A DNA stretch of 64,000 nt from Lytechinus pictus. Taxonomy: Eukaryota. The notes under the pieces were generated by a model. It searched no databases. It had not been told where the DNA came from and was given only the letters and a program-made list of their open reading frames with translations. Shown piece after piece: positions 1-64,000 of this stretch. Every line of letters starts with the position of its first letter. Positions within the stretch are counted from its first letter, which is position 1. Where the stretch lies: NCBI RefSeq assembly GCF_037042905.1, contig NC_087250.1, positions 13,890,001-13,954,000 of the forward strand. Reading direction: 5' to 3'. The translations under genes were made by a program, and so were the position numbers.

Positions 1-400
1 ACTTCAGGTTTATTAGTGTTAAAGAAAACAAATATTGATTTTCACTAACAGATTTGCTCTGAGCCAATCGGATGCGAGGATTTCCGTAGCTTATAACAAA
101 TAGTCAGTGAAAACAACTGCTGAATGAATCACTGCCTCATTATGTACTTCAGGTTTAGTGTGTTATGAATTAAATAGTGATTTTCACTAACAAATTTGCT
201 CTGAGCCAATCAGATGCGAGGATTTCCGTAGCTTACAACAATAGTCAGTGAGAACACAACTGCTGAATGAATCATTGCCTCATTATGTACTTCAGGTTTA
301 AGTGTTTTAAGAAAACAAATTTTGATTTTCACTAACAGATTTGCTCTGAGCCAATCAGATGCGAGGATTTCAGTAGCTTATAACAACAGTGAAAATCACT
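1..400. repeat. About 3 tandem copies of a ~145-bp unit
   Basis: acttcaggttta...gctctgagccaatc.gatgcgaggattt recurs at about 1, 146 and 289. Confidence 0.85.
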
Positions 401-785
401 GACCATTGCTTCATGAAAGCTCCTGTGCTGCTCTTGAAATCAGTATGAACACAGCCATACTGGTTGGGAAGTACGTAATGATAGTAGGAGAAGCAATAAA
501 TTTCTATGCCAACTTTGATTAGAGCTCATGTGTATATATTGACTTTATGCTCCAGTCATCAAATCCACCATCTCGTTTGCTGTGCGAAACCCTTCACTCA
601 TGGAAAGTGGTCTGAATATTCTATATGCAGCCTTATAAGTATTATGTATGTGTCAATGACTTGTTAACACCACAGGTGGTAGAAGGTAGTCTGCAGGCAT
701 AGACCTTTGTGTTTCGCAATTCACGTAGTGCATGATGCAGAGTCTGAATTAGTGAGACTACATGTAGATTTACTGTGGCTGCTCT

Positions 786-2955
786 TATTGGCTCTGGACA
801 GCGACAATTGTTCCTGCTTTATTTCATCTGAAGTATAGGGTTAGGATTACGGTTGAAATAAGGTTTATATCAGGTTTAGGACAGGGTATAGTGTTAAAAT
901 CCAGGGTTGAAGTTGGTCATTCCAGTGTGTTGGATTTACTGCGGAGCAATTGTTATGGAACCAGTCTTGAGTCTAGTCTTCACTCCAGGCATGGTATAAT
1001 TGGTCAGAGTGTCAAATATGAGTATGTGTTTTCAGACCAGGTTGAAGCCTTGAAGGTCCCTCCTGAAATTGTAACATCAAGTAGTATTCGTGCTTCATGT
1101 AGTTCTGTGTCAAGCTCAAGACCCACTTGTTGATCAAAATTTGAATTTCAATCAAGGTCTGTGCCTGTAGACTACATGCAGATTGGCGATGTCTCTGTCA
1201 CATTAGTCTGCAGGCACAGACCCTGCTTGAAACTTTGATCAGCAAGTGTGTCTCCACGCAAAAACTAGCACTATACAAAACTTGTGCGAGAGGGCCTTCA
1301 GTACACAAGGCATGAGTAGGCTGCACAGTCAGAATAAGCCAGTTAGAAGTTCCACTCTACGCATGATCAGAAGATTCTGCGCATGATCAGAGGAAGGTCA
1401 TTTGTACTAAAGTGACATGGTGGTTTTAATTCTAATGAGATAAGCACCAACTTTGATGTCTTGATTATTTATATATTCTTTTGAATTGTGGTTTTCATTT
1501 ACATCCACAAAAAACAACAATGCGTCCACGAACAGAACGGCTGGTATCACAGTTTGCCAAGTACATTGTACAACATCATCTAATATGCATTCAAAGTAGA
1601 AATGCAACAAATACCTTCATAGAGTGTTCATTGATGTGCTGTTCTAGTCACCTGGTCTATTCAATTTCTTCATCCTGCCATGTAAGGCAAGCTTACGTAA
1701 TATCTTGCTTTGAAATCTGCCTATCATAATGAAAGAAATGAAAGGTCATTTGACCAAAATTGTCCATGAAGTAACTACGACCTGGGGAGTGTTTCATCAA
1801 CATTTTTGTCCGACAATCTGTCAGATCTGACAACTTTCCTTGATTTTGATTGGCTGAGAAGCACTGTTGCTAGAGTAACTGTCGGATAAAACAGGACTTG
1901 TCGGACAAATCACTTTCATGAAACGCTCCCCTGGTCTATTGGCTCTGAACAGCGACAATCGTTCCTGCTTTATTTCATCTGAATTATAGGGTTACGATTA
2001 CGGTTGGAATAGGGTTTATACTAGGTTTAGGTTTACATTAGGTTGAGGACAGGGTATAGTGTTAAAATCCAGGGTTGAAGTTGGTCATTCCAGTGTGTTG
2101 AATTTACTGCTGAGCAATTGTTATGGAACCAGTCTTGAGTCTAGTCTTCACTCCAGGCATGGTATAATTGGTCAGAGTGTCAAATATGAGTATGTGTTTT
2201 CAGACCAGGTTGAAGCCTTGAAGGTCCCTCCTGAAATTGTAACATCAAGTGGTATTCGTGCTACATGTAGTTCTATGTCAAGCTCAAGACTCACTTGTTG
2301 ATCAAAATTTGAATTTCAATCAAGGTCTGTGCCTGTAGACTACATGCAGATTGGCTATGCCTCTGACACACTAGTCTGCAGGCACAGGCCCTGGTTGAAA
2401 CTTTGATCAGCAACTGTGTCTCCACGCAAAGGCTAGCACGTATACAAAACTTGTGAGAGAGGGCCTTCAGTACACAAGGCATGAGTAGGCTGCACAGTCA
2501 GAATAAGCCAGTTCGTAGTTCCACTCTACGCATGATCAGAAGATTCTGCGCATGATCAGAGGAAGGTCATTTGTACTATAGTGACATGGTGGTTTAAATT
2601 CTAATGAGATAAACACCAACTTTGATGTCTTGATTATTCATATATTCTTTTGAATTGTGCTTTCATGTCCATCCACTAAAAACAACAATGCGTCCATGAA
2701 CGACTGGTATTTCACAGTTTACCAAGTACATTATACAACCTGCTATAATATGCATTCAAGGTAGAAATGCAACAAATACCTTCATAAAGTGTTCATTGGT
2801 GTGCTATTCTAGTCACCTGGTCTATTCAATTTCTTCATCCTGCTATGTAGGGCAAGCTTACGTAATATCTTGCTTTGAAATCTGCCTATCATAATGAAAG
2901 AAATGAAAGGTCATTTGACTAAAATTGTCCATGAGTAACTACGAACTGGTATATT
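786..2955. repeat. Tandem duplication of ~1.0 kb; a small MITE (~1786-1931) lies at the end of copy 1
   Basis: 786-1785 matches 1937-2950 nearly base for base; twin 80-aa ORFs at 891 and 2059. Confidence 0.92.
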
Positions 2956-2981
2956 GTCCAATGTCAAGCAAACCTACATCT

Positions 2982-3271
2982 GGGCCCTGTCTTACAAAGA
3001 GTTGCGATTGATCCAATCATTCGCAATTTTTGAAACTTGGAAAGCCAGCAAAGTCAACATATGAAATGCATGTTTGTTCAAAAAAATTTATAGATATGAA
3101 TGCAAAACTATATTAAAGTTCATTGATTTCTGGACAATTTGGGGTGTTCTCCTTTGTTTTAATACAAAGGACATTTTGCAAATTTCCTGGAGAAAAAAAT
3201 TATGACACTGATGGATTTCCATAGAGTTACGATGGATTGGATCAATCACATGTCTTTGTAGGATGGGGCCC
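2982..3271. mobile_element. Harbinger-like MITE family A (~280 bp); other copies at 9662-10194 (two), 24463-24725, 25946-26220, 27028-27298, 35732-35999, 36002-36462
   Basis: TIR ggcccYgtcttacaaagagttRcgattgatcc; 3-bp TSD (CAT) shown at 25946-26220. Confidence 0.85.
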
Positions 3272-4531
3272 AAATACATGTAGCAGAATTATGTGTTTAA
3301 AAGATAACAACATTTTCTACTGCATGTGTTACAGGGTTATCTTTCCCCTTTAAAAATGCAATCTGCGAAAACAGAAATTGCCACCTTTAACAAACTATCA
3401 AATGAAGATTTGTACATTTTTGTTCTAAATGCTTATCCATCCGGAATTCTTATTCAGGTTTATCATTTATTCTTCTAACTTCACAATATTTGTAGTGAAT
3501 GAAAACAATGTACCAATGATGGTAAAAGTTAAGTGTTGTATTATAAACATTTGGCCATATTCATTAATCATGCAGAGTTGGAGACTTATCTATAAACCAA
3601 AAAATACAAATTTATTCACCTTCATTGATGAAAAGTCTGAGAAAGGCTTAAACTGAATGTAAAACTTGAAAGGGCAACAATTATAGCTACATTTTGTATA
3701 TCCGGTCTGTCTGTGTTAATGGTAAAAGTATCTAGTTGCAGCAAACAATTATTTCACAAGAAAGTCTGAAATCAAGGTTAATTGTCATTCTATTATCATA
3801 GTTCTAGATCTGGTAGAACATAAACTTATCTTTGTGAAATCATGAAAGCTTAGCTGAAAACTGACAACACTTATAAAATGCAGAAAAGCATATGTGGGAC
3901 AGTGTATTAATATTGCTTGGAAAAATACCCAACATTTGATGGAATTTATTTTGCTCATTTCTCAGCAATTGCACATTTTCTTCCAGAGCCATTTGGCACA
4001 TTTTTTTATATTTACATAGACATAGTATACACTTGGGCGGTCAATGGTCATTTCATTGGATTCTGATCGAACTCATTTTGAGATCGTTTCACCACGACTC
4101 GTAAATTTCTCTTTAATGGCACTAATGACCACTTCAAAAGGGTCATTCAAGTCATTAATGGATCAAAGTCTTTGTTTTTACCCCTTAGGCACACAGTAAA
4201 ATAATACTGTACTATAGACTGTGAAATTTCTATTTATATCACAAGTTAATGTTTTTACTCAAGTCACACCATCGTTACTCACGTTACAAGTTTGGGGCCT
4301 CATTTATTGTAATACCATGACATGTATACTGCTCCTACTTTTTTTCTTATCAGGTACAAAGACTATGAAGAGAATTTCCATTAATAACAGATTTTGAATG
4401 GAATATAAAAAAAATCAAACTTTTTCAGTTTTTTTTTGTTACTTGCCCCATGACACCCATCTCATGGAATTGCCCCGGAACATGTACATGTAGGGATGAT
4501 TGGGGTAATTGATGCCATGGGGTAAATGATA

Positions 4532-4912
4532 CCCCTTTCATAAACCCAATTATGCGGATAATATCCGCATAATTTGGTTGTAAAATCGGAGCGGGACCAG
4601 AGTTATCCGCATTATTTCGATGCTGCAATTATCCGCATAATAGCGGCATCGGAACCAGATTTTGACTTTATGAACGCATTTCCAAAGTAATGTGGATAAT
4701 TGCCATGGATGCGGTCACAAAGGTCACCCTTTTCCAACACAACCCCATCGGAGGGGGCGTGTGCAGTTGCCATGATAATTATCCGCCTTTTTCAGGTTGG
4801 GCGCTCATAAAAAAATAGTGCGGATTATTTTTGGAGTTTGTGAATGCAATTTCTATTGAATTATCCGCATTACTCTTAGGCGGATAATTGGAGGATGGGT
4901 TTGTGAAAGGGG
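4532..4912. mobile_element. MITE flanked by TA
   Basis: ta|cccctttcataaaccca ... tgggtttgtgaaagggg|ta; internal atccgcat repeats. Confidence 0.75.
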
Positions 4913-7900
4913 TATAAGGCCCCCAGTTTATAGTTTTTACGACTTGCCGTAGGGCCGCCATAGAGAAAATGTGACCGAGGTATAACTGTATGGTTGCATC
5001 TCTTAAAAGTAAAATGTATGGACATCTCCACACTTGCTTACATGTATGTATGTACACTGAAAGTGTCTATTTCCATTAGAACACATAGAAACATATAACT
5101 GTAACAGTTGAAAACACAATCCGACAATCATTTTTTTTTCATTTCATTTATTGGTTTTTGCAACATTTTTCATAACAAAATCGTGGACAAGAAAATACAT
5201 ATCTGAAATTTGACATCAAGATAATGAACAATAGTTTTGTATATCATCAAATATATCATACATAAATGAAAATCATTAAGTGGTATTTTCTGTTACACAA
5301 TAAATAGGATGGTTGCAAGGGTTGTCACAAAAGCGAAGCTTGAAAAAACGTAACAGCCCGGGAAAATAGCCAAAATAATTACAATCATGATATTGTATAT
5401 GATTAAATAAATCCTCAAAAAGGGGCCTTTGAGAAAATAGTTGAATATAAATCTTGTGATTGTTACCAGTAATGTTCAGTGATTGTATCACACCAATGGA
5501 ACTATTATTACTTTGAATATAGCTACACAAAATAGTTTTTAATCAAGGGGCCTCATTTGACCCACTTTAATGGGGCAAATAAGGCCACCTTGCAACAATA
5601 TTCTATACTCATTAATATGCAAATGACAGTGATTAGATCTCATATTTCTATTGGATAATATAGGTATACTGTAGACCTTGTATTAGACATCTATCTTATG
5701 TTTCTACTGCTATGTATTAAAAAGATATGATTAGAATTATTGTCCCCATGGCAACTCTTTGCCTGGTGTTTAAAATGACTGATGATTCACATGGAAAATG
5801 TCTGTGGTTTGCAGCGCAATTTGCTCCACAAGTTTTAATGACTGCGAGTCTGCAACATAACATTTCTTTTGTATATGCATTTTTACATAGCACTATATAG
5901 CGTATACATGTACGTGTAGTTGAATGTCTATTTTCTCATTTATGATACCAGTTGTGGTATCGATCTCAAAGTGAGTTTGAACAGAATTTAATGAAATTAC
6001 CACCCAAGTGTTTGTGTTTATGAATAAATATGCGCCAAATGGCTCTGGAAGAGAATGCGTAATTGCTGAGAAATGAGCAAAATAAGCACGGCATTCTATC
6101 AAGTGTCAGCTATTTTTCGAACCAATATTAATACACTGTCCCACATATGCATTTTTGTGTGAGTGATCATCAGAATGATTGATTTTGAGCTAAGATTTCA
6201 CGATCTTACAAAGATAAGTTTACATTAACCAGATCTAGATGTACATGAATGGTAAGAAACCTTGATTTAAAAGACTCTCATGAAATAATTGTTTGCTGCA
6301 ACTAGGCCTACATGAATGTCCTGTCTTTTACCTTCAACCAGAAATGCTTTCCTTTAATATTCATCATAGGAAAAGGGAGCTTTCCTGGCAACTAAATACA
6401 CCTAGGGCATTCTGACTTATATGCATGGAATATTCATCAGATATCATCTGTCTTTGTCTGCTTGGAATCCCACTAGTGTTTCATCAAATTGAACACATAG
6501 GGAAATCCCCTGTCATGTAGTTATCTATGGAATGCCATAATGGGGCTGGGATGATCACCCTTCATCTTTTGAATGATTGTTTAATATATCAAACATGTTT
6601 GTATTTCATTGCTGCATATCTTCATATCATTACATTCGTTCTGAGATTGGCTCATGATGAATTTTTTTGAAGTTTCTGCATACCCTCTTAAAATAATGAT
6701 ACTTATTTATAACATGACATTTATGAAAGAGTTCTTGTATAGTAAACACTTAATACATACATGTAGTATTAGGAGTGGGTTATGTATGGGCAATTTTTCA
6801 CTTTGCTTTAAATAGGGAACAGTTTTTATTTGCATGTATTCTGTTGACTTGAAATCCCACTAGTATTTCAATTGTCAACAAATGAACACATTTATAGGGA
6901 AATTCCCTATCATGTAGAACTACTCTACATGTATCTAGGGGTTGGGATGATAACCTCTCACGTTTGGTTTGATTGATTTCTCAAACATGTCTGTATCTTA
7001 TTGATGAATTTCTACACTTGAAGTATACACTCGTTCTGAGTTACATGTAGCTGAAAACGTTCTGGTTTTTAAAATATTTATTAAGAAGGCACATTTCCAA
7101 TTTTAACCACTGATGAAAATCATGGGACTACATGTATAAACTATGCATTGTTCTCAAACATGTTCATGTATTGATGAAGTTCTTCACTCAGTTCAAAATT
7201 GATGTTGACCCCAAAAATTGACTGATATGACAGTTCGGATGATTGCTGAAGAAATGTCTTCATATCTTCATTAGAAAGTTGATCTAAAGTACATTATGAA
7301 ATGTTCAGCAGCTAATCTAGTATTATTGATACTGAGTATTATATATTTGGATGATTGCTGAAGAAATGTCTTCATATCTTCATTAGACAGTTGATCTAAA
7401 AGTATATTATGAAACAGCAGCTAATCTAGTATCATTAATACTGAGTATTACAAAAATATTCATATCTTCTACATGTACATGTACATGTTCGCTTTGGGAG
7501 GGGATGTCAGGTACATATATGGGTGGGGGAACGATCCCTTTCTTAAAACTTACTCCACGTCAGGGTGAACTTAATAATTAGGGCTGTGGCTCTCATTAGC
7601 AGCTATCTTGGGTAGGAACCAAAGTATCTGTGATTTTGATTCAGTCATCACATCCTGCAAAATACTGCATATCAAGTTTGAAGGAAAAGGAGAAACAAAA
7701 AAAATTCAGGGTCATAAAAATGAAGAGCGCCCCCCCCCCCAAAAGCAAAGGTCTTGTGCATGACTGATCAATAAATTGCTATTTGAAGAAAGCATAATGT
7801 TTGATTATGACAGACGACAGATTGACAGTTGACAGTTATATTGAAAATTGCCCCTTTTTAGTGCTGCCGATATTCCGTATATATATATGTTGCATGTATC

Positions 7901-8099
7901 TTGAACTTTTATACCAAGAAAGCAAGAATATAGAATCAATTTGAAAGAATTGGCCATGAGAAATGAGTGCAAACAGCACCTCCTTATCTTGTAGAGAGTA
8001 TGTGTAGCCACTATGGAATAATGTGAAATCGAATCATATTCTTGAGTGGTTTGCAACAAATAGCATCGTGTTTAATTTCCAGATTGAAAAGGTCACAAC

Positions 8100-8390
8100 T
8101 GAGAAGGGATGTTCACACTATACCTCAACCATGAATTATATACTCTGAAAAGAAAGTTTGAACATATATGTACAATAAGAAAAGCATGTTTACACTATAC
8201 CTAAACAATGAATTATATAATCGGAATAGAAAGTTTGAACATACACTGAGAGGGATGTTCACTTCTTGCCTAAACCATATATTATATACTCGGAAAAGAA
8301 AGTTTGAACATACACTGAAAAGAGATGTTCACACTATACCTACAAGTAAACCATGAATTATATACTGGAAAAGAAAGTTTGAACATACAT
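8100..8390. repeat. Degenerate ~60-70 bp tandem repeat
   Basis: gatgttcacacta...gaaagtttgaacata repeated about 4 times. Confidence 0.75.
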
Positions 8391-9264
8391 GTATTAGTGA
8401 GTACACCCCATGCAAAAGTTGTTCCACAATGCTGGTTTTGAATTAAACCTTCACAGAAAATGTAAAATGGACATTGTGTATTAATTCAAAAGAGGCACAA
8501 ACTAGTTACTCACACTTTAGGCTAATTATCCTATTAATTGCTGATTTATGAGAAAATGGTAGCAACAAAAGTGAGTACACTCTATTACTTTGAAATACAT
8601 GTATGATCATATTAGTACTTGTTATGGCAATATTTCAAGCACTTATTCCCAGAACGTTTTCCTTGTGAGGAGCCAACTCACTTTGCATCCTGGAATTCTT
8701 TGAATATCATTTCACCCCTCTATGATGGACATGTTTAATATAGTAGGCCATCTTGTCCTCCATTCCTGCATGACTTCATAATGATAGGTGTGCTTGAGAT
8801 GTGTTAAGGCCACCGCACTTGTTACGACTGGTTCACTGTCCGATTTGGGAACAAATCACATTTTTCTTTATTTCTGAAAATGTGAATGAAAAGTATCTAT
8901 TTGAGGTTCAAATTAACTGTAAAGAATATTGTGTCAAATTTAAAGAGGCACTGAAAACCAGTTATTCACACGTATGCTATTATCAAAATCGCTCATGTGA
9001 GGAAATCGTAGCAACAAAATTTGGATGATCGCAACTCTTTGGGCGAGATGAATACGGCCACCCCCATTCACGGGGACAAAACCAGATTTAAAACATGGGA
9101 TAAGTAGTTATCACTCATGCATATAAAAAGCAAATTTGATAGTGGGCGCAGAAGTTGCTTTGCAAATTATCCAACTCTCCCTGTATTGACTCTAGACATT
9201 AGTTTCTTGATGTGGATGTTGAAATCAAAGTTGACAATTTTTTGTCATTTTTTTTCTTGTTCAG

Positions 9265-9389
9265 GAAATGACACAACCTAGGATGTACCAGGAGCCAGAG
9301 GAAGCCAGACCTACATTATCAAGCAGCGAATTCTTAGAATTATTCAAAGAGATGTCAACAAGACCTGAAATCTATTTCCTACTTGTCAG
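9265..9389 (+). CDS. PLCL2: PLCL exon (EF-hand): [41 protein letters not shown](R)
   Basis: ttcag acceptor, gtgagt donor; [10 protein letters not shown] motif typical of PLCL. Confidence 0.92.
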
Positions 9390-12300
9390 GTGAGTTTTAG
9401 GAGAGGAGAAGGAGATAGATAGAGAGAGAGATGGAGAGATAGGAGAAATGGAGGAAGAGGGTGGGAGGGAGTTGCGGGAGGATGAAAAATACTTAATATA
9501 ATAATATTAATATAGGTATATTTACCCAGGGAAGCCACTTCAGTTCTGAAAACTGTTCTCCCAGTGGGCCCTGCTATTATTATTACCCCGGCTTTAGCTG
9601 GGCTGCCTAGGCGCTCAAAGCATTCATTCTTGGAATTATTCAAAGAATGTAAAAAAGACCTGGGCCCCGTCTTACAAGGAGTTACGATTGATCCAATCAA
9701 TTGTAATTCTATGGTAATCCATCAGTGTCATAATTTTTTCTACAGGAAATTTGCAAAATGTCCTTTGTAAACAAAGGAGAACACACCAAATTGTCAAGAA
9801 ATCAATGAATTTATGGATATACATTCGTATCTAGAACAAATTTTGAACAAACATACATTTTATATGTTTACTTTGCTGGCTTTCCATAGTTGCGATTGAT
9901 TGGATCAATCACAAATCTTTGCCCCTGGACCCTGTCTCACAAAGAGTTGCGATTGATCAGATAAACTATAACTATGGAAAGCCAGCAATGTCATCCTAAA
10001 AACTGCAAGTTTGTTTCAAATATTTTCTAGATATGATATTCATACATTCACTATTTTCTTGAAAATTCAGTGTGCTTCTCTTTGCTTTATACAAAGGACA
10101 TTGTGCAAATTTCCTGTAGAAAATATGATGACATCGATTGATTTCCGTACAGTTAAGATCGACCGGATCAGTTGTAATTCCTTGTAAGACGGGCCTGAAA
10201 TCTTTTTTCTTATTGCCGGGTAAGTTGATGTGTTGGAGAGTGTTTCAAAAAGTAACTAGTTGTTTTCACTGACTTATTTTTTTTCTCAGCCAATCAGATC
10301 CAAGGATTTGATGTAGCACATAACTGTTTTGGCCCAATGGATAGGTCTTCGCACTTTGAACCACAAGACCCGGGCTTCAAATCCCACCGCAGCACTTGCG
10401 TCCTTTGGCAAGGTGTAGTAAATGGGTACCCGGTAGGAAGGAATTCCTTGAATGTTGAGTGTCCGATCAGGGTAGATGTGCTAAAGCCGGAGTTATAGTA
10501 TGCAGTGCTTAATAGAAACATTTATATTAAGCATTATGTTGATGTTTCATATTATCATTATTATTAGTAGTAGTAGTAAACAGTCATTAAAATATGCTGA
10601 TTTATGCACTTAATTTTTTAAATAACAGGTGACGTTTCTGCGTCATATCTCAACCCATTCAGAATTAATGCTAGTATGGGATTTTGAGGCATGTTTAACT
10701 AGGGGATTAAATCACTTTAAACTTTTCTATAGAAATACATGTAGTTTCATTGATCCATTTGATCTATTTGTTAACAGGTACTCGAGTAGTGAATTTATGA
10801 CATTGGACGATCTCATGATATTCTTAGAAGCAGAACAAGGGGTAAGTTTGATGTAGCCAGAAGTCAGGTTGATGATTATGATGAAAGTCATGATGATGTT
10901 AGTTGTGATGACGATGATGATGATGGTGATGAGGATGATGATGATGATGATGGTGGTGATGATGATGATGATGGTGATCATGATAATGATGGTGATGATG
11001 ATGATGGTGTTGATTATGATGGTGATGATGATGAATGATGATGAATGATGATGATGTTGATGATAAAAGGGGAAGTTTTTCCTGAAGTTCGCCCTGACAA
11101 AAAGTAAATTGTAAAAATAGCAGAAAAATAATAAAAAATATTCCAGAAAGTTTGAGAAAAATCCATCAAAGAATAAAAAAGTTGTTAGAAATTGAAGTAT
11201 TTGATTTGTGACGTCATATGCGAGCGTATTCCTACATAGCGAATGATAAAACATCAATGAAATGTCATTTTCTGAGAAAATTGAAAATGGATTTTTCTTG
11301 GTACCTTTCGTATATCAATAGACAAATCATTTCACACCCGATCATGAATAAAAAACAAAAATAAGTCATCAGGAACCATTAATAAAATGAAATTTATGCA
11401 TTTTATATTACATAACATATGGGCAGCTGCTCGTTTATGACATCACAAATCCAAAACTTTAAATTCTAATTTCTTAATCTTTAACGGATTTTCCTCAAAC
11501 CCTTACCAATAATTTTTCTTATTTCTTCTGCTATTTTTACAAACTATTTTTCAGGGTCACCTTCCCCTTTGATTCACTGTTCTTTGATAGGGACACTTGT
11601 CTTCCAAACGAACTGTAAAAGCCAATTCAACCGACGGGCATTTATTCCCTGTACCTTCAAATCAGATTGAAGATTGAATTCAAACCTATTTCTCTGTCCA
11701 CCATTCAGCTTGGATGGTTTGCATGTTATTCAGCTGAAAGTCTCATCTTACATGCAGCTGGTAGTCGGGCTAGAGACCCAGTCACACGGATGAAACTGGT
11801 CCCATACCGACCAAAGCTAAAGCATTATATCCAATGACATACCATTGGTCGGTTTGGAGTCGGTGTTATCCGTGTGACTGGGGCACAAGGCTGACTGTAG
11901 CATAATATATCAAGTTATGAACCCAGTGAATCAGAATGATTTATTTCACAGTACATGTATAATGCATTTCTAATGAATCACAAATGAGATTTGTGATGAT
12001 AGTGTTATGATAGAGTAAATAAATATGTGGCAAATCTCACAGTATAGTGTAATTCTGTTCATCGCATGGGGTGTGCAGACCTGCCAACCAGTACGTTATA
12101 GCCGTATTTAGTACGTTTTTGCAACCAAAATACGGCAGTACGTTTTTTCTTTGAAAAATCCTTTTTTTGTATAAAAAACGTACACCAATATGGTTATTAG
12201 ATCAATGTAATTTCAGGTACAGTTACTTGTTTTTTTTTTCAATCATTTTGTTAAAACTAGGGTGAAGATATACACATGTTTTAATGTTTTTTTTTTCATC

Positions 12301-15300
12301 TGCAAGAGCAGTGCGCATTTTAGCTTGCATGCAGCTTGAGCGCCGCGATGAGTGAGTGTGCCAAGCATTTTATTATGAAATACTCCTTTTTGGGGAAAAA
12401 TACAGTTTTTTTTATCACAGAATACAGTTTTTCATTCCCAGGGGTTGGCAGGTTTGGGTGTGTGGTTTTGTGGTTGTGAGTGCCTCTATGGCAGCTCGGC
12501 TACAGCCAGGGTATATATCATACCAAATGTTATAAAGCGCAGTAGAGTATATTAACAAAGTAACTGCACTATATTTATGGTCCATATTATTAAGAATTTC
12601 ATAGTATATTAATAATTTGAGAATATTTTCAAGATAATTAGATTAATGATGATTAGAATACTGAAAAATATATAATATAAAAGGAACTTTAATTAGTCCC
12701 TCATTTAATACCAGAAACCCTTTTCATGTTTTTATTAGTATTCCTGACAGATATTGAAATATTTTATATGCCAACCATGATCACAATGATCATCAACATA
12801 CAAGTAAATTATGGTTAAGTGTCCTTAAAGATAATTGGCCAACAATAAACATAAAATAGACTGGCCCGTATTCTGAACTCGGGTTTAAATTAAACCCTGG
12901 TTTATACGTATTTGTGGTTTAACTATGGAGAGCCAATTGGGGCACAAATCCCCTACAGCACACATCCAATTTATTAACTCATTTGAGTATTTGACACTCA
13001 AATTATCCGTTATTGTCTGTGAATGATATGTGAAGTATTTTCCTTCATTATGAAAGCAAAAAGGAAAAAAATAGTAAACATAAGAAGAAATATATTATAT
13101 TTATAAAAAGGATTTTTAAATTGTTGACATCCCATGATTTTAGTACAGAGTTAGACTGTGGTCTATGTTAGACCCGACTTCAGAATACGGGCCACTGTGT
13201 CTATTATTAACATTGTACATGTAATTATTTTTGTTTGCTTCAGATGACTGGCGTAACGAAGGAAAAATGTCTGTCACTCATACAACGCTATGAAGTCTCT
13301 GAGGAGGGTCGTCAAAAGGGATACCTCGGCATTGACGGTATTTATCTTTTTTTTCATTCAAAACTATGAAACCCACCCTACTGAAGTGTTGAACTCAAAA
13401 TCAAGAAAATTAATCATAACTTTGATTTCTAGTCATTTATGAGATATATGTTGGTGTGTGATGAAGATTTATATTTGATTCTATGAAGATACATTAGGAA
13501 TATTGTGCAGGTGTAAAGATAAATGAATAGTTTATGGAATGCAAGAAATCTCCTGCTTTGTGAAATCAGTCTCCAAATTTTCTTGCACTAATGTTTATAC
13601 ATGTAGTTCATGCCTCTTCCATTTATCAAGTTGAGGGGGTGTTTCACATAGATTGATGTCTGACTAATGGCGCAGTAACATTTCTCCTACGGTTGCCGTC
13701 CGGCTAGTCGAAAACAGCCATTTTAATCTTTTTTCTACCAGCTACATGTACATATGAGTGGTTTGAATAAACATAGATAAAATGGCTGTTTTTGACTTGC
13801 CATATGGCGACTGTAGGGGAAATGTGACTGCAGCATTAATATCGCATTTAAATTGAACGTTTGAAGCGTTTATAAAGCGTTTAAGCATTTGGTATTTAAT
13901 CAACACTGCATCAGTACAGTCACATTCAGTTAATCCTTGAAGCATGACTTTCAGTCAGATTTTGATCGGATCAATCATAACTCTTTGTAAGTCGGGCCCA
14001 GAGTACAGTTTTTGTTTAGGAGTTTTGCTGCTATCTTTTAATCACATGTTTTATTTATTCAGTTTTCTTTGAAGCACTACGTGATTTGTTGATGATTTTA
14101 CTATAGGTTTTTATCATCAGAATTTGTTTTTTGTAGGTTTTACAAGCCATCTGTCTGATTCTCTCTTTGGGTTTTTGTTTCCTTTAATGCCTCACAGGCT
14201 TCGCGGGTGGGGGGGGGGGATCGCCACCTATTTGCCCTTATATCATATATTGTGTTTTTTGTCTCACCTGCATAGCAGAGTGAGACTATAGGCGCCGCTT
14301 TTCCGACGGCGGTGGCGGCGGCGACGGCGGCGGCGATGGCGGCGGCGGCGGCGGCGTCAACACCAAATCTTAACCTGAGGTTAAGTTTTTGAAATGACAG
14401 CATAACTTAGAAAGTATATGGACCTAGTTCATGAAACTTGGCCATAAGGTTAATCAAGTATTACTGAACATCCTGCCTGAGTTTCATGTCACATGACCAA
14501 GGTCAAAGGTCATTTAGGGTCAATGAACTTAGACCATGTTGGGGGAATCAACATCAAAATCTTAACCTAAGGTTAAGTTTTTGAAATGTCATCATAACTT
14601 AGAAAATATATGGACCTAGTTCATGAAACTTATACATAAGGTTAATCAAGTATCACTGAACATCCTGCATGAGTTTCACATCACATGACCAAGGTCAAAT
14701 GTCATTTAGGGTCAATGAACTTTGGCCGAATTGGGGGTATCTGTTGAATTACCATCATAACTTTGAAAGTTTATGGATCTGATTCATGAAACTTGGACAT
14801 AATAGTAATCAAGTATTACTGAACATCCTGTGCAAGTTTCAGGTCACATGATCAAGGTCAAAGGTCATTTAGGGTCAATGAACTTTGGCCAAATTGGGGT
14901 ATTTGTTGAATTACAGCCATAAATTTGAAAGTGTGTTGGTCTAGTTCATAAAACTTGGACATAATAGTAATCAAGTATCACTGAACATCCTGTGCGAGTT
15001 TCAGGTCACATGATCAAGGTCAAAGGTCATGTAAGGTCATAGAACTTTGGCCACGTTGGGGGTATTTGTTGAATTGCCATCATATCTCTATAAGTGTATT
15101 GGTCTAGTTCATAAAACGTGGAAATAAGAGTAACCAAGTATCACTGAACATTTTGTGCGAGTTATAGTAGTTTTCAAAATCAGCACTGCTGCTATATTGA
15201 ATCGCGTGATGCAGGTGAGACGGCCAGAGGCATTCCACTTGTTTTTCTCCATTTTTCTTTCTATTCTATTGTATGTGAATGTGCCATTTTTAATGTGCAA

Positions 15301-18300
15301 ATAGAGACGATATATATACACCATCATAATGTTATTTTTTTTTGTAGGTTTTACAAGCTATCTATTATCATCAGAATGTGATATTTTTGACAATCTTCAA
15401 CGGAGAGTTTGTCAGGACATGACCCAATCGTTATCTCACTACTTCATTGCTGCTTCTCATAATACGTGAGTATTTAAAGGGCAATCACACATGTTATGGC
15501 GGGGGGGGGGGGGAGGGTACTCGAATTATAATATGATACCTATGTGCCGCACCAAAGTCGGGGGTCGGGGGCTCTGGAACTAAATATTGGTCTCAAAACG
15601 GGGTCTCCGGAATGGCTCTGATCAACGATTGCTAAAAATGCAATGCTGTGAAAAAGGGGGTCTCCAGAACCCATAGATCGTAGGCATAATTGGTAGCGGC
15701 TGTGTAAAAAAACCTGCGTGCGTCTTGCTACATTCATTTCGGGCAAGCTAGCTGCAGGCGCAGGGGAGCTTCAGGGGCCAGTTAAAGTGGGCAATCCCTC
15801 GTATATACCTAATAGCCCTGCGGGCAGGGGAAGGGTGGTGACTTCCCCCTCTACATATACCTGTACTGCTGCAGTGTTTCGTAAGTCATTATTTTTTCAA
15901 GCCTTGCATGTAATTTTAGACTGAATTTGGGACGTCTGGAAACAGGGATAAAAAATTGATGTTACTGTCTGTGTAAGTGACACTTTTAAATTGTATTATT
16001 TATGTTTGTATGACAGTCAAATGATGAAAATGATATTAATGATGGTTATGATAATGATGACAATGACAATAACAATATATGAATGAAGATTTATATATAT
16101 GTTTTCATTTTTTAATGTTGTAGGTATCTAACTGAGGACCAATTGAAAGGACCATCAAGTGTAGCAGCGTATGTGTCAGCATTACAGAAAGGATGCAGAT
16201 GGGTGGAATGTAAGGTTTAGCCCCCGAGTCATGTCAGAATTTTTTTGTTCCAGAATTCACCGGTGTTGCGCCGGCCGGAATCTGGTGTCCCGATAAATGA
16301 ATTCGCGAACGGGGAAGCACTTAAGCACTTTCTTGGAAACAGATGCAGGGTTGACTGGCGGGATGGGAAAAAACTTTTTCCAAAGTTTGCTGAAAATTTC
16401 AAGATTTAAATTATCACATAAATATAATAATTAGAGATTAATATAGCGCACAAATCTGTCGGTAATGACAATCAAGGCGCACAATTAACATAATATGCAT
16501 GAAATGCCTATCTGTTTTGCATATTATTTTTATAAATACTACTAAATAATGACGAATACCACATTCTTTCTTCGCTCTGAATATCTGATTAAAAAAAAAA
16601 ATTCAGTTGATAGTAGGGAACGTTCAAGCACTTGATCAAGGTAGTTGTCATTGGTAGTAGTGTGGGGCACTCAGAGACATTGTATTAAGCGCTTTACAAA
16701 TGTTGCAAATTAAAATTCATTGAATGCCGAAGCACTAGATGAAGGTCGTCATGCCAAATTCAGGGTACTTGTAGCACTTTCAAGCATAATGCAAAATGGT
16801 GCATATTGTTATTGTTAAATATTGTTTTGTGTGTTTTATTTCAGTGGATGTATGGGATGGAGGCAATGATGAACCTATAATCTATCACGGCCATACACTC
16901 ACATCTAAAATACTCTTCAAATCAGCTATAGAAGCGATTAATCAACATGCGTTCGAAACATCAGAGTGAGTATTCTGTCTAGTTTGGTCTACTTCCGAGA
17001 CATTGATGAAATCCATTTGGTATCATGTTCGCCACCTAATCGTGAGCTTCAAGATCAACACCAAGACCGAAATTAAAATCACAATTTTCCCCAACCCTGG
17101 GGGTTGGCGTTAGTGAATGGGCAAATTACATGTAGATCGTCAACACCAGCTGTAATGCTTGCTTGTATGTTTGCGACAATCAACAGACCTCGGCTGAGGG
17201 AACATGGTCTGTTGATTGTTGCAAACATACATGTGACAGTAATGCACGCTGCAAACTTGGTTACGCATAGTGCTGGTGTTATCGGTGAACATGCGATGGA
17301 CAAAATCATATGGATCCAGAATTGCATGATGAATGGATCAAAAATTGCACGGATGATGATGTCATTGTAAAATGGGCTGAATGATCGATATCAAACAACC
17401 AATCGAATGACAATGACCATTCTAGACGTCATGTAACATAGAACAATGGTCTATCATATCAATTACCTGTCAAGCTGCATTGTCAGCACGTACATGTAGC
17501 TGGTTTCATCTTCAAACCATCTCTTGTGGGGACATCATGGTCAAGTGGTTATGACTCTTGTCTTCCAATCTGAGGGACGTGGGTTCGAATCCCAGCCATG
17601 GCATGTTTTCCTTCAGCAAGAAAGTTACCCAAATTGCGCTGCACTCAACCCAGGTGTGGTGAATGAATACCCATTAGAAGGGCCTAAATGAGAACAGATT
17701 TCAGAACTGAACGGGGTACCCCGTGTAAATATACCGTTATTATTATTATTGATATGATCTCTTTAGGTATTCAGTGATTGTATCGATTGAGAACCACTGC
17801 AGCATTGATCAACAGAGAGTAATGGCCCACTATATCAAGTCTGTGTTTGGTAACAAGCTTCATAGTGAGACGATAGATGATTTGATCTCTTTTACTACAT
17901 TCTTTTGATCTCTTACTAGGTATCCAGTGATTGTATCGATTGAGAACCATTGCAGCGTTGATCAACAGAGAGTAATGGCCCATTATATCAAGTCTGTGTT
18001 TGGTGACAAGCTTCACAATGAGCGTATCAAGGTGATTTCATCTCTGTACTACATTCATTCGATCTCTTACTAGGTTTCCAGTGATTGTATCGATTGAGAA
18101 CCATTGCAGCGTTGATCAACAGAGAGTAATGGCCCATTATATCAAGTCTGTGTTTGGTGACAAGCTTCACAATGAGCGTATCAAGGTGATTTCATCTCCT
18201 TCTACATTTATTCGATCTCTTACTAGGTTTCCAGTGATTGTATCGATTGAGAACCATTGCAGCGTTGATCAACAGAGAGTAATGGCCCATTATATCAAGT

Positions 18301-21300
18301 CTGTGTTTGGTGACAAGCTTCACAATGAGCGTATCAAGGTGATTTCATCTCCTTCTACATTTATTCAATCTCTTTAGGTTTCCAGTGATTGTATCGATTG
18401 AGAACCATTGCAGCGTTGATCAACAGAGAGTAATGTCCCATTATATCAGGTCTGTGTTTGGTGATAAGCTTCACAATGAGCGTATCAAGATGATTTCATC
18501 TCTTTCCTACATTTATTCGATCTCTTTAGGTTTCTGATGATTGTATCGATTGAGAACCATTGCAGCGTTGATCAACAGAGAGTAATGGCCCATTATATCA
18601 AGTCTGTGTTTGGTGACAAGCTTCACAATGAGCGTATCAAGATGATTTCATCTCTTTCCTACATTTATTCGATCTCTTTAGGTTTTCAGTGATTGTATCG
18701 ATTGAGAACCACTGCAGCGTTGATCAACGGAGAGTAATGGCCCATTATATCAGGTCTGTGTTTGGTGACAAGCTTCACAATGAGCGTATCAAGATGATTT
18801 CATCTCTTTCCTACATTTATTCGATCTCTTTAGGTTTCCGATGATTGTATCGATTGAGAACCATTGCAGCGTTGATCAACAGAGAGTAATGGCCCATTAT
18901 ATCAAGTCTGTGTTTGGTGATAAGCTTCACAATGAGCGTATATAGATGATTTCATCTCTTTACTACATTCATTCGATCTCTTTAGGTTTCCAGTGATTGT
19001 ATCGATTGAGAACCATTGCAGCATTGATCAACAGAGAGTAATGGCCCATTATATCAAGTCTGTGTTTGGTGACAAGCTTCATAGTGAGACGATAGATGAT
19101 TTCATCTCTTTACTACATTTATTCGATCTCTTACTAGGTTTCCAGTGATAGTATCGATTGAGAACCACTGCAGCGTTGATCAACAGAGAGTAATGGCCCA
19201 TTATATCAAGTCTGTGTTTGGTGACAAGCTTCACAATGAGCGTAGCAAGATGATTTCATCTCTGTACTACATTCATTCGATCTCTTTAGGTTTCCAGTGA
19301 TAGTATCGATTGAGAATCATTGCAGTGTTGATCAACAGAGAGTAATGGCCCATTATATCAAGTCTGTGTTTGGTGACAAGCTTCACAATGAGCGTAGCAA
19401 GATGATTTCATCTCTGTACTACATTCATTCGATCTCTTTAGGTTTCCAGTGATAGTATCGATTGAGAACCATTGCAGTGTTGATCAACAGAGAGTAATGG
19501 CCCATTATATCAAGTCTGTGTTTGGTGACAAGCTTCACAATGAGCGTAGTAAGATGATTTCATCTCTGTACTACATTAATTCGATCTCTTTAGGTTTCCA
19601 GTGATAGTATCAATTGAGAACCATTGCAGTGTTGATCAACAGAGAGTAATGGCCCATTATATCAAGTCGGTGTTTGGTGACAAGCTTCACAATGAGCGTA
19701 GCAAGATGATTTCATCTCTGTACTACATTCATTCGATCTCTTCAGGTTTCCAGTGATAGTATCGATTGAGAACCATTGCAGTGTTGATCAACAGAGAGTA
19801 ATGGCCCATTATATCAAGTCTGTGTTTGGTGACAAGCTTCACAATGAGCATAGCAAGATGATTTCATCTCTGTACTACATTTATTCGATCTCTTACTAGG
19901 TATCCAGTGATTGTATCGATTGAGAACCACTGCAGCGTTGATCAACAGAGAGTAATGGCCCACTATATCAAGTCTGTGTTTGGTAACAAGCTTCATAGTA
20001 GGACGATAGATGATTTCATCTCTTTTACTACATTCTTTTGATCTCTTACTAGGTATCCAGTGATTGTATCGATTGAGAACCATTGCAGCGTTGATCAACA
20101 GAGAGTAATGGCCCATTATATCAGGTCTGTGTTTGGTGACAAGCTTCACAATAAGCGTATCTAGATGATTTCATCTCGTTCCTACACTTATTTGATCTCT
20201 TACTAGGTTTCCAGTGATTGTATCGATTGAGAACCATTGCAGCGTTGATCAACAGAGAGTAATGGCCCATTATATCAAGTCGCTGTTTGGTGACAAGCTT
20301 CACAATGAGCGTATCAAGATGATTTCATCTCTTTACTACATTTATTCGATCTCTTAATAGGTATCCAGTGATTGTATCGATTGAGAACCATTGCAGCGTT
20401 GATCAACAGAGAGTAATGGCCCATTATATCAAGTCGGTGTTAGGTGACAAGCTTCATAGTGAGATGATAGATGATTTCATCTCTTTACTACATTTATTTG
20501 ATCTCTTACTAGGTATCCAGTGATTGTATCGATTGAGAACCATTGCAGCGTTGATCAACAGAGAGTAATGGCCCATTATATCAAGTCGGTGTTAGGTGAC
20601 AAGCTTCATAGTGAGATGATAGATGATTTCATCTCTTTACTACATTTATTTGATCTCTTACTAGGTATCCAGTGATTGTATCGATTGAGAACCATTGCAG
20701 CATTGATCAACAGAGAGTAATGGCCCATTATATCAAGTCTGTGTTTGGTGACAAGCTTCATAGTGAGACGATAGATGAGGATCTTTCATACCTTCCTTCA
20801 CCTCATCAACTGAGAGGCAAGATTCTTATCAAGGTTAGTATAATAATGATAAAGCAATATTGACTGGCCTCGGGGCGATACAACATATATCGCCCAAACT
20901 AGATTCGTCTACGACTCGGGCGATATCAATTTAGTGAGGGCGATATATGTCCTTTCGCCCCGAGGCCAGTCAATATTGCTTTTATTAACCAAAGCAGACA
21001 TCTAGAGCAAAAATCGCTAATATTTAGATATTTTAGAGTTTAAGAATGAGAATCTAGTTTACCATGTTGAGCAGACTGGGCCTCTGAATATTACCATTGT
21101 GACGTAAATGAAATGACGCGTCCCTGGCCTAGGGACACGGTATCCAGCGTCTCAACTTGATTTACATTGTGACGTATAGCACTGCGCGGTTCAATGACGC
21201 GTACAAAATTGTGTAGAATACCCGGATGTTAGCTCTGCCTTATTGCCCGCTACATTTCCACGCATTTTCTCATTAACTCTCCTGAGCGGGCAATAAATTG

Positions 21301-24300
21301 GGCCCGTGGATAAACAATTGGAAATTTATTGACCGGCCATTTGATCCCAGTCTTAAGCAGGCAACAATGTATTAAAGTTGACCTGCTCAGATGTCTGATA
21401 TGGTTAATAATAAGTAATAATAGTAATAGTAATATCAGTAATAATGATGATGATGATGATAGTAATTAGGCCTTGGAGTGAACATCGATTGATAAATTGT
21501 TTGAATGGCTTGCCGCCGACTGCTATTCGATTAGCAAAATTTTTACTGTTCGAATGTTTGGCAGATCCCAATTAGACACTTGGGATAACTCGAATACTAC
21601 AGTAACAGTAACAAAAGGCCAAGATAACAATGATAACAATTGTTTTTACATACTTTTACATACAGGTTTAAAACAATGTTACCGAGGTAATTTGTCAAAA
21701 ATGAACAATGATTTATCACATTCCCAGGTAAACACCAATCTGAAAGAGCTCCGAAAATATTAATCCCACCTGTACCGTCCTTTTCCTCGATACACAATGC
21801 ATGTTGTCTGCATACTTAACAGTTAAAACAGAAAGTACACACACAAAAAGCTCACTTGAGCTGATACGTGATTGGATCCTTCCGACGGCCAACAAAACTT
21901 TATGGGAGACAAAGCTGGAGGAGAAGCCACGTGGATCCACTGATCTGTACAATTCAATTCAACCCACGTGCTTCCCATTATCAGGAAAAGTCATGACTTC
22001 AGAAACAAATTGACCCCCCCATCTCTCTGTGTGTGGATCTGTGTGCGAGAGAGAGAAAGAAATATAGGGGCTGGGAGCAAGAATTCCTTTCATGTTTCAA
22101 AGCAAAGCAGTTAGCCCCCCCCCACACACCAACTTTCCCATAACTTTCCAACACACACAGTCACTAACATACCAGGGGCCCGTTTCATAAAGAGTTACAA
22201 CTGTTGTAACTTTGCCATTATGGCAACTTCCATGGCAACCTTGATTATGATTGGCTGCTGAGCCCTGTTACCATGGTAGTTGCCATAATGGAAAAGTTAC
22301 AACAGTTGCAAGTCCTTTATGAAACGGGGCCCCTGATGTTTTTGACTAGTCTCCCAAAATAGACCCAGTTGTAGGTTCAAATGATAAAAGTTTTGTAATT
22401 TTGAAAGGTATTCTAAATGAAATATATTTTGCAAAATACAGTGTGTAGCATCATGTGCAGTGCCACAGGTGGGGGGGGGGGCATGGTGTGGGTAAGGAAT
22501 GAATTTTACTATCAGCCAATCAGATTGAAGGATTTCAGTAACTTTTAAATTTATTTGTAAATTTTTTGCAGGGTAAGAAGCTAGCTGATGATGTAGAAGG
22601 AGATGAAGGGGAAGTCACTGATGAAGATGAAGGATCGGATACAGATAGAGGAAAGAAGATAAAGAAGGTAATTATCAATCATCATATTGCAGGGCTGCCG
22701 AGCCTCTCAGAAAATTGATTTTTGAGTGAAAATCTGCAGATTTTCAACATCTCCCTGATTCATACGTTGGATGATTTCAAGTTCAGTGTTGACCTTTTGG
22801 TGTTGGTGTAAGGTCAATTTTTACATGATTATAGCACCAAACGTAAAATGAACACGGTCCTGAAAAGTCGCTCACTAGTAGAGATGTCAATAATGTGATC
22901 TAGATCAGTTTTACACTCTAAAAAATAGGTTTTGGAGCTAGAGGAAGCAATCCAAATTGTGCTTCCAACCCCAACTCCGGATTTGAAAGCACCCATTGAT
23001 TTCTTTCAATAGATTGTGTGTAATTGAGAAAGATATCTCTCCTTCCTCTGTAAGGGGTAAGGGTTCAAATCCCACCACAGCACAGAGAAAAGTAGATTAA
23101 ACGCTAAGGTAATTATCAATTATCATTCTTGGACTGCCAGGTCTCATAATCAAGCATTCTATTTATTAATGATAATAATAATAATACTAACATTTGTAAG
23201 GTTCTTAATGTAGATGTTTCAAAGCACTCAATTTTCTGGCTTATTATTGATTACTGGGGATGAAAGAACAAAAGTGTAATTAATAAATGAATAAATCACC
23301 AAGTCTCAGATTATAAAGATTAAAATTGACGATAAAAAATTGCTTTTTGCGTATGCAAAATATCAAGAATTCATATTCTTTATATGAGGAATCATTTGTG
23401 TTGTTAACAAAAGGCGATTCTTGACATCAACGAATGGGATCAAGAAAACTGCATGCCATGGTCTACCTTTGTCGGCATATTTAAGGCCAAACGTTCTGAT
23501 GCGACAGTTTCTTTACACATAAAATTATGATTCCGTAGAATGCAAGACTTACCTCTTTTTATCACTCTGGTTAATTTATACATTCCTCTTTGTTTTCTTA
23601 TCTTTCTCATTTAAGTTTATTTTATTTGGTGTAAATGTGTGTATTCCTCTTCATTTTGTCATCTTTCTCTTGTAAAGTTGTTTCATTTTGTGTTTATAGG
23701 CTCGATTTTTCTCATTCCGGAGGGATGACGACCCTGATCTCAAGGTCAAAAGGTTAAGGGATAAATTGACCTTGAAAGAAATAATGGCTTCTATAGCCAA
23801 GGTATAACGGTTTGATGTTTTTTTTTAGCGCATCCTCTTTCTGCCATTTTGCCTTCATAAATTGACCTTGGAAAAATAATGGCTTCTGTAAAGCCATTCA
23901 GTTTGTCTCTTTCTACCATTTTTTGCATTCATTTTGCTAACGTTTTGAACTAACACTTGTATTTTTCATACATTTATTAGATGTTTCAACTTCATTTAGA
24001 GCTGACAGACTGGGGCATAAAATCATTGGTTTTGGGAACATTTTTCTATTAATTAAATCTTTCTGCTGGGTAAAAAAAATGCATTTGAAAATGTAGCGAG
24101 TGCAATTGCTCCATTAGAACATTTATTATTCAAGGTAAATGATGTTGTGTTATGAAATTTTGATTTAAGTTCATCTAAATATGTTAAATAAATGGTGTTA
24201 GACTGAGTGAAAATAAGACAAAATGTCCCTTATTGTGAATAGAGGTTTATTTCTAACTCTGGGGTACATTTCATAAAGGACTTCCAACTGTTGTTGTGGC

Positions 24301-27300
24301 AACAGGGCTCAGCAGCCAATCAAAATCAAGGTCACCATGGTAGTTGCCATAATGACAAAGTTACAACAGTTGCAAGTCCTTTATGAAATGGGGGCCCTGG
24401 TCTGCGCATGACCATTACATTAGAAATTTCAAACAGTAAAGATTAAAATTGACAGCACATCAGGGCCCCGTCTTACAAACAGTTGCGATTGATCCGATCA
24501 ACCACAACTATGGACGGCCAGCAACGTCAACATCTAAAATGCAAATTTGTTCAAAATATTTTCTAGATATGATGTATATTTATGTGTTTCATTCTTTTGA
24601 AGATTCAGAGTGTTTCTCATTGTTTACCAAAGATAATTTCCTGTAGAAAAAAATTATGGTGTGGGTGGATTTCCATACATTTGAGATTGATTGGATCAAT
24701 CGTAACTCTTTGTAAGACAGGGCCCTGGTGCTCGATTCATCCATAACTGTTTGGGAATGACAATAAAGCTTGGGAAAGGGACCACAGTGAATATTAGAAG
24801 CATACAGTTTTACTTCATTCTGTCATTCTTCATTCTTGGTCTAGTGGTTCTGACTCTCGCCTTTCAAACAGAGAGTCGTGGGTTCGAATCCTAGCTATGG
24901 CGTGTTTTCCTTCAGCAAGAAATTTATCCACACTTGGCTCCACTCGACCCAGGTGAGGTAAATGGGTACCGGCAGGAAGTAATTCCTCAAAAAGCTGTGA
25001 GCACCAGAATCGGTAGACTAGCTTAGGCGGGGTAATATAGGAGTGCCTTGAGCACCTAGCAAGGTGGATACGTGCGCTCTACAAATTCTATATTTTATTT
25101 CTTTTTTTTTTTACATTTCTGGTTTACTTTAATTTAGCTCAGAGTTAGACCAAAGTCTAAGTTAAACCAGGCTTCGGAATATGGGCCAATGAGTATAGCC
25201 TGAGTGGAAGTTAGACAAAATGATAAATGAGCTAAATGGCAATTAGACAATATTAATAATCATTAACATTATTTGTATAGTGCTTATCACAAAACATTAA
25301 AGCGCTTAGGAAAAAATAGAAAGAGAGTTGGAATTTCAGCAAAAAATTTAAGTAATTGAATAGTTCACAGCGGACTATAGACAATTGAGGGGCTGCATAA
25401 GCAAAGGGAAAGGCTATTTAATAAAAAAGTAGGTTTTTAGCGTGGATTTGAATTTCTCTATTGAATCTGTTTCATACTTTGTAGTAGATTGTTCCAGAGT
25501 TGAGGGGATGCGGAATAAGAAGATGATTTAGTAAACAATTTGGTTGTAGATGAACTGGACCTAGGGGGTGTTGCAAGAAAATATTTGCAATCAATTGCAA
25601 ATTACAGTTGTAAAGTTATGAGTGATCAATCAATTTTAACGAAGCAAATTGATGGATGTTGATACAAGAAGCACACTGATGATCAATGGCAAATTTTCCA
25701 TTAATGGCAAGAACTATGATTGATTTGGGGATCTAAAATTGACTTGCGATCGATTGCAAGTTTCCTGCAATGCCCCATTAGACCATGTGACACATGTGCT
25801 GGTGATTATAGTCCTGTTAGACATAAGAGAATTAGCTTTATAGCTAGGCATTATACACCATCAAATACATGATCAGAAAATGATCTAATGGATCACATGG
25901 TCTAGTGGGGGTATTGCAAGTTTCTTGCAATACCGATTAGACCATGGCCCCGTCTTACAAAGAGTTACGATTGATCCAATCAATCATAACTCTATGGAAA
26001 TCCATCACGGTCATAATTTTTTCTACAGGAAATTTGCACAATGTCTTTTGTAAACAAAGAGAAGCACAGTGAATTTTCAAGACAACGATGAATGCATGAA
26101 TATACATCATGCTAGAAAATATTTTGAACAAACATGAATAATACATGTAGATGTTGACTTTGCTGGCCGTCCATAGTTGCGATCGATCGGATCAATCGCA
26201 ACACTCTGTAAGATGGGGCCCATGTGACACGTGTGCTGGTGATATATAGTCTTGTTTAGACATTAGAGAACTAGCCAAGCCAGGCATTGTACATCATCAA
26301 CACTTATATGATCAGAAAACGTGATACCAATCCACAGATCTTGTTGAGTCATTCTCTCTTAAAACTTAAAAGGGAGGCGCGATAGCTTAGTCGGTAGAGC
26401 GGGGGTTTCGGATTCGGTGACCCGGGTTCGATTCCAACTTGGTGCGCTAGTGTCCTTTGGTATTAAAGGTATTAATCCTCATTACCAGGTCCCTCAGAGA
26501 AGACCTTAAGCCGTTGGTCCTCTGGTTGCCTGCTTACAAGCATTCATGCTTTCGTAGTAATCAGGTAAAAAATTACTACCATCATAACCACCATCATTGC
26601 CATCCCAAATAGGACTTGATTCTTAGCAATATTTGTGTCCTTTCCTGTAGTAGCTGCTTTGCCGTGTGAATCATTTTTTTTTCATCCTAACCTAGAAGGG
26701 ACGCTTGCCAAAAACGCCCTTTTTCACGATAGGGCAATCACTGAATTTTTTGGGGGCTATTTTTTTTCATTTCAAGGGCTGCTTTTTTAAAAAGCTCCAA
26801 GCAAGTATGGGGTAAAAACAAATAATGCTATTCTGCCGTAAAATATTGATTTGCTGAATATTCTTGACTATTTGTGGTAGAATTGGGGGAGACTGTCTCT
26901 TGAAAAGAAGGTCATTTGAAAGCACTCTATCTGGGTGATTTTAGGGGCGATTTGGGCTATGATGTAGGCAAGATCACCTGCTATGGCCACTCTCAGCTGT
27001 TTCCTTATAAAGTGTGCCAAAACAACAGGGCGCCGTCTTACAATGAGCTATGATTGATCCAATCAACCAAAACTATGGAAAGCCAGCAATGTCAACATCT
27101 CAAATACATATTTGTTAAGAATATTTTCTATATGTGATGTATATTCATATATTCATATTTTTCTTGACAATTCAATGCGCTGCTCTTTGTTTACACAGGA
27201 CATTGTTCAAATTTCCTGTAAAAATTGTTATGACAGTGATGGATTTCCATAGAATTGAGGTTGATTGGATCGTTCGTAACTCTTTGAAAGATGGGACCAA

Positions 27301-30300
27301 GGCCTTGTTAATAATTGGTTGATTTTATCTAGTAACTATGCACGCTCTAAAAGGGATCAAATAGTAGTAGTCAACCGGTCATAGAAAATACATCCTGGCG
27401 AAAGTAGTGTATTCTGCATGGATAAAAAGATATGTAGAGCGGTGCTCAAAAGTTAGTGAACCCCACCAGAAAATGAATATTTGAAGTGTTCAAATTCTGC
27501 CATATTTTAGATATTTTATTGTAAACTCAGATGATAAAATATTTCACTCAATAAAGTTTGTTTACTCAGATGATGAAATATTACACTTTTTAATAATAAA
27601 GTTTGTTTCTCTGGGCTCGCCAAACCTTGTATTATTGTTGTCTACATTCAATACTCTGCATGAAGGAGTGCATTTTGTGGTGGGGATCACTGACTTTTGA
27701 GCACAACTGTATGTGTTTAATTATGTGACATTTCTTTGACTTCTGGCATATCAAGTGTTTTGGTACGAGGTATGTAATGTAACAGTCAACCTATGCAATA
27801 TGATCAGATACCTCTACACTTCTGGTATATACGTGGGCAAATGGAATTCCTTTTGTATTGACATATGTGCTGGTACATACACATATACTTAGACTCAAAT
27901 GGAAGAAGTCAAGAGAGAGACCTTTTATATATATATATTTTAGCAATTTCTGGATCAAATTCGCATAAATGTATTGTAATTCTGCAATATGAACTCGATT
28001 CATTTCAGCTGCACCTATAGTTATTAAAATAACTGAAGCCCCATTCCTTTCATTTTACTATCCTTTCTGTTAAATACAGGACGTTCCTTTTCTATTTAAT
28101 CTACATGTAAGCCTAACCTCTCTTATCAAATCAGTAATATTTGGCAATGCATGATAATGCAGGAAATCTAAAGGTATCACAGGTCATAAATGTTTATTAA
28201 AAATATTTTTCTGCTGGTATTTATGATGTTGTTTTTGTCGCAGCCAGAAGGTTTACAAACGTAGGATAATTGGATCAGTGATCATAATAATAATAATAAT
28301 AATGTAACTTATGAAGTGCCAAAATTCACTCAGTAGAGAGCCCAAGGATATAAGGATTTAAAGGAAAAGTTCACGCTGATAAATTGGTCTTGATAGAAGC
28401 AGAAAAATGGAAGAAATATTTGGTGGGGGTTTGATGAATGTTTGTCTAAAGAATGATAATTTATGTCTTTAAAAGTTTGATTATGTGACGTCACAGATGA
28501 GCAGCTCCTCCTTATATTGTATGATATTGATTTTTTTAAAAGGCAGTTTTCCAAAAGAATTTAAAATTGTTTTATTTGTGGGTTAACCCTAAAAGGCCCG
28601 GGGGGGGGGGGGGGGGGCGGAATCCGCCTCCCTCAACATATTTCGCGATTAATCCGTCGCGCGAAATTTTTTCAACGCGCCGCTCGCTGACTTTTTACTT
28701 TCAAGTCTCACGCAACTTTTGAGACCAAATTTGCGATGCCCGGGTACCGGTTAGGAATTTATGCAACATTATGTAAGTGCATGTCAGACCCAAAATTTCT
28801 CAAAAACGTGAATTCATGTACAAATCCAATGCAAATTGTGTATTTAGCCAAAATTTATTAATGTATCATTATTTCTACTTTTATTGATAAAAAATAATTA
28901 ATTTTGTCTTGTTTATGATCAGAATTAAGTCTGCAACAATTTCCATAAAAAACAAAAACAAAGAAATACATAAGAAATTAAAAAAACAATAAAATACATA
29001 AGAAAAAAATTGCGATACCAATTTTTTTTATGTACGTTTGATCAGAATCCTACAAAGAGTCTGTGAATAAAAAATTTGCAATTTTGGGGCCATAGTAAGT
29101 TAATTAGAGCAAATGTTTTATTTCATGCATAAATTAGCATAATTAATTCATTAAAAAAAAATCTTATTTTTTCAGAAAAATTAATCATACAGCCTTGTAG
29201 ATTTTATTGCACACTACCACTGTGCAAATTTTCGCGGCGCCCTTGCGATCGACGGCCGAGATCTCAGGGGGGGGGGGGGCGGAATCCCCCACCCTCCTCG
29301 GCTGTGAGATGGGTACAAATAATCCGGCTCTTTTAGGTTTAATATATCATCAGACACATCATTCCAGTTACCCTTCTTGTATAAAAGAATTGTCTTAAGT
29401 TTGTTCTGATCCCATTCCGCATAAGGGAGACCTTTGAAGGACCATTGAAAGACCAAACATTGGCGAGGTCTTAAAGCAGTCTCCAAGATCACTGAAATTT
29501 GTCATCTCTGGAATGGTTCTGAAAGACCCCTCAAAGAACTCTGAAAGACTGATTGATAATTCTTGTCTTACTGGGCTTAGACTAGTCCTATAGAGATCTT
29601 TCAATGGTCTTTCAGAGATCTTTTATGCAACAAGTGATCTTTCAGTATTTTTTCCATGGACTTTCCTGGTCTTTAAAGATCTTTCAATGAATCCTTTAAT
29701 GATCTCTCAGTGATCTCCACAAAAATCTTTAGAGACTGTTTAAACAGGGAAGTGTTATAGACTTCCCTGGTTTAAAGATCATGGAAAGACTAATAAGAAC
29801 TTTGAAAGATCATCAAGAGACTGCTGAAAGACCATCAAAAGACCAGTTTCCTGAAAGGCCGCTGATAGACTGTTTTGAACTGTTTCAAAAAGTTTTGGAA
29901 ATCATGAAGGCCACGAAGAACACTGACAGATCAATCAGGAATTATGAAAGACCTCAGATACTTTTGAAAGTTCATTGAAAGACCTTTGAAAGATCAAGCA
30001 AGTTTCATGGTCTTACAGACAGTGGTCTTTCAGATGTCTTGTCTTCTGTGGAATGGGGGTTTTCATCATGGTCCATTGAAAAGATGGAATGTATGGGATT
30101 GTTATTATATGATATGTGAGGAGCAGCTCGCATATGACATCAAAATTAAAAACTTTATTCAACCTCTCTTAGTGGGGAATTTTCATAAAACCTTCACCAA
30201 TATTTTTCTCCAATATTTCTGCTACCACCAACTAAAAAGAAAAAACAATTTCTATTTTTCCTCCTTCTCTCCTACAGTTAACATGACCAATTTATTTGAC

Positions 30301-33300
30301 GTAAAAAAAATATTTTTCCTAATCTAAATTTTGATTTTTTTTTTTCAAGTTTGAGTTCAGTTTTTGATTGCATGTGAATGAATTCAAGCATGTAGACCAG
30401 TGTGGGTTTTAAATCATTGAAAAATCAAACAAGCATGACTTTGAATAATTATTTTCAAATGATGTTACTCTTAAATGGGAATACAGTATTATGAGGTTGG
30501 TACATACATTATATATGTCATGAATATTGAAGAAAAAAGCTGAAAGCTAGCATTCCGTAGACGACCAAACTTCAGGTTTAATCTTTAGTTAAACTTTGGT
30601 TAAATTATCAAAATATTCTTCTATAACTGGAGATAAAGTTTTATCATGCTTCTTTCTTTTTGGAGAATTAAAGTAGAAAACTGGCTTTCTACCATTTACA
30701 TGTTTTTTTTAATTTGTGTTATTAATATTATTATCATTATATTCACATCATTGATGAAAAGGAGAGAAGAATTTCATCAGATACGTCAATATGGAATACA
30801 TAGTAGGAACAAAGCATAAACAATTAAAAAAATGTTTGAGGTACAATCTCTCTCGACGGATTTTTTTTTGCCACAAATTTCCAGTTGCTTGTATCTTAAG
30901 ATTATTTTTTATCCAACCATTCATTTGTAAATTGATTAGATTATAATATATTCATTCATAAGGAAAACAATATCTGTGTATTGTTTAGGTGTTGTATGAA
31001 GGGTTTAGTTTGATGTGATGTAGGAGGAAAAAATCTTTTATACCTGTAATCATTGGGTCTGAAAAGTTACTCAATATTTGGAAACTCTAGTTTAAATGCT
31101 CCCCAGGGAGTGGAGAAAGTGAATACGTTGTGTTCAGACCATATGCCATACAAAAACTTCATCAAGATAATTGTACAGTGTTACAAGAAAGTTATGATAT
31201 TTTGAAATGTCACTTATTTTTCACAAAATATGCACAATTCAGTGAGAGGGCCGATGATGTCCCTTACTATATTTGTTTTTTATTGTTTAAATTATACAAC
31301 TTTTCAAATTTTACAGGTCTATTTGACAATAAGGACCAACTTGACTGAAGCATGAAATGTTAAAATAGTGGTAATTTCACTTGGTCATTGAGAAATGAAA
31401 CCTTCGTTTCACAGGGCAATGAGGAGAAAATTAGAATGTTTGATTTGATACACTACAACAGAAATAGTGAGTGGGTGACATCATCAGTCCTCAGTTTTGT
31501 AAAACTAAGGAAAATTTGAAATATGATAACTTCCTTCTTTTTCATTTGATGTTGATGAAATTGTCAATTTGCTTGTTGGATTTTTCTCTTTTTTATTCAA
31601 ATCAACTTTTTGTTGGGGTGGACTTGTCCTTTAATAAGTGTAACTCATTGTGGTAAAGGGCCACGGTCACACTATAGAATTAATTGTTTATATTATCGAA
31701 CCTTTGCCCTGTAAATTTTCTGTGTATCCAGGGCCCGGTCTCACGCTACAAGTAATAATGATTATATTTTCAGATGATGGAGGGAAAAAGAGGCCATTAA
31801 TAAGGGAGTTATAGGACCTGGTTTGACAAATCATATTCTTTGTATTACAGGATGGATTGAAGAAGAGGCCATTAATAAGAGAGTTATCAGACCTGGTTAC
31901 ACTATGCAAATCAATTCGCTTTCCAGGGTTCAACGAAGCAAGACAGAATCGTAAGTAGTTCTCTTTTTTTCACTTTGCATTTTAGGATGACATGTAATTT
32001 TAAAGATAAATACCAGTTGTGGTAACGATTCATAATGAGTTCGAACAGAATCCAATAAAATTTCCACCCAAGTATTTGTTTGTATAAATAAAAAATTGTG
32101 TGCCAATTGACTCTGGAAAACAATGTGTATTTGCTGAGAAATTAGCAAAATAAGCACAGAATTCCTTAAAATGTCAGGTATTTTTCCAAGCAATATTAAT
32201 ACACTGTCCCACATATGCCTTTTTGTGTTAGTTATCATTGGAATTATCGGTTTTCAGCTAATATTTCAAGATTTCACAAAGTATTTCTGAAGGGGTCTTA
32301 GTTTTTAACGTGCTTTGGGTGAAATGATGCATCCAAAATGCACGGCTGGAAAATTGTGTGTTCAAAGTAAAAAAAATAGCATGTGACTTGCGTAAGCACT
32401 GCCTATTGGCTTCATCATTGGACCCATTTTATATTAGTGTTACATAATCTACATGCACATGTTCTTTGGTATATTGGTAGGTATAACTGAAATGGTAAAT
32501 TAATTTTGTTGTATTTGTTTTGTCTTAGAGAGATCCTAGGAGTTATGTTTGTTCTTGGAGAATACAACACGATCATACGAGTGCATATTGTAGATGTAAA
32601 CCTCGATAGATAATTAATTTTGTTGTGTGTGTTTTTGAAAGTGGTACGAGAAGATATTTTGCATGGATTTAAATGTAAATTGATTGTAGATTATGTTGTG
32701 TTTGTTTCTTGTTTCAGAGAGGTACTGGGAGTTATGTTCATTCGTGGAGAACACAGCAGAGAAGTTTGCCAACATGTGTCCTGAGGACTTTGTGAGTCAC
32801 AACAAGAGTTTCCTATCCAGGGTGTATCCTAACGCAAACAGGGTAGATTCAACCAACCTCAACCCGCAGGATATGTGGAATGTTGGATGTCAAATAGGTG
32901 AGTAGGAACAATATTGTAATACTAAACATAATTTCACTCGAAAGGTTCATCTGATTGGTGTGTAGACATGAGAAAACATTCTTTATTCCTTAATCACAAA
33001 AACTTACCTGTTTTTCGGTAAGATTCTTCATGCTGCATCAGCAATAGCGCCAGCTATGAGGGTCTGACGAAGCTTGCTGCCTAGCTAGCGAACGCTTACC
33101 AAAAAACAGGCATATTTTTGCGATTGTGGAATAAAGTACTTTTTCTCATGTTGCCGTGGTTATCCATTGTTTTAAATTAATGAGTCCACTCTTCAAACAG
33201 TTGACTCACGAATAAAATAGCATATCTAACCATGGTAACAGGCGTCAATTTGGCGCACTGTGAAAAAAGCGCGCATCAGCATCAGCATTGGACATTTTTT

Positions 33301-36300
33301 ATACACGCGTCTGATACACGGTAAATTAAGCGTAATTTATACAGGAAATCTGCATAAACCATGGATTCAACCGTGGGTTTTCAAAACCACCTTTGTGAAT
33401 TCGGGCCATTTTGTTTAAATCTTTTAATCAACCCCTTCATGACCATGAAGTTGTCAGCATAATCAGCTGGCGAGAAGAGAATTGAGATGATTTTTTAGAC
33501 ACAGATATTTTGAAAGTGTCTTCACAATTCATTTTCCTTCCTTGGTGTTTATGTTTTAGTCCAAATGAACATTAAAATACAACCCACATTAAAGTTCTTT
33601 TTTTTTTATAAGCCAGACCTCTGAAATTTAACCAATGTCTATAATACTGCTCTTCTTACATTGGTTTTATTAGGTGTCTTTATATTTGGTAAACTGCTGA
33701 TTTGTCTATTGCCAACTTGTTCACTCATCACATGGTATACCTTCATTTAGTCTAATGCCATTCCGTCCATCAACATTTCATCTAACAACCGTTTGGTCCA
33801 ATAACAATTTGGTCCAATAATCACTTCGTCTAATCCCCAGTTCGTCTATGACCATTTTGCCTAATTTTCTTTTCATTCATTTCGCCCAATCAACTTTTTT
33901 CCAATTAGACCAAATGGTTTATGGACTACATGGCTATTGGACCAACTGGTTATTAGACGAAATGGCAATAAGAACGTGTGGATAGTAGACGAATTAATGA
34001 TAGACCAAATGATAGTAGACAAGTTGGTAATGAGATGAATTAGCATTAGACCACTTGGAAATAAACCTTTATATTTCACTTCATGAAAAAGAAATTTGGG
34101 CGTTGCCTTTGAATGTGAAAGTGTGCATATAATTAGATGTTCATATATTTTGTTGTTTTCAGTGGCTCTAAATTACCAGACGCCAGGATTAATGATTGAT
34201 CTCTACGATGGAAAGTTTCAGATGAACGGCAGCTGTGGATATGTATTGAAACCAGCTATCATGAGAGAAGGTGAGCAGAATTCGGTGGATTCACAATACA
34301 GTACGTGATCTATCGGTCGCAGTGGACAGGCCGAAATTCGCAATGCCTTGTGGGAAAAAGTCGACATTTGTTGCACACCCCAGTACTAAAGTGCATGTAC
34401 ATGTATGCGATTATTCAGCATTGGCCGATGGGCTTGAGTGGATATACATGTATGCTGTATACCAGGGTCCATCATTATGTTAGTATAAGAAAAAAGATAT
34501 TTTTTTTCAGATTGAAAAAATGGAGTTACTTTTGAATAAACAATAATCGTTTTATAAATTTACAGCCAAAAAGCCTTAGTTTTTAACTCAAACCTTTCAT
34601 GTTAAGTTTTCAAAGCCTCCATATATCTTACCGTAGCATATCGCCTCAAATTTTGATTGGTATTTTCAGGGATAGCTTATTTTTGACAAAACTCATTTGA
34701 TGTGATCCTTGGAGTAATATCTTTAATCTCTAATGTTGTTAAAATTCAGAGATTATTTTTGAACAAACCAATTTATAAGAGTCTCACTCCAAATCTTGAA
34801 TCTTATTTTTCAGAGATTGCTTATTTCCGACCGAACTCATTTGACTTGATTCCGGGAGTATCGCCTCAGATTCTTCACATCAAGATCATCAGTGGCCAAC
34901 AGTTCCCTAAACCAAGAGGATCAGGATCTAAAGGAGATGTGAGTCTTTCTTCTTATCATTCTTGAACAGCGTAGGAATTACATGAGGGCGACGCTCGATT
35001 TCGCCCCCAAGACAGCCCAAATCACCCCTAAAATTCCCCTGAAATGCATGCTTTGGGGCGACCATTCTTTCTAGAGTCTCTCCAAGATCTGTCGTATCCC
35101 TAAAAAGGACCATGAAAGGATTTCATGACATAACATAAATATTCCACACATATGCGATTTGTGGAATATTTTCCCAAACTCTTGGAATATTTCTGGTATT
35201 CCATTCTGAGCCATCCAATATAATTTAATTATTTGTTTTATTTTTTAGGTGATAGATCCATACATCTCTTCAGAAATCTTTAGCATACCAGCTTTCTGTA
35301 GAGAGGAATAGATGATAATAAACATTATTTGTTTTATTTTGTTTAGGTGATAGATCCATACATCTCCGTAGAGATCTTTGGCATACCAGCTGACTATAGA
35401 GAGGAATAGATGATAATAAACATTATTTGTTTTATTTTGTTTAGGTGATAGATCCATACATCTCCGTAGAGATCTTTGGCATACCAGCCGACTGTAGAGA
35501 GGAATAGATGATAATAAACATTATTTGTTTTATTTTGTTTAGGTGATAGATCCATACATCTCCGTAGAGATCTTTGGCATACCAGCCGACTGCAGAGAGG
35601 AACGCACCAAGACAGTACCTCATAATGGTAAAGTAGTGCTCATAATTCGGATGACCAACTATATAAAAAAAGTATGCATCAAATGATAAATTCCAGACTG
35701 TATCATTTCATGTGCGCAGGCTATATACATCAGGGTTCCGTCTTACAAAGAGTTGCAATTGATCCAATCAAGCGTAACTCTATGGAAATCCATCGGTGTC
35801 ATAATTTTTTCTACAGGAAATTTGCACAATGTCCTTTGTAAACAAAGAGAAGCACAGTGAATTTTCAAGAAAACAATGAATGCATGAAAATACATCATAG
35901 AAAATATTTTGATCAAACATGTATTTTAGATGTTGTCATTGCTGGCATTCCATAGTTGTGATTGATTGGATCAATCACAACTCTTTGTAATACGGGGCCT
36001 TGGGTCCCGTCTTACAAAGATTTGCGATTGATCTGATGAACATCAACCCTATGGAATTCCATCAACAAAAAATTTACACAATGTTCTATGTAAATAAAGA
36101 GGAGCATACAATGTAGAAGATTATTTAAAAAAAAGATGAATGTATGAATATGCATCATTTTGAACAAACCTGCATTTTAGTGCTGGCTATGCTGGCTTTA
36201 CTGGCATTTCATGTTTGTGGTTTATCAGATCAGTTGCAACTGGGCAATTCCATAGAATATGTACGTCCGACCCCCTATATGTGGGACCTTCATAAATGTT

Positions 36301-39300
36301 CTGTCTCTGATTTCTTGTTCTTTTGCCAGTCTGTAATGCTCTCAAATGACCATGACTTGGTCAGTTTATGAAGTGAAGTAAAACTTGAGAAAATTGGGGG
36401 TCGGATGTACAAAAAGGTCGATTATTTTATGGAATTGCCCAACTCTTTGTAAGACAGGGCCCTGGTGCCCATGTAGCCATATTTAACTGCAATTACATTG
36501 GCCATATTGATCCATGGATTCATATTTGTTCGTCTAGCGGGTTCTCCTCTCTCCTGCATTCAATTCTTGCAATTTAATCATTGTTTCTGCTCATTTTAGC
36601 ACGTCCTTAAACTATTATTTATGGGGGCGTTGTGGTCTAGTGGTTAAGACTCTTGTCTTTCAATCTGAAGGACGTGGGTTCGATTCCAAGCCATGGCGTG
36701 TTTTCCTTCAGCGAGTAATTTACCAACATTGTGCTGCACTCGACCCAGGTGAGGTGAATGGGTACCAGCAGGAAGTAATTCCTCAAGAAGCTGTGTGCAC
36801 CGGAGTAATATAGGAGCGCCTTGAGCACCTAGCAAGGTGGATATGTGCGCTATACAAATCTTATATTATTATTTTATTTATAATTGACCAATAGTAGGGA
36901 GATACTGGTTGACAGTGTAGTTACAGAATTAAGATATGTATAATCGATTTCATTGCAACCACTTAATCAGATTCAAATTAATGATACTCTTATGTTACTT
37001 TTATTCTACTATTAGGTAACTCTTATTTCTCTCTTTTACGTTACTTTTATTTCACTCTTACAATGTATGTTATTACTCTTATTTTATTCTGAAGTACTTA
37101 ACTTTTTTTTTCTCTTAGGTTACAACCCAATCTTTGACGAGAGCTTTGAGTTTTCTGTCAATCTTCCAGAGTTAGCCTTGGTGCGCTTCGTGGTCCTGGA
37201 TGATGACTTCATCGGTGACGAGTTCATTGGTCAATATACCATACCATTTGAATGCTTACAACCAGGTATGTTTATTGGTCAATATACCATACCATCTGAA
37301 TGATCCTATATTAATAAACCTCAATCAACCAAGTAGAGATTAGAAAATAATAGTACCGAGCAGGATTCTCCAGTTTTCTTGCTTGAATTTATTGACTCGA
37401 CACCTTATAATTCAGATTCAGATTCATTTATTTCACACCTAAAATACAAAAATACATAAATACAAATAAAAATCTTATACGACAGAACAGATATTGACAA
37501 GTATTTGCATAGTCCCATTTGCACATCCATTTCGTTTTGTTTGCAATTTTAATTACTCCACTGAATAAATTCCTGCCAGGTACAATTTACCTCACCTGCA
37601 TTGAGTGCAGCACAATGTTGATCCATTTTTTTTCCACACTTTGCTCCCTGTAAAGATTTAGTGTACTTGTGAATAGGGTACCAGCTGATCTTATTTCCTG
37701 TATGATTTTGGCAGAAAGGGTTCTCACATAATAATGATAATTATAATAATAATGATAATAATAGTAATTATTGGATTTATATAGCGCTTTTTCCAGAGGA
37801 CACAAAGTGGTGTTGATGGCATAAAAAAGTTCAGGTTTAAGGTTGTGTAAGTGTACTTTGAGATGTTTTTTGAAGAGATCAAGAGAAGAGAGGTTTCGAA
37901 GAGATGGAGGGAGTTTGTTCCAAAGACAGGGGGCAAGAGATTGAAAGGAGTTGAAACCGGCCTGTTTTCTGGATTTTGGAATGACACAGGAAGGAGCAGC
38001 TGCAGAACAAAGAAAGTATGTAGATCTTTGTTGCTGAAATAATGAAGAAATGTTAGAAGGAAGTGTGGTTGACAGAGATTTAAAGGTTTGAACAAGTATT
38101 TGACATGTATATCAAGGCCTCTGTATGGATGTTTTTACTCACTTTATAATGCAGGATATCGTCATATAACCCTACTATCAAACACCGGAGAACCATTGAA
38201 ACCTGCATCTCTCTTTGTTCATGTAGCAGTAACAAACAAGAGAGGAGGAGGGGTAAGTCTTTATAATCATTCATTTATTGTAGATATTGCTTTGATTTTA
38301 TGATCCTTCATACATCCTTTGACCTCATGGATTCACTCATGAACTCAGTTCAGTGCATTATTTGTATTATAAAACTCCTAAGAATGTTCTGTAATCTGAT
38401 TGGTCCAAATCGGATCACATGATATTCAGCGAATTGCACTATTGCATCCAAAATGCACTATCCTGCACTCTGACGTCAAAGTGCAGGATAGTGCGAGGTC
38501 TGGAATTATCTAGAAATATCTAGAATTTAGATCAAATATAGCATTCGGGGCAACTCAGTAACATTGGGGAGGAGGGGGTTGTATAAAACAAACAATGCAC
38601 TCATTCTTGTGCATAGAGGACCTAAATAATGAACTCAGTGCTCGACTCGCCAAATGGATATACCGCACTCGGTCCTGCGGGCCTCGGTGCGGTATATCCA
38701 TTTGGCGAGTCGAGCACAGAGTTCATTATTTGGCCCTGCATGCACACGCTTACGTGCATTATTCGTAAATTATATCTCTATTCAAGAAGTTTAATTTGAT
38801 AAATTACTATTTAGAGTTTTAATACAATGTATCCCTGTTGTTACTGTTTCTTTTAATAGTGGCTTTCCCCTTGGGACTGGCAGGTGAGATCAGGGGCAGG
38901 TTGCACAAAAACATATCAAACCTAATTCTCAAATGCATGCTACTGATTGGTTAAAAATCAAGTTCTGTTTGATTTTTCTTGAGTTGTGTTCAGTTGGAAC
39001 TGGTACTACATGAGGGGGGTGGGGGTGTTTCACAAAGATTTAAGTATAGCTTAAAATCATGCCTATTGCTGACGCGCACATGATTGTGTAACGCACAATT
39101 TTATTGATAAAGACGCGCATCCTCTTGGCATAAATTGACCAATGCGGTGATACCGTTTTTTCGTCACACGACTGAACATTTAAGTGCGACTCTAGGTCAT
39201 ACTTAACTCTTTGTGGAACACCCCCAGGATCCTTGTATGATAAATATTTTTTTTTATTTATCAGCACTAGTCTCAAGGTAATCTTGTAAGCTATTTGATT

Positions 39301-42300
39301 AGTTGAGAGCAAACTTGTTATCTAGTTTGTTATTGATTCGAAAGTTTTATGTAACTGGGTCCATCGCAACCTTTACTCATATGTTATGATTTAATTGTAT
39401 GAATAGGATTTTGTGTATTATTTGTTGATTTCATTTCATAATAATATTTTATATGGTATTGGTAATTCATTTCTATTTTTTCAGATTTTATTTTCATGCT
39501 CGGTACTAAAACATTTGAATTTGAGAATTTCAGGGAGAGTACATGTACATCGTCTCATTCCATTCCAGTGTTAGCTCATACATTTTTTTAATGGTTAGCT
39601 ATTATAAACAAGAGGTCTAAACCTCATTTTGACTTTAATATGCTTGTCATCAACATCAAGATTTGGCTATAGAACGTGTAATATTTATTATTATATGACA
39701 CCTAGATAGATCCTTGTCATTTGATTGGTTGTTTGATATCGATCATTCAGCCCATTTTCAATGACGTCATCAACCGTGCAATTTTGGATCCATTCATCGT
39801 GCAATTTTGGATCCAGACTGTTTTGTCCAGTGCATGCGCGCACCGATACTGCTGCAGGGGTAGACTGTTGTATACTGTACGCGACAATCAACAGACCGAG
39901 CTCGCACTTCATGAGCATATTTTGCATCGAAATTCATAAATTTCATCTGAAAAAGAATCTATTTTAGGTGTCATATAAACCAAATAAAGAATGTTCTTAT
40001 CATTCACGCAATAGACAGACTACTTCATTCGGAGAAAGATGAAATGTATGATCCATTCAACGAGGCGTAGCCTCATTGAATGGATCATTTCATCTTTCAC
40101 CTCATGAAGTATTCTGTCCGTTGCACTCATAAACATTCATTATTTGTATACTAATAAATGGATATACATGTAGGCCAAATGTATGGTCATTGTTCATTAT
40201 TATGGGGTTTTATATAGTGTGCTTGGTCAAAGCATAGGATTGGTTTTTGTTGGTTCTACTTCCGTTTATCTTTTATTTGGTCTCATTTTGTGTTTAAGGA
40301 GGATATGTATTTCAACATAGGGCTGATATGACAGTAATATTGAAATATTGTGACATTGAATGAGTAGACTATATTGGGCATGTAAATGTTGTAAATAATT
40401 GAGATTTATTGTGATTCAGGAAAGAAATCTACCTTATAATGCTATAAAACACAGATATTATCCCAATTGCCCTAATTTAACTATCCATTATCCCTAGCAA
40501 AGACAAATGAAATTAATCATTACAAATATTCATTCACTTGTATGCACAAATGTTGTATAGGCTGGAAGAAATAAGTGGTATGTGAACATTGTAATCTTAG
40601 ATAATTACTCTCGGGAGGGGGGGGGGGCATTCTGGCATAGCTAGTTGGATATGTAATACCCAAATAATTAAACATTTTCTTTTATCAAAGCAACTTCGTA
40701 ATACTTCAATGCAAACTGATTCTAGGGTCAACAAAAGGTTAAATAGGATTCGCAATTTTCCTGTTTTTACTCCACATTTCTGTTGCAGATAGTGAAAATA
40801 CCCAATTCAGTAAGTTAGAAACAGATACCATTGCTATGTGACCTATTGGGCTTTGTGTGTGATCACAATTTTTAAAAATTGCCGCTAACTCTGTCCTAAA
40901 TGCCATTGGTTTTATTTTAGAATAATAATAATATAGGTATGTTTACCCAGGGAAGCCACTTCAGTTTTGAAAACTGTTCTCCCAGCGGGCCCTGCTATTA
41001 TTATTACCTTGGCTTTAGCTGGGCTGCCTAGGCGCTCAAGCATTCAAGGAATGTCTTCCTGCCAAGTACCCATTCACCTCACCTGGGTTGAGTGCAGCAC
41101 AGTGTTGATAAATTTCTTGCTGACGGAAATTACGACATGGCTGGGACTCGAACCCACGACCCTCTGTTTAAAACGATGACGATGCCCCTGCATTTCTTCT
41201 TTTATTTTTATTTTTTTACAGAAACCAACAAAGAGGGGGATGTCTGTGAAGAAATCAAAGAAATCTAGAGAGTATACAAGGATGAAGCCCATTGGAGTCA
41301 AGCTTGTCGATGATGCATTCAAGGTATTGTTATTCAGGGTTCCCAGCCCATCAGGGGAGTCAGGGAAAAGTATTTTACTTTTTTCCAGTCAGGGAAAAAT
41401 CAGGGAATTTGATAAAAAATACCTCAAATCAGGGAAAAATGCTTCAAATGAGGGAAAAATCAGGGAATTTTGATCGGCCAAAAATTAGTCGGAATCTGTT
41501 ATATTTTGTTGCATATTGAAACAACCATCCATTGAATGACTGGTTATGGTGGTATTAATTTGTAATTCACTGCAACAACTTAGAAAACATGCGAAACTGG
41601 GAATGGGTTTAAATTTTTATCAGATAATTTTTAAACTTCATCAGGGAAAAGTCAGGGAATAATCAGGGAATTTTGCTTTCTTGAAAAGCTGGGAAGCTGG
41701 AAAAGCTGTTATTTATTCGACCTATATAAAAAAGTACAGACACATAACATCAGAAAAAACAATTACAGTATATCAGCAAGCAAAGAAATGCGGGAAGGCA
41801 TGTGGATCAGGGGGCACAAAAGCAAAATTCAGCACTTGCCCGGAGGCATGTGCCCCCACCCATGCACTCCCAAGACATTAATATATAAATACTCTTACAC
41901 AAAATATTGCATGTCAAAAATCAAGGTTTCCATAGTAGTTATCATAATTGCAAAGTTGTAAGTCTTTATGAAGTTGACCCCTGTAGTCTGCGATAGATTC
42001 CAAACCAATCGCACTATCCAGAATACTTGAGATAGACTTTACAAAGCATTCGCAATGGTTGCAAATGCTTTGTAACATTGATTGGAAGTGGAACTCAGGT
42101 TTCTGATAGATTTTTAACATTTTTTAAAGTATATAAACTCTGTGCAAGATGCTCCCAGGTGTAAAAGCCCCTTAAAGGGATACTCCAGGCTGAAGATATA
42201 TCTCAATAAATAGAGTAAAATTCATAGAGCAAAATGCTAAAAAACATGATCAAAATCAGATCAACAAATAACAAAGTTATTGAATTTTAAAGATTTGCAT

Positions 42301-45300
42301 TATTACGGTGAAACAGTTCTAGGCATATCCCCACTTGTTCTTATGTATTTTATTATATGAAATTAGGTTTATTCAACATTTTTCTACCAAGAACTAAAAT
42401 TTGGAATGACAACTAATTAAGTGCATTTATTTTTTTGGTAATTTTTTGCAACAAGTTATTTTGTCATAATGGAGGCACGTCATTTACACATGTATGAAAA
42501 AATGAAACATTTGTGATTTCATGTAATAACATAAGAAAAAGGAAAGTGGGGATGTGACATCATCAGGGGTGTGAGAGTTCAGATTTTTATCTGATTTTAG
42601 ATTTTTTTCGTTTTGATTTTCAGCTTAATTTCAGCTTATTTTTGGCTTTCCTCTGTACAAAAAGTATGGGAGCTCTTTCTATTTCAGACTTTTTCTACAA
42701 GTTTCAGCTTTTTTCAGATCTTTTTATTTGTGACCACTCACACCCCTGCATCATCAGCCCACTTAATGAATATTCATGATGATGTGCATATAACTATTTA
42801 AAAAAAATATTGCTAAACTTAAAAATTCAATAACTTCGTTATTTGTAATACGATTTTGATGACATTTTCAGCGTTTTGCTCTGTAAATGTTACTCTATTT
42901 ATCTAGATATAAATATCTTCAGCCTGGTGCATCCCATTAATAGTTTATCTGCCCCTCTATTTTTGTTAATTTTTGCAGACTGCTTTGCAACCGTTGCGAG
43001 AAGCCATAGATTTACGTGAGAACATACAGTGTACGATGTTGAGTTTCAAAGAGTCTTGCGGCTTGGCAACAATGGCCAATCTCAAGCAGTGTGTAAGATC
43101 ATTGTTTAATAGATTAGCAAAGACCACGGAACAAGTTTCTATCATGGTGGAGGTGGATGGGGACACAACGCTACTCAGACTCGAGGGAAACGCTCCTAAC
43201 GTACTACGGAAAGCAATAATGGCTTACACTACAGTAAGGATTATTTTACTATTTCTGTCTTTCTATTTGTTTTGATACTTTGAAGAAAGAAAATGAACAT
43301 GCATATAACACAAGGCGTGTTAATTTTAATGCAAAAGATTAATGATGAGTCTCCTATTTCCACTGTTAAGTGATTTTGCTGTTTTCCTTGCTTTGCTAAT
43401 TTAGGTTGCTTAATGATAACTTTCAGTTAATAGGCTTTTAATCAGGAATCACACCATTTATTCCTCCTGAAATAGTATCATTTGTTTTATAATATTTTTT
43501 CTTTCTAGTCATATGCCATGTATAACATGAAACAGCAAAAGTGTCTCCTGAAGGAGGCACTTTTGTTTTATGTTTTATCATTCATACATAACCAAATTAC
43601 ATTTTTTTACTGAGGTTAGCCAATATTTTTGGTAGGAACACTGATTAAGAACTTTTATTAAAAATGTTTGTTTCACCGGATTGATTCAGGGGAGCTTTTT
43701 CTTTGTATTAAGTTGATTGGTATCAAATGTGAGAATGATGTGCTATATCTTTTCAGCTTGTAGAGGAATGCAAGAAGTTAACGGAGCAGGCAGAAGGGAT
43801 CTCTGTTAGGATAGATGAAGCTCACACGGCTGGAATGCAATACCATGTAAGACATCAATCATTACAACATAGCGCTTACTATGAGATGCGATTGCACTGA
43901 GATCCAATTGCAACAAGTTACCAATCTCATCACAAGTCAGAGCACACGTTGCAACACTCCTGCAAGACGTTGAATCCTTGTGGCACCTCCTCTTTTATGC
44001 ATATGTCGTTTGTGATGCAACAGTACAGCAAATCAGTCGTGACATCATTGTCTAGAACAAATCTGATTGGCTGAAATTATCAAAACTATCAGATAAGTTG
44101 CAGGAAGACTTGACGTGTCAAAGGCCTGAAATTTGGTCGCCGATTCTTCTCCAGCAAATCTGGGTCCCGTAACACAAAGCTTAGCGTTTAATCATATGCT
44201 TGATTTTTACGATCGATTGTACATTGTAGTCAATAGAATCAATGGTAGAAAAATGCTCTACGATCATTGCTAAGTTTTGTGTTATGGGCCCCAGATCGCA
44301 GTTGCAGCATATTGCAGGTTGGCGCACACTCTGCGATTTTGTTGCAATCGCGTCGCATAGTGGCGCGGGGCTTAGGTTTATATGTCAATGTGATCTGTCG
44401 TACAACAAGTTTCTCAAAATAAATTTTGAGATATTTATCGAGCTTGAAAAAGCACTTCCTAAACCTTGAAATGATAAACAAGTTTTCAAAATTGATTAAA
44501 CAAATAATTATTAGAATAAAAAAAAAAAACCTTACTCATATTAAAATGACTATTGGAATCATTTGGAGCAAACTGAAAAATATTTTTTCTTTTCATTTCT
44601 CAAAGCACCACAAGCACTGAAACGGGGATCTGTGTACACAATATAAGTAAATGTTAGAGTGGATTGATTATTATTCATGATATTTTTCCTTCATATCATG
44701 GAAAAAGAATTTTATAGCTCAGAATGTTTATATTCTGTTATTGTCTTTAATAGGATAATCTGACTGAGCTGCTAACTAAAGAAGGAATCAAAGGACGCAA
44801 GCTTACTCGGGTATGTATCACATCAATCTCTTGACTTCTGTAATTCACTCAGGGGGTGTTGCAAGAAAATATTTGCAATCAATTGCAAATATTCTGTTGC
44901 AATATTACAACTGATAGATCAATTTTAATTGTAGAAAATGAGATAACATTCAGTATTTCAATGAGCAGATTAGCGATCAATAACAAATTTTCAATTAATA
45001 ACAAGGCATATGATTGATTTAGGGACCAAAAATTTATTTATTTATTTATTTATTATTTATTTATTTATTTATTCATGCATGTTCACAATGTACAATGTAA
45101 AAGAATACACAGATAATATATAAATATATACATGAAACACAAGTAAATAATGAACATACAAAGGTGTTACAACATAAGCTAAAAGCTTGATTGGTTGAAA
45201 CACCTTTAAACTGGTTTTGCATCCAAGAAAACAAAATAAAAATGTAAGAATAAGGAAGAGAGGAAAGAAAGAGAAGAATAGACTTGCAATTGATCGCAAG

Positions 45301-48300
45301 TTTCTTTCAATGCCCCATTAGGCTTTTGAAAGGGTTCGTCCAGTATGAGTAGGCAATGGGCTGTCCCATTGACCACCAAATTCAGCTATCCCCAATAGTA
45401 TTTGTAAGTTGATCCTCCAGCTCTATTTGGCAATGGGTTAACCCTACTTTCACCTGGCTTTTTGAGACCAAGTTTTTTTTTGGGGAGGGGGGGGGGGGTG
45501 GACCCCTATCCCCCACTTTAGATATATGCTGTGAAATGTTAGATTGCTGCAAAATTTTCCACATTAGTCGTCCCGATGTAGTTTGTTTTTGTTTGCGACT
45601 TTGTTTACAAGTTTATTACATTAAATTATGTAAATATAATAAACCTTGAACATTTCTTTGTTGTGATTGATATCGTTATTTTTAGTCTACCGAGAACTTT
45701 GCTTGGAACATCCGCGTGTTGAAAGGTCAAAAGGAGGTCATCTTGGGTGCTAAAGATGAATGCCAGGAATGGATGAAACAGGTAATGTACCAGATAACCC
45801 TTTAATAAAGACATATTCTGAACTCAGGTTCAAATTAAACCCTGGTTTGAAGTTGTAGTTTAAATATGGAGAGCCAATTGGGGCACAAATCCCTAACAGT
45901 AAACATTCAATTTATTAACTCATATGACACTCAAATTGTCCATAAATGTCTGTGAATGATATTTGAAGTATTTTTCTTCATTATGAAAGCAAAGGGAAAC
46001 AAAATACTAAATATAAGAAAAATACAATATGAGCAGAATTTTTTGGTTTTTGGCTCCCCATAATTTTAGCACAGAGTTAGACCATGGTCTAAGTTAAACC
46101 TGACTTCGGAATACGGGCCATAAAGACTCTTCGTAAGGTAAAGTAATCTTGTGCTCCTCAAATTGGCAAGAACCATTAATTTTCTATTCATTTTCAATTA
46201 ATAAATGGTCTTTATTGATGATCAAACATTTTTTTAACACTGTCGTACATGAAAAAACAGCCGGAGCTGGAAAATTCATGTTAACAAGTTTGTCTTGGCA
46301 CAATAAGTGACATAGTAAAAAACATATTAAAAGGGTTTTTAAAATGCTTAGGTAATTTTAGGTAAAAAGCATAAAAGACAATGAATGAATGTTACATGAT
46401 ATAAATGGTACATACATTTAAAATGGAGATGAGATTGGCACTTTATGCAAAGTATTAAAGACAAAAGTGACTTAAGGGGGGGGGGGGTGACCATTGTCCA
46501 TTGTCTTTCCTAGCCGACACACTCATCCTTTGTTGAGTATGTCAACCATAAAAAAGGCAATGGACTATTTTTAAATCTTGTTGTTTATAGGTATTCATAC
46601 TTTGAAAGAATGAAATGAGTCAAGATTAATAAGAGAATTTGTTTTGAGGGTATATTGTTCATTCTGTGTAAATGCTTTTCGAAAGAAAGGTGTATTATAC
46701 CTTTTATTTCTGAGAAAAGAGCCCATTCCTTATCTTGTATTATTTTCCTAATGACGATAATAATAACGAACATTCAAAAGTGCTATGAACAGAAAGTATC
46801 ATAGTGTGGAAAATACCCAAATTAATATTAACGTGCAGTACATGTAATTGTTCCAAGAAATAAAGAAAAATGGATTATTGAGGAAAAAGGTAAGTACATT
46901 GAATTCTTTGTGTAACTGTTGATAATAATAGTCAATATTTATAACGCTCTTTTCCCACATGGCCCAAAGCACTCACAATCTAGTTTGAACTAATTTATAC
47001 AAACAAAATAAATCAGAATGACATGCAAAATGAAGGCAGTTGTCTGGAACAAAAAAGTTTTAAGGGACTTCTTAGATGACTCAATTTTGGGGGATTGTCT
47101 TAGTTTGAGAGGGAGTTTGTTCCATTCCACTGAGGATGCGACAGTGAAGGTTCTGTCTCCGGTCTGTTTTCGTTTAGTTGGATATGTTAATTTAAGTTGG
47201 TCTTCAGAGGATCTAGTTCTTCTACCTGGGACTTAAAATTTCTAAACAATCAGACAAGTATTATGGGGCTAGGTTATTGAGATGAAAAGACAGTCCTTTG
47301 GCAAGGCGTCAATTCACACTTTGCCACTCCCCACTGGGGCCCGTAACACAAAACTTAGCAATGATCGTAGAACATATTTCTACGATTGATTCCATTGACT
47401 ACAATGTACAATCCATCGTGAAAATCAAGTGTACGATCAATCGCTAACCTTTGTGTTACGGGGTGTTAAATGGTTTCCTGGTAGGATGCAAATCCTAAGA
47501 ACTCTAGCTATAGTTTTGAAACCCTTGTTGGAATGCTCCCCAAGGAGTGGAGAAAACGCATTATATTGTATGCAGGAGGTCAGGATCTGATGACTAGGGT
47601 ATTAATAGAAATGTTGTCGCAATCTATTAACCCTAAATAGACTGGGCTATTTCGACGCCTAAGAAGACTGGGGGGGGGCTGATTCAGCCCCCCCTTATGA
47701 TCTCGGCCGTCAATCGCGCGATTGCGATGAAAATTGGCACGCGCGTTACCCATGGCATTATCTACAAAACTATAATATCAAATTCTGCGAAATATCTCAT
47801 TGCTCATTAATTATGCTAATTTATGCGTAAAATCATAAGTTTGCTCTAATTAATAAAATAATGCCCCTAAAATGCTAATTTTTGTTTCACATACTCTAGA
47901 TAGGCATCTGATCAAATTTATTTTTCAAAATTTTCAACATCACATTTATTTTCTTATGTATTCTATTGTTTTCTAAATTTCTTATGTATTTCTTTGTTTT
48001 TCGACTTTTTGTTTTTTATGGTTTTTTCAATGGAAATTGTCGGGGACTTTATTTTGACCATAAAGAAGATAAAATTAATTGATTTTAAGCAGTAAAAGGA
48101 AAAATAATGATACATTTATGAATTTTGGTTAAAAACACTATTTGCATTGGATTTGTACACAAATTCACGTTTTTGAGTAATTTTGGGTCTGCATGCACTT
48201 ACGAAATGTTGCGTAATTTCAGAAGCGCGTACCCGGGGGTCACAATTTTGGTCTCAAAAGTTGCGCGAGATTTGAAGGTAAAAAGTCAGCGAGCGACGTG

Positions 48301-48698
48301 GTCAAAAAATTTCGCGCGGCGGATTTATCGTGAAAAATGTCGAGGGGGGGGGCTGAATCAGCCCCCCCCAGTCTTTTTAGGGTTAAGAGATATATAAAGA
48401 TAAAACATTATTATTAGTAATATCAATATTATCATTGTTATTATTTCCTATTGTTTTCAACATCATCATCACCAATATCTTCATCATGACTCCACCACCA
48501 TCATCATCATTGCCATGACCATCGCTCTCATCGTCATCATCATCGTCTTCATCATCATCATCATCTTTGTTATTATCACTGTAATTTCTATCATTATTCT
48601 TATTCATTCTTAATGTTTCGTTGCAGGTGTATGAGACAGCAACTTCACTAAAGCAGTCACACGTCGGTGATATACAAGAAGAAGATGAAAGTAGATGA
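9265..48698 (+). CDS. PLCL2: Phospholipase C-like protein (PLCL1/PLCL2, PRIP family) homologue; 5'-partial spliced CDS of 22 exons, 829 aa in window
   Basis: Hand-spliced exons give one open frame with [44 protein letters not shown], a C2 domain and the PLCL-type tail ([24 protein letters not shown]). All junctions are GT-AG with matching phases. Probably co-orthologous to vertebrate PLCL1 and PLCL2, so the symbol is approximate. Confidence 0.93.
10778..10841 (+). CDS. PLCL2: PLCL exon (EF-hand): [21 protein letters not shown]
   Basis: aacag/gtaagt; FLEAEQG motif; phase 2 in, phase 0 out. Confidence 0.93.
10870..11065. repeat. (GAT/GGT)n microsatellite
   Basis: Direct reading; accounts for the poly-Ile 176-aa ORF on the minus strand. 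Confidence 0.95.
12076..12456. mobile_element. hAT-like MITE
   Basis: TIR cagacctgccaacc / ggttggcaggtttg; 8-bp flanks ggggtgtg vs ggtgtgtg (1 mismatch). Confidence 0.72.
12863..13193. mobile_element. Harbinger-like MITE; relatives at ~45813-46119 and ~25125-25187
   Basis: TIR ggcccgtattctgaa; 3-bp TSD act. Confidence 0.82.
13244..13337 (+). CDS. PLCL2: PLCL exon: [31 protein letters not shown](G)
   Basis: ttcag/gtattt; [12 protein letters not shown] motif. Confidence 0.92.
14256..15245 (+). mobile_element. Helentron-associated (HINE/DINE-1/Tsp/pearl-type) non-autonomous element
   Basis: Subterminal IR gtctcacctgcat (14261) / atgcaggtgagac (15209-15221), (GGC)n tract, about 4.5 internal ~180-bp tandem units, T-rich flanks. 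Confidence 0.72.
15348..15465 (+). CDS. PLCL2: PLCL exon (start of X box): [38 protein letters not shown](T)
   Basis: tgtag/gtgagt; QDM..LSHYFI..SHNT motif. Confidence 0.95.
16124..16209 (+). CDS. PLCL2: PLCL exon (X box): [28 protein letters not shown](L)
   Basis: tgtag/gtaagg; DQL.GPSS..GCR.VE motif. Confidence 0.95.
16845..16965 (+). CDS. PLCL2: PLCL exon (X box): [39 protein letters not shown](E)
   Basis: ttcag/gtgagt; [12 protein letters not shown] motif. Confidence 0.95.
17528..17750 (+). mobile_element. tRNA-derived SINE; other copies at 24836-25100, 36623-36875, 10325-10530 and 62975-63163 on +, and 9498-9625, 37560-37625 and 40922-41175 on -
   Basis: Box A (tggtcaagtgg) and box B (ggttcgaatcc), shared core actcRacccaggtgaggtRaatgggtacc, (tta)n tail. 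Confidence 0.85.
17750..20780 (+). repeat. Exon-derived tandem array: 20 units of 151-154 bp, each a 3' splice site plus the 5' part of the X-box exon
   Basis: Post-AG starts at 17767, 17920, 18074, 18227, 18378, 18530, 18682, 18834, 18986, 19138, 19290, 19442, 19594, 19746, 19900, 20053, 20207, 20361, 20513, 20665. Confidence 0.97.
20665..20833 (+). CDS. PLCL2: PLCL exon (end of X box): [56 protein letters not shown]
   Basis: Last and only complete unit of the 152-bp array; continues into LPSP..L.GKILIK; gttagt donor. Confidence 0.92.
20848..21410. mobile_element. Long hairpin plus IR-bounded module (Crypton-like non-autonomous architecture); similar at 38368-38770 and 39691-40150
   Basis: aaagcaatattgactggcctcggggcga...tcgccccgaggccagtcaatattgcttt, then ttattaacca..agacatct / agatgtct..tggttaataa. 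Confidence 0.55.
22176..22332. mobile_element. Short palindromic MITE; relative at ~24261-24397
   Basis: gggcccgtttcataaag ... ctttatgaaacggggccc. Confidence 0.78.
22572..22667 (+). CDS. PLCL2: PLCL exon (X-Y linker): [32 protein letters not shown]
   Basis: tgcag/gtaatt; [13 protein letters not shown] motif as in PLCL. Confidence 0.93.
23700..23801 (+). CDS. PLCL2: Putative X-Y linker exon, possibly a cassette: [34 protein letters not shown]
   Basis: Long polypyrimidine tract plus tttatag acceptor, AAG/gtataa donor, 102 nt, phase 0-0, no stop codon; no family motif supports it. Confidence 0.62.
26371..26570 (+). mobile_element. Second tRNA-derived SINE family, head region
   Basis: Box A tagcttagtcggtagagc, box B ggttcgattcc; no closed tRNA acceptor stem. 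Confidence 0.65.
27437..27709. mobile_element. Tc1/mariner-like MITE
   Basis: ta|gagcggtgctcaaaagttagtgaaccccacc ... ggtggggatcactgacttttgagcacaactg|ta. Confidence 0.75.
28587..29338. mobile_element. piggyBac-like non-autonomous element (~750 bp)
   Basis: ttaa|ccct start, degenerate right end; internally homologous to 47631-48382 and 52683-53410. Confidence 0.75.
29411..30057. mobile_element. Foldback-like palindromic element
   Basis: cccattcc..ggaatggg ends, central hairpin tttaaacagggaagt/acttccctggtttaaa, mirrored gatctttca/tgaaagatc motifs. Confidence 0.65.
31851..31950 (+). CDS. PLCL2: PLCL exon (start of Y box): [33 protein letters not shown](Q)
   Basis: tacag/gtaagt; ELSDLV..CKS motif. 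Confidence 0.92.
32718..32897 (+). CDS. PLCL2: PLCL exon (Y box): [59 protein letters not shown](V)
   Basis: ttcag/gtgagt; LSRVYP..R.DS.N.NPQ..WN.GCQ motif. Confidence 0.96.
34163..34270 (+). CDS. PLCL2: PLCL exon (end of Y box): [35 protein letters not shown](E)
   Basis: ttcag/gtgagc; ALNYQT..NG.CGYVLKP motif. Confidence 0.96.
34814..34938 (+). CDS. PLCL2: PLCL exon (C2 start): [41 protein letters not shown]
   Basis: ttcag/gtgagt; [19 protein letters not shown] motif. Confidence 0.95.
35225..35605 (+). repeat. Exon-derived tandem array: 4 x 98 bp (acceptor plus 60 nt of the C2 exon)
   Basis: Post-AG starts at 35249, 35347, 35445, 35543. Confidence 0.96.
35543..35627 (+). CDS. PLCL2: PLCL exon (C2): [28 protein letters not shown](G)
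   Basis: Last of four 98-bp units and the only one that continues to a gtaaag donor; DPY..VEI.GIPADC motif. Confidence 0.93.
37119..37265 (+). CDS. PLCL2: PLCL exon (C2): [48 protein letters not shown](G)
   Basis: cttag/gtatgt; canonical PLC C2 motif. Confidence 0.96.
38155..38252 (+). CDS. PLCL2: PLCL exon (C2 end): [32 protein letters not shown]
   Basis: tgcag/gtaagt; GYRH..L..LFVH motif. Confidence 0.95.
41222..41323 (+). CDS. PLCL2: PLCL exon: [34 protein letters not shown]
   Basis: tacag/gtattg; KRG.SV..K.REY motif of the PLCL C-terminal region. Confidence 0.92.
41335..41700. mobile_element. hAT-like MITE with tcagggaa subterminal repeats, 11 nt after an exon donor
   Basis: cagggttcccag / ctgggaagctg ends; TSD not clean. 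Confidence 0.6.
42176..42936. mobile_element. Kolobok-like (TTAA TSD, AGG..CCT ends) MITE carrying a nested element at 42564-42748
   Basis: ttaa|agggatactccaggctg ... cagcctggtgcatccca|ttaa; same family as 58974-59727 and 59921-60500. Confidence 0.78.
42979..43233 (+). CDS. PLCL2: PLCL exon: [17 protein letters not shown]...RKAIMAYTT
   Basis: tgcag/gtaagg; PLREA.DLREN.Q and CGL...ANL.QC motifs. Confidence 0.93.
43757..43846 (+). CDS. PLCL2: PLCL exon: [30 protein letters not shown]
   Basis: ttcag/gtaaga; phase 0-0. Confidence 0.88.
44754..44810 (+). CDS. PLCL2: PLCL exon: [19 protein letters not shown]
   Basis: aatag/gtatgt; KEG.KGRKL motif. Confidence 0.9.
45686..45781 (+). CDS. PLCL2: PLCL exon: [32 protein letters not shown]
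   Basis: tttag/gtaatg; E.FAWNI.VLKGQ motif. Confidence 0.93.
47631..48382. mobile_element. piggyBac-like non-autonomous element, opposite orientation to the other two copies
   Basis: ttaa|ccctaaatagactggg ... cccagtctttttaggg|ttaa. Confidence 0.82.
48627..48698 (+). CDS. PLCL2: PLCL terminal coding exon: [23 protein letters not shown]
   Basis: tgcag acceptor, in frame, TGA at 48696-48698; candidate AATAAA signals near 49113 and 49261. Confidence 0.75.
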   Translation: MYETATSLKQSHVGDIQEEDESR

Positions 48699-49804
48699 TC
48701 AGGTCCTACCCATAGAGGGCGGTCTCTGTGTCCGTGTTCATCACTATATAACCTATGACCCTAGAAATGATGTAATTGTGGAATAGGGAAAGCCCCCATT
48801 ATGAATGTTGTAAAACTTCATGTGTCCAATGGGTGATTTCAAGTTCAGTGTTGACCTTTTGGTGTTGGTGCTGGCGTTAGGTCAATATTTATAAGAATAT
48901 AACACCAAACATAAAATGAAGATGGTCCTGAAAAGTCGCTCACTCGGTAGTGAGTTCTCAATAGTGTGAAGTGGATTATGCTTATAAACTCAGAATTAGG
49001 TTTGGAGCTAGGAAACGCAATCTAAATTGTGCTTCCAACACCGGACTTGAAATCACCCAATGTAGATTGGATGGCATTGACCTCTGAATTGTAATACATT
49101 GTAACACCTTAGAATAAATGCAGTAGTCAGTCAGTTGGTAAATCGCCACTTGGTCTACGTCCAGTTCGTCTGCCGCATGTATGGTCTCATCCCACATGGT
49201 CTAATCCCAGTCCATCTACAGCTAGTTCTTGAAAAGTCAGTGTTATGTCAAACAGTAACCAATAAAAGTCAATGAGCAAAACTTGATCTAACACCGATGA
49301 GTCTGTGAACTTTTCCTGATGAACCAAATTTTCCTTTGACAAAGTGAAAAATAAGAATTTAATGAAATTGAAATTAGACCGTCTGGGCATTAAACTAAAT
49401 TAGACTAAATGGTTATTAGACCAAGTGTAATGTAGACTAAACAGAAATTAGACTTAATTGACAGTAGACCAAATAGGTTAAGACTATCTGATCAGTAGAC
49501 CAACTGCATGTCGAACAAGTAATGCATGTATAAACCAGTCGAGTGTACATTCTAACAAACACTACATTTTTTAATGTATGGTGTACAGTTTATCATCATG
49601 CAACATGGATAAATGACAGAAATTTCTTTATCTCAACAAACCAAACTATTTTATTCCTTTTATACCATCTACATGTATTTTGTTATTTTGTTAGTTTTAT
49701 TAGTATATTTTTGTTTGTGCAATACATTTTTAGACTTTGCCAAATATATATGTACTGCACCTTTTCTCTTGCCCTGTAAGGTATGGTTCCTATGCAACGA
49801 CATG

Positions 49805-52225
49805 TAGGCGTGTGCTGCAAACCCCATCCATAATGTCCTCACCTAGTCTGCAACAACGATGTAGATGTATGCTGTTCATTCTTTAATGTCCTCACACAAT
49901 CTGCAACAACAATGTAGATGTGTGCTCTCAATGCTTTAATGTCCTCACACAATCTGCAACAACAATGTAGATATGTGCTCTCAATGCTTTAATGTCCTCA
50001 CACGATCTGCAACAACAATGTAGATGTGTGCTGTCCATTTAATGTCCTCACACAATCTGCAACAACAATGTAGATGTGTGCTGTCCATGCTTTAATGTCC
50101 TCACACGATCTGCAACAACAATGTAGATATGTGCTCTCAATGCTTTAATGTCCTCACACGATCTGCAACAACAATGTAGATGTGTGCTGTCCATTTAATG
50201 TCCTCACACAATCTGCAACAACAATGTAGATATGTGCTCTCCATGCTTTAATGTCCTCACACAATCTGCAACAACATGTAGATGTGTGCTGTCCATGCTT
50301 TAATGTCCTCACACAATCTGCAACAATGTAGATGTGTGCTCTCCATACTTTAATGTCCTCACACAGTCTGCAACAACAATGTAGATGTGTGCTCTCAATG
50401 CTTTAATGTCCTCACACAGTCGGCAACAACAATGTAGATGTGTGCTGTCCATGCTTTAATGTCCTCACACAGTCTGCAACAACAATGTAGATGTGTGCTC
50501 TCAATGCTTTAATGTCCTCACAGTCTGCAACGACAATGTAGATGTGTGCTGTCCATGCTTTAATGTCCTCACACAATCTGCAACAACAATGTAGATGTGT
50601 GCTCTCAATGCTTTAATGTCCTCACAGTCTGCAACGACAATGTAGATGTGTGCCGTCCATGCTTTAATGTCCTCACACAGTCTGCAACAACAATGTAGAT
50701 GTGTGCTCTCAATGCTTTAATGTCCTCACACAGTCTGCAACAACAATGTAGATGTGTGCTCTCCATGCTTTAATGTCCTCACACAGTCTGCAACAACAAT
50801 GTAGATGTGTGCTCTCCATGCTTAGGGACAGTGATTTTCCGCGATCGCGGAAAAACGGACGGAATTCACGGAAATTGCCTTTTGAAACGGAAAGTGCCAT
50901 TTCAAACGGAAAATCACGGAAAACATATTTTTCCTCAAAAGAACAGCAACAGTAATTACTCCAAAATCTCAACAAAATACGAATATTAACTGGCCACAAA
51001 ACCTCGCAAAACACGATCTCACTTCACTACAAAGTATGACAATCCACACATCGTGACTGCTCTTGACTCCATCACTCTCGATCGTACCCCGCGGGCCTCG
51101 CCCGCGTCCCGGGTCTTGGCCGGCGGCGGGGTCGGCCGTATCGAAAACATTCACATGCAAACAACACGGTCGTGTGTTGCTGCCCTCTACGTTTGAAGAT
51201 GTAACAGCACGATATTCCGGTCTTGAAATCCAAAATGGCGGATAGGCTAAAGTCGTTGACTGGTCGAAACGATGTCCAAAAACCCCCAAAATTATCGATA
51301 AAATTTAATTTAACAAAAAAATAATGCTAATAATGTGAAAGGTTAGGATGTATTTATGTCAGATTTGTTTGTGAAATTATTTTGTGTACCTGCATAGATC
51401 CGATTAGAGCGGATTCTACTGCGTTGTTGGTACAGTGGCAGATACAAATTTTGACCAGCGCAGCAAGAGTGATTTATTGCTACTGAATGGTAAACGGAAT
51501 TGCCAATTTTCCGTGTACACAAAGTCTATGGGGAAACGGAATTTCCGTTTTCTGACATGCTGAAACGGAATTTACGATTTTCTGAAACGGAAAAGGCAAT
51601 TTTTTGAAACGGAAAATCACTGTCCCTACATGCTTTAATGTCCTCACAGTCTGCAACGACAATGTAGATGTGTGCTGTCCATGCTTTAATGTCCTCACAC
51701 AATCTGCAACAACAATGTAGATGTGTGCTCTCAATGCTTTAATGTCCTCACAGTCTGCAACAACAATGTAGATGTGTGCCGTCCATGCTTTAATGTCCTC
51801 ACACAATCTGCAACAACAATGTAGATGTGTGCTGTCCATTCTTTAATGTCCTCACAGTCTGCAACAACAATGTAGATGTGTGCCGTCCATGCTTTAATGT
51901 CCTCACACAATCTGCAACAACAATGTAGATGTGTGCTCTCAATGCTTTAATGTCCTCACACAGTCTGCAACAATATGTGCATGTGTGCTGCCAACCCCAT
52001 AATGTCCTCACACAGTCTGCAACGACAATGTAGATGTATGCTGTCCATGCCTTAATGTCCTCACACAATCTGCAACAACAATGTAGATGTGTGCTCTCAA
52101 TGCTTTAATGTCCTCACTCAATCTGCAACAACAATGTAGATGTGTGCTCTCCATGCTTTAATGTCCTCACACAGTCTGCAACAACAATGTAGATGTGTGC
52201 TGCCAACCCTGTAATGTCCTCACAT
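49805..52225. repeat. ~50-bp minisatellite (tgctttaatgtcctcacacaatctgcaacaacaatgtagatgtgtgctgtcca) interrupted by a TIR element
   Basis: About 30 units read directly on both sides of 50823-51628. Confidence 0.96.
50823..51628. mobile_element. Non-autonomous TIR element with 6-bp TSD
   Basis: Perfect 19-bp TIR tagggacagtgattttccg; TSD catgct; multiple subterminal aaacggaa motifs. Confidence 0.9.
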
Positions 52226-52682
52226 AGTCATCTCCATATTGGAATTAATAACAATGTATAATTTCCACCTGCATTGTCGCAATGCATGAAATGATGCTTT
52301 CATGGTCCTCACTTTGTAATAAGGGGAATAATGTCCTCACTTTGGAATGAAATCGATGAGTTATTGGAGAGCAAAGATTTGTAGGGTCCTCAGTTTGTAA
52401 CAGTTCATTAGTAATGATGTTAAAGGCAAAACAAAAAATAAGGGGCTCGCTTTGTAACAAAGTTGACAAGTTATGATGGCGAGAGCAAAGCTTTCAAGGT
52501 CCTCACTTTGGTATGAAGTTGCTGTAACAGGGAAATCAAAGCTTATTAGGTCCTCACTTTAGTTGGGAAGTTATAATGGGGAGTCAAAGCTTAGGGCCTC
52601 AGTTTGTAACAAAGGTGATAGGTAATAATGGGGAAAGCAAAGATTTTTAGGTCCTGACTTTTTGTAACCATTGATAAGTTAA

Positions 52683-53410
52683 CCCTATCTAGGCCGGGGG
52701 TGGGGCCTCCGAGGCCCCCCCTCAACAAGTCGCGCGATATTTTCACCGCACAAATTTTTTTGACCGCGCTACTTGCTGACTTTTTACTTTCAAGTCTTGC
52801 GCAACTTTTGAGACCAATTTTGTGTCACCCGGGTACGCGGTTCCAAAATTACTCAACGTTATGTAAGTTCATGTCAGACCAAAAATTGCTCAAAAACGTG
52901 ATTTCGTGTACAAAGTCAATGTAAATTGTGTTTTCAACCAAAAATCATTTTGCTGGTCTAAATGTATGTATTTTATTCTGTTTATGATCTTAGAAGAGTC
53001 CCCAACGAATTTCATTGAAAAAACAATGAAAAACAAAGGGTCAAAAAAACAGAGAAATACATAAGAAATTGCAAAAAACAATATAATACATAAGAAATTG
53101 ATCTGATATCACAATTTATTTCATGAAAACTTGCTGAGAACACCACAAAGAGTTTCTATGCCAAAAATTAGAACATTTGGAGCTTTATTTATGGAGTTAT
53201 AGGAAAAAGTATTATTTCGCATACTAATTACGCGTAAATTAGCATAATTACTTAATAACAATTCGCATGAAATAAATTACTATACAATTTTGTAGATTAT
53301 ATCTCAGGCAACCTGCGTGCCAATTTTCGGAGCAGTCGACATCTCAAGGGGGCCTGGGAGGCCTCCCCCCCGGCCATATGAACTCCCAAAATACCCCGGC
53401 CTAGATAGGG
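52683..53410. mobile_element. piggyBac-like non-autonomous element
   Basis: ttaa|ccctatctaggccgggg ... ccccggcctagataggg|ttaa. Confidence 0.85.
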
Positions 53411-54262
53411 TTAAGATGGGGAGAGCAAAGTTTTTACATCCTCAGTTTTTATTATCAACAATAATAATTTGTGATTGTGGAGATGGAGCAGATATTGATT
53501 TGGGTGACTTTGTGTAACTCTGTGAAAGACATTCAAATGCTTGTGGCATGCATTTATAGGTAACTTTGCCTAAGTCAGATCTCTTTGGACCATGGAAATT
53601 TGCTTTAGGGAAAACTTTACATGTAGAAGGATAAATAACACATGTTTGGCATAATCTGGTGTAGAAAATTGCTTCAACTGATCGAATGTTCGACTCATGG
53701 AAAAGATGGACTCGTGCAACTTTTCTACGATTGATTACATTGAATATTGTGTACAATCAAATCATGTACACATAACATAGATCTCAACAATTGACAGATG
53801 GGAAGATCTTACAATAGATTTTAACATTTTTCTGCTTCAGAAATTAATTGAAATGTCCCAGAATACATTGTTGTAATTAGGTCCCCGTAACTTCAAGCTC
53901 AACAACGGCTCGAACAGCAGATTTATGATTCATATTGAGAGTTTCCTGGCTTGGAAAGTAATTCCAACGTCATGGAATGCGTTGTTGTAACCAGGGCCCT
54001 ATAACTTCTAGGGCCATGGTTACAACAATGCTAAACAAGAAAGGTGGGTGGATTTTAAGATATATTTTTATATTTTTCTGCTTTAGAAAGTAATTAAATG
54101 ATATGGTTTATCTAGCACACTTACTATCCTCATTAGATCAAGGCAATGCAATTATTATCAGGCTTACATTTGATAAAATTCAAATCACAGCGTATGCAAA
54201 TATATTCACATGATTAAATCATGAAAAAAATTTGGTACATTGTGACTACCAGTATATATTAA

Positions 54263-54763
54263 AGGACAAGTCCACCCTTACAAAAAGCTGATTTGAATAA
54301 AAAGAGAAAAATCCACCAAGCATAACACTGGAAATTTCATCAAAATCGGATGTAAAATAAGAAAGTTATGACATTTTAAAGATTCGCTTAATTTCATAAA
54401 ACAGTTATATGCACATCCTGGTCGGTATGCAAATGAGGCGACTGATGACATCATCCACTCACTATTTCTTTTGTATTTTATTATGTGAAATATGAAATAT
54501 TCTAATTTTCTCCTGATTGTCAAGTGAATCAACGATTAATTCCTCACTAAATATGTGGAATTAGCATTGTTTAATACTATATGGTTCAGTCAAGTTGGTC
54601 CTTATTGTCAAATCTGTAAAAAATGAAATAATGTATAATTCAAACAATAAAAAAAAGAAATAGTGAGTGATACACATCATCGACTGTCTCATTTGCATAT
54701 CACTAAGTTGTGCATATATCACAGTTTTGTGAAATCAATATTTTTCTGGGGTTGACTTGACCT
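54263..54763. mobile_element. Kolobok-like MITE; other copies at 58356-58929 and a partial one at ~31140-31631
   Basis: ttaa|aggacaagtccacc ... gggttgacttgacct|ttaa. Confidence 0.8.
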
Positions 54764-56429
54764 TTAATACAAGGGAATATTGATCCTAAATTATTACAAA
54801 ATGTTATTGTTTTATGATCTGTTTTAATCACAGTACTGTTATTGCATGTATACTCTATGTATCTGCTGCTTTGAATTTTTATTACTCTATTTTGCTGCCA
54901 AATGTAATGCAATACTTCACCTTTAATTCTACAGCACTGCAAACAAATATAGAAGCTTAAAGCTTTTTTTTTTCATTCTTTTTACAATTTCTTGGTTATT
55001 TTGCAATTTCTAAATGAAATTCTTATATTTGTTTATTTTGACCTACTTGCAGTGTTTTTAAAAAATCAAATATCTTAACTTCTATTTCATTTATGTAATC
55101 ATCATAATTGCTATGCTATTTCAGATAGATAATGAACAATGCTCCTCTTTTGTAAACGTTTATGGATTGAATTATACCTATTTTCTTGGACTATATAATT
55201 TGCTTTCAAATAATTGAATGCATCAGTTCTAAAACATGTTAATATTGATATAATTATATGAAAAGAGGGTCGTAAATGTTATCAGGGTCCATGTGTTTAA
55301 TACTAGCATGGTGTACATGTATATAGTAGAGTAAAACAAGCAGTACTCATAGATTTTGATATGCATGTTTACTATTGCTGTTTAATGAATGAGAACTTGT
55401 AATTGGTCATGTTAATATATATATACTGAAGATATTTTCACACTGTGGATATCTCGACAGTCTGGCAGTCCACCGCTATGTTCACATGGTTGACTATGTG
55501 AATATGTGATTCGCACCGTTGAAATGCTCAAATTCTACAGTGTGAAGAAAGTTTCACACCAGATATCTCGACTGTCCACAGCCATGTTCACATGGTGGAT
55601 TATGTGAATATGTGATTCACACTGTTGAAATGTTCAAATTCTACATTGTCAAGGTATTTTCACACTGTAGACACCTCAACAGTGTGACTGTCCACAGTCA
55701 TGTTCACCTGATAGGCTAATATGCAACGTTTCTGTGCAGCCGGCACTGTTTGACTGTGTTGAATGCTCAGATTTAACAGTGTGAAGGGGATTTCACATTG
55801 TGTTCCACACTGTGTCATATGCTGTGGCACAGACTGTGGGACACTGTTCTTACCAGTAGGGATATGATGCTATCACATCCCCTCACTTCTCTCTACTACC
55901 CTATTACTTAATCCCATGATGATCCCCCACCATCGTCACATGCTCTTCTCCCATTTTCTCCTCCCTCTACCATCACCCCTCCCCCATTGCCTACACCCCA
56001 CCCCTATTACTGCCACCGCTCCACTTGTTGCCAGCCCACTCCTCTTCCTCTCTCCTTTTCTCATTGCATTCTTCGTCCCCTCATTTTCTCTCTTTCCCTC
56101 CTTTTCTCTCCTTTCTCCCTTCCCTTTCTCTTTTCCCCCTTCCCGCCCCTCTCTATCTCTCCCTATATCACTCTTCCATTCTCTTGATCTATTTATTTTC
56201 ATCTGATGTCCATCTTTATATTAAATGAACCATCAATATCATGTCTATTAATAGGTAATATACATATAATATACCATGCGGGTGTGTATACATGTATATA
56301 TGAATTTGCAGTTAATGATATAATGTAGAACCTTATGATGAAGAAATGTTGTTCAACTCTGTTGAATAGTATTTAGAAACAGAGGTTATGCAGTAAGGAA
56401 TACTGTCATACTCTTTAAAGTAGTGTGAT

Positions 56430-57040
56430 GCATAAAACCAGAATATTAATTTGATGCAATGAATAGATTTATCAGCCCGTTATGCTAGTTTTTATGTAGT
56501 CAAACCAAAATATTGATTTGACATCAAACAGATTTATCAACCCGTTATGCTAGTTTTTATTGATTTTGACGTCAAATAGATTTATTGACCTATTATGCTA
56601 GTTTTTATATAGTTAAAGCAGAATTTCGATTTGACATCAAACAGATTTATTGACCTCTTTTATGCTAGTTTTTATGTAGTCAAAGCAGAATATTGATTTG
56701 ACGTCAAACAGATTTATCGACCTATTATGCTAGTTTTTATATAGTCAAAGCAGAATAGCGATTTGACGTCAAACAGATTTATTGACCTATTATGCTAGTT
56801 TTTATAGTCGAAGCAAAATATCGATTTGACATCAAACAGATTTATTGACCTCTTTTATGCTAGTTTTTATGTAGTCAAAGCAGAATATCGATTTGACGTC
56901 AAACAGATCTTTCGACCTATTATGCGAGTTTTATGTAGTCAAACAGATTTATTGACCTATTATGCGAGTTTTATGTAGTCGTCAAGGCAAATATATTTAT
57001 TTGACATAAAGATTTATTGATCTGTTATACTAGTTTTCAT
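56430..57040. repeat. ~60-bp minisatellite, about 9-10 units, decaying toward ~57280
   Basis: tatgctagtttttatRtagtcaaagcagaatatYgatttgacRtcaaacagattta repeated. Confidence 0.9.
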
Positions 57041-58355
57041 ACCATATTCAAACCACAAGGGTAGATGCTGTCAGTAAATACATTATCCAACCTGCTATGC
57101 TTGTTCCTATGCAGTTATCAAACCAGAATATTAATTTGACCTCAATGAATACATTTATCAACTCTTGGTAACTTATATTCAATAATCAAACCAGAAAAGT
57201 TGCTGTCTGTGAATAAATTTTTTCAACCTACTACTATGCTTGTTCTTATATAGTCACCAAACCAGAATATTGATTGCCATCTATCAAAATATCTATCAGC
57301 ATACAATTTTTTTTATGCGGGCATATTATACCCCCTCCGCCCTCTCCCCATCAATTTGGCAAGAAGCAAACTGTTAGCAGTATGATTTTATGCATTTTTT
57401 TCTGTATAAAAACATAAATTGAATGGCCATATATAGTTTTTTGTGTGCATTTGCAAGATGTATTGCATGATTTAAAGCCGATACATACCAGTAACCTTTA
57501 TAGTATCATCTCGAGACCTCAACTGCTCAAACCTGGCCAGATTCATTACCCATACTGCAACATTCTAAGAAGTGTAGTCTTGTAATATAAACCCACTTGA
57601 ACGATAACATACTAATTCACTATTCAATACATTCATACCACAATAATAAATTATGTGACCAAGTAGCTGAAAAAGTTCTTTCTCGCAAAATTTTATTTTT
57701 TCATATTTATGTACAAATAAAATCATAGGCTATAAACTTATCATCTGTATTAGTAATAGCTATCTCAACAGGTATGTATTAAGACTAGCTATTCATAACA
57801 CAGTCAGTGAGAACCTACAAACGCTTTTGGTCAGTTGGCTCCCCTTAAAGGGAAACTAGTAAGCGTAACAGGGTAGCTTTTCATAAACGGTTTTTTTGCA
57901 GGTTGTCAGATCTGACAACTTTCCTTGATTTCGATAGAATGACAGGCGCTGGCACTATGGTAACTGTCGGATAAAACGGGACTTGTCGGACAAAACGTCC
58001 GTCAAGTCCTTTCATGAAACTAGCATAATAGGGAGATACTTCTTTAGATCTTGTACATAAGGTTTTCTACGTTCTCTGAGTCCGGGCGCCAGTGTATAGA
58101 ATGTATGAATAAGATTTATATGCAGTACAGTTAAATGCTTGTTGATATGGGTCGTGTGTAATGTGGTCATAGATAATTATCGAGTCATATTAAGAATGAC
58201 TAAAATAAAATGAATATGCAGGAAATACTCGTCACAGTATAGTTGTTTTGTCCTGTGTTTATGCATGTACATATTGATCCACATTCGCAAAGATGGTTTT
58301 GATGTGATTTGGATGAACGTATGTGGTTTGAAATCATGGTTTGAATGTTTATTAA

Positions 58356-58929
58356 AGGACAAGTCCACCCCAACAAAAAGTTGATTTGAATGAAAAGAGA
58401 AAAATCCAACAAGCATAACACTGAAAATTTCATCAAAATCGGATGAAAAATAAGAAAGTTATGACATTTTGAAGTTTTGCGCAATTTCACAAAACAGTTC
58501 CTGGTCGGTATACAAATGAGCAGACTGATGACGTCATCCACTCACTATTTCTTTTGTATTTTATTATATGAAATATTTAAATTTTCTCCTAGTTGTCAAG
58601 TGAAACGTTTAATTCCTCCCTGAACATGTAGAATTAGCATTGTTTGATACTATATGGCTCAGTCAAGTTGATCCTTATTGTCAAATCTGCAAAAAAATGA
58701 AATATTGTTTGATTTAAACAATAAAAAACAAAAGAAATAGTGATCATCAAGTGTCTCATTTGCATGTCACTGTGTTGTGCATATCACTGTTTTGTGAAAA
58801 ATAAGCGAAACTTTAAAATGTCATAACTTTCTTATTTTACATCCGATTTTGATGAAATTTTCAGTGTTATGCTAGTTTGATTTTTCTTTATTTATTCAAA
58901 TCAACATTTTTCTGGGATGGACTTGACCT
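58356..58929. mobile_element. Kolobok-like MITE
   Basis: TTAA flanks; TIR aggacaagtcca / tggacttgacct. Confidence 0.8.
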
Positions 58930-58973
58930 TTAAATAATAATAAATTAATGATAATAGTAATAGCTGGATTTAA

Positions 58974-59727
58974 AGGGATGGTCCGGGCTGGAAATATATT
59001 TCAATAAATAGAGTATAATTCACAGAGCAAAATGCTGAAAACTTGATCAAATTCGGATAACAAATAAAGTTATTGAATAATCGCTAGAGGGTATTTGTCT
59101 CGCAATCTACTTTTTGCGAGAGTGATCACGAATTTCCTAGAAAGCTTGTGAACACTTTGCGAGAGTGATCACGAATTTCCTTGTTGACCACAGTAGATTG
59201 CGAGACAAATGAATACCCTCTAGCGATTATTTCAGTCCGCAATAATGAACCTATTTAGTATTAAAGTTATTGAATTTTAAAGATTTGCATTATTCCGGTG
59301 AAACACTTCTAGGCATGTCTTTATGAATATTTGTTAGGTGGGCTGGTGATGTCATATCCCCACTTGTTCTTTTGTATTCTATTATATGAAATTAGGTTTA
59401 TTTAAAATTTCTCTACCAAGAACTAAAACAATTGGATTGATAACTGATTGAGTGCATTAGTTATTTTTACTGCAACTTATTTCATCATAATGGAGACACA
59501 TCCTTTACACATGTATGAAAAAATGAAACATTTATGATTTCATGTAATATCATAAGAAAAAGGAAAGTGGGAATGTGACATCATCAGCCCACCTAATGAA
59601 TATTCATGACGATGTGCATATAACTGTTTTCACAAAATATTGATAAACTATAAAATTCAATAACTTTATTTGTTATCCGATTTTGATGAAAATTTAGATA
59701 TAAACATTTTCAGCCCGGACCATCCCT
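58974..59727. mobile_element. Kolobok-like MITE with an internal hairpin insertion
   Basis: ttaa|agggatggtccgggctg ... cagcccggaccatccct|ttaa. Confidence 0.85.
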
Positions 59728-59920
59728 TTAAAAATACATAATTGAAAGAGGTATGAAGTGAAAATATAGTAGACAGAAATGGTCGGTACTGTTTATATTT
59801 CACCTCTGCCATCACTAATTTTCTCTGCTATTTTTGCCTGGCACCGACTTGGCTCCCTCTAAAACTCGAGTCAAAAAAATATCAAAGAAAAAAGAATGGG
59901 GCTGCCTTACAGTTTTTTAA

Positions 59921-60500
59921 AGGGATGGTCCGGGCTGAAAATATTTATATCTTAATACATAGAGTAGAATTCACTGAGCAAAATGCCAAAAAATTTCATC
60001 AAAATCGGATAACAAATAATGAAGTTAGTGAAGTTTAAAGTTTAGCAATATTTTGTGAAAACAGTCATCATGAATATTCATTAGGTGGGCTGATGTCACA
60101 TCCCTACTTTCCGTTTTCTTATGTTATTACATAAAATCATATTTTTTTCATTATTTCATACTTGTGTGAATAATGTCTCCCTTATAATGAAATAAGTTGC
60201 AGCAATAAATATCTAATGCCCTGAATCAGTTGTAAATCCAATTTTTCTATTTATTGGAGGAGAAAAATTGAGTAAACCTAATTTCATATAATAAAATACA
60301 AAAGAACAAGTGGGGATGTGACATCATCAGCCCACCTAATGAATATTCATGACGACTGTTTTGACAAAATATTGCTAAAAACTTTAATATTCAATAACTT
60401 TGTTATTTGTTGTCCGATTTTGAAGAAATTTTCGGTATTTTGCTCAGTGAATTCTACTCTATTCATTAAGCTCTAAATACTTTCAGCCCGGACCATCCCT
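59921..60500. mobile_element. Kolobok-like MITE, inverted relative to 58974-59727
   Basis: Perfect TIR agggatggtccgggctgaaa; TTAA flanks. Confidence 0.85.
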
Positions 60501-61831
60501 TTAATGCAATAATTAAGGGGAGACAAATGCTGCCTTTATAGGGTTAGAGTTAGGATTGTAATAAGGTTTTTGGTTCAGAATAATGCCAATATAGGGATTA
60601 TGATTTATTTATGTTGAGATTAGATTTTATGTTTGGCTGAATGTGCAGATTTTGCCATTACCCCAAATGTGTCAATTCATACACAACCCAAAATGACGAT
60701 AAAAACGATTGAAAATCATACATCCCTTCATACTTACGTTGTCATTTTATTGTAATGTAAAAAAAAATGAAACACTTCTTTTGATGTATATATATGCAGG
60801 AAAACAGTTTAATCATGCATAGCAATTACCTCATACCAGAACCAAGAACAGCGCCCTGTTTTAGAAAAATATGATCAATGCTCTCTAACTATGGTAAACC
60901 AGCAGTGTCATTTCAACTATGGTAAGCCAGCAGTGTCACTTCCACTATGGTAAGCCAGAAAATGAAATGACATTCATATAAAAATGTAGAAAACAGAAAG
61001 TGAAAGTTTTCTTAAATGGAATTACATATTTTATCTGAATGATAAAAGGTGGGAATCTTACTTATCTATTGTACCAACCATACAGAAATGTTGTTAGCGC
61101 TAAAAGAGGCCCTGTTACAATCAATAATGTGGCGGCAAAGCCTAATGTTACATTTTCTTGTGCAATGAAATAAATGTTTTGACCATGTGACTGGGCTCAT
61201 TGTTAGCGCTGTTAGGCGAACAATGCGCAGCCGGCATTGGATTTCAGCGTACAATCGATGTAGAAATTTATTGGGTTTACTGGAAGGTTCTGCAACATAT
61301 CATTTACAAACGACTTGCTTTCAAATTGAAATTCATTTCAGAAAACAAATTTTCCTTCTGTAGCAAAAGAAAATTGAACCGTTTTCTAATTACTAATTTT
61401 AATTTCAAAAGCAAGTCATTTATCCAAGTGCAGGCATGTTCACATTGGGAAAAAGTTAGAAAAATGGATTAGGACCACTTCTGGTGAGCTAATAAAGTTT
61501 AAATCTGAAATCAAAATATTTGGATTTATTGGAAATATAACTGTGCATTCAGTTCTATTTATTTGAAGTATAAAACTGTATATAATTTTATAATGAACAA
61601 TTCCAGATATCAGTATCATTACTAGATATTCAATAATTAATTATAAAAAATGACAAATACATTGCACAACAAAATTTTAAACAATGCAGAGTTAAAACAG
61701 ATGGTATAGCTTGAAACATCTCTATCATTTAATTATCAAATACAAAATAACATTTTGTAATACTTGTCAGTCCAGTATTTTAATGTTTCATTTGTTTGCC
61801 AAGAATATCCCCATTGAAGGGGGGGGGGGAT

Positions 61832-62255
61832 GTTCAGTGTGTTCATAGTGTTGCACTAAGTGGTCAAAGTGTAAGTGTGTTGCAGAGTGTGTTTAGTGTT
61901 CACAGTGTTGCAGTGTGTTTAGTGTCCAAAGTGTAATCGTGTTGACAGTGTTGCACAGTGTATTTAGTGTCCACAGTGTAAGCGTGTTGCAGAGTGTGTT
62001 TAGTGTTCACAGTGTAAGCGTGTTGCAGAGTGTGTTCAGTGTTGCACAGTGTGTTTAGTGTCCACAGTGTAAGCACGTTGACAGTGTTGCAGAGTGTGTT
62101 CAGTGTTGCACAGTGTGTTTAGTGTCCACAGTGTAAGCGTGTTGACAGTGTTGCAGAGTGTGTACAGTGATCACAGTGTTTTTAGTGTCCACAGTGTTGC
62201 AGTGTGTTTAGTGTCCACAGTGCTGCAGTGTGGTCAAAGTGTTGCACTGTGTGGT
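61832..62255. repeat. Low-complexity agtgt-based tandem repeat
   Basis: cacagtgt/gcagagtgtgtttagtgt units. Confidence 0.85.
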
Positions 62256-63174
62256 AAAAGTGCATTCAAGGAACCAATCCTCCCAGGTACCCGAACCTGT
62301 CAACCTTCTACAACCCCAAAAAGGTATTCTTATAAGGAAAAAAAGTATTTTTTGACAAAAAAGAGTATATTTAAAAACTTGTCTCAACATAACAATCGCC
62401 AGCCTGTTGTAATGAGATCGGCGAAAGAACATGTGAAATGAATCAACTTGAAAACTTGATAATTCACCCTGTTAAACATGTGCTCGTAGGCAAGAATTTA
62501 CTTGTTCTTTTCATGCAACAAATTACTGGCCCGACAGTGATTTTTACCGGTCTGGGACTGTCGGACTGGCGCTAGTGTGGCGCGCTATGTATAATACATA
62601 CTCCATGATCAGAAATTATTTTATAAAGTAACAAGTCATACAAAAAAGTATTGGTGTATTTATAGCAAAAAAGAGGAACAAATACTCTAAAAAGGGAACA
62701 GTTGGCATGTCTGGGTACCCATTTACTTCCTCTAGGAAGTAAATTAATTAATTTATGTTTTATGAGACAATATTAATAATAGCTGGATCTTATGCAGCAC
62801 TTTTCCCATAACAGCTCAAACTGCTTTATTGCATATCATTACCCCGGTCATTGGATTAATTTCAATCCCACGTGAAAAGTGCACGATTTCCTTTCACTGG
62901 AGGGCATTCCTTGCATTCATCGCAGCCTCATAATGGCGCTGTCAAATTCAAACATACAATAATTTCCTTCAGCGAGATATTTATCCTCATTGTGCTGCAC
63001 TCAACCCAAGTGAGGTGAATGGGTACCCGGTAGGAAGAAATTCCTTGAATGCCTGAGCGCCTAAGCAGCCCGGGTAAAGCTGGGGTAATAATAATAGCAG
63101 GGCCCGCTGTTAAAACAGTTTTCAGAACTGAAGTGGCTTCCCTGGGTAAATATACCTATATTATAGGTTTTCCA

Positions 63175-63482
63175 GGTCAAATGTCCGCCGTGTCAGAGCA
63201 AGTGTCCGATTAGGTAATTCAAATGTCGATAGGGAATTCAAATGTCCCATTAACCAGAATTGTATCCCAATAGATGAATACAATGTCCTTAGGGAAGTCA
63301 AATGTCCGCACAATAGAATTCATTTTTTTATACGTAAATCAAATGTCCTAATAGGTAAATAAGATGTCCGTAGGGAATGCAAATATCCGTTCAATAGCAA
63401 TTGTTACATAATCATGCATGAATTAAGGCATCAAGTCGTACATAGGTAAATCAAATGTCGTTTAGATAATTCAAATGTCCAT
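63175..63482. repeat. Degenerate ~21-bp tandem repeat (caaatgtcc core)
   Basis: aaatgtcc-like core recurs more than 10 times. Confidence 0.7.
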
Positions 63483-64000
63483 TTGCTAAATGATGCTGAA
63501 AAGAGATTGAAATTTTCTTATAATGTATGACAAATGTACGCATTAAGTATCGAAATTCTGTTCAGTAGTAAAGATTATTCAAACAATAGGGTAAAACCAA
63601 TTACAATTTGGTTTATTGAAATAAAAAGGGGAAAAAATACTTGATCATTTGTTGAAAGCTTAACAGAAACAAACATGCTTCATACCAAGAGTGTAACATA
63701 AATAACATATTTATTTAAAATAATATGCGTTGAAATTGATTGTTATGTCTAAATATTTGTTCTCATCGAACATTGACAATGTAGGCATCACTCTGCTAGT
63801 CTTCCATATAGGGTCCAAAACAAGGTAAATAACAAATGATGAAAAAGATATGAAAAAATGAATAATTGTTAATAAAGAAGACAGAACCTTTGTTTGAATT
63901 AATTAAGGAATAAGAGGTACTTCTAATAAATCAAGGTTAGTTGCATAATGATGTTTTTTTAAGTACAAGAATTCGAAATACTATCCTGCCTGAGTGAGAC

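What the first reader, a model, noticed from the sequence alone, without database searches (positions are those of the whole stretch)
9265..37302. Gene-wide pattern: about 10 of 22 exons are shadowed by partial copies of their own boundary
Seen: acceptor-side copies lie upstream of exons 15348, 20665 (x19), 31851, 32718, 34814 and 35543 (x3). Donor-side or 3'-end copies lie downstream of exons 9265, 22572, 23700 and 37119. Ages range from near-identical to heavily decayed. In every case the intact exon is the innermost copy, as expected if only boundary-spanning duplications that leave a full exon survive. Inference: either a very high local tandem-duplication rate or a process biased to exon edges, supplying raw material for new splice sites and intron growth. 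Caveat: purely intronic local duplications are also common here, and exon copies are easier to spot by eye.
Basis: partly seen in the sequence, partly recalled or inferred. Interest (0 to 1): 0.75.

Follow-up and report, generated by a model that had tools for sequence, protein, structure and literature searches.

The report
Exon-edge echoes in urchin PLC-like gene
In one sea-urchin gene, about nine of 22 exons have a partial copy of their own edge lying in the neighbouring intron; this is a known kind of tolerated local duplication, but it is unusually concentrated in this gene.

Summary
The window holds the Lytechinus pictus gene for 'inactive phospholipase C-like protein 2'. I mapped 22 exons, 21 of them exactly from the annotated protein.

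- Eight exons (starts 9265, 20665, 23700, 31851, 32718, 34814, 35543, 37119) have a same-strand partial copy within 1.5 kb. Each beats all 200 shuffles.
- No exon has such a copy on the opposite strand (0 of 22).
- Exon 15348 is moderately supported and exon 22572 is weak.
- Two cases are minisatellites: 152 bp with 19 extra copies, and 98 bp with 3 extra copies. Every extra copy keeps the acceptor site.

- 'Intact exon innermost' follows from the geometry of a tandem duplication across a junction in a working gene.
- Counted by bases, exon edges are no richer in local repeats than introns. Counted by events, they are.
- In 49 exons of other genes of the same genome, only 1 has such a copy (P = 2e-4). 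This is a peculiarity of the gene, not a genome-wide rule.
- A kinesin gene and a kinase gene show the same kind of array. This scan had already noted the kinase gene on other DNA (e1-7787412).

**Closest known:** human F7-type junction-spanning minisatellites. No junction-targeted mechanism is shown.

The parts
9265..48698 (+). Gene for L. pictus 'inactive phospholipase C-like protein 2'; 22 exons inside the window (upstream PH-domain exons, if any, lie beyond the window start)
   Evidence: P0001 is 100% identical. Alternative exon 23700-23801 is supported by P0002.
9626..9662 (+). Copy of exon-1 interior/3' part (9330-9367), 296 nt downstream. It is flanked by transposon-like repeats, and its last ~10 nt overlap one of them.
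   Evidence: 34/38 identical. Exon-only score 54, reached by 0 of 200 shuffles. Repeat intervals.
14115..14152 (+). Copy of the exon-4 acceptor region (26 nt intron + 16 nt exon, 15322-15363). It keeps TTTTTTGTAG|GT. The spacer holds a transposon-borne array.
   Evidence: 35/38 identical. The exon part alone scores 31, which is marginal. The array 14229-15248 matches elsewhere in the genome sample.
17748..20664 (+). 19 extra units of a 152-bp minisatellite. Each unit is 38 nt of the intron-6 3' end plus the first 114 nt of exon 7, and the 20th unit is the real exon start (20665).
   Evidence: TRF 152 bp x 19.8, 94% matches. All 20 units keep AG|GT. Found at this locus only. 19 PI-PLC-X matches.
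23077..23126 (+). Weak copy of the exon-8 donor region (22641-22685: 27 nt exon + 18 nt intron), 436 nt downstream
   Evidence: 41/45 with 4 gap columns, score 48. The exon part alone equals the null.
23582..23693 (+). 61-nt tandem duplication of the polypyrimidine region, ending 6 nt before the acceptor of alternative exon 23700.
   Evidence: Score 47; alignment.
23857..23896 (+). Copy of the last 39 nt of alternative exon 23700-23801, 96 nt downstream. The donor is lost; faint similarity continues into the intron part.
   Evidence: 36/38 identical. Exon-only score 54. Residual similarity reached by 8 of 500 shuffles.
31728..31840 (+). One clear copy (31766-31840, unit 75-78 nt) and one older remnant of the exon-9 acceptor region. 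The copy keeps TTTTCAG and carries an in-frame TAG.
   Evidence: 46/56 identical at offset 75. Merged event 31748-31838 ~ 31826-31917. Sequence, alignment. Exon-only score 67.
32503..32569 (+). Copy of the exon-10 acceptor region (28 nt intron + 41 nt exon), 187 nt upstream. It keeps the AG.
   Evidence: 55/67 identical. No similarity beyond the patch. A contig of a second organism is collinear over 32515-32761.
34647..34716 (+). Copy of the exon-12 acceptor region (24 nt intron + 47 nt exon), 143 nt upstream. It keeps TTTTCAG.
   Evidence: 55/70 identical. Exon-only score 42.
35228..35542 (+). 3 extra units of a 98-bp minisatellite. Each unit is 38 nt of the intron-12 3' end plus the first 60 nt of exon 13.
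   Evidence: TRF 98 bp x 3.8, 95% matches. All 4 units keep TTTAG|GTGATA. The nearest unit differs at 1 position over about 103 nt.
37270..37302 (+). Copy of exon-14 positions 37222-37254, starting 5 nt after the donor. It has no donor of its own.
   Evidence: 31/33 identical. Sequence. Contigs of a second organism are collinear over 37107-37352 without gaps.

Best explanation
These are ordinary short tandem duplications (about 50-190 bp) that happened to straddle exon-intron junctions of one gene.

1. After such a duplication, one copy stays joined to the rest of the exon and is still spliced. The other copy becomes intron. This is why the partial copy is always on the outside.
2. On the acceptor side, the real site stays usable only if the duplicated unit brings its own branch site, pyrimidine tract and AG. 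This fits the 24-38 nt of intron carried by all six acceptor-side units.
3. Two seeds grew into minisatellites by unequal exchange.
4. The intronic copies then decay. They stay recognisable longer than intron-intron duplicates because their exonic partner is held constant by selection.

Shown: the copies, their geometry, the retained acceptors, the array structure and the intron growth.

Inferred: the duplication mechanism, the neutrality of the copies, and that splicing uses only the innermost site.

Not explained: why this gene has so many.
For: - **Geometry.** In all ten cases the copy lies on the intron side and on the same strand. 0 of 22 exons has an opposite-strand copy.
- **Acceptors kept.** 20 of 20 E7 units and 4 of 4 E13 units keep the acceptor AG. 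So do the E4, E9, E10 and E12 copies.
- **Array growth.** The E7 array has unit subtypes and a multi-unit block repeated at an offset of 2131 nt (92.5% identity). That is expected from unequal exchange.
- **Direction of copying.** The E7 unit occurs nowhere else in the 812-Mb assembly: all 13 matches lie in this array. The direction is therefore exon to array, not a dispersed satellite.
- **Not transposons.** None of the copies lies in stretches that match elsewhere in the genome sample, apart from the edge of the E1 copy.
- **Signs of decay.** The E9 copy has an in-frame TAG. The E8b and E14 copies have lost the donor. Variants among E7 units are 13 synonymous to 22 non-synonymous, against 19.5% synonymous expected for random changes, so there is no clear constraint.
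- **Age.** Contigs of a second organism, about 9-14% diverged, run collinear through the E10 and E14 copies. These two copies are old and are not assembly artefacts.
- **Same kind elsewhere in this genome.** A kinesin exon on C9 has 4 upstream units of about 36-42 nt intron plus about 109 nt exon. A kinase gene on C6 has one donor-side and one acceptor-side array.
- **Known in human genes.** F7, IFI6 (6-16), CBS, LMNB2 and PDGF are named in passages of PMC1557585.
Against: - **The concentration is not predicted by this account.** 8 of 22 exons here against 1 of 49 in other genes gives Fisher P = 2e-4. The nearest sampled gene, about 200 kb away, has 0 of 5.
- **A higher local rate does not close the gap.** The window has 14 non-TE clusters in 64 kb against 14 in 181 kb in the sample, about 2.8-fold denser. 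That predicts only about 1.3-3 exon copies, depending on whether 1 or 2 of the sampled exons count as bearing a copy.
- **No purely intronic counterpart.** Inside the gene, the strict scan finds no non-TE cluster that is purely intronic, against 5 on exons (plus E4).
- **Some copies are not simple head-to-tail pairs.** The E10, E12, E1 and E14 copies are 33-70-nt islands with no residual similarity in the rest of a presumed tandem unit. They need later insertions or deletions, or a different origin such as short templated insertions.
- **Splicing is not shown.** That splicing ignores the extra sites rests on the annotated protein and its orthologues only.
Confidence: 0.6

Rival explanations
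1. A mutational process aimed at splice junctions acts in some genes and creates the copies. Candidates are breaks or template switches at pyrimidine tracts or exon edges, or cDNA made from the lariat-plus-3'-exon splicing intermediate, which would end at the branch point.
For: - There is an event-wise excess at exon edges in this gene.
- Three further non-TE intronic duplications lie within about 150 nt of an exon: 23582-23693, 32471-32635 and 41383-41474.
- The upstream ends of the acceptor-side units cluster at branch-site distance. They lie 24-38 nt from the AG here, about 36-42 nt in the kinesin array and about 20-26 nt in the kinase array.
- Several copies are short islands and not full tandem units.
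- At least two genes carry copies at several junctions.
Against: - There is no excess in the sample of other genes: 1 of 49 exons, and 1 of 14 non-TE clusters on a known exon.
- The clustering of unit ends follows from a viability threshold (the real acceptor needs its own branch site) combined with a preference for short duplications. For the four units with exact ends, my own rough estimate of the joint chance (not from a call) is only about 0.02. One dynein case has 58 nt.
- Arrays in perfect head-to-tail register are what DNA-level duplication gives. An RNA-templated route would need insertion at exactly the right base.
Confidence: 0.15
2. Chance and ascertainment. The genome is rich in minisatellites, a few genes out of tens of thousands collect many junction copies by luck, and readers flag exactly those genes.
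For: - Base-wise density at exons equals that in introns.
- The gene was picked because of the pattern.
- The window is about 2.8-fold richer in local duplications than the sample.
Against: - 8 of 22 against 1 of 49 gives P = 2e-4.
- With a per-exon rate of 2-5%, even tripled, 8 or more of 22 is expected in well under 2% of genes.
- Yet this scan met two such genes among 17 annotated windows of this genome, and I confirmed two arrays in the second gene.
Confidence: 0.15
3. The copies are kept by selection as decoy or regulatory splice sites, for example to tune splicing or to feed nonsense-mediated decay.
For: - All acceptor-side copies keep the pyrimidine tract and AG.
- Three E7 units end in AAG|GTGATT and could be spliced in as frame-shifting 112-nt pseudo-exons.
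- The E10 and E14 copies are shared with a second organism.
Against: - There is no constraint signal among the E7 units (13 synonymous to 22 non-synonymous).
- The old copies are about 20% diverged from their exons, as expected for neutral intron.
- Retention of the AG in three old copies has a chance of about 0.26 (my estimate).
- The donor-side copies lost their donors.
Confidence: 0.05
4. Assembly artefact: stutter or haplotype-switch duplications at conserved anchors in a very heterozygous genome.
For: - Reads in the E7 array were skipped as multi-mapping, so the array length is not checked independently.
- The nearest E13 unit is about 99% identical to the real exon start.
Against: - Most copies are 78-95% identical to their exons and carry stops or lost sites, which is far beyond allelic divergence in exons.
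- The E10 and E14 copies stand in contigs of another organism.
- The E7 array has ordered subtypes, not identical stutter.
Confidence: 0.03

Closest known systems
Junction-spanning minisatellites of human genes: F7 intron 7 (37 bp), IFI6/6-16 intron 2, CBS intron 13, LMNB2, PDGF intron 4 (passages of PMC1557585 read)
   Same: These are tandem units whose terminal member spans an exon-intron boundary, so an authentic splice site is followed by identical pseudo-sites in the intron. Normally only the authentic site, or that site and its nearest neighbours, is used. The unit sizes (37-100 bp) and copy numbers (5-25) are comparable.
   Different: - All the cases named in that paper reiterate the donor site. 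Here the two arrays, and 6 of the 10 copies, reiterate the acceptor, with up to 20 competing 3' splice sites.
- Here about nine junctions of one gene are affected, and most are decayed two-copy relics and not live arrays.
- Copy-number polymorphism and splice-site use were not tested here.
Intron creation or extension by tandem genomic duplication (review PMC3443670, passages read; Hellsten et al. 2011 and Gao & Lynch 2009 seen only as cited there; Gao & Lynch is not held)
   Same: An internal tandem duplication that includes splice signals leaves the coding sequence unchanged, because the extra material is spliced out. The intron grows.
   Different: Those cases create a new intron from a duplicated exonic AGGT. 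Here an existing junction is duplicated and an existing intron is lengthened.
Internal tandem repeats at exon-intron boundaries of human segmental-duplication genes (PMC2812944, passages read)
   Same: Variable tandem repeats at exon-intron boundaries change gene structure. After manual inspection, that paper reports 27 intron modifications.
   Different: Those were found by comparing young paralogues, and many alter transcripts. Here a single-copy gene keeps an unchanged protein.
Tandem exon duplication and mutually exclusive exons (Letunic, Copley & Bork 2002; recalled, not read here)
   Same: Exon-like copies lie in the intron next to the parent exon.
   Different: Those are whole exons with both splice sites and open frames. 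Here every copy is partial and lacks the far splice site.

Membership tests
Junction-spanning minisatellite (F7 IVS7 type) | Head-to-tail tandem array of a unit of tens to about 100+ bp | tested here: met
   E7: 152 bp x 19.8, 94% matches. E13: 98 bp x 3.8, 95% matches. The other eight cases are two-copy relics, not arrays.
Junction-spanning minisatellite (F7 IVS7 type) | The terminal unit spans an exon-intron boundary, so the splice site is reiterated in the intron | tested here: met
   Exon starts 20665 and 35543 come from the exact protein map. 20 of 20 and 4 of 4 units carry AG|GT at the homologous place. The acceptor side is affected here, whereas the named human cases are donor-side.
Junction-spanning minisatellite (F7 IVS7 type) | Pseudo-sites normally silent; the authentic site is used | tested here: inconclusive
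   The annotated protein and its two orthologues use the innermost site. RNA reads inside the array were skipped as multi-mapping, and splice joints were not among the rows shown.
Junction-spanning minisatellite (F7 IVS7 type) | Copy number varies between individuals (VNTR) | not tested
   No usable depth in the array in any of the 4 runs laid.
Intron growth by tandem genomic duplication | Duplicated segment carries splice signals, coding sequence unchanged, extra copy lies in the intron | tested here: met
   The spliced model gives P0001 exactly. 2917 of 3699 nt of intron 6 and 315 of 604 nt of intron 12 are copies.
Tandem whole-exon duplication / mutually exclusive exons | Complete exon copy with both splice sites and an open frame | tested here: not met
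   Copies cover 16-114 nt of one exon end only. The E9 copy has an in-frame stop.
Transposon or dispersed satellite | Copies elsewhere in the genome | tested here: not met
   All matches to the E7 unit lie in this array. The copies lie outside stretches that match the 0.22-Mb genome sample. That is only a lower-bound filter.
Assembly or haplotype-duplication artefact | Near-identical copies absent from independent data | tested here: not met
   Identities are 78-95%. The E10 and E14 copies are collinear in contigs of a second organism. The arrays themselves are not independently checked.

The most novel reading that the evidence does not exclude
A subset of L. pictus genes is subject to a junction-directed duplication process. 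The copied patch starts at about the branch point and ends a few tens of bases into the exon. That would be expected if a splicing intermediate, or a break tied to splice-site chromatin or sequence, templates the extra copy. Such genes would then collect echoes at many junctions and grow their introns from their own exon edges.
Probability: 0.12. Interest if true: 0.8.

Novelty: new variant of a known kind. Interest (0 to 1): 0.45.

Why it matters
**If the concentration is real and recurs in other genes**
- It gives a natural series of junction duplications of graded age in one gene.
- It shows directly that introns can grow from copies of their own boundaries. Intron 6 is 79% such copies.
- It offers a natural experiment in 3' splice-site choice: 20 near-identical acceptors in a row, with the last one used.
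- It provides material to test whether duplication breakpoints are shaped by splicing requirements or by a junction-linked mutational process.

**If it is chance**
- It is still a caution for gene prediction. The 19 extra units each score as PI-PLC-X domain exons.

Tried and rejected
- **Whole-genome file.** It was not available, so no true genome-wide test could be run.
- **Planned sample of 141 ten-kb stretches (277 exon hits).** The sample is therefore small: 49 exons, from the conserved motor, dynein and SNF2 families, and mostly from contigs C1 and C2.
- **RNA evidence.** No RNA holder was listed for the stretch. Raw reads of one RNA run were laid, but 88% of what was laid ran on into unlike sequence, which I take to be transposon matches. 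The array bins had about zero depth because multi-mapping reads are skipped. No exon-exon joint was among the rows shown. Use of the extra splice sites is therefore untested.
- **Residual homology around the E10, E12, E1, E14 and E4 copies.** I searched both possible registers of a simple tandem unit and found none.
- **Base-coverage tile test.** It shows no enrichment.
- **Queries of exon +-100 nt.** This design was rejected because it swallows copies that lie within 100 nt of the exon.
- **Second gene in the window.** I looked for one to serve as an internal control. ORFs in 1-9264 and 48700-64000 look like repeats only.
- **Regional explanation.** The nearest sampled gene, 200 kb away, has 0 of 5 exons with a copy.
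- **The 14357-15163 'intronic array'.** It is part of an interspersed repeat and not a local duplication.
- **Literature.** Searches for genome-wide reports of junction-spanning repeats, and for sea-urchin cases, found only the human examples and general intron-gain papers. Gao & Lynch 2009 is not held.

Full report
**What the window is**

A 60-residue translation of exon 7 is 100% identical over the aligned 93% of the query to the 794-aa Lytechinus pictus protein 'inactive phospholipase C-like protein 2' (P0001). A spliced model of 21 exons with GT-AG borders reproduces P0001 letter for letter.

It encodes the 34 residues that S. purpuratus isoform X2 (P0002) has between exons 8 and 9. The first exon has an acceptor at 9265. 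In Diadema the protein continues upstream with a PH domain (P0003), and none of that part matches inside the window. The window is G000:C6:13890001-13954000 of an 812-Mb assembly.

**The observation**

All ten claimed copies are found at the stated places by unbiased self-comparison (blastn; ungapped diagonal scan; gapped local alignment).

Two are live minisatellites.
- *Array upstream of exon 7.* It spans 17748-20778 with a 152-bp unit made of 38 nt of intron 3' end plus the first 114 nt of exon 7. There are 20 units including the real one, and adjacent units are about 94% identical.
- *Array upstream of exon 13.* It spans 35228-35602 with a 98-bp unit made of 38 nt of intron plus the first 60 nt of exon 13. 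There are 4 units, and the nearest is about 99% identical.
- All 20 and all 4 units keep AG|GT at the acceptor position.

The others are two-copy relics. Exact coordinates and identities are given under 'parts'.

The cleanest chance test used each exon alone as query against its own +-1500-nt flanks.
- On the same strand, 8 of 22 exons score 42-208.
- E4 scores 31, with 0 of 200 shuffles reaching it.
- E8 scores 21, which is the null level. Its match reaches 48 only when 18 nt of intron are included.
- On the opposite strand the best score among all 22 exons is 28. The best shuffle score is 39.

So 8 copies are strong, 1 is moderate and 1 is weak.

It is a 61-nt tandem duplication ending 6 nt before the acceptor of exon 23700.

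None of the copies is a transposon, apart from the edge of the E1 copy.
- They lie outside stretches that match elsewhere in the window or in 0.22 Mb of other genome sequence.
- The E7 unit matches only this array in the whole assembly.

**Is it more than the intronic background?**

This depends on how one counts.

*By bases, no.* 38 of 169 exon-overlapping 80-nt tiles (22.5%) have a local same-strand match of score 36 or more, against 336 of 1762 intron tiles (19.1%). The intron figure is inflated by the exon-derived arrays themselves and by transposon pairs.

*By events, yes.*
- A strict scan gives 22 clusters in the window, of which 14 are not transposon-related.
- Five of those 14 lie on exons (E7, E10, E12, E13, E14). 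E4 is merged with a transposon array. None is purely intronic inside the gene.
- Random placement predicts 5-8% on exons, giving P = 4e-4 to 3e-3.
- If exon-anchored copies are allowed a twofold longer detectable life, because only one partner decays, P = 0.008 to 0.06.
- At least 34% of intron bases are interspersed repeats, against only 13.5% within 100 nt of exons. This further shrinks the target for old intronic duplicates.

The within-gene excess is therefore real but partly a matter of preservation.

**Is it a property of the genome?**

I used Pfam searches of the window's own assembly to get exon-level matches of four families: myosin head, kinesin, dynein heavy chain and SNF2. They gave 69 + 126 + 29 + 61 = 285 rows. 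I dropped 8 rows that had many internal stops or were very weak.

Results in the sample:
- In the same exon-only test, 1 of 41 exons on contigs C1 and C2 has a same-strand copy, and none has an opposite-strand copy. The one case is a dynein exon, 51/63 identical, 163 nt upstream.
- On the window's own chromosome, 0 of 8 exons have a copy. These include 5 exons of a kinesin gene only about 200 kb away.
- A gapped event scan added at most one further candidate. Otherwise it found only trinucleotide microsatellites that abut exons.
- Comparing 8 of 22 with 1 of 49 gives P = 2e-4. Comparing 10 of 22 with 2 of 49 gives P = 6e-5.
- In the sample, 1 of 14 non-transposon clusters lies on a known exon hit, which is about the chance level. 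The cluster density is 14 per 181 kb, against 14 per 64 kb in the window.

This gene stands out.

**The pattern does recur**

- The kinesin search itself showed one exon on C9 preceded by four partial copies. The unit is 145-151 bp, made of about 36-42 nt of intron plus about 109 nt of exon.
After mapping the L. pictus protein P0007, I confirmed two arrays there:
  - a donor-side 93-bp array after exon 929-1024 of L024;
  - an acceptor-side 87-bp array before exon 9399-9560.
- At the level a domain model can see, only 2 real exons carry arrays: kinesin on C9 and exon 7 here. This is out of roughly 300 exon matches in five families, counting the 17 PI-PLC-X matches in six other PLC loci.

**How it most likely works**

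A tandem duplication whose unit spans a junction leaves one copy contiguous with the exon and puts the other into the intron. The 'innermost intact exon' rule therefore needs no extra explanation.

For an acceptor-side event, the real acceptor is now preceded only by the intron part of the unit. That part must contain a branch site and a pyrimidine tract. If short duplications are commoner than long ones, surviving units should carry just over that minimum. The six units here carry 24-38 nt. For E4, E10 and E12 these are lower bounds.

The E7 array has subtypes and a repeated multi-unit block, which fits growth by unequal exchange.

Decay looks neutral.
- The E9 copy has an in-frame stop.
- The E8b and E14 copies have lost their donors.
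- Variants among E7 units are 13 synonymous to 22 non-synonymous.

Contigs of a second organism, about 9-14% diverged, run straight through the E10 and E14 copies, so those two are old.

The consequence for gene structure is direct. 79% of intron 6 and 52% of intron 12 are copies of their own 3' boundary.

**What stays open**

- Why this gene has so many copies. They are also confined to its first 15 exons: 9 of 15 against 0 of 7, P = 0.017.
- Why several copies are isolated 33-70-nt patches without residual homology around them.
- Whether any extra acceptor is used. Three E7 units end in AAG|GTGATT and would make frame-shifting 112-nt pseudo-exons.
- A junction-linked mutational process is not excluded, but nothing here requires it.

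**Comparison with what is known**

- *Closest described kind.* This is the minisatellite whose first unit spans an exon-intron boundary: human F7 intron 7, IFI6/6-16, CBS, LMNB2 and PDGF (passages of PMC1557585). Those cases reiterate donor sites. Here acceptor sites dominate and many junctions of one gene are hit.
- *Intron growth by tandem duplication* is an accepted route (review PMC3443670, passages).
- *Boundary repeats that remodel human paralogues* are described in PMC2812944 (passages).
- My searches found no report of a gene with many junction echoes, or of acceptor-side arrays. The library lacks most subscription journals, so this is weak evidence of absence.

**Verdict**

- This is a new variant of a known kind, of moderate interest.
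- The decisive step is a genome-wide, annotation-based, age-stratified count.

Noticed in passing
window 22232-24297 (direct repeats 22261-22340 and 24325-24404): A joint that skips 2064 nt is seen in the RNA run (36 reads) and in contigs of all three other runs. The skipped part holds exon 8 and alternative exon 23700. It may be a mapping effect of a repeated element (the repeat also matches 41917-41957) or a deletion allele. Unresolved.
   Followed up: no
window 10866-11064; L009 6206-6680; L005 5481-5841: Long trinucleotide microsatellites sit right next to splice sites. (TGA)n lies 25 nt after the exon-2 donor here, (ATC)n directly follows a kinesin exon, and (TAC)n lies about 20 nt before a myosin exon.
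   Followed up: partly
L023 4442-5147 (G000:C9:19767706-19768411): A kinesin motor exon is preceded by four partial copies of its acceptor region and first ~109 nt, and each copy scores as a kinesin domain hit.
   Followed up: yes
L019 5018-5080 vs 5181-5243: A dynein heavy-chain exon has a decayed partial copy (51/63) 163 nt upstream in its intron. It is the only such case among 49 sampled exons.
   Followed up: yes
window 20779: The assembly has G, while all reads and contigs of the four runs laid have A (7 of 7 RNA reads). The site is the first base after the end of the 152-bp array homology.
   Followed up: no
window 49793-52229: Two blocks of a 53-bp minisatellite (19 and 11.5 copies, about 90% identity) lie just downstream of the gene. 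They were not matched elsewhere in the sample.
   Followed up: no
window 786-1785 and 1937-2949: A 1-kb tandem duplication at 92% identity lies upstream of exon 1.
   Followed up: no
window 38366-38600: A ~235-nt element has at least 40 copies at 89-95% identity across the assembly, so it is a young high-copy short interspersed repeat. A different ~270-nt family recurs at 2976, 9656, 9925, 24457, 25943, 27022, 35727 and 36002.
   Followed up: no
window 23761-23850 in organism B: One contig of the second organism fits this stretch twice (record 11 of run X5). The repeat arrangement after alternative exon 23700 therefore differs between the two organisms.
   Followed up: no
L024 3207-8111: The large kinase-gene exon translates to only 94% identity with the L. 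pictus RefSeq protein P0007. This suggests high polymorphism or a different haplotype.
   Followed up: no
window 23700-23801: This alternative 102-nt exon is conserved with S. purpuratus isoform X2 but is absent from the L. pictus model P0001.
   Followed up: partly

Follow-up and report, generated by a model that had tools for sequence, protein, structure and literature searches.

How does a gene yield a single catalytic exon when the intron before that exon ends in a long row of near-copies of its own 3' splice site, and is such a row a regulatory device, an error of assembly, or a tolerated by-product of duplication? This question is raised by a stretch of Lytechinus pictus DNA of 64,000 nucleotides (hereafter the window), for which an original prediction had placed 19 decoy acceptors, in an array of 20 units, ahead of a real exon.

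Two arrays of intron/exon boundaries in a phospholipase C gene

The host gene is that of an L. pictus phospholipase C (PLC), since the window matched the 794-amino-acid L. pictus PLC model at 100% identity, and this protein model contains a single copy of the array-related exon. The features of the locus are as follows, with X1, X2, X5, and X6 denoting RNA runs.

16844..16965, + strand: upstream PI-PLC X-box exon, ending in AFETS plus GA (PF00388, E 4.5e-13; X6 contig 16845-16967)
16965/16966, + strand: phase-2 donor of the upstream X-box exon, AGA/GTGAGT, spliced in the X6 contig
16966..20664, + strand: array-bearing intron of 3,699 nt, of which the last 2,909 nt (79%) are decoy array
17756..20664, + strand: 19 decoy units, each made up of acceptor AG, exon-derived part (114-116 nt), and spacer (36-38 nt)
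17767, 17920, 18074, 18227, 18378, 18530, 18682, 18834, 18986, 19138, + strand: exon-like starts of decoys 1-10
19290, 19442, 19594, 19746, 19900, 20053, 20207, 20361, 20513, + strand: exon-like starts of decoys 11-19
20665..20833, + strand: authentic exon of 169 nt, whose first 114 nt are unit 20 (contigs X1, X2, X5, and X6)

The authentic exon matches the Pfam PI-PLC-X domain (PF00388) with E 1.7e-19, and the exon-like part of the unit aligns to the SLENHC stretch of PLC delta-1. When the whole PLC model is compared with PLC delta-1 (E 3e-150), the HN, ELD, YHG, ENHC, and KGKK motifs are all identical, and these are the residues that we take, from the structure literature on PLC delta-1, to be catalytic and calcium-binding. 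This identity casts doubt on 'inactive PLC-like protein 2', the name given in the database. On sequence grounds, the exon is a delta-like PI-PLC catalytic X-box exon that has kept its putative active-site residues.

Tandem Repeats Finder resolved the repeats as one array at 17756-20767 (period 152, 19.8 copies, 94% matches, 1% indels, score 4902) and an anchor motif occurred 20 times, which together bear out the predicted 20 units and 19 decoys, a count that is read from the assembly and may differ between haplotypes. The 19 spacings between anchors measure 151 (one), 152 (11), 153 (three), or 154 bp (four). Thus, the proposed unit length of 151-154 bp stands, as does the claim that most lengths are not multiples of three (16/19, with 3/19 being multiples), while the proposed division of each unit into ~40 nt of intron end and ~112 nt of coding sequence is corrected to a pyrimidine-rich spacer of 36-38 nt, AG included, plus 114-116 nt of exon-derived sequence. 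As had also been predicted, the AG is kept in every unit: it directly precedes the exon-like start in 20/20 units and is followed each time by sequence that aligns (tblastn) to residues ~196-247 of the annotated protein. Neither the exon end nor its donor is part of the repeated unit: the last 55 nt of the authentic exon, together with the donor AAG/GTTAGT (20833/20834), are unique and absent from the decoys. A reading frame across two decoy units matches PF00388 with E 5e-24. The match between the spacer and the intron to the left of unit 1 is limited to the last 11 nt. Left of the array, a tRNA-like repeat at 17500-17700 gave no gene by ARAGORN.

A second array of the same design is present in the same PLC gene at 35228-35602 (period 98, 3.8 copies, 95% matches).

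34810..34938, + strand: C2-domain exon upstream of the second array, phase-0 donor GAT/GTGAGT (contigs X2, X5, and X6 cover 34812-34938)
35228..35542, + strand: three 98-bp decoy units of the second array, exon-like starts 35249, 35347, and 35445
35543..35629, + strand: authentic C2 exon, ending plus G, donor ATG/GTAAAG, 100% identity to residues 462-490

In each of these decoy units, an intron tail of 23 nt plus AG leads into 62 nt of exon and then into a filler of 15 nt whose first codon is a TAG stop, and an intron/exon boundary (AG plus protein-aligned sequence) is found in 4/4 units. At the second array, the evidence for regular splicing comes from the protein model. Neither the ~25-nt junction filler of the first array nor the 15-nt filler of the second has a copy elsewhere in the window, and their alignment to the left flank or the exon tail was no better than that of shuffles (P 0.27-0.96).

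Choice of the splice acceptor

We spliced the phase-2 donor at 16965 in silico to each acceptor in turn. All 19 decoys hit a stop after 37-101 codons, and only unit 20 (20665) read on into the exon tail and AAG/GTTAGT, in line with the earlier claims that use of an upstream acceptor shifts the frame or stops it and that the tail and its GTTAGT donor belong to the last unit exclusively. The penultimate acceptor was likewise rightly said to match the real one, as the 23 nt preceding the acceptor are identical in units 19 and 20; 2 of the 20 near-identical acceptors share an identical 152-nt upstream context.

For evidence from RNA, we used assembled contigs, which drop rare forms, of four runs (X1, X2, X5, and X6, from two studies) among eight with a small word share (0.06-0.09). 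In 4/4 runs, an mRNA-like contig of 2.2-3.8 kb lies on exons only and spans 20665/20668-20831 with 0-2 differences. The X6 contig carries 16845-16967 and 20668-20831 at adjacent contig positions; therefore, 16965 has been joined to the last acceptor (~20665). Both the annotated protein and the contigs of all four runs identify the last acceptor as the source of the main product, in which the 19 decoys are bypassed as predicted. No decoy junction was present in the listed contigs of the four runs, which cannot show rare forms, and units 16-19 had no contig in these runs. In bin 20024-20677, depth equals the contribution of the mRNA contig alone, and contig cover in the array is otherwise zero in bins 19370-20023 and 0-2 in the others, which says nothing on expression. 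Low-depth contigs in 18062-18715 (1.54 in X1 and 2.06 in X6) have a depth similar to that of the same run's intronic contigs (~2.1) and may be pre-mRNA. A metagenome scan with a 45-nt unit pattern gave 0 matches. When the two-unit decoy frame was used as the query of a protein database, no decoy product was found among 25 matches, all of which were ordinary PLC fragments, and the best match had 71% identity over 31% of the query.

Several units also contain candidate donors, rated here by consensus count.

18032, 18186, 18339, + strand: candidate donors AAG/GTGATT in units 2-4, 8/9 consensus positions
18450, 18754, 20125, + strand: candidate donors CAG/GTCTGT in units 5, 7, and 16, 7/9 consensus positions

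Those of units 2-4 would close pseudo-exons of 112 nt, and those of units 5, 7, and 16, which are created by a K-to-R variant, would close in-frame pseudo-exons of 72 nt. Exon definition, which the original prediction had invoked for the bypass, remains the most economical reading, and we infer it from the use of the last acceptor in the protein and the contigs. It should be noted that the donors of units 2-4 are as near to consensus (8/9) as the real donor, and therefore a downstream donor alone does not explain the silence of these units. Two other modes of splicing were considered and rejected. Recursive splicing at AG/GT would regenerate AGA/GTATCC or AGA/GTTTCC, which fit only ~3-4/9 consensus positions. 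Use of the units as mutually exclusive or cassette exons is at odds with units that are 55 nt short, with 16/19 spacings that are not multiples of three, and with stops reached by 19/19 decoys, and no decoy appears in the protein models or the listed contigs.

Unit turnover and the origin of the arrays

Neighboring units differ by 0-3% within local blocks (units 10-13), with full identity between units 18 and 19, and one two-unit block is repeated, with units 1-2 resembling 15-16. There are two unit clades, up to 17-18% apart, and the edge units 1 and 20, themselves 3% apart, cluster together at 8-18% from the central units. Such variation looks like array turnover, with apparent concerted evolution inside the array from which the edge units are excluded.

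Minisatellite-like duplications of intron/exon boundaries that leave splicing intact are described from amphioxus as 'mirages' in excerpts of PMC3087553. The first array consists of head-to-tail units of minisatellite size, with a boundary in each unit and the authentic boundary at the edge, and both arrays are mirage minisatellites. As arrays of this kind are already in print in those excerpts, the notion of a satellite born from coding sequence as something new in kind has to be given up. The reading that we favor, with a probability of roughly 0.7, is that the first array is a mirage tolerated as a by-product of duplication and unequal exchange and spliced out with its intron. It would have originated in a tandem duplication that took in the 3' splice site together with the initial 114 nt of the X-box exon, with ~25 nt of junction filler, which unequal exchange would then have amplified to 20 units. 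The 19 upstream units would lie within the intron and be removed together with it, and the last acceptor would be chosen by exon definition, as only this one leads into the last 55 nt of the exon and has a good donor after it, at a distance of 169 nt. A transcript spliced to a decoy would run into a premature stop and would probably be degraded by nonsense-mediated decay (NMD). The array itself most likely has no part in regulation, and a probable side effect of its presence is sequence exchange with the authentic exon. That a second array of the same design occurs in the same gene speaks for a process of mutation rather than for a purpose-made function.

The strongest rival, which we nevertheless consider unlikely, makes the decoys regulatory: the 19 acceptors, or the pseudo-exons of units 2-4, would capture transcripts or stall removal of the intron, so that NMD or retention tunes PLC output and copy number serves as a rheostat. 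The retention of 20/20 AGs, the premature end of every decoy product, and the consensus-like donors in units 2-4 are all compatible with such a role, and two statistical hints point the same way. Among variant states in the first 32 codons, 10/21 are synonymous vs. 27% expected (binomial P = 0.034, with related units treated as independent), a marginal excess, and the 19 decoys show 0 AG losses vs. 2.1-3.4 expected (P 0.035-0.12, related units again being treated as independent), such that AG retention is not clearly beyond chance. Both are weak hints of decoy constraint, drawn from non-independent units, and exchange with the selected exon could equally explain them. Furthermore, the proportion of variable columns does not differ significantly between the exon-derived part (31/116) and the spacer (15/39; Fisher p = 0.22), the second small array of three decoys, with the same build and in the same gene, fits a mutational by-product, and published mirages leave splicing undisturbed, according to portions of PMC3087553. 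The poison acceptors that tune output through NMD and the copy-number rheostat of the original prediction find no support: the canonical junction is seen, and no decoy junction occurs in the listed contigs of the four runs, to which rare forms are invisible.

Very unlikely is an artefact in which the true locus has one or few units and the array was inflated or misbuilt by the assembler. There is a precedent, as Ebner et al. report the faulty assembly of one mirage in the amphioxus draft genome (excerpts of PMC3087553), and the identity of units 18 and 19 would suit it. However, the units differ among themselves, 31/116 exon-part columns being variable, and neither collapse nor stutter would yield two clades separated by as much as 17-18%, local blocks in an orderly arrangement, and a two-unit block that recurs. 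The window is also free of Ns, and the second array has its own unit variants. The exact number of 20 may nonetheless be wrong or haplotype-dependent. The last alternative, a gene being remodeled such that a decoy becomes a new exon and the intervening repeats up to the real exon a new intron, could draw upon the possible 72-nt in-frame pseudo-exons (units 5, 7, and 16), the 112-nt ones (units 2-4), and the mirage model of intron gain that Ebner et al. set out (passages of PMC3087553), but it is extremely improbable, as no decoy is found in the listed RNA contigs or the protein models and the use of one as an exon would repeat a portion of the catalytic X-box or, for the 112-nt forms, shift the frame.

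Returning to the tolerated mirage, its proposed exchange with the exon bears upon the protein. Two L. pictus protein models differ at 3/33 array-homologous residues (Y203F, I215V, and K226R), and the alternative states of all three occur among the decoys. The V allele is carried by the RNA contigs of one study, and the F allele probably is too. These differences suggest sequence exchange between the array and the authentic exon. Extra alleles of residues 160-280, sought as short near-identical fragments, were not found, the best being 67% among the 100 matches listed. We discarded the idea that the Arg of type-B units (HNERIK) is an ancestral state, retained also in S. purpuratus (HTERID), as the L. 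variegatus sequence is SETID, in agreement with the real exon. Both arrays have the junction motif GA-N-GA(A)-TAGATGAT in common, and mirage formation could hence be sequence-directed rather than random. Tentatively, and at clearly less than even odds, we propose that mirages occur beyond amphioxus and are not inert: the array and the catalytic exon would trade substitutions by unequal exchange or conversion, making the first 33 codons a hot spot of amino-acid polymorphism, and the formation of mirages would possibly be directed by sequence.

Significance and comparison with known systems

We found no report of an echinoderm mirage in the literature, and the present locus adds an echinoderm to the cephalochordates as hosts of mirage minisatellites. 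New are the copy number of 20, the second mirage in the same gene, and the pair of protein models that differ within the array-homologous segment; with 20 units and two arrays in one gene, this is the largest case set against those found in print. It suggests that, among marine invertebrates whose genomes are repeat-rich and highly polymorphic, tandem duplications across such boundaries are a more general phenomenon. If the exchange between array and exon is true, repeats that do not code for protein can give rise to variation in the protein itself, within a conserved catalytic segment. The locus is also a natural experiment in 3' splice-site choice, in a species for which inbred lines and gene knockouts exist (from parts of PMC9245184), and a warning for annotation, as arrays of the mirage type can mislead both gene predictors and assemblers.

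Tandem duplicated exons are used in a mutually exclusive or cassette manner, and so-called decoy or poison exons have a regulatory effect by way of NMD or a retained intron. Like these, the units are exon-like repeats with splice signals inside a gene that bring premature stops if used; unlike them, they are without the last 55 nt and the donor, 16/19 have lengths that are not multiples of three, and no unit-bearing transcript is seen. In the Rogers model, an intron is gained by tandem duplication of an AGGT-containing segment (as outlined in parts of PMC3265369 and PMC4974935). There, too, a duplication with splice signals is absorbed by splicing and the mRNA is unchanged, although in that model an exonic segment is duplicated once to give a new intron, whereas here an existing intron has gained 19 units and no new intron has arisen.

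In intron 7 of human F7, the first element of a 37-bp VNTR spans the exon 7/intron 7 boundary, the pseudo-sites are silent, and a mechanism of 5'-to-3' scanning, by which the first donor is chosen, was put to the test in minigenes (Borensztajn et al. 2006, sections of PMC1557585). In both genes, an authentic splice site has been multiplied into a row of silent, in-principle functional pseudo-sites, and the chosen site adjoins the body of the exon. The sea urchin array is the mirror image of this donor-side model: in F7, the donor is multiplied downstream of the exon in units of 37 bp, while here the acceptor is multiplied upstream together with 114 nt of coding sequence. The scanning mechanism of F7 is minigene-tested, whereas acceptor choice here is read from sequence and contigs.

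The closest match is with the mirages of amphioxus, of which Canestro et al. 2002 is said to be the founding paper. The BflGb6 mirage has units of 150-160 bp that combine the 3' end of an intron with the 5' part of an exon (excerpts of PMC3087553), and copy number varies between haplotypes of amphioxus mirages (per portions of PMC3087553 and PMC3902484). The sea urchin array shares with these the head-to-tail arrangement, the composition from an intron 3' end and the 5' part of the next exon, and a similar unit size (151-154 bp here). In both, the authentic copy lies at the array edge, most units keep their splice signals, mRNA splicing is regular, and concerted evolution inside the array sets the edge units apart. 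Unlike the amphioxus cases, the host is an echinoderm rather than a cephalochordate, the array has 20 units vs. 3 and 6 in two BflGb6 haplotypes, two separate mirages reside in one gene, and the repeated part encodes the active-site residues of an enzyme.

Structure of the array and its host gene

Tandem Repeats Finder (TRF) reports one array at 17756-20767 with a period of 152, 19.8 copies, and 94% matches, within which the core motif occurs 20 times at 19 spacings of 151 (1), 152 (11), 153 (3), or 154 nt (4). This bears out the predicted series of 19 decoy acceptors ahead of the authentic exon, which begins in unit 20 at 20665. An AG stands immediately 5' of the exon-like start in 20/20 units, also as predicted, and units 19 and 20 are identical over the 23 nt ahead of the acceptor. 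The upstream exon ends at 16965 (AGA|GTGAGT) with two bases of a codon left over, and when this donor was joined in silico to each decoy, all 19 continued in the E(Y/F)... frame and reached a stop after 37-101 codons. As the original prediction had proposed, unit 20 is the only unit that reads on to AAG|GTTAGT. The decoys occupy the last 2,909 nt of the 3,699-nt intron between 16965 and 20665. The window contains 0 Ns, and to the extent that sequence and RNA contigs can show it, the array is real.

In an in-register alignment, each unit consists of 114-116 nt derived from the exon, followed by a 36-38 nt spacer ending in the next AG. The match between the spacer and the intron left of unit 1 is limited to the spacer's last 11 nt. 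The remaining 25 nt have no other occurrence within the window, and they align with the left flank (P 0.96) and the real exon tail (P 0.27) no better than shuffles do. This part of the spacer is presumably filler, inserted where the founding duplication was joined.

Pfam assigns the exon pieces to PI-PLC-X, PI-PLC-Y, and C2. In a database search, a 794-aa L. pictus protein model (P0001) was 100% identical, and orthologues came from S. purpuratus (86% across the exon) and Diadema. PLC delta-1 can be aligned with the real exon over the ...SLENHC... segment. Across the whole model (E 3e-150), the HN, ELD, YHG, ENHC, and KGKK motifs, which we take to be catalytic and calcium-binding positions of PLC delta-1, are unchanged; judged by these motifs, it would therefore be fair to describe the exon as catalytic, as was done originally. 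The database name of the model, "inactive phospholipase C-like protein 2," seems mistaken by the same alignment, since all X- and Y-box motifs aligning with the PLC delta-1 active-site stretches are kept. The PH-domain part in L. pictus is a separate 287-aa model (P0030) with no match in the window, and the L. variegatus orthologue is one 1,067-aa model. A 614-aa model from L. pictus and isoform X2 of S. purpuratus include a 102-nt cassette exon (34 aa) at 23700-23801 that P0001 skips.

A tblastn search found residues 462-481 of the protein four times in the window, at a second array in the same gene. Each of its decoys comprises 23 nt of intron tail with its AG, the first 62 nt of the C2-domain exon, and a 15-nt filler that opens with a TAG stop. 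The junctions between exon part and filler in both arrays have the motif GA-N-GA(A)-TAGATGAT in common. Random pairs of 30-nt windows from the same gene shared an 8-mer in 1.5% of trials, and the shared motif may be coincidence or may point to a breakpoint mechanism common to both arrays.

Features of the phospholipase C gene
9268-48695, plus strand: gene exons (tblastn with the 794-aa model)
35228-35602: second array, period 98, 3.8 copies, 95% matches (TRF)
35249, 35347, 35445: starts of the three 98-bp decoys of the second array
35543 to ~35629: unit four of the second array, the real C2 exon, donor ATG|GTAAAG
17869-17881, 19088-19100, 20615-20627, 35303-35316, and other unit copies: junction motif
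20667, 20702, 20736: polymorphic sites of the real exon (residues 203, 215, and 226 of P0001)

Several other repeats lie in and near the gene. A 53-bp satellite, which also has higher-order periods (156 and 104), forms two blocks just 3' of the last coding exon (49831-50823, 19 copies; 51629-52229, 11.5 copies), and a (TGA)n microsatellite of ~64 copies (10870-11064) starts ~20 nt past the donor of the exon ending near 10847. Directly 5' of the main array is a tRNA-like, SINE-like dispersed repeat (~17500-17700), in which ARAGORN called no tRNA gene; similar reading frames occur at 10256-10498, 24706-24894, and 36538-36813, and RNA-run contigs at the repeat reach depths of 5,500-12,000 (bin 17408-18061). 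Another repeat, probably a transposon fragment, occurs twice in the introns (17077-17390 and 39691-39967), and both of its strands carry long open frames.

Splicing past the decoys

Eight coded sequencing runs from two studies, none catalogued as RNA or DNA, share 6-9% of sampled words with the locus, approximately the share of the two exons. Contigs of four of them (X1 and X2, one study; X5 and X6, the other) were compared with window positions 16100-35700. Each of the four runs yielded one 2.2-3.8 kb contig placed on exons only, and these contigs are likely mRNA-derived because they are confined to exons. The real exon is covered in 4/4 runs, with 0 differences in X1 and X2 (20665-20831) and 2 differences in X5 and X6 (20668-20831). 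In a single X6 contig, 16845-16967 (contig 1935-2057) adjoins 20668-20831 (contig 1770-1933), and thus donor 16965 is joined to the last acceptor. The 794-aa model likewise has a single copy of the array-homologous exon (...KILIKGKK...), and therefore the annotators also splice 16965 to 20665. Depth in bin 20024-20677 is 0.26-0.51, the exact contribution of 10-13 bases of the mRNA contig; by this measure, among the contigs listed, the four runs have no further one at units 16-19, with the proviso that contigs drop rare variants and that low-level decoy use would escape them.

A consensus count identified candidate donors in six decoys:

Candidate donors within decoys
Units 2-4: AAG|GTGATT, 8/9 consensus positions, 112-nt pseudo-exons
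Units 5, 7, and 16: CAG|GTCTGT, 7/9 consensus positions, 72-nt in-frame pseudo-exons

Exon definition, which had been suggested as the means of bypassing the decoys, is a plausible reading of acceptor choice, but the presence of a downstream donor cannot alone explain the silence of units 2-4, since these carry 8/9 donors. The idea that the array acts as a copy-number splicing rheostat is unsupported.

Signs of selection on the decoys are weak hints at most. Variable columns number 31/116 in exon-derived sequence vs 15/39 in the spacer (Fisher p = 0.22). Over the first 32 codons, 10/21 variant states are synonymous vs 27% expected (P = 0.034, treating related units as independent), and 0 of the 21 are stops (P = 0.57 by chance). 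AG losses number 0 vs 2.1-3.4 expected hits (P 0.035-0.12, again treating related units as independent). The synonymous excess and the AG retention would be explained as well by exchange with the selected real exon as by a function of the decoys.

Unit history and possible exchange with the real exon

The units form two clades separated by distances of up to 17-18%. Units 1, 9, 15, 18, 19, and 20 end in ...HSETID, as the real exon does, and all others have ...HNER(I/S)K plus a 2-nt insertion. Neighboring blocks of units differ by 0-3%, with no difference between units 18 and 19; units 1-2 are similar to units 15-16, and a distance of 3% separates the edge units 1 and 20. Such distances are typical of unequal exchange accompanied by local homogenization, and mis-assembly would hardly produce them.

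P0001 shares its database cluster with the L. variegatus orthologue and two other L. pictus models. Between the two L. pictus models of 794 aa there are 6 residue differences, 3 of which (Y203F, I215V, and K226R) fall among the 33 residues homologous to the array (binomial P = 0.0013), and the same three are present in the 614-aa model. In L. variegatus the residues are Y, V, and K, and the ending is SETIDED. The alternative states are also found among the window's decoys (F 13/19, V 17/19, R 3/19), and units 1 and 9 also have the window's derived I. In the RNA, X5 and X6 contigs carry 20702 A>G, the V allele, and X5 has a synonymous 20779 G>A; the X5 and X6 pieces start at 20668 with one contig base unplaced at 20667, which would fit the F allele. 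The three replacements may be one event, but exchange or conversion, in either direction, would be expected to leave such a cluster of array-like states in the real exon. We regard this as an indication that the array and the catalytic exon trade variants.

Comparison with known arrays

Tandem repeats spanning intron/exon boundaries are called mirages in amphioxus, a term that reportedly originates with Canestro et al. 2002, on Adh3. Ebner et al. 2010 (PMC3087553) describe haplotypes with 3 or 6 units, 81-100% identity among units, concerted evolution with the edges excluded, and regular splicing indicated by RT-PCR; PMC3902484 adds TnC and PGBD5 as further cases. In the 37-bp VNTR of human F7 intron 7, identical pseudo-sites are silent and the exon-adjacent site is chosen (PMC1557585). 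That VNTR is a donor-side mirror of the L. pictus array, which multiplies the acceptor. A literature search for comparable arrays in sea urchins and other phyla, mostly outside subscription journals, yielded the amphioxus and F7 papers alone. The L. pictus array is thus striking, but a member of a described kind; what is new is the host phylum, the 20-unit size, the occurrence of two mirages in one gene, and the indication of variant trading between an array and its catalytic exon.

Follow-up and report, generated by a model that had tools for sequence, protein, structure and literature searches.

The sea urchin Lytechinus pictus carries an orthologue of vertebrate PLCL1/PLCL2 (PRIP), a textbook pseudoenzyme, in which all 11 of the PLC-delta1 active-site residues compared here are present. 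Judged from its sequence, the urchin PLCL probably works as a Ca2+-dependent phosphoinositide phospholipase C, and the family would then have begun as an active enzyme and scaffold, with catalysis lost several times.

The gene was followed through a window of 64,000 nucleotides (contig NC_087250.1, positions 13,890,001 to 13,954,000), in which 21 exons on the + strand between 9265 and 48698 (Table 1) splice into a single open frame, with AG acceptors at all 21 exons and GT donors at the 20 introns. The original prediction had set the gene at 15348-32897; it does lie there on the + strand, and its true extent is much longer. Over 793 codons this frame holds 0 stops against 56 and 59 in the other two, so the open frame is not due to chance. 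Residues 2-793 of the translation are those of P0001, which NCBI names "inactive phospholipase C-like protein 2 [Lytechinus pictus]", and the final two residues of this annotated 794-residue model and its stop can also be read in the window. Contigs from four sets of a single study, whose RNA origin is a presumption, have a spacing that fits exons 7-12 in spliced form; together with the open 21-exon frame, this rules out a pseudogene or chance motifs. The probable cassette exon matches the insert of the Strongylocentrotus isoform P0002, and is skipped in contigs of X1-X3; depth over its bin was found in X4 only and is possibly repeat-derived. Five open stretches, intronic or downstream, gave no Pfam match.

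Table 1. Features of the PLCL gene in the window. Residues are PLC-delta1 equivalents, with P0001 numbering in brackets.
Feature	Position	Strand	Content
Exon 1 in window	9265..9389	+	EF-hand region start; ATG of NCBI model; probably internal exon
Exon 2	10778..10841	+	EF-hand
Exon 3	13244..13337	+	EF-hand
Exon 4	15348..15465	+	X domain start; H311 (H131) His CAT 15458-15460; N312 (N132) Asn 15461-15463
Exon 5	16124..16209	+	E341 (E161) Glu 16206-16208
Exon 6	16845..16965	+	D343 (D163) Asp 16847-16849; H356 (H176) His CAC 16886-16888
Tandem array 1	17756..20767	+	20 units, 151-154 bp; acceptor and first ~107 nt of exon 7, including Glu codon
Exon 7	20665..20833	+	E390 (E210) Glu GAG 20687-20689; K438 (K258) Lys 20831-20833
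Exon 8	22572..22667	+	K440 (K260) Lys 22575-22577; acidic X-Y linker
Probable cassette exon	23700..23801	+	102 nt, in frame; adds 34 aa in X-Y linker
Exon 9	31851..31950	+	Y domain start
Exon 10	32718..32897	+	S522 (S331) Ser 32738-32740; R549 (R358) Arg 32819-32821; Y551 (Y360) Tyr 32825-32827
Exon 11	34163..34270	+	Y domain end
Exon 12	34814..34938	+	C2 domain start
Tandem array 2	35228..35602	+	4 units, 98 bp; acceptor and exon 13 start; only the last unit is the real exon
Exon 13	35543..35627	+	C2
Exon 14	37119..37265	+	C2
Exon 15	38155..38252	+	C2 end
Exon 16	41222..41323	+	Basic linker; PLCL-specific C-terminal domain begins
Exon 17	42979..43233	+	PLCL C-terminal helical domain
Exon 18	43757..43846	+	C-terminal domain
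Exon 19	44754..44810	+	C-terminal domain
Exon 20	45686..45781	+	C-terminal domain
Exon 21, coding part	48627..48698	+	Runs to TGA stop

The PI-PLC site includes N312, K438, K440, S522, R549 and Y551, a selection that derives in part from the original prediction. A further five, H311, E341, D343, H356 and E390, are described as critical in PMC3195387. In a phmmer alignment with rat PLC-delta1 (1DJG, E 3e-150; residue number is chain index +132, counted by hand), urchin residues stand opposite H311, N312, E341, D343, H356 and E390 and the other five lie on matching motifs, which upholds the residue matches first proposed. The motif coordinates given with them were all correct, introns interrupting both the VELD and the IKGKK motifs. 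Exon 7 continues from the last unit of its tandem array only, and the SIENHC copy that had been chosen, at 20687, is the one copy of the 20 that is open through to the donor. Neither mark of the vertebrate PRIP pseudoenzymes, the loss of H356 and, in PRIP-1, of E390, is seen in the urchin protein. The automatic "inactive" label against which the prediction had warned does exist in the NCBI record, and the site residues lend it no support.

Pfam models for the X (PF00388), Y (PF00387), EF-hand (PF09279) and C2 (PF00168) regions all scored over cut-off, and these domains are followed by a PLCL-specific C-terminal helical domain (exons 16-21) that over 186 residues is 41% identical to PLCL1, 37% to PLCL2 and 43% to Nematostella. 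This domain gave no Pfam match and no usable Atlas match, and comparison of exon 17 with PDB sequences gave none (best E 0.027). It is modelled confidently as helical in an AF2 model (pLDDT 91, pTM 0.88) built from a 133-row alignment, which replaced an earlier 14-row model (pLDDT 70) that was poor at the site. In overall fold the model agrees with rat PLC-delta1 (1QAS_B; Z 42.5, rmsd 2.0 Å over 502 residues); the top VIA structure match was PLC-zeta (Z 44.8). PLC-delta1 shares all 11 site residues and the fold with the urchin protein but belongs to a separate clade and ends at C2, without the C-terminal helical domain of roughly 200 residues. PLC-zeta, like the annotated 794-residue model, has EF-X-Y-C2 without PH, but it falls in another clade and its linker is basic where that of the urchin is acidic.

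Both vertebrate PLCLs belong to the same orthologous clade as the urchin protein and share its domain set, and PLCL2 (PRIP-2) also shares the acidic linker motif. Identity to penguin PLCL2 is 61% in X, 61% in Y, 79% in C2 and 37% in the tail. What had been claimed of their altered residues holds in the retrieved sequences: Thr replaces H356 in all 82 PLCL2 rows and Phe often stands at Y551, whereas the urchin has His and Tyr, in a window without PH exons; all 12 PLCL1 (PRIP-1, p130) rows carry Asn or Lys at H356 and Gly or Arg at E390, where the urchin has His and Glu. PRIP-1 is described, in PMC4972893 and PMC3634480, as a PIP2/IP3-binding scaffold for PP1, PP2A and Akt.

The 132 homologues surveyed were the highest-ranking matches to echinoid queries, a sampling that favours slow-evolving, intact invertebrates; within this set H356 is kept in 38 and missing in 94. 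The 38 comprise 32 named invertebrates plus 6 unnamed, and all 11 residues are retained in 31 of them; the 94 are all named vertebrates or unnamed. Every one of the 32 named invertebrates has the histidine and no named vertebrate does, while many fish PLCL2 retain 10 of the 11 residues. As a broader yardstick, we took the X/Y positions, 79 in all, that reach 85% conservation or more across 106 non-PLCL PLCs; these outgroup sequences themselves keep a median of 76 (range 57-79). The window protein scored 74, with medians of 78 for cnidarian PLCL (n=4, 78-79), 76 for lophotrochozoans (n=18), 71 for PLCL2 (n=82, rows 68-72), 64 for PLCL1 (n=12) and 60 for nematodes (n=3, 60-62); the single amphioxus sequence scored 55. 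On residue content the intact site is the rule in echinoderms, molluscs and corals, and an oddity confined to this urchin genome is rejected.

A tree of the EF-X-Y-C2 region (IQ-TREE, 61 rows by 493 columns, the 11 trait columns removed) places the window protein in the PLCL/PRIP clade with support of 100/100, and the clade receives 99 on a 182-row tree. Intact cnidarians form its first branch, and the full residue set survives in most orthologues from cnidarians, spiralians and ambulacrarians, for which reasons the suggestion of a "pre-pseudoenzyme state" fits. It does not extend to one invertebrate-to-vertebrate switch, because the damage lies at other residues in amphioxus (N312/D343/R549), arthropods (E341K), some nematodes, a leech and a nemertean. 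C. elegans PLL-1, of the same clade as the urchin protein but with a broken site, is altered at H311, N312, H356 and E390, while the core of Toxocara is intact. PMC2266627 calls the PLL-1 histidine change "the same mutation" as the mammalian one; since Toxocara retains the His, we argue that the two are separate. Intact and broken states require at least 6 changes on the 61-row tree. In AU tests (40 of the 61 rows, LG+G4) a single clade of the 13 broken forms was rejected (p-AU 1e-52), although the placing of intact Toxocara within the broken nematodes in part dictates this outcome. We lean slightly towards seeing PLCL as an overlooked class of active PLC in cnidarians, spiralians and ambulacrarians with a PP1 docking site, in which inactivity would have arisen convergently at least 5 or 6 times through different residues (H356 in vertebrates and those listed above elsewhere), the scaffold role preceding any loss.

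Several other readings have to be set against these. That the protein is a mislabelled member of the PLC-delta or PLC-eta family is scarcely credible: PLC-delta1 and PLC-zeta do lead the solved-structure matches, with no PLCL chain in those lists, but the tree is joined by an AU test that rejects grouping the ambulacrarian forms with PLC-delta/zeta (p-AU 2e-5), and the C-terminus runs past C2 into a domain that the named PLC-delta/zeta rows lack and that is 37-41% identical to its counterparts in two vertebrate PLCLs. Strongylocentrotus moreover has a separate gene, P0151, in an eta-like clade. A PLC-delta identity is rejected, and the placement with PLCL originally proposed stands. It is quite improbable, too, that two ancient PLCL duplicates underlie the intact invertebrate genes on one side and the broken vertebrate, amphioxus and ecdysozoan ones on the other, which would make the urchin gene a sister of PRIP and leave few losses. 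Amphioxus does group with ecdysozoans (97/87), contrary to the species tree. This indicates either long-branch attraction or else hidden paralogy, and the loss count could fall accordingly; the bilaterian backbone is weak (80/90 or open), and scallops carry a second, divergent PLCL (P0143). Against duplication, nearly intact Ciona is sister to vertebrates (92/77), Toxocara adjoins C. elegans (100/100), the broken lineages are each altered at different residues, and a single broken clade fails the AU test.

A more serious reading, though an unlikely one, is that the urchin protein has itself become, or nearly become, a pseudoenzyme, its residues being kept for PIP2/IP3 and Ca2+ binding or for the fold, with turnover blocked otherwise by a locked linker, the C-terminal domain or loop geometry. 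Nearly all vertebrate PLCL2 rows retain 9-10 of the 11 residues without reported activity, the window protein departs from the active-PLC consensus at 5 of the 79 positions, and the number of state changes suggests weak selection on catalysis; such frequent loss suggests that catalysis is dispensable and possibly was already weak. Chimera work on p130 reportedly places determinants of inactivity beyond the two residues. As PLCL2 is reported inactive despite its 79-position scores and up to 10 of 11 residues, the case for activity rests largely on H356. The distribution of that histidine among named invertebrates and vertebrates argues against a pseudoenzyme, as do cnidarian scores level with true PLCs and the tendency of decaying sites to decay widely, as in amphioxus and nematodes. 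We find it similarly unlikely, and marginally more so, that Lytechinus and Strongylocentrotus make a PH-less enzyme of EF-X-Y-C2 plus tail, resembling sperm PLC-zeta in architecture. Full-length relatives have a PH domain and a KKTVSF PP1-docking motif, both present in the Diadema orthologue and absent from P0001 and the window. The NCBI models of both genera begin at the same Met without PH, and searches of the whole window for the PH/N-terminal region by tblastn and HMM found nothing (best HMM E 8.8), with no PH exon within 1-9264. Of 554 candidates for short PH pieces 69 matched, with neither Lytechinus nor Strongylocentrotus named among these, and no PH-bearing protein of either genus was among the best 120 of 2419 matches. 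However, the strong phase-0 acceptor of exon 1 coincides exactly with the point where an upstream, echinoid-like exon piece (P0407) stops, contigs extend 148, 486 and 1238 letters on the 5' side beyond what exons 1-6 need, and a PH piece 85% like Diadema exists (P0375). The Holothuria PH part is annotated as a separate protein (P0376), so split gene models do occur. The missing PH domain is probably a limit of annotation.

For an active urchin PLCL, the roles of the PLC-delta1 site residues provide the mechanism. The Asn, Glu, Asp and Glu of the site would bind the catalytic Ca2+, while K258, K260, S331, R358 and Y360 would hold the PIP2 head group. The inositol 2-OH would attack the phosphate, forming a cyclic intermediate that H131 stabilises, and H176 would protonate the departing diacylglycerol and then activate water, with IP3 and DAG as the products. 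The acidic X-Y linker is probably autoinhibitory and may be tuned by the basic cassette exon. Of 16 orthologues examined for the motif [KR][KR][TS]V[ST]F, 10 carry it, and 5 of these have intact core sites, so docking motif and intact site occur together in the same orthologues. The ancestral PLCL was probably enzyme and scaffold together, given the PH domain and docking motif of full-length relatives, and catalysis was probably lost later, on separate occasions in vertebrates, amphioxus, arthropods, some nematodes, a leech and a nemertean.

Searches of openly searchable full-text literature found no prior report of an intact invertebrate PLCL. The surprise is moderate, as any pseudoenzyme has an active ancestor and public sequences already show the pattern. 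In L. pictus, a tractable model, an orthologue whose site is intact gives direct access to what PRIP did before losing activity, including whether a single change of His to the vertebrate residue alone explains PRIP inactivity. Should the protein prove active, the "inactive" label would be wrong for dozens of invertebrate genes, and IP3/Ca2+ signalling in sea urchins, molluscs and corals would gain one more candidate enzyme. If repeated loss through different residues holds true, PLCL would be a clean example of pseudoenzymes arising by convergence.

The window carries a spliced animal gene with GT-AG introns and a single reading frame that stays open for 793 codons, where the other two contain 56 and 59 stops. 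Residues 2-793 of its product are 100% identical to P0001, the 794-residue NCBI model named "inactive phospholipase C-like protein 2 [Lytechinus pictus]", and the automatic inactive label that the original prediction warned against thus really exists. Exon-by-exon reading of the window found all 11 site residues exactly where they had been predicted. An alignment with rat PLC-delta1 sets matching residues opposite H311, N312, E341, D343, H356 and E390 and places the other five (K438, K440, S522, R549 and Y551) on matching motifs, PLC-delta1 numbering being the chain index plus 132, counted by hand. Pfam recognizes EF-hand-like, X, Y and C2 domains in the protein, and no PH domain.

X, Y and C2 domains were near-complete in 252 of the 282 proteins retrieved, and 182 were kept after thinning vertebrate PLCL2. 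With the 11 trait columns left out, FastTree (182 rows, 493 columns) places the window protein inside a 74-row PLCL clade with support of 99. IQ-TREE (LG+C20, PMSF, 61 rows) recovers the PLCL clade at 100/100, cnidarians branching first, and groups the window protein with echinoids (100/100), echinoderms (100/96) and ambulacrarians (100/99); PLC-delta/zeta form a separate clade (100/98), and a four-row clade is taken to be eta. Grouping the ambulacrarian forms with PLC-delta/zeta was rejected on 40 of the 61 rows (p-AU 2e-5). The C-terminal domain of about 200 residues shares 37-43% identity with penguin PLCL2, a PLCL1 and Nematostella; the named delta/zeta rows lack it. The observation was therefore real and correctly read, as was the proposed PLCL placement: the gene is PLCL by descent, and at the level of sequence it fails the pseudoenzyme test.

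Within a set of 132 proteins, biased towards slow-evolving relatives of the echinoid query, 38 have histidine at the H356 position, comprising 32 named invertebrates (echinoderms, hemichordates, molluscs, a brachiopod, nemerteans, a polychaete and cnidarians) and six without a name. All 11 residues are present in 31 of these; the remainder carry Y551F (two), E341D (two), Y551H (one) or H311Y/E341A (Lineus), or are truncated (one). The 94 proteins missing H356 are all named vertebrates or without a name, 82 having Thr (PLCL2) and 12 having Asn or Lys with Gly or Arg at E390 (PLCL1), as the original prediction stated for the vertebrate proteins. The intact site is widespread and probably ancestral; the proposed pre-pseudoenzyme state stands in that sense, but not as an oddity of this urchin.

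Divergent PLCLs added from a 50%-identity library extend this picture. Lamprey carries H356N, and only K438R departs from the intact set in Ciona savignyi. Amphioxus keeps H356 with N312D, D343V, E390D and R549E; the Branchiostoma proteins P0134 and P0284 keep this histidine, yet have the most degenerate chordate site observed (55 of 79 consensus positions). H356 is retained in mantis shrimp, stick insect and tick, which have E341K in common; this change puts a lysine at a Ca2+ ligand position and is found in crustacean, tick and insect PLCLs (P0135, P0138, P0141, P0146 and P0163) and in leech P0137. C. elegans PLL-1 has lost H311, N312, H356 and E390, Toxocara keeps all six core residues, and the site is also broken in a leech and in the sponge Sycon. 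Gar P0136, a vertebrate PLCL, is strongly degenerate and has lost most of the site residues, and scallops have a second, fast-evolving PLCL (Argopecten P0143 and Pecten cluster members), with 11 of 11 residues in the Argopecten row. Parsimony on the 61-row tree needs at least six changes between intact and broken. A single clade of 13 broken forms was rejected (p-AU 1e-52), a value partly forced by intact Toxocara nested among nematodes. PMC2266627 treats the C. elegans histidine change as the same mutation as the mammalian one; that Toxocara keeps the histidine argues for a separate origin. Repeated convergent loss of the site, the newest part of the finding, is a predicted one, "broken" here meaning predicted inactive, with inactivity reported among these forms only for mammalian PRIP in the literature consulted.

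At 79 X/Y positions, 106 non-PLCL PLCs show conservation of 85% or more; the window protein keeps 74 of these positions, against medians of 76 in the outgroup, 78 in cnidarian and 76 in lophotrochozoan PLCL, 71 in PLCL2, 64 in PLCL1, 55 in amphioxus and 60 in nematodes. The chief caution is the small gap between the window protein (74) and inactive PLCL2 (71). A structure predicted by AlphaFold2 from 133 rows (pLDDT 91) agrees in overall fold with PLC-delta1 (Z 42.5, rmsd 2.0 A over 502 residues); a predicted fold in common is no proof of activity.

A PH-less form resembling PLC-zeta would explain why both the Lytechinus and Strongylocentrotus models lack a PH domain and why window positions 1-9264 hold no PH exon. 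However, the phase-0 acceptor of exon 1 coincides with the end of an echinoid-like upstream exon piece (P0407), contigs extend 5' by 148-1238 letters beyond what exons 1-6 account for, and Holothuria has split PH models. We consider the PH-less form unlikely; more likely, the protein is full-length and its PH exons lie upstream of the window.

Contigs of four runs from one study, guessed to be RNA though none is recorded as such, were compared with 20660-34960. In three runs one contig joins exons 7, 10 and 12 with spacings of 198 and 108 letters, exactly the distances expected with exons 8-9 and 11 spliced in, so that the contigs fit spliced mRNA across the E390, K438/K440, S522, R549 and Y551 codons; those of the fourth run are fragmented. 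Six exonic differences were read, four silent, one I-to-V and one K-to-R, both changes lying away from site residues. Exon 7 is the last and only productive copy of an array whose units match 96-109 of 109 letters of the real exon; read-through from the 19 upstream acceptors hits a stop within 36-100 codons. All four runs show the I-to-V allele, as do 17 of the 19 upstream copies, a hint that sequence has passed between array and exon by gene conversion or unequal crossing-over. The exon 4 acceptor, the third duplicated acceptor in the gene, has copies flanking a repeat-rich stretch. Two open stretches without a Pfam match look like the ends of non-LTR retrotransposon proteins.

Positions of the gene and of repeats and other features in the window
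Feature	Position	Strand	Description
Gene	9265-48698	+	21 exons
Exon 4 acceptor	15337-15357		~20 nt across acceptor
Duplicate of exon 4 acceptor	14127-14147		1.2 kb upstream
Exon 7 array	17756-20767	+	20 copies of acceptor and first ~107 nt, incl. E390 codon; units 151-154 bp
Probable cassette exon	23700-23801	+	In frame, +34 aa in X-Y linker; matches Strongylocentrotus isoform insert; not in P0001
Exon 13 array	35228-35602	+	4 x 98 bp, acceptor and exon start, ahead of exon 13
Open stretch	37590-38111	-
Open stretch	46993-47232	-
Tandem array	49831-50823		19 copies of a 53-bp unit, downstream of stop codon
Tandem array	51629-52229		11.5 copies of the same unit, downstream of stop codon

By analogy, the protein most likely cleaves PIP2 into IP3 and DAG by the mechanism of PLC-delta1, a reading we hold with fair confidence. 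Following the residue roles of that mechanism, N132, E161, D163 and E210 would hold the catalytic Ca2+, H131 would stabilize the cyclic intermediate, H176 would act as general acid and then base, and K258, K260, S331, R358 and Y360 would hold the head group. PMC3195387 gives H311, E341, D343, H356 and E390 as five critical PLC residues, and PMC11209554 cites large effects of mutating the two histidines. Of the 37 residues in the X-Y linker, 13 are acidic and 8 basic, a composition in line with autoinhibition. The cassette exon, skipped in the contigs of runs X1-X3, would contribute some 10 basic residues and 6 acidic ones by hand count. A KKTVSF-type motif, the PP1 site of PRIP, is present in 10 of the 16 orthologues examined and coexists with intact core sites in Diadema, Acanthaster, Apostichopus, Crassostrea and Ciona; the scaffold motif would therefore be older than the loss of catalysis.

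For PRIP-1, PMC4972893, PMC3634480 and PMC5650666 describe loss of PIP2 cleavage through two substitutions and a scaffold for PP1, PP2A and Akt. Full-text search found no paper on an intact invertebrate PLCL, and an earlier mention is possible in the PRIP literature, most of it in subscription journals beyond its reach. PRIP papers may contain phylogenetic remarks. The activity is a predicted one and the idea unsurprising; the reading is directly testable, and many "inactive" annotations could be corrected.

Follow-up and report, generated by a model that had tools for sequence, protein, structure and literature searches.

The closest described relatives of the array reported here are the "mirage" minisatellites of amphioxus, for which Canestro et al. 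(2002) is reportedly the founding paper. Mirages are described in amphioxus Adh3, in the globin genes BflGb6 and BflGb9, and in troponin C and PGBD5 (PMC3087553, PMC3902484). The BflGb6 mirage repeats an intron's 3′ end together with the 5′ portion of exon 2, its units being 150–160 bp long and 81–100% alike, and unit counts of 3 and 6 are given (PMC3087553). Many units keep AG/GT signals, the authentic copy stands at the end of the array, splicing is regular, and turnover is credited to unequal crossing-over (PMC3087553).

A related human system is the 37-bp VNTR in intron 7 of F7, the first element of which spans the exon-intron boundary (PMC1557585). The VNTR forms a row of identical pseudo splice sites that are silent; these are 5′ sites downstream of the real one, and the most upstream site wins by 5′-to-3′ scanning (PMC1557585). 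The F7 repeat resembles the array in the sea urchin phospholipase C (PLC) gene described below, since in both a minisatellite spans a splice boundary and the pseudo sites are silent, and it is also the mirror image of that array, which uses the most downstream of 20 acceptors. Scanning from the donor therefore cannot explain the choice made in the PLC gene. The gain of introns through tandem copying of a segment that contains AGGT is reportedly the subject of the Rogers model and of Hellsten et al. (2011). The globin paper ties mirages to this duplication model (PMC3087553). The PLC array shares with the model a tandem duplication involving AG/GT, an extra copy that is spliced out and an unchanged mRNA, and differs in that the duplication lies within an existing intron and creates no new one.

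Among repeats of this rare type, known until now from lancelets, the PLC array is a very large one. As in the amphioxus mirages, its tandem unit spans an intron-exon boundary. What is new is an echinoderm rather than a cephalochordate host, an array of 20 units (compared with 3 and 6 in BflGb6), a second, 4-unit mirage in the same gene, three decoys that have a good donor of their own and so form complete pseudo-exons, and signs of exchange with the coding exon.

We analysed a 64,000-nucleotide window of the Lytechinus pictus genome (assembly GCF_037042905.1, contig NC_087250.1, positions 13,890,001 to 13,954,000 of the forward strand), and all coordinates are positions within it. The host gene encodes a phosphoinositide-specific PLC (PI-PLC) with matches to Pfam PF00388, PF00387, PF00168 and PF09279 (X, Y, C2 and EF-hand-like domains) and to rat PLC-delta1 (E 3e-150). 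The motifs SHNTYL, ELD.WDG, IYHG and ENHCS, whose conserved residues we take to be active-site residues, are all aligned and conserved between the host protein and the rat enzyme. A chain of exons that includes the junctions 16965>20665 and 34938>35543 reproduces the annotated 794-aa protein exactly, its product being 100% identical to the annotated L. pictus protein. The piece encoded by the repeated sequence belongs to the X domain (PF00388 positions 86–141), and the Glu in its SIENHC motif corresponds in the alignment to that of the rat PLC-delta1 motif SLENHC, presumably Glu390, a ligand of the catalytic calcium.

The array and its surroundings comprise the following features (a slash within a sequence marks a splice boundary):

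16845..16965, + strand: upstream coding exon, X domain (...IIYHGH...AFETSE), donor GA/gtgagt after 16965, phase 2
16966..20664, + strand: array-bearing intron, 3699 nt, from the exon chain
17756..20664, + strand: 19 decoy units, each a 112-nt exon head, then ~40 nt of intron tail plus AG
17767, 17920, 18074, 18227, 18378, 18530, 18682, + strand: acceptor-first bases of units 1–7
18834, 18986, 19138, 19290, 19442, 19594, 19746, + strand: acceptor-first bases of units 8–14
19900, 20053, 20207, 20361, 20513, + strand: acceptor-first bases of units 15–19
20665..20833, + strand: real exon, equal to unit 20, with repeated head 20665–20778, unique part 20779–20833 and donor AAG/gttagt
22572..22667, + strand: next coding exon, from the exon chain and RNA

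In the assembly, twenty head-to-tail units of 151–154 bp each occupy window positions 17756–20778. Tandem Repeats Finder reports 17756–20767 with a period of 152, 19.8 copies and 94% matches, and an anchor motif was counted 20 times on the + strand, spaced 151–154 apart, and 0 times on the − strand, which bears out the location and unit number of the original prediction. In every unit an intron tail of ~40 nt and an AG precede the initial 112 nt of the X-domain exon, so that the first two thirds of the catalytic exon are present in 19 extra tandem copies within the intron. Pairwise identity among units is 82–100% and averages 90.7%; the units fall into subfamilies and carry their variants in mosaic fashion. 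The AG is kept in 20 of 20 units, as had been predicted (TAG in 19, CAG in one), and GT follows it directly in all 20. Selection on AG retention was considered and rejected; because 109 of the 155 columns of the unit alignment are invariant in any case, an AG in every unit is by itself no evidence of selection. Two further predicted details agree with the sequence: the acceptor of unit 19 matches the real one, the 45 nt upstream of each being identical, and most unit lengths are not multiples of 3, only 3 of the 19 decoys (units 1, 3 and 15) being divisible.

Chance origin is no concern for a 3-kb array. A search of the 812-Mb assembly placed 20 of 20 unit matches, counts that are lower bounds, in this single 3-kb array. 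Since the matches are confined to one locus of the assembly, the array is a single-locus minisatellite, and the label "satellite" originally given to it does not hold. Nor is the kind of array novel, since "mirage" minisatellites have already been published (PMC3087553, PMC3902484). The PLC unit spans the intron-exon boundary, the authentic copy at the array end runs on without a break into the remainder of the exon, and the transcript uses that authentic copy. We consider it probable, at roughly 0.7, that the array is a mirage minisatellite that arose by tandem duplication over a 3′ splice site, is tolerated rather than functional, is spliced past, and exchanges sequence with the exon as a by-product.

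Unit 20 (20665–20833) is the sole whole exon, contiguous with a unique 55 nt and with the donor at 20833. That it alone continues into the rest of the exon and a gttagt donor had been foreseen correctly, with one correction for units 2, 3 and 4. Each of these carries a donor-like AAG/GTGATT exactly 112 nt past its acceptor and is thereby a complete pseudo-exon:

17920–18031, + strand: unit 2 pseudo-exon, 112 nt, ending AAG/GTGATT
18074–18185, + strand: unit 3 pseudo-exon, 112 nt, ending AAG/GTGATT
18227–18338, + strand: unit 4 pseudo-exon, 112 nt, ending AAG/GTGATT

Inclusion of one 112-nt pseudo-exon shifts the frame. On a rough matrix built from just 20 sites, these donors reach 9.2 bits, where the median of the 20 real donors of the gene is 7.2. 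On the same rough scale the real acceptor is weak for the gene, with 2.1 bits in a range of 1.3–17.0 (median 10.1), and 10 of the 19 decoy acceptors score higher. Use of a decoy in silico leads to a premature stop 109–301 nt past the acceptor in 19 of 19 decoys, in agreement with the earlier claim that reading through from an upstream acceptor frameshifts or stops. Weak real acceptor, strong donors in units 2–4 and universal early stops would fit a splicing rheostat, in which decoys and pseudo-exons act as poison acceptors that capture transcripts for nonsense-mediated decay (NMD) and PLC output depends on copy number.

The RNA argues against such a role. A 2218-nt contig of RNA run X1 (depth 19.7) covers 20665–20831 with 0 differences and covers 32718–32895 exactly 198 nt later, a distance equal to the 2+96+100 nt of annotated exons. 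The 16965>20665 junction rests on this contig arithmetic together with the protein model, the joint tables being crowded by repeat-derived rows. Depth in X1 over four array bins is 0, 0.9, 0 and 0, and no decoy sequence was seen in the X1 RNA contigs. In stranded raw RNA, sense depth over the same bins is 0.39, 0.16, 0.58 and 0.15 in X21 and 0.13, 0.75, 1.02 and 0.19 in X22, with an antisense depth of 0 in both; repeat-free intron bins have sense depths of 0.12–0.44, and exon positions 8–15 and 16–30. The mRNA seen thus uses the last acceptor alone, and array RNA is near the intron background. The protein match and the decoy-free RNA contig support the view that, of 20 near-identical acceptors, it is the final one that belongs to the real exon and that the 19 before it are passed over in mRNA.

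Sense depth is among the lowest (0.15 and 0.19) in the last bin, units 16–19, where decoy read-through to the real donor should pile up. The premature stop that marks regulated unproductive splicing is found in silico, and use of the decoys in RNA was not found at this low depth. The array reads of X21 and X22 number ~6 and ~9 in total, so few that occasional use of a decoy, with NMD of the product, would escape notice. Regular splicing is undisturbed by the array, and rare decoy use is possible. Splicing is also undisturbed in the published mirages (PMC3087553, PMC3902484). DNA contigs of organism B have summed depths of 14.6, 0, 6.3 and 0.23 over the array bins against ~38–40 at single-copy exons, which is low for a similar 20-unit array, yet nonzero, and the coverage holes prove nothing. 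With array depths of 0.13–1.02 against 8–30 at exons and no decoy contig, the rheostat or poison-acceptor role put forward in the original prediction is unsupported, and we regard it as improbable.

The mirage reading can be set out as a sequence of steps. A single duplication, breaking ~40 nt into the intron on one side and 112 nt into the exon on the other, would have left a truncated exon head upstream of the intact exon. At the two breaks there may be an imperfect 7-nt resemblance between TAGCTGG on the intron side and TAGATGA on the exon side. Expansion to 19 decoys could then have proceeded by unequal crossing-over or replication slippage. All 19 decoys would be treated by the cell as intron sequence, with the spliceosome joining the donor at 16965 to the last acceptor. 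That exon definition lies behind the choice of the last acceptor can reasonably be inferred: only this acceptor precedes the unique 55 nt with a purine-rich run, and the real donor, 169 nt from it, would complete the exon-definition step. Exon definition cannot be the whole story, because three decoys (units 2–4) carry good donors. Since any decoy use gives a premature stop, transcripts that used a decoy would presumably be lost to NMD. Decoys and real head would exchange by unequal crossing-over or gene conversion as a by-product, which would feed conservative coding polymorphism into the exon and keep the decoy heads exon-like.

Signs that the real exon and its decoys exchange sequence come from several comparisons. 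A pair of L. pictus protein models, which are gene models from different assemblies rather than resequenced haplotypes, show 6 differences in 794 residues, with three among the 37 repeat-encoded residues and three among the 757 elsewhere (Fisher p 0.0017). The alternative residues F, V and R (Y/F, I/V, K/R) are all present in decoys. Unit 9, at a distance of 11 units, shares 99% identity with the real head. Diversity is 4.6% in heads and 14.7% in tails, indels number 0 in 19 × 96 nt of decoy heads, and head variants comprise 10 synonymous and 11 nonsynonymous changes where 74–80% nonsynonymous would be expected (p 0.004–0.027). The conservation of the heads relative to the tails would also suit a rheostat, and conserved, ORF-like decoy heads could more generally mean function.

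On this evidence, we tentatively suggest, with the odds somewhat against it, that decoys and coding exon may form one recombining system: heads would rotate into the translated end position and back, part of the polymorphism of the catalytic exon would come from intronic decoys, and selection would keep decoys open-reading whenever they become exon. It is improbable that the decoy heads are instead a selected reservoir, a store of tested exon-head variants whose entry into the exon by conversion or crossing-over is adaptive. The excess of model differences in the repeat-encoded residues, the presence of all the variants in decoys, the nonsynonymous deficit and the lack of indels would fit such a store. 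The variants are conservative, however, and lie in a catalytic core where nothing obvious would favour diversity; in the comparison across species the head varies no more than the remainder does (1 of 37 residues against 14 of 757); and passive exchange explains the same data.

The encoded residues may also bear on the age of the array. Type-B units encode HNERIK where S. purpuratus has HTERID and L. variegatus HSETID, a hint that type-B units may represent the ancestral state and be older than the split from L. variegatus; it is a hint alone because the argument is carried by one residue (R versus T). When a 113-aa ORF spanning two units was compared with other assemblies, 25 of 600 candidates matched and 0 of the matches crossed a unit junction. 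These 25 are distant PLC X-domain fragments, aligned over no more than 62% of the query with an identity of 71% or less.

That an assembler inflated a true locus of one or a few units into this array is very unlikely. Units 18 and 19 have identical sequences, and one amphioxus mirage was mis-assembled in a genome draft, according to the globin report (PMC3087553). Against this, differences among units reach 18% and are organised in subfamilies, a structure that inflation does not produce, and the model from the second assembly has a different exon head that matches decoy variants. Recursive splicing, with each AG/GT boundary a ratchet point at which the intron is removed stepwise, is hardly credible: GT does follow AG in every unit, but the regenerated 5′ site scores −4.6 to 1.4 bits against 2.9–11.0 for real donors, the real exon starts with the same letters and is nonetheless kept, and a recursive splice site in the strict sense (a juxtaposed 3′ site with a strong regenerated AG/GTRAGT) was rejected on these site scores.

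The 20 acceptors share a branch region, a pyrimidine tract and the first 112 exon bases, and the last alone is seen in mRNA. The array is thus a ready-made natural experiment on 3′ splice-site choice, a counterpart of the F7 array, which served for studies of 5′ choice. It extends mirage repeats from lancelets to echinoderms, suggesting that highly heterozygous genomes of marine invertebrates harbour a general mutational class of this kind. If the exchange does take place, repeats in an intron can pass coding variation to the active-site exon of an enzyme; if decoys and exon do form one recombining system, a mirage would act as a shuffler of alleles that nature has built into the gene and, in addition, as an internal 20-fold competition assay between 3′ splice sites, in a sea urchin amenable to breeding and editing. 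Mirage arrays are also annotation traps, in that gene finders and read mappers may put exon reads on decoys.

The second mirage of the gene comprises 4 units at 35228–35627, each decoy made of intron tail, AG and the first 60 nt of a C2-domain exon:

35228..35542, + strand: second mirage, 3 decoy units of 98 bp, acceptor-first bases 35249, 35347 and 35445
35543..35627, + strand: real exon behind the second mirage, from the exon chain

Each of its decoy heads meets an in-frame TAG at the junction, and the exons of both mirages start with GT after AG. The contig depths of organism B suggest that it, too, has the 98-bp array. The 9-mer ATAGATGAT occurs at the junctions of both arrays. A tRNA-derived SINE (about 17524–17755, + strand) lies within the intron tail of unit 1. 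Local alignment of the pre-SINE intron alone with the unit tail fell short of significance, its score being attained by 89 of 500 shuffles. Positions 17497–17527 on the 5′ side of the SINE and 15 nt on its 3′ side align with the unit tail, and in a collinear two-flank alignment test the score was reached by 16 of 1000 shuffles and by 3 of 494 other intron windows. A MITE-like inverted repeat (20851..20982, no strand) with 55-nt arms that are 89% complementary starts 18 nt past the real donor.

Tandem Repeats Finder places a single array at 17756-20767 (period 152, 19.8 copies, 94% matches), and the forward strand has 20 occurrences of a conserved anchor, 151-154 nt apart, against 0 on the reverse strand. 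Splitting the array at its acceptors gave 20 units. A pyrimidine-rich tail ends in AG in 20/20 units (TAG in 19, CAG in one) and is followed by G and 37 codons, with variable residues Y/F, V/I and K/R, the last before SVFGDKLH... Only unit 20 (20665) continues into a unique 55 nt and the donor AAG/gttagt at 20833. We refer to unit 20 (20665-20833) as the real exon, to units 1-19 as decoys and to the repeated 112 nt of exon as the head. The repeat finding and the acceptor-cut units therefore bear out the original prediction of 20 units, an AG in each and unit 20 alone complete. The penultimate acceptor had been said to match the real one, and the acceptors of unit 19 and unit 20 are preceded by the same 45 nt.

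Pairwise unit identity is 82-100% (mean 90.7%). Units fall into blocks (2-4, 5-8, 10-14, 18 identical to 19, and 1 with 15) whose shared variants form a mosaic. The last 16 nt of the head occur in two forms, of which type B is longer by 2 nt; type A, the form of the real exon, is found in units 1, 9, 15, 18, 19 and 20. This make-up of divergent units, blocks and mosaic variants argues against an assembly artefact. In the 812-Mb assembly (368 contigs), 20/20 unit matches lie within this array, repeat counts being lower bounds by the search tool's own caveat; the array is a one-locus repeat and not the satellite that had been proposed.

Joining 21 GT-AG exons (9268-48698) yields the annotated 794-aa host protein exactly, with junctions 16965>20665 and 34938>35543 included; the upstream donor at 16965 reads GA/gtgagt. 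This protein, listed by NCBI as 'inactive phospholipase C-like protein 2 [Lytechinus pictus]', agrees with the exon translation at 100% identity. It has EF-hand-like, PI-PLC-X, PI-PLC-Y and C2 domains and matches rat PLC-delta1 with E 3e-150. The repeated head corresponds to Pfam X-domain positions 86-120. SIENHC aligns with SLENHC of the rat enzyme, where its Glu is residue 390 by chain offset, which we take to be a ligand of the catalytic calcium (Essen et al. 1996). In the same alignment, the active-site motifs SHNTYL, ELD.WDG, IYHG and ENHCS are all conserved. The word 'inactive' looks like a label carried over by similarity.

In L. variegatus the orthologue is 1067 aa long and includes an N-terminal part that L. 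pictus annotation treats as a protein of its own (P0030, 287 aa), on the same contig. This part has no tblastn match in the window and is located upstream of position 1, and the gene model of L. pictus has apparently been divided into two. An extra exon-encoded stretch, absent from the 794-aa protein, is present in S. purpuratus and in one older model of L. pictus; it probably represents an alternative cassette exon within the 9-kb intron between 22667 and 31851.

Most unit lengths are not multiples of 3, as predicted (16/19 decoys; 3/19 are divisible by three), and entry at a decoy, read in the phase of the exon ending at 16965, meets a stop in silico 109-301 nt past the acceptor in 19/19. 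Unit 20 is indeed alone in having the unique part and the gttagt donor, but other donors had been overlooked: the heads of units 2, 3 and 4 terminate in AAG/GTGATT and are complete 112-nt pseudo-exons, so their inclusion would shift the frame.

Splice-site scores (rough matrix derived from the 20 donor and 20 acceptor sites of this gene)
Donors of units 2-4: 9.2 bits; real donors, median 7.2, range 2.9-11.0
Real acceptor, 20665: 2.1 bits; real acceptors, median 10.1, range 1.3-17.0
Decoy acceptors: -1.4 to 5.4 bits; 10/19 above the real acceptor, 1 equal to it

By this rough 20-site matrix, the real acceptor is predicted to have no intrinsic advantage over the decoys. The decoys lack two features of the real exon: the unique 55 nt, which include a purine-rich run ahead of the donor, and a donor at 169 nt. 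Because the real exon alone has the unique 55 nt and the donor at 169 nt, choice of its acceptor may reasonably be attributed to exon definition. The silence of pseudo-exon units 2-4 is not accounted for by exon definition, and why splicing passes over three full pseudo-exons, and ten acceptors that score higher, is the puzzle of most interest.

RNA and DNA were mapped to 16600-36500 of the window, using two raw, stranded, rRNA-depleted RNA runs (X21 and X22), RNA contigs of the same organism label (X1, organism A) and DNA contigs of a second label (X9, organism B). One X1 contig (2218 nt, depth 19.7) matches 20665-20831 with 0 differences at its positions 354-520 and 32718-32895 at positions 719-896, the intervening 198 nt being 2+96+100 nt of annotated exons. 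X1 depth is likewise 19.7 at 16885-16954 and 22589-22604, and is 0, 0.9, 0 and 0 over four array bins. In exons, each position is covered by 8-15 sense reads in X21 and 16-30 in X22, and by 0 antisense reads. Over the four array bins, mean sense depth is 0.39, 0.16, 0.58 and 0.15 in X21 and 0.13, 0.75, 1.02 and 0.19 in X22, with antisense 0; two repeat-free intron bins give 0.12-0.44. The last bin (units 16-19), which any decoy-entered transcript reaching the real donor would cover, is among the lowest (0.15 and 0.19, about 1-2% of exon depth). The RNA animals carry non-reference exon letters, such as 20779 G>A in 8/8 and 25/25 reads, and part of the array reads may stem from the exon of other alleles. 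With array depth near intron background and roughly 6 (X21) and 9 (X22) reads across the whole array, the proposal that decoy acceptors tune PLC output by NMD is without support in the RNA examined, judged by read depth and contigs. Decoy use is not supported at a visible level; rare use lost to NMD would escape these depths. Starting 18 nt past the real donor is a MITE-like element (20851-20982; inverted arms of 55 nt), which has many RNA reads on both strands, presumably from other copies.

The second point of most interest is whether decoys and exon swap sequence. The exon head encodes Y..I..K in the window, F..V..R in two earlier-annotation models of L. pictus and Y..V..K in L. variegatus; the alternative residues F, V and R are each present among the window decoys. 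Of the 6 differences between two 794-aa L. pictus proteins, 3 fall among the 37 residues that the repeat encodes (Fisher p 0.0017, odds ratio 22). Unit 9, 11 units distant, matches the real head at 99% identity. Decoy diversity is 4.6% in the first 96 head columns, which contain 0 indels, 14.7% in the tail and 21% in the type A/B stretch. Variable columns number 20/96 in the head vs 26/59 elsewhere (p 0.0035), and the head variants, small in number and not independent, comprise 10 synonymous and 11 nonsynonymous ones, against an expected 74-80% nonsynonymous (p 0.004-0.027). This is a pattern expected of decoy heads that derive from the selected exon by copying or that pass through it. Decoy function would also explain conserved heads and would yield an identical pattern; we consider it less likely, and passive exchange of decoys with the exon the likelier reading.

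Further repeat features of the window
About 17524-17755: SINE of an abundant, tRNA-derived family, splitting the tail of unit 1
About 24834-24970, 36619-36766, 41071-41164 and 62963-63028: further copies of this SINE family
35228-35627, including the real exon: second array of the same build (intron tail, AG, first 60 nt of the C2-domain exon)
17873-20627 (6) and 35308-35512 (3): sites of the 9-mer ATAGATGAT

The SINE was probably inserted later than the founding duplication, because the copy sits within the intron tail of unit 1. In alignment, 31 nt 5' and 15 nt 3' of it are collinear with the unit tail and junction, with a score reached by 16/1000 shuffles and 3/494 other intron windows. The alignment sets TAGCTGG of the old intron opposite TAGATGA of the exon, a possible candidate microhomology for the founding duplication.

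The second array consists of a 98-bp unit repeated 3.8 times (35228-35602), with the real exon at 35543-35627 as its last copy. Every decoy head reaches an in-frame TAG, and 4/4 unit matches in the assembly are at this locus. One 128-nt X9 contig on 35327-35453 spans a unit junction with 11 differences, and X9 depth is 172 at 35367 vs about 40 at single-copy exons, about 4x. Because of this contig and the raised depth, the 98-bp array seems common to organism B. Over the large array, X9 depth is 14.6, 0, 6.3 and 0.23. Within the 64-kb window, ATAGATGAT is confined to head-to-tail junctions of both arrays, with 9 matches against 1.46 expected for the window; its sharing may be the signature of a break or a template switch, may be due to filler that one junction received from the other, or may be chance.

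The PLC array belongs to an already known kind, the mirage of amphioxus, a minisatellite whose unit spans an intron-exon boundary. One report describes an array of an intron 3' end together with exon 2's 5' portion, with 150-160-bp units (3 and 6 in two haplotypes, 81-100% identity), AG/GT signals kept in many units, regular splicing by RT-PCR and concerted evolution, and ties mirages to intron gain through AGGT duplication (PMC3087553). Another describes repeats of 60 and 108 bp over splice sites in PGBD5 and cites Adh and troponin C mirages as giving rise to no aberrant mRNAs (PMC3902484). The human F7 intron 7 VNTR is the mirror case, concerning 5' sites (PMC1557585). The literature searched, which covers few subscription journals, yielded no echinoderm mirage, which is weak evidence of absence. 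The PLC case is distinctive in being unusually large, in having two arrays in one gene and in its new phylum.

Just beyond the last exon of the gene are two arrays of a 53-bp unit, at 49831-50823 (19 copies) and 51629-52229 (11.5 copies), which have a higher-order period of 104-156. The long reverse-strand ORFs there only reflect reading through repeats.
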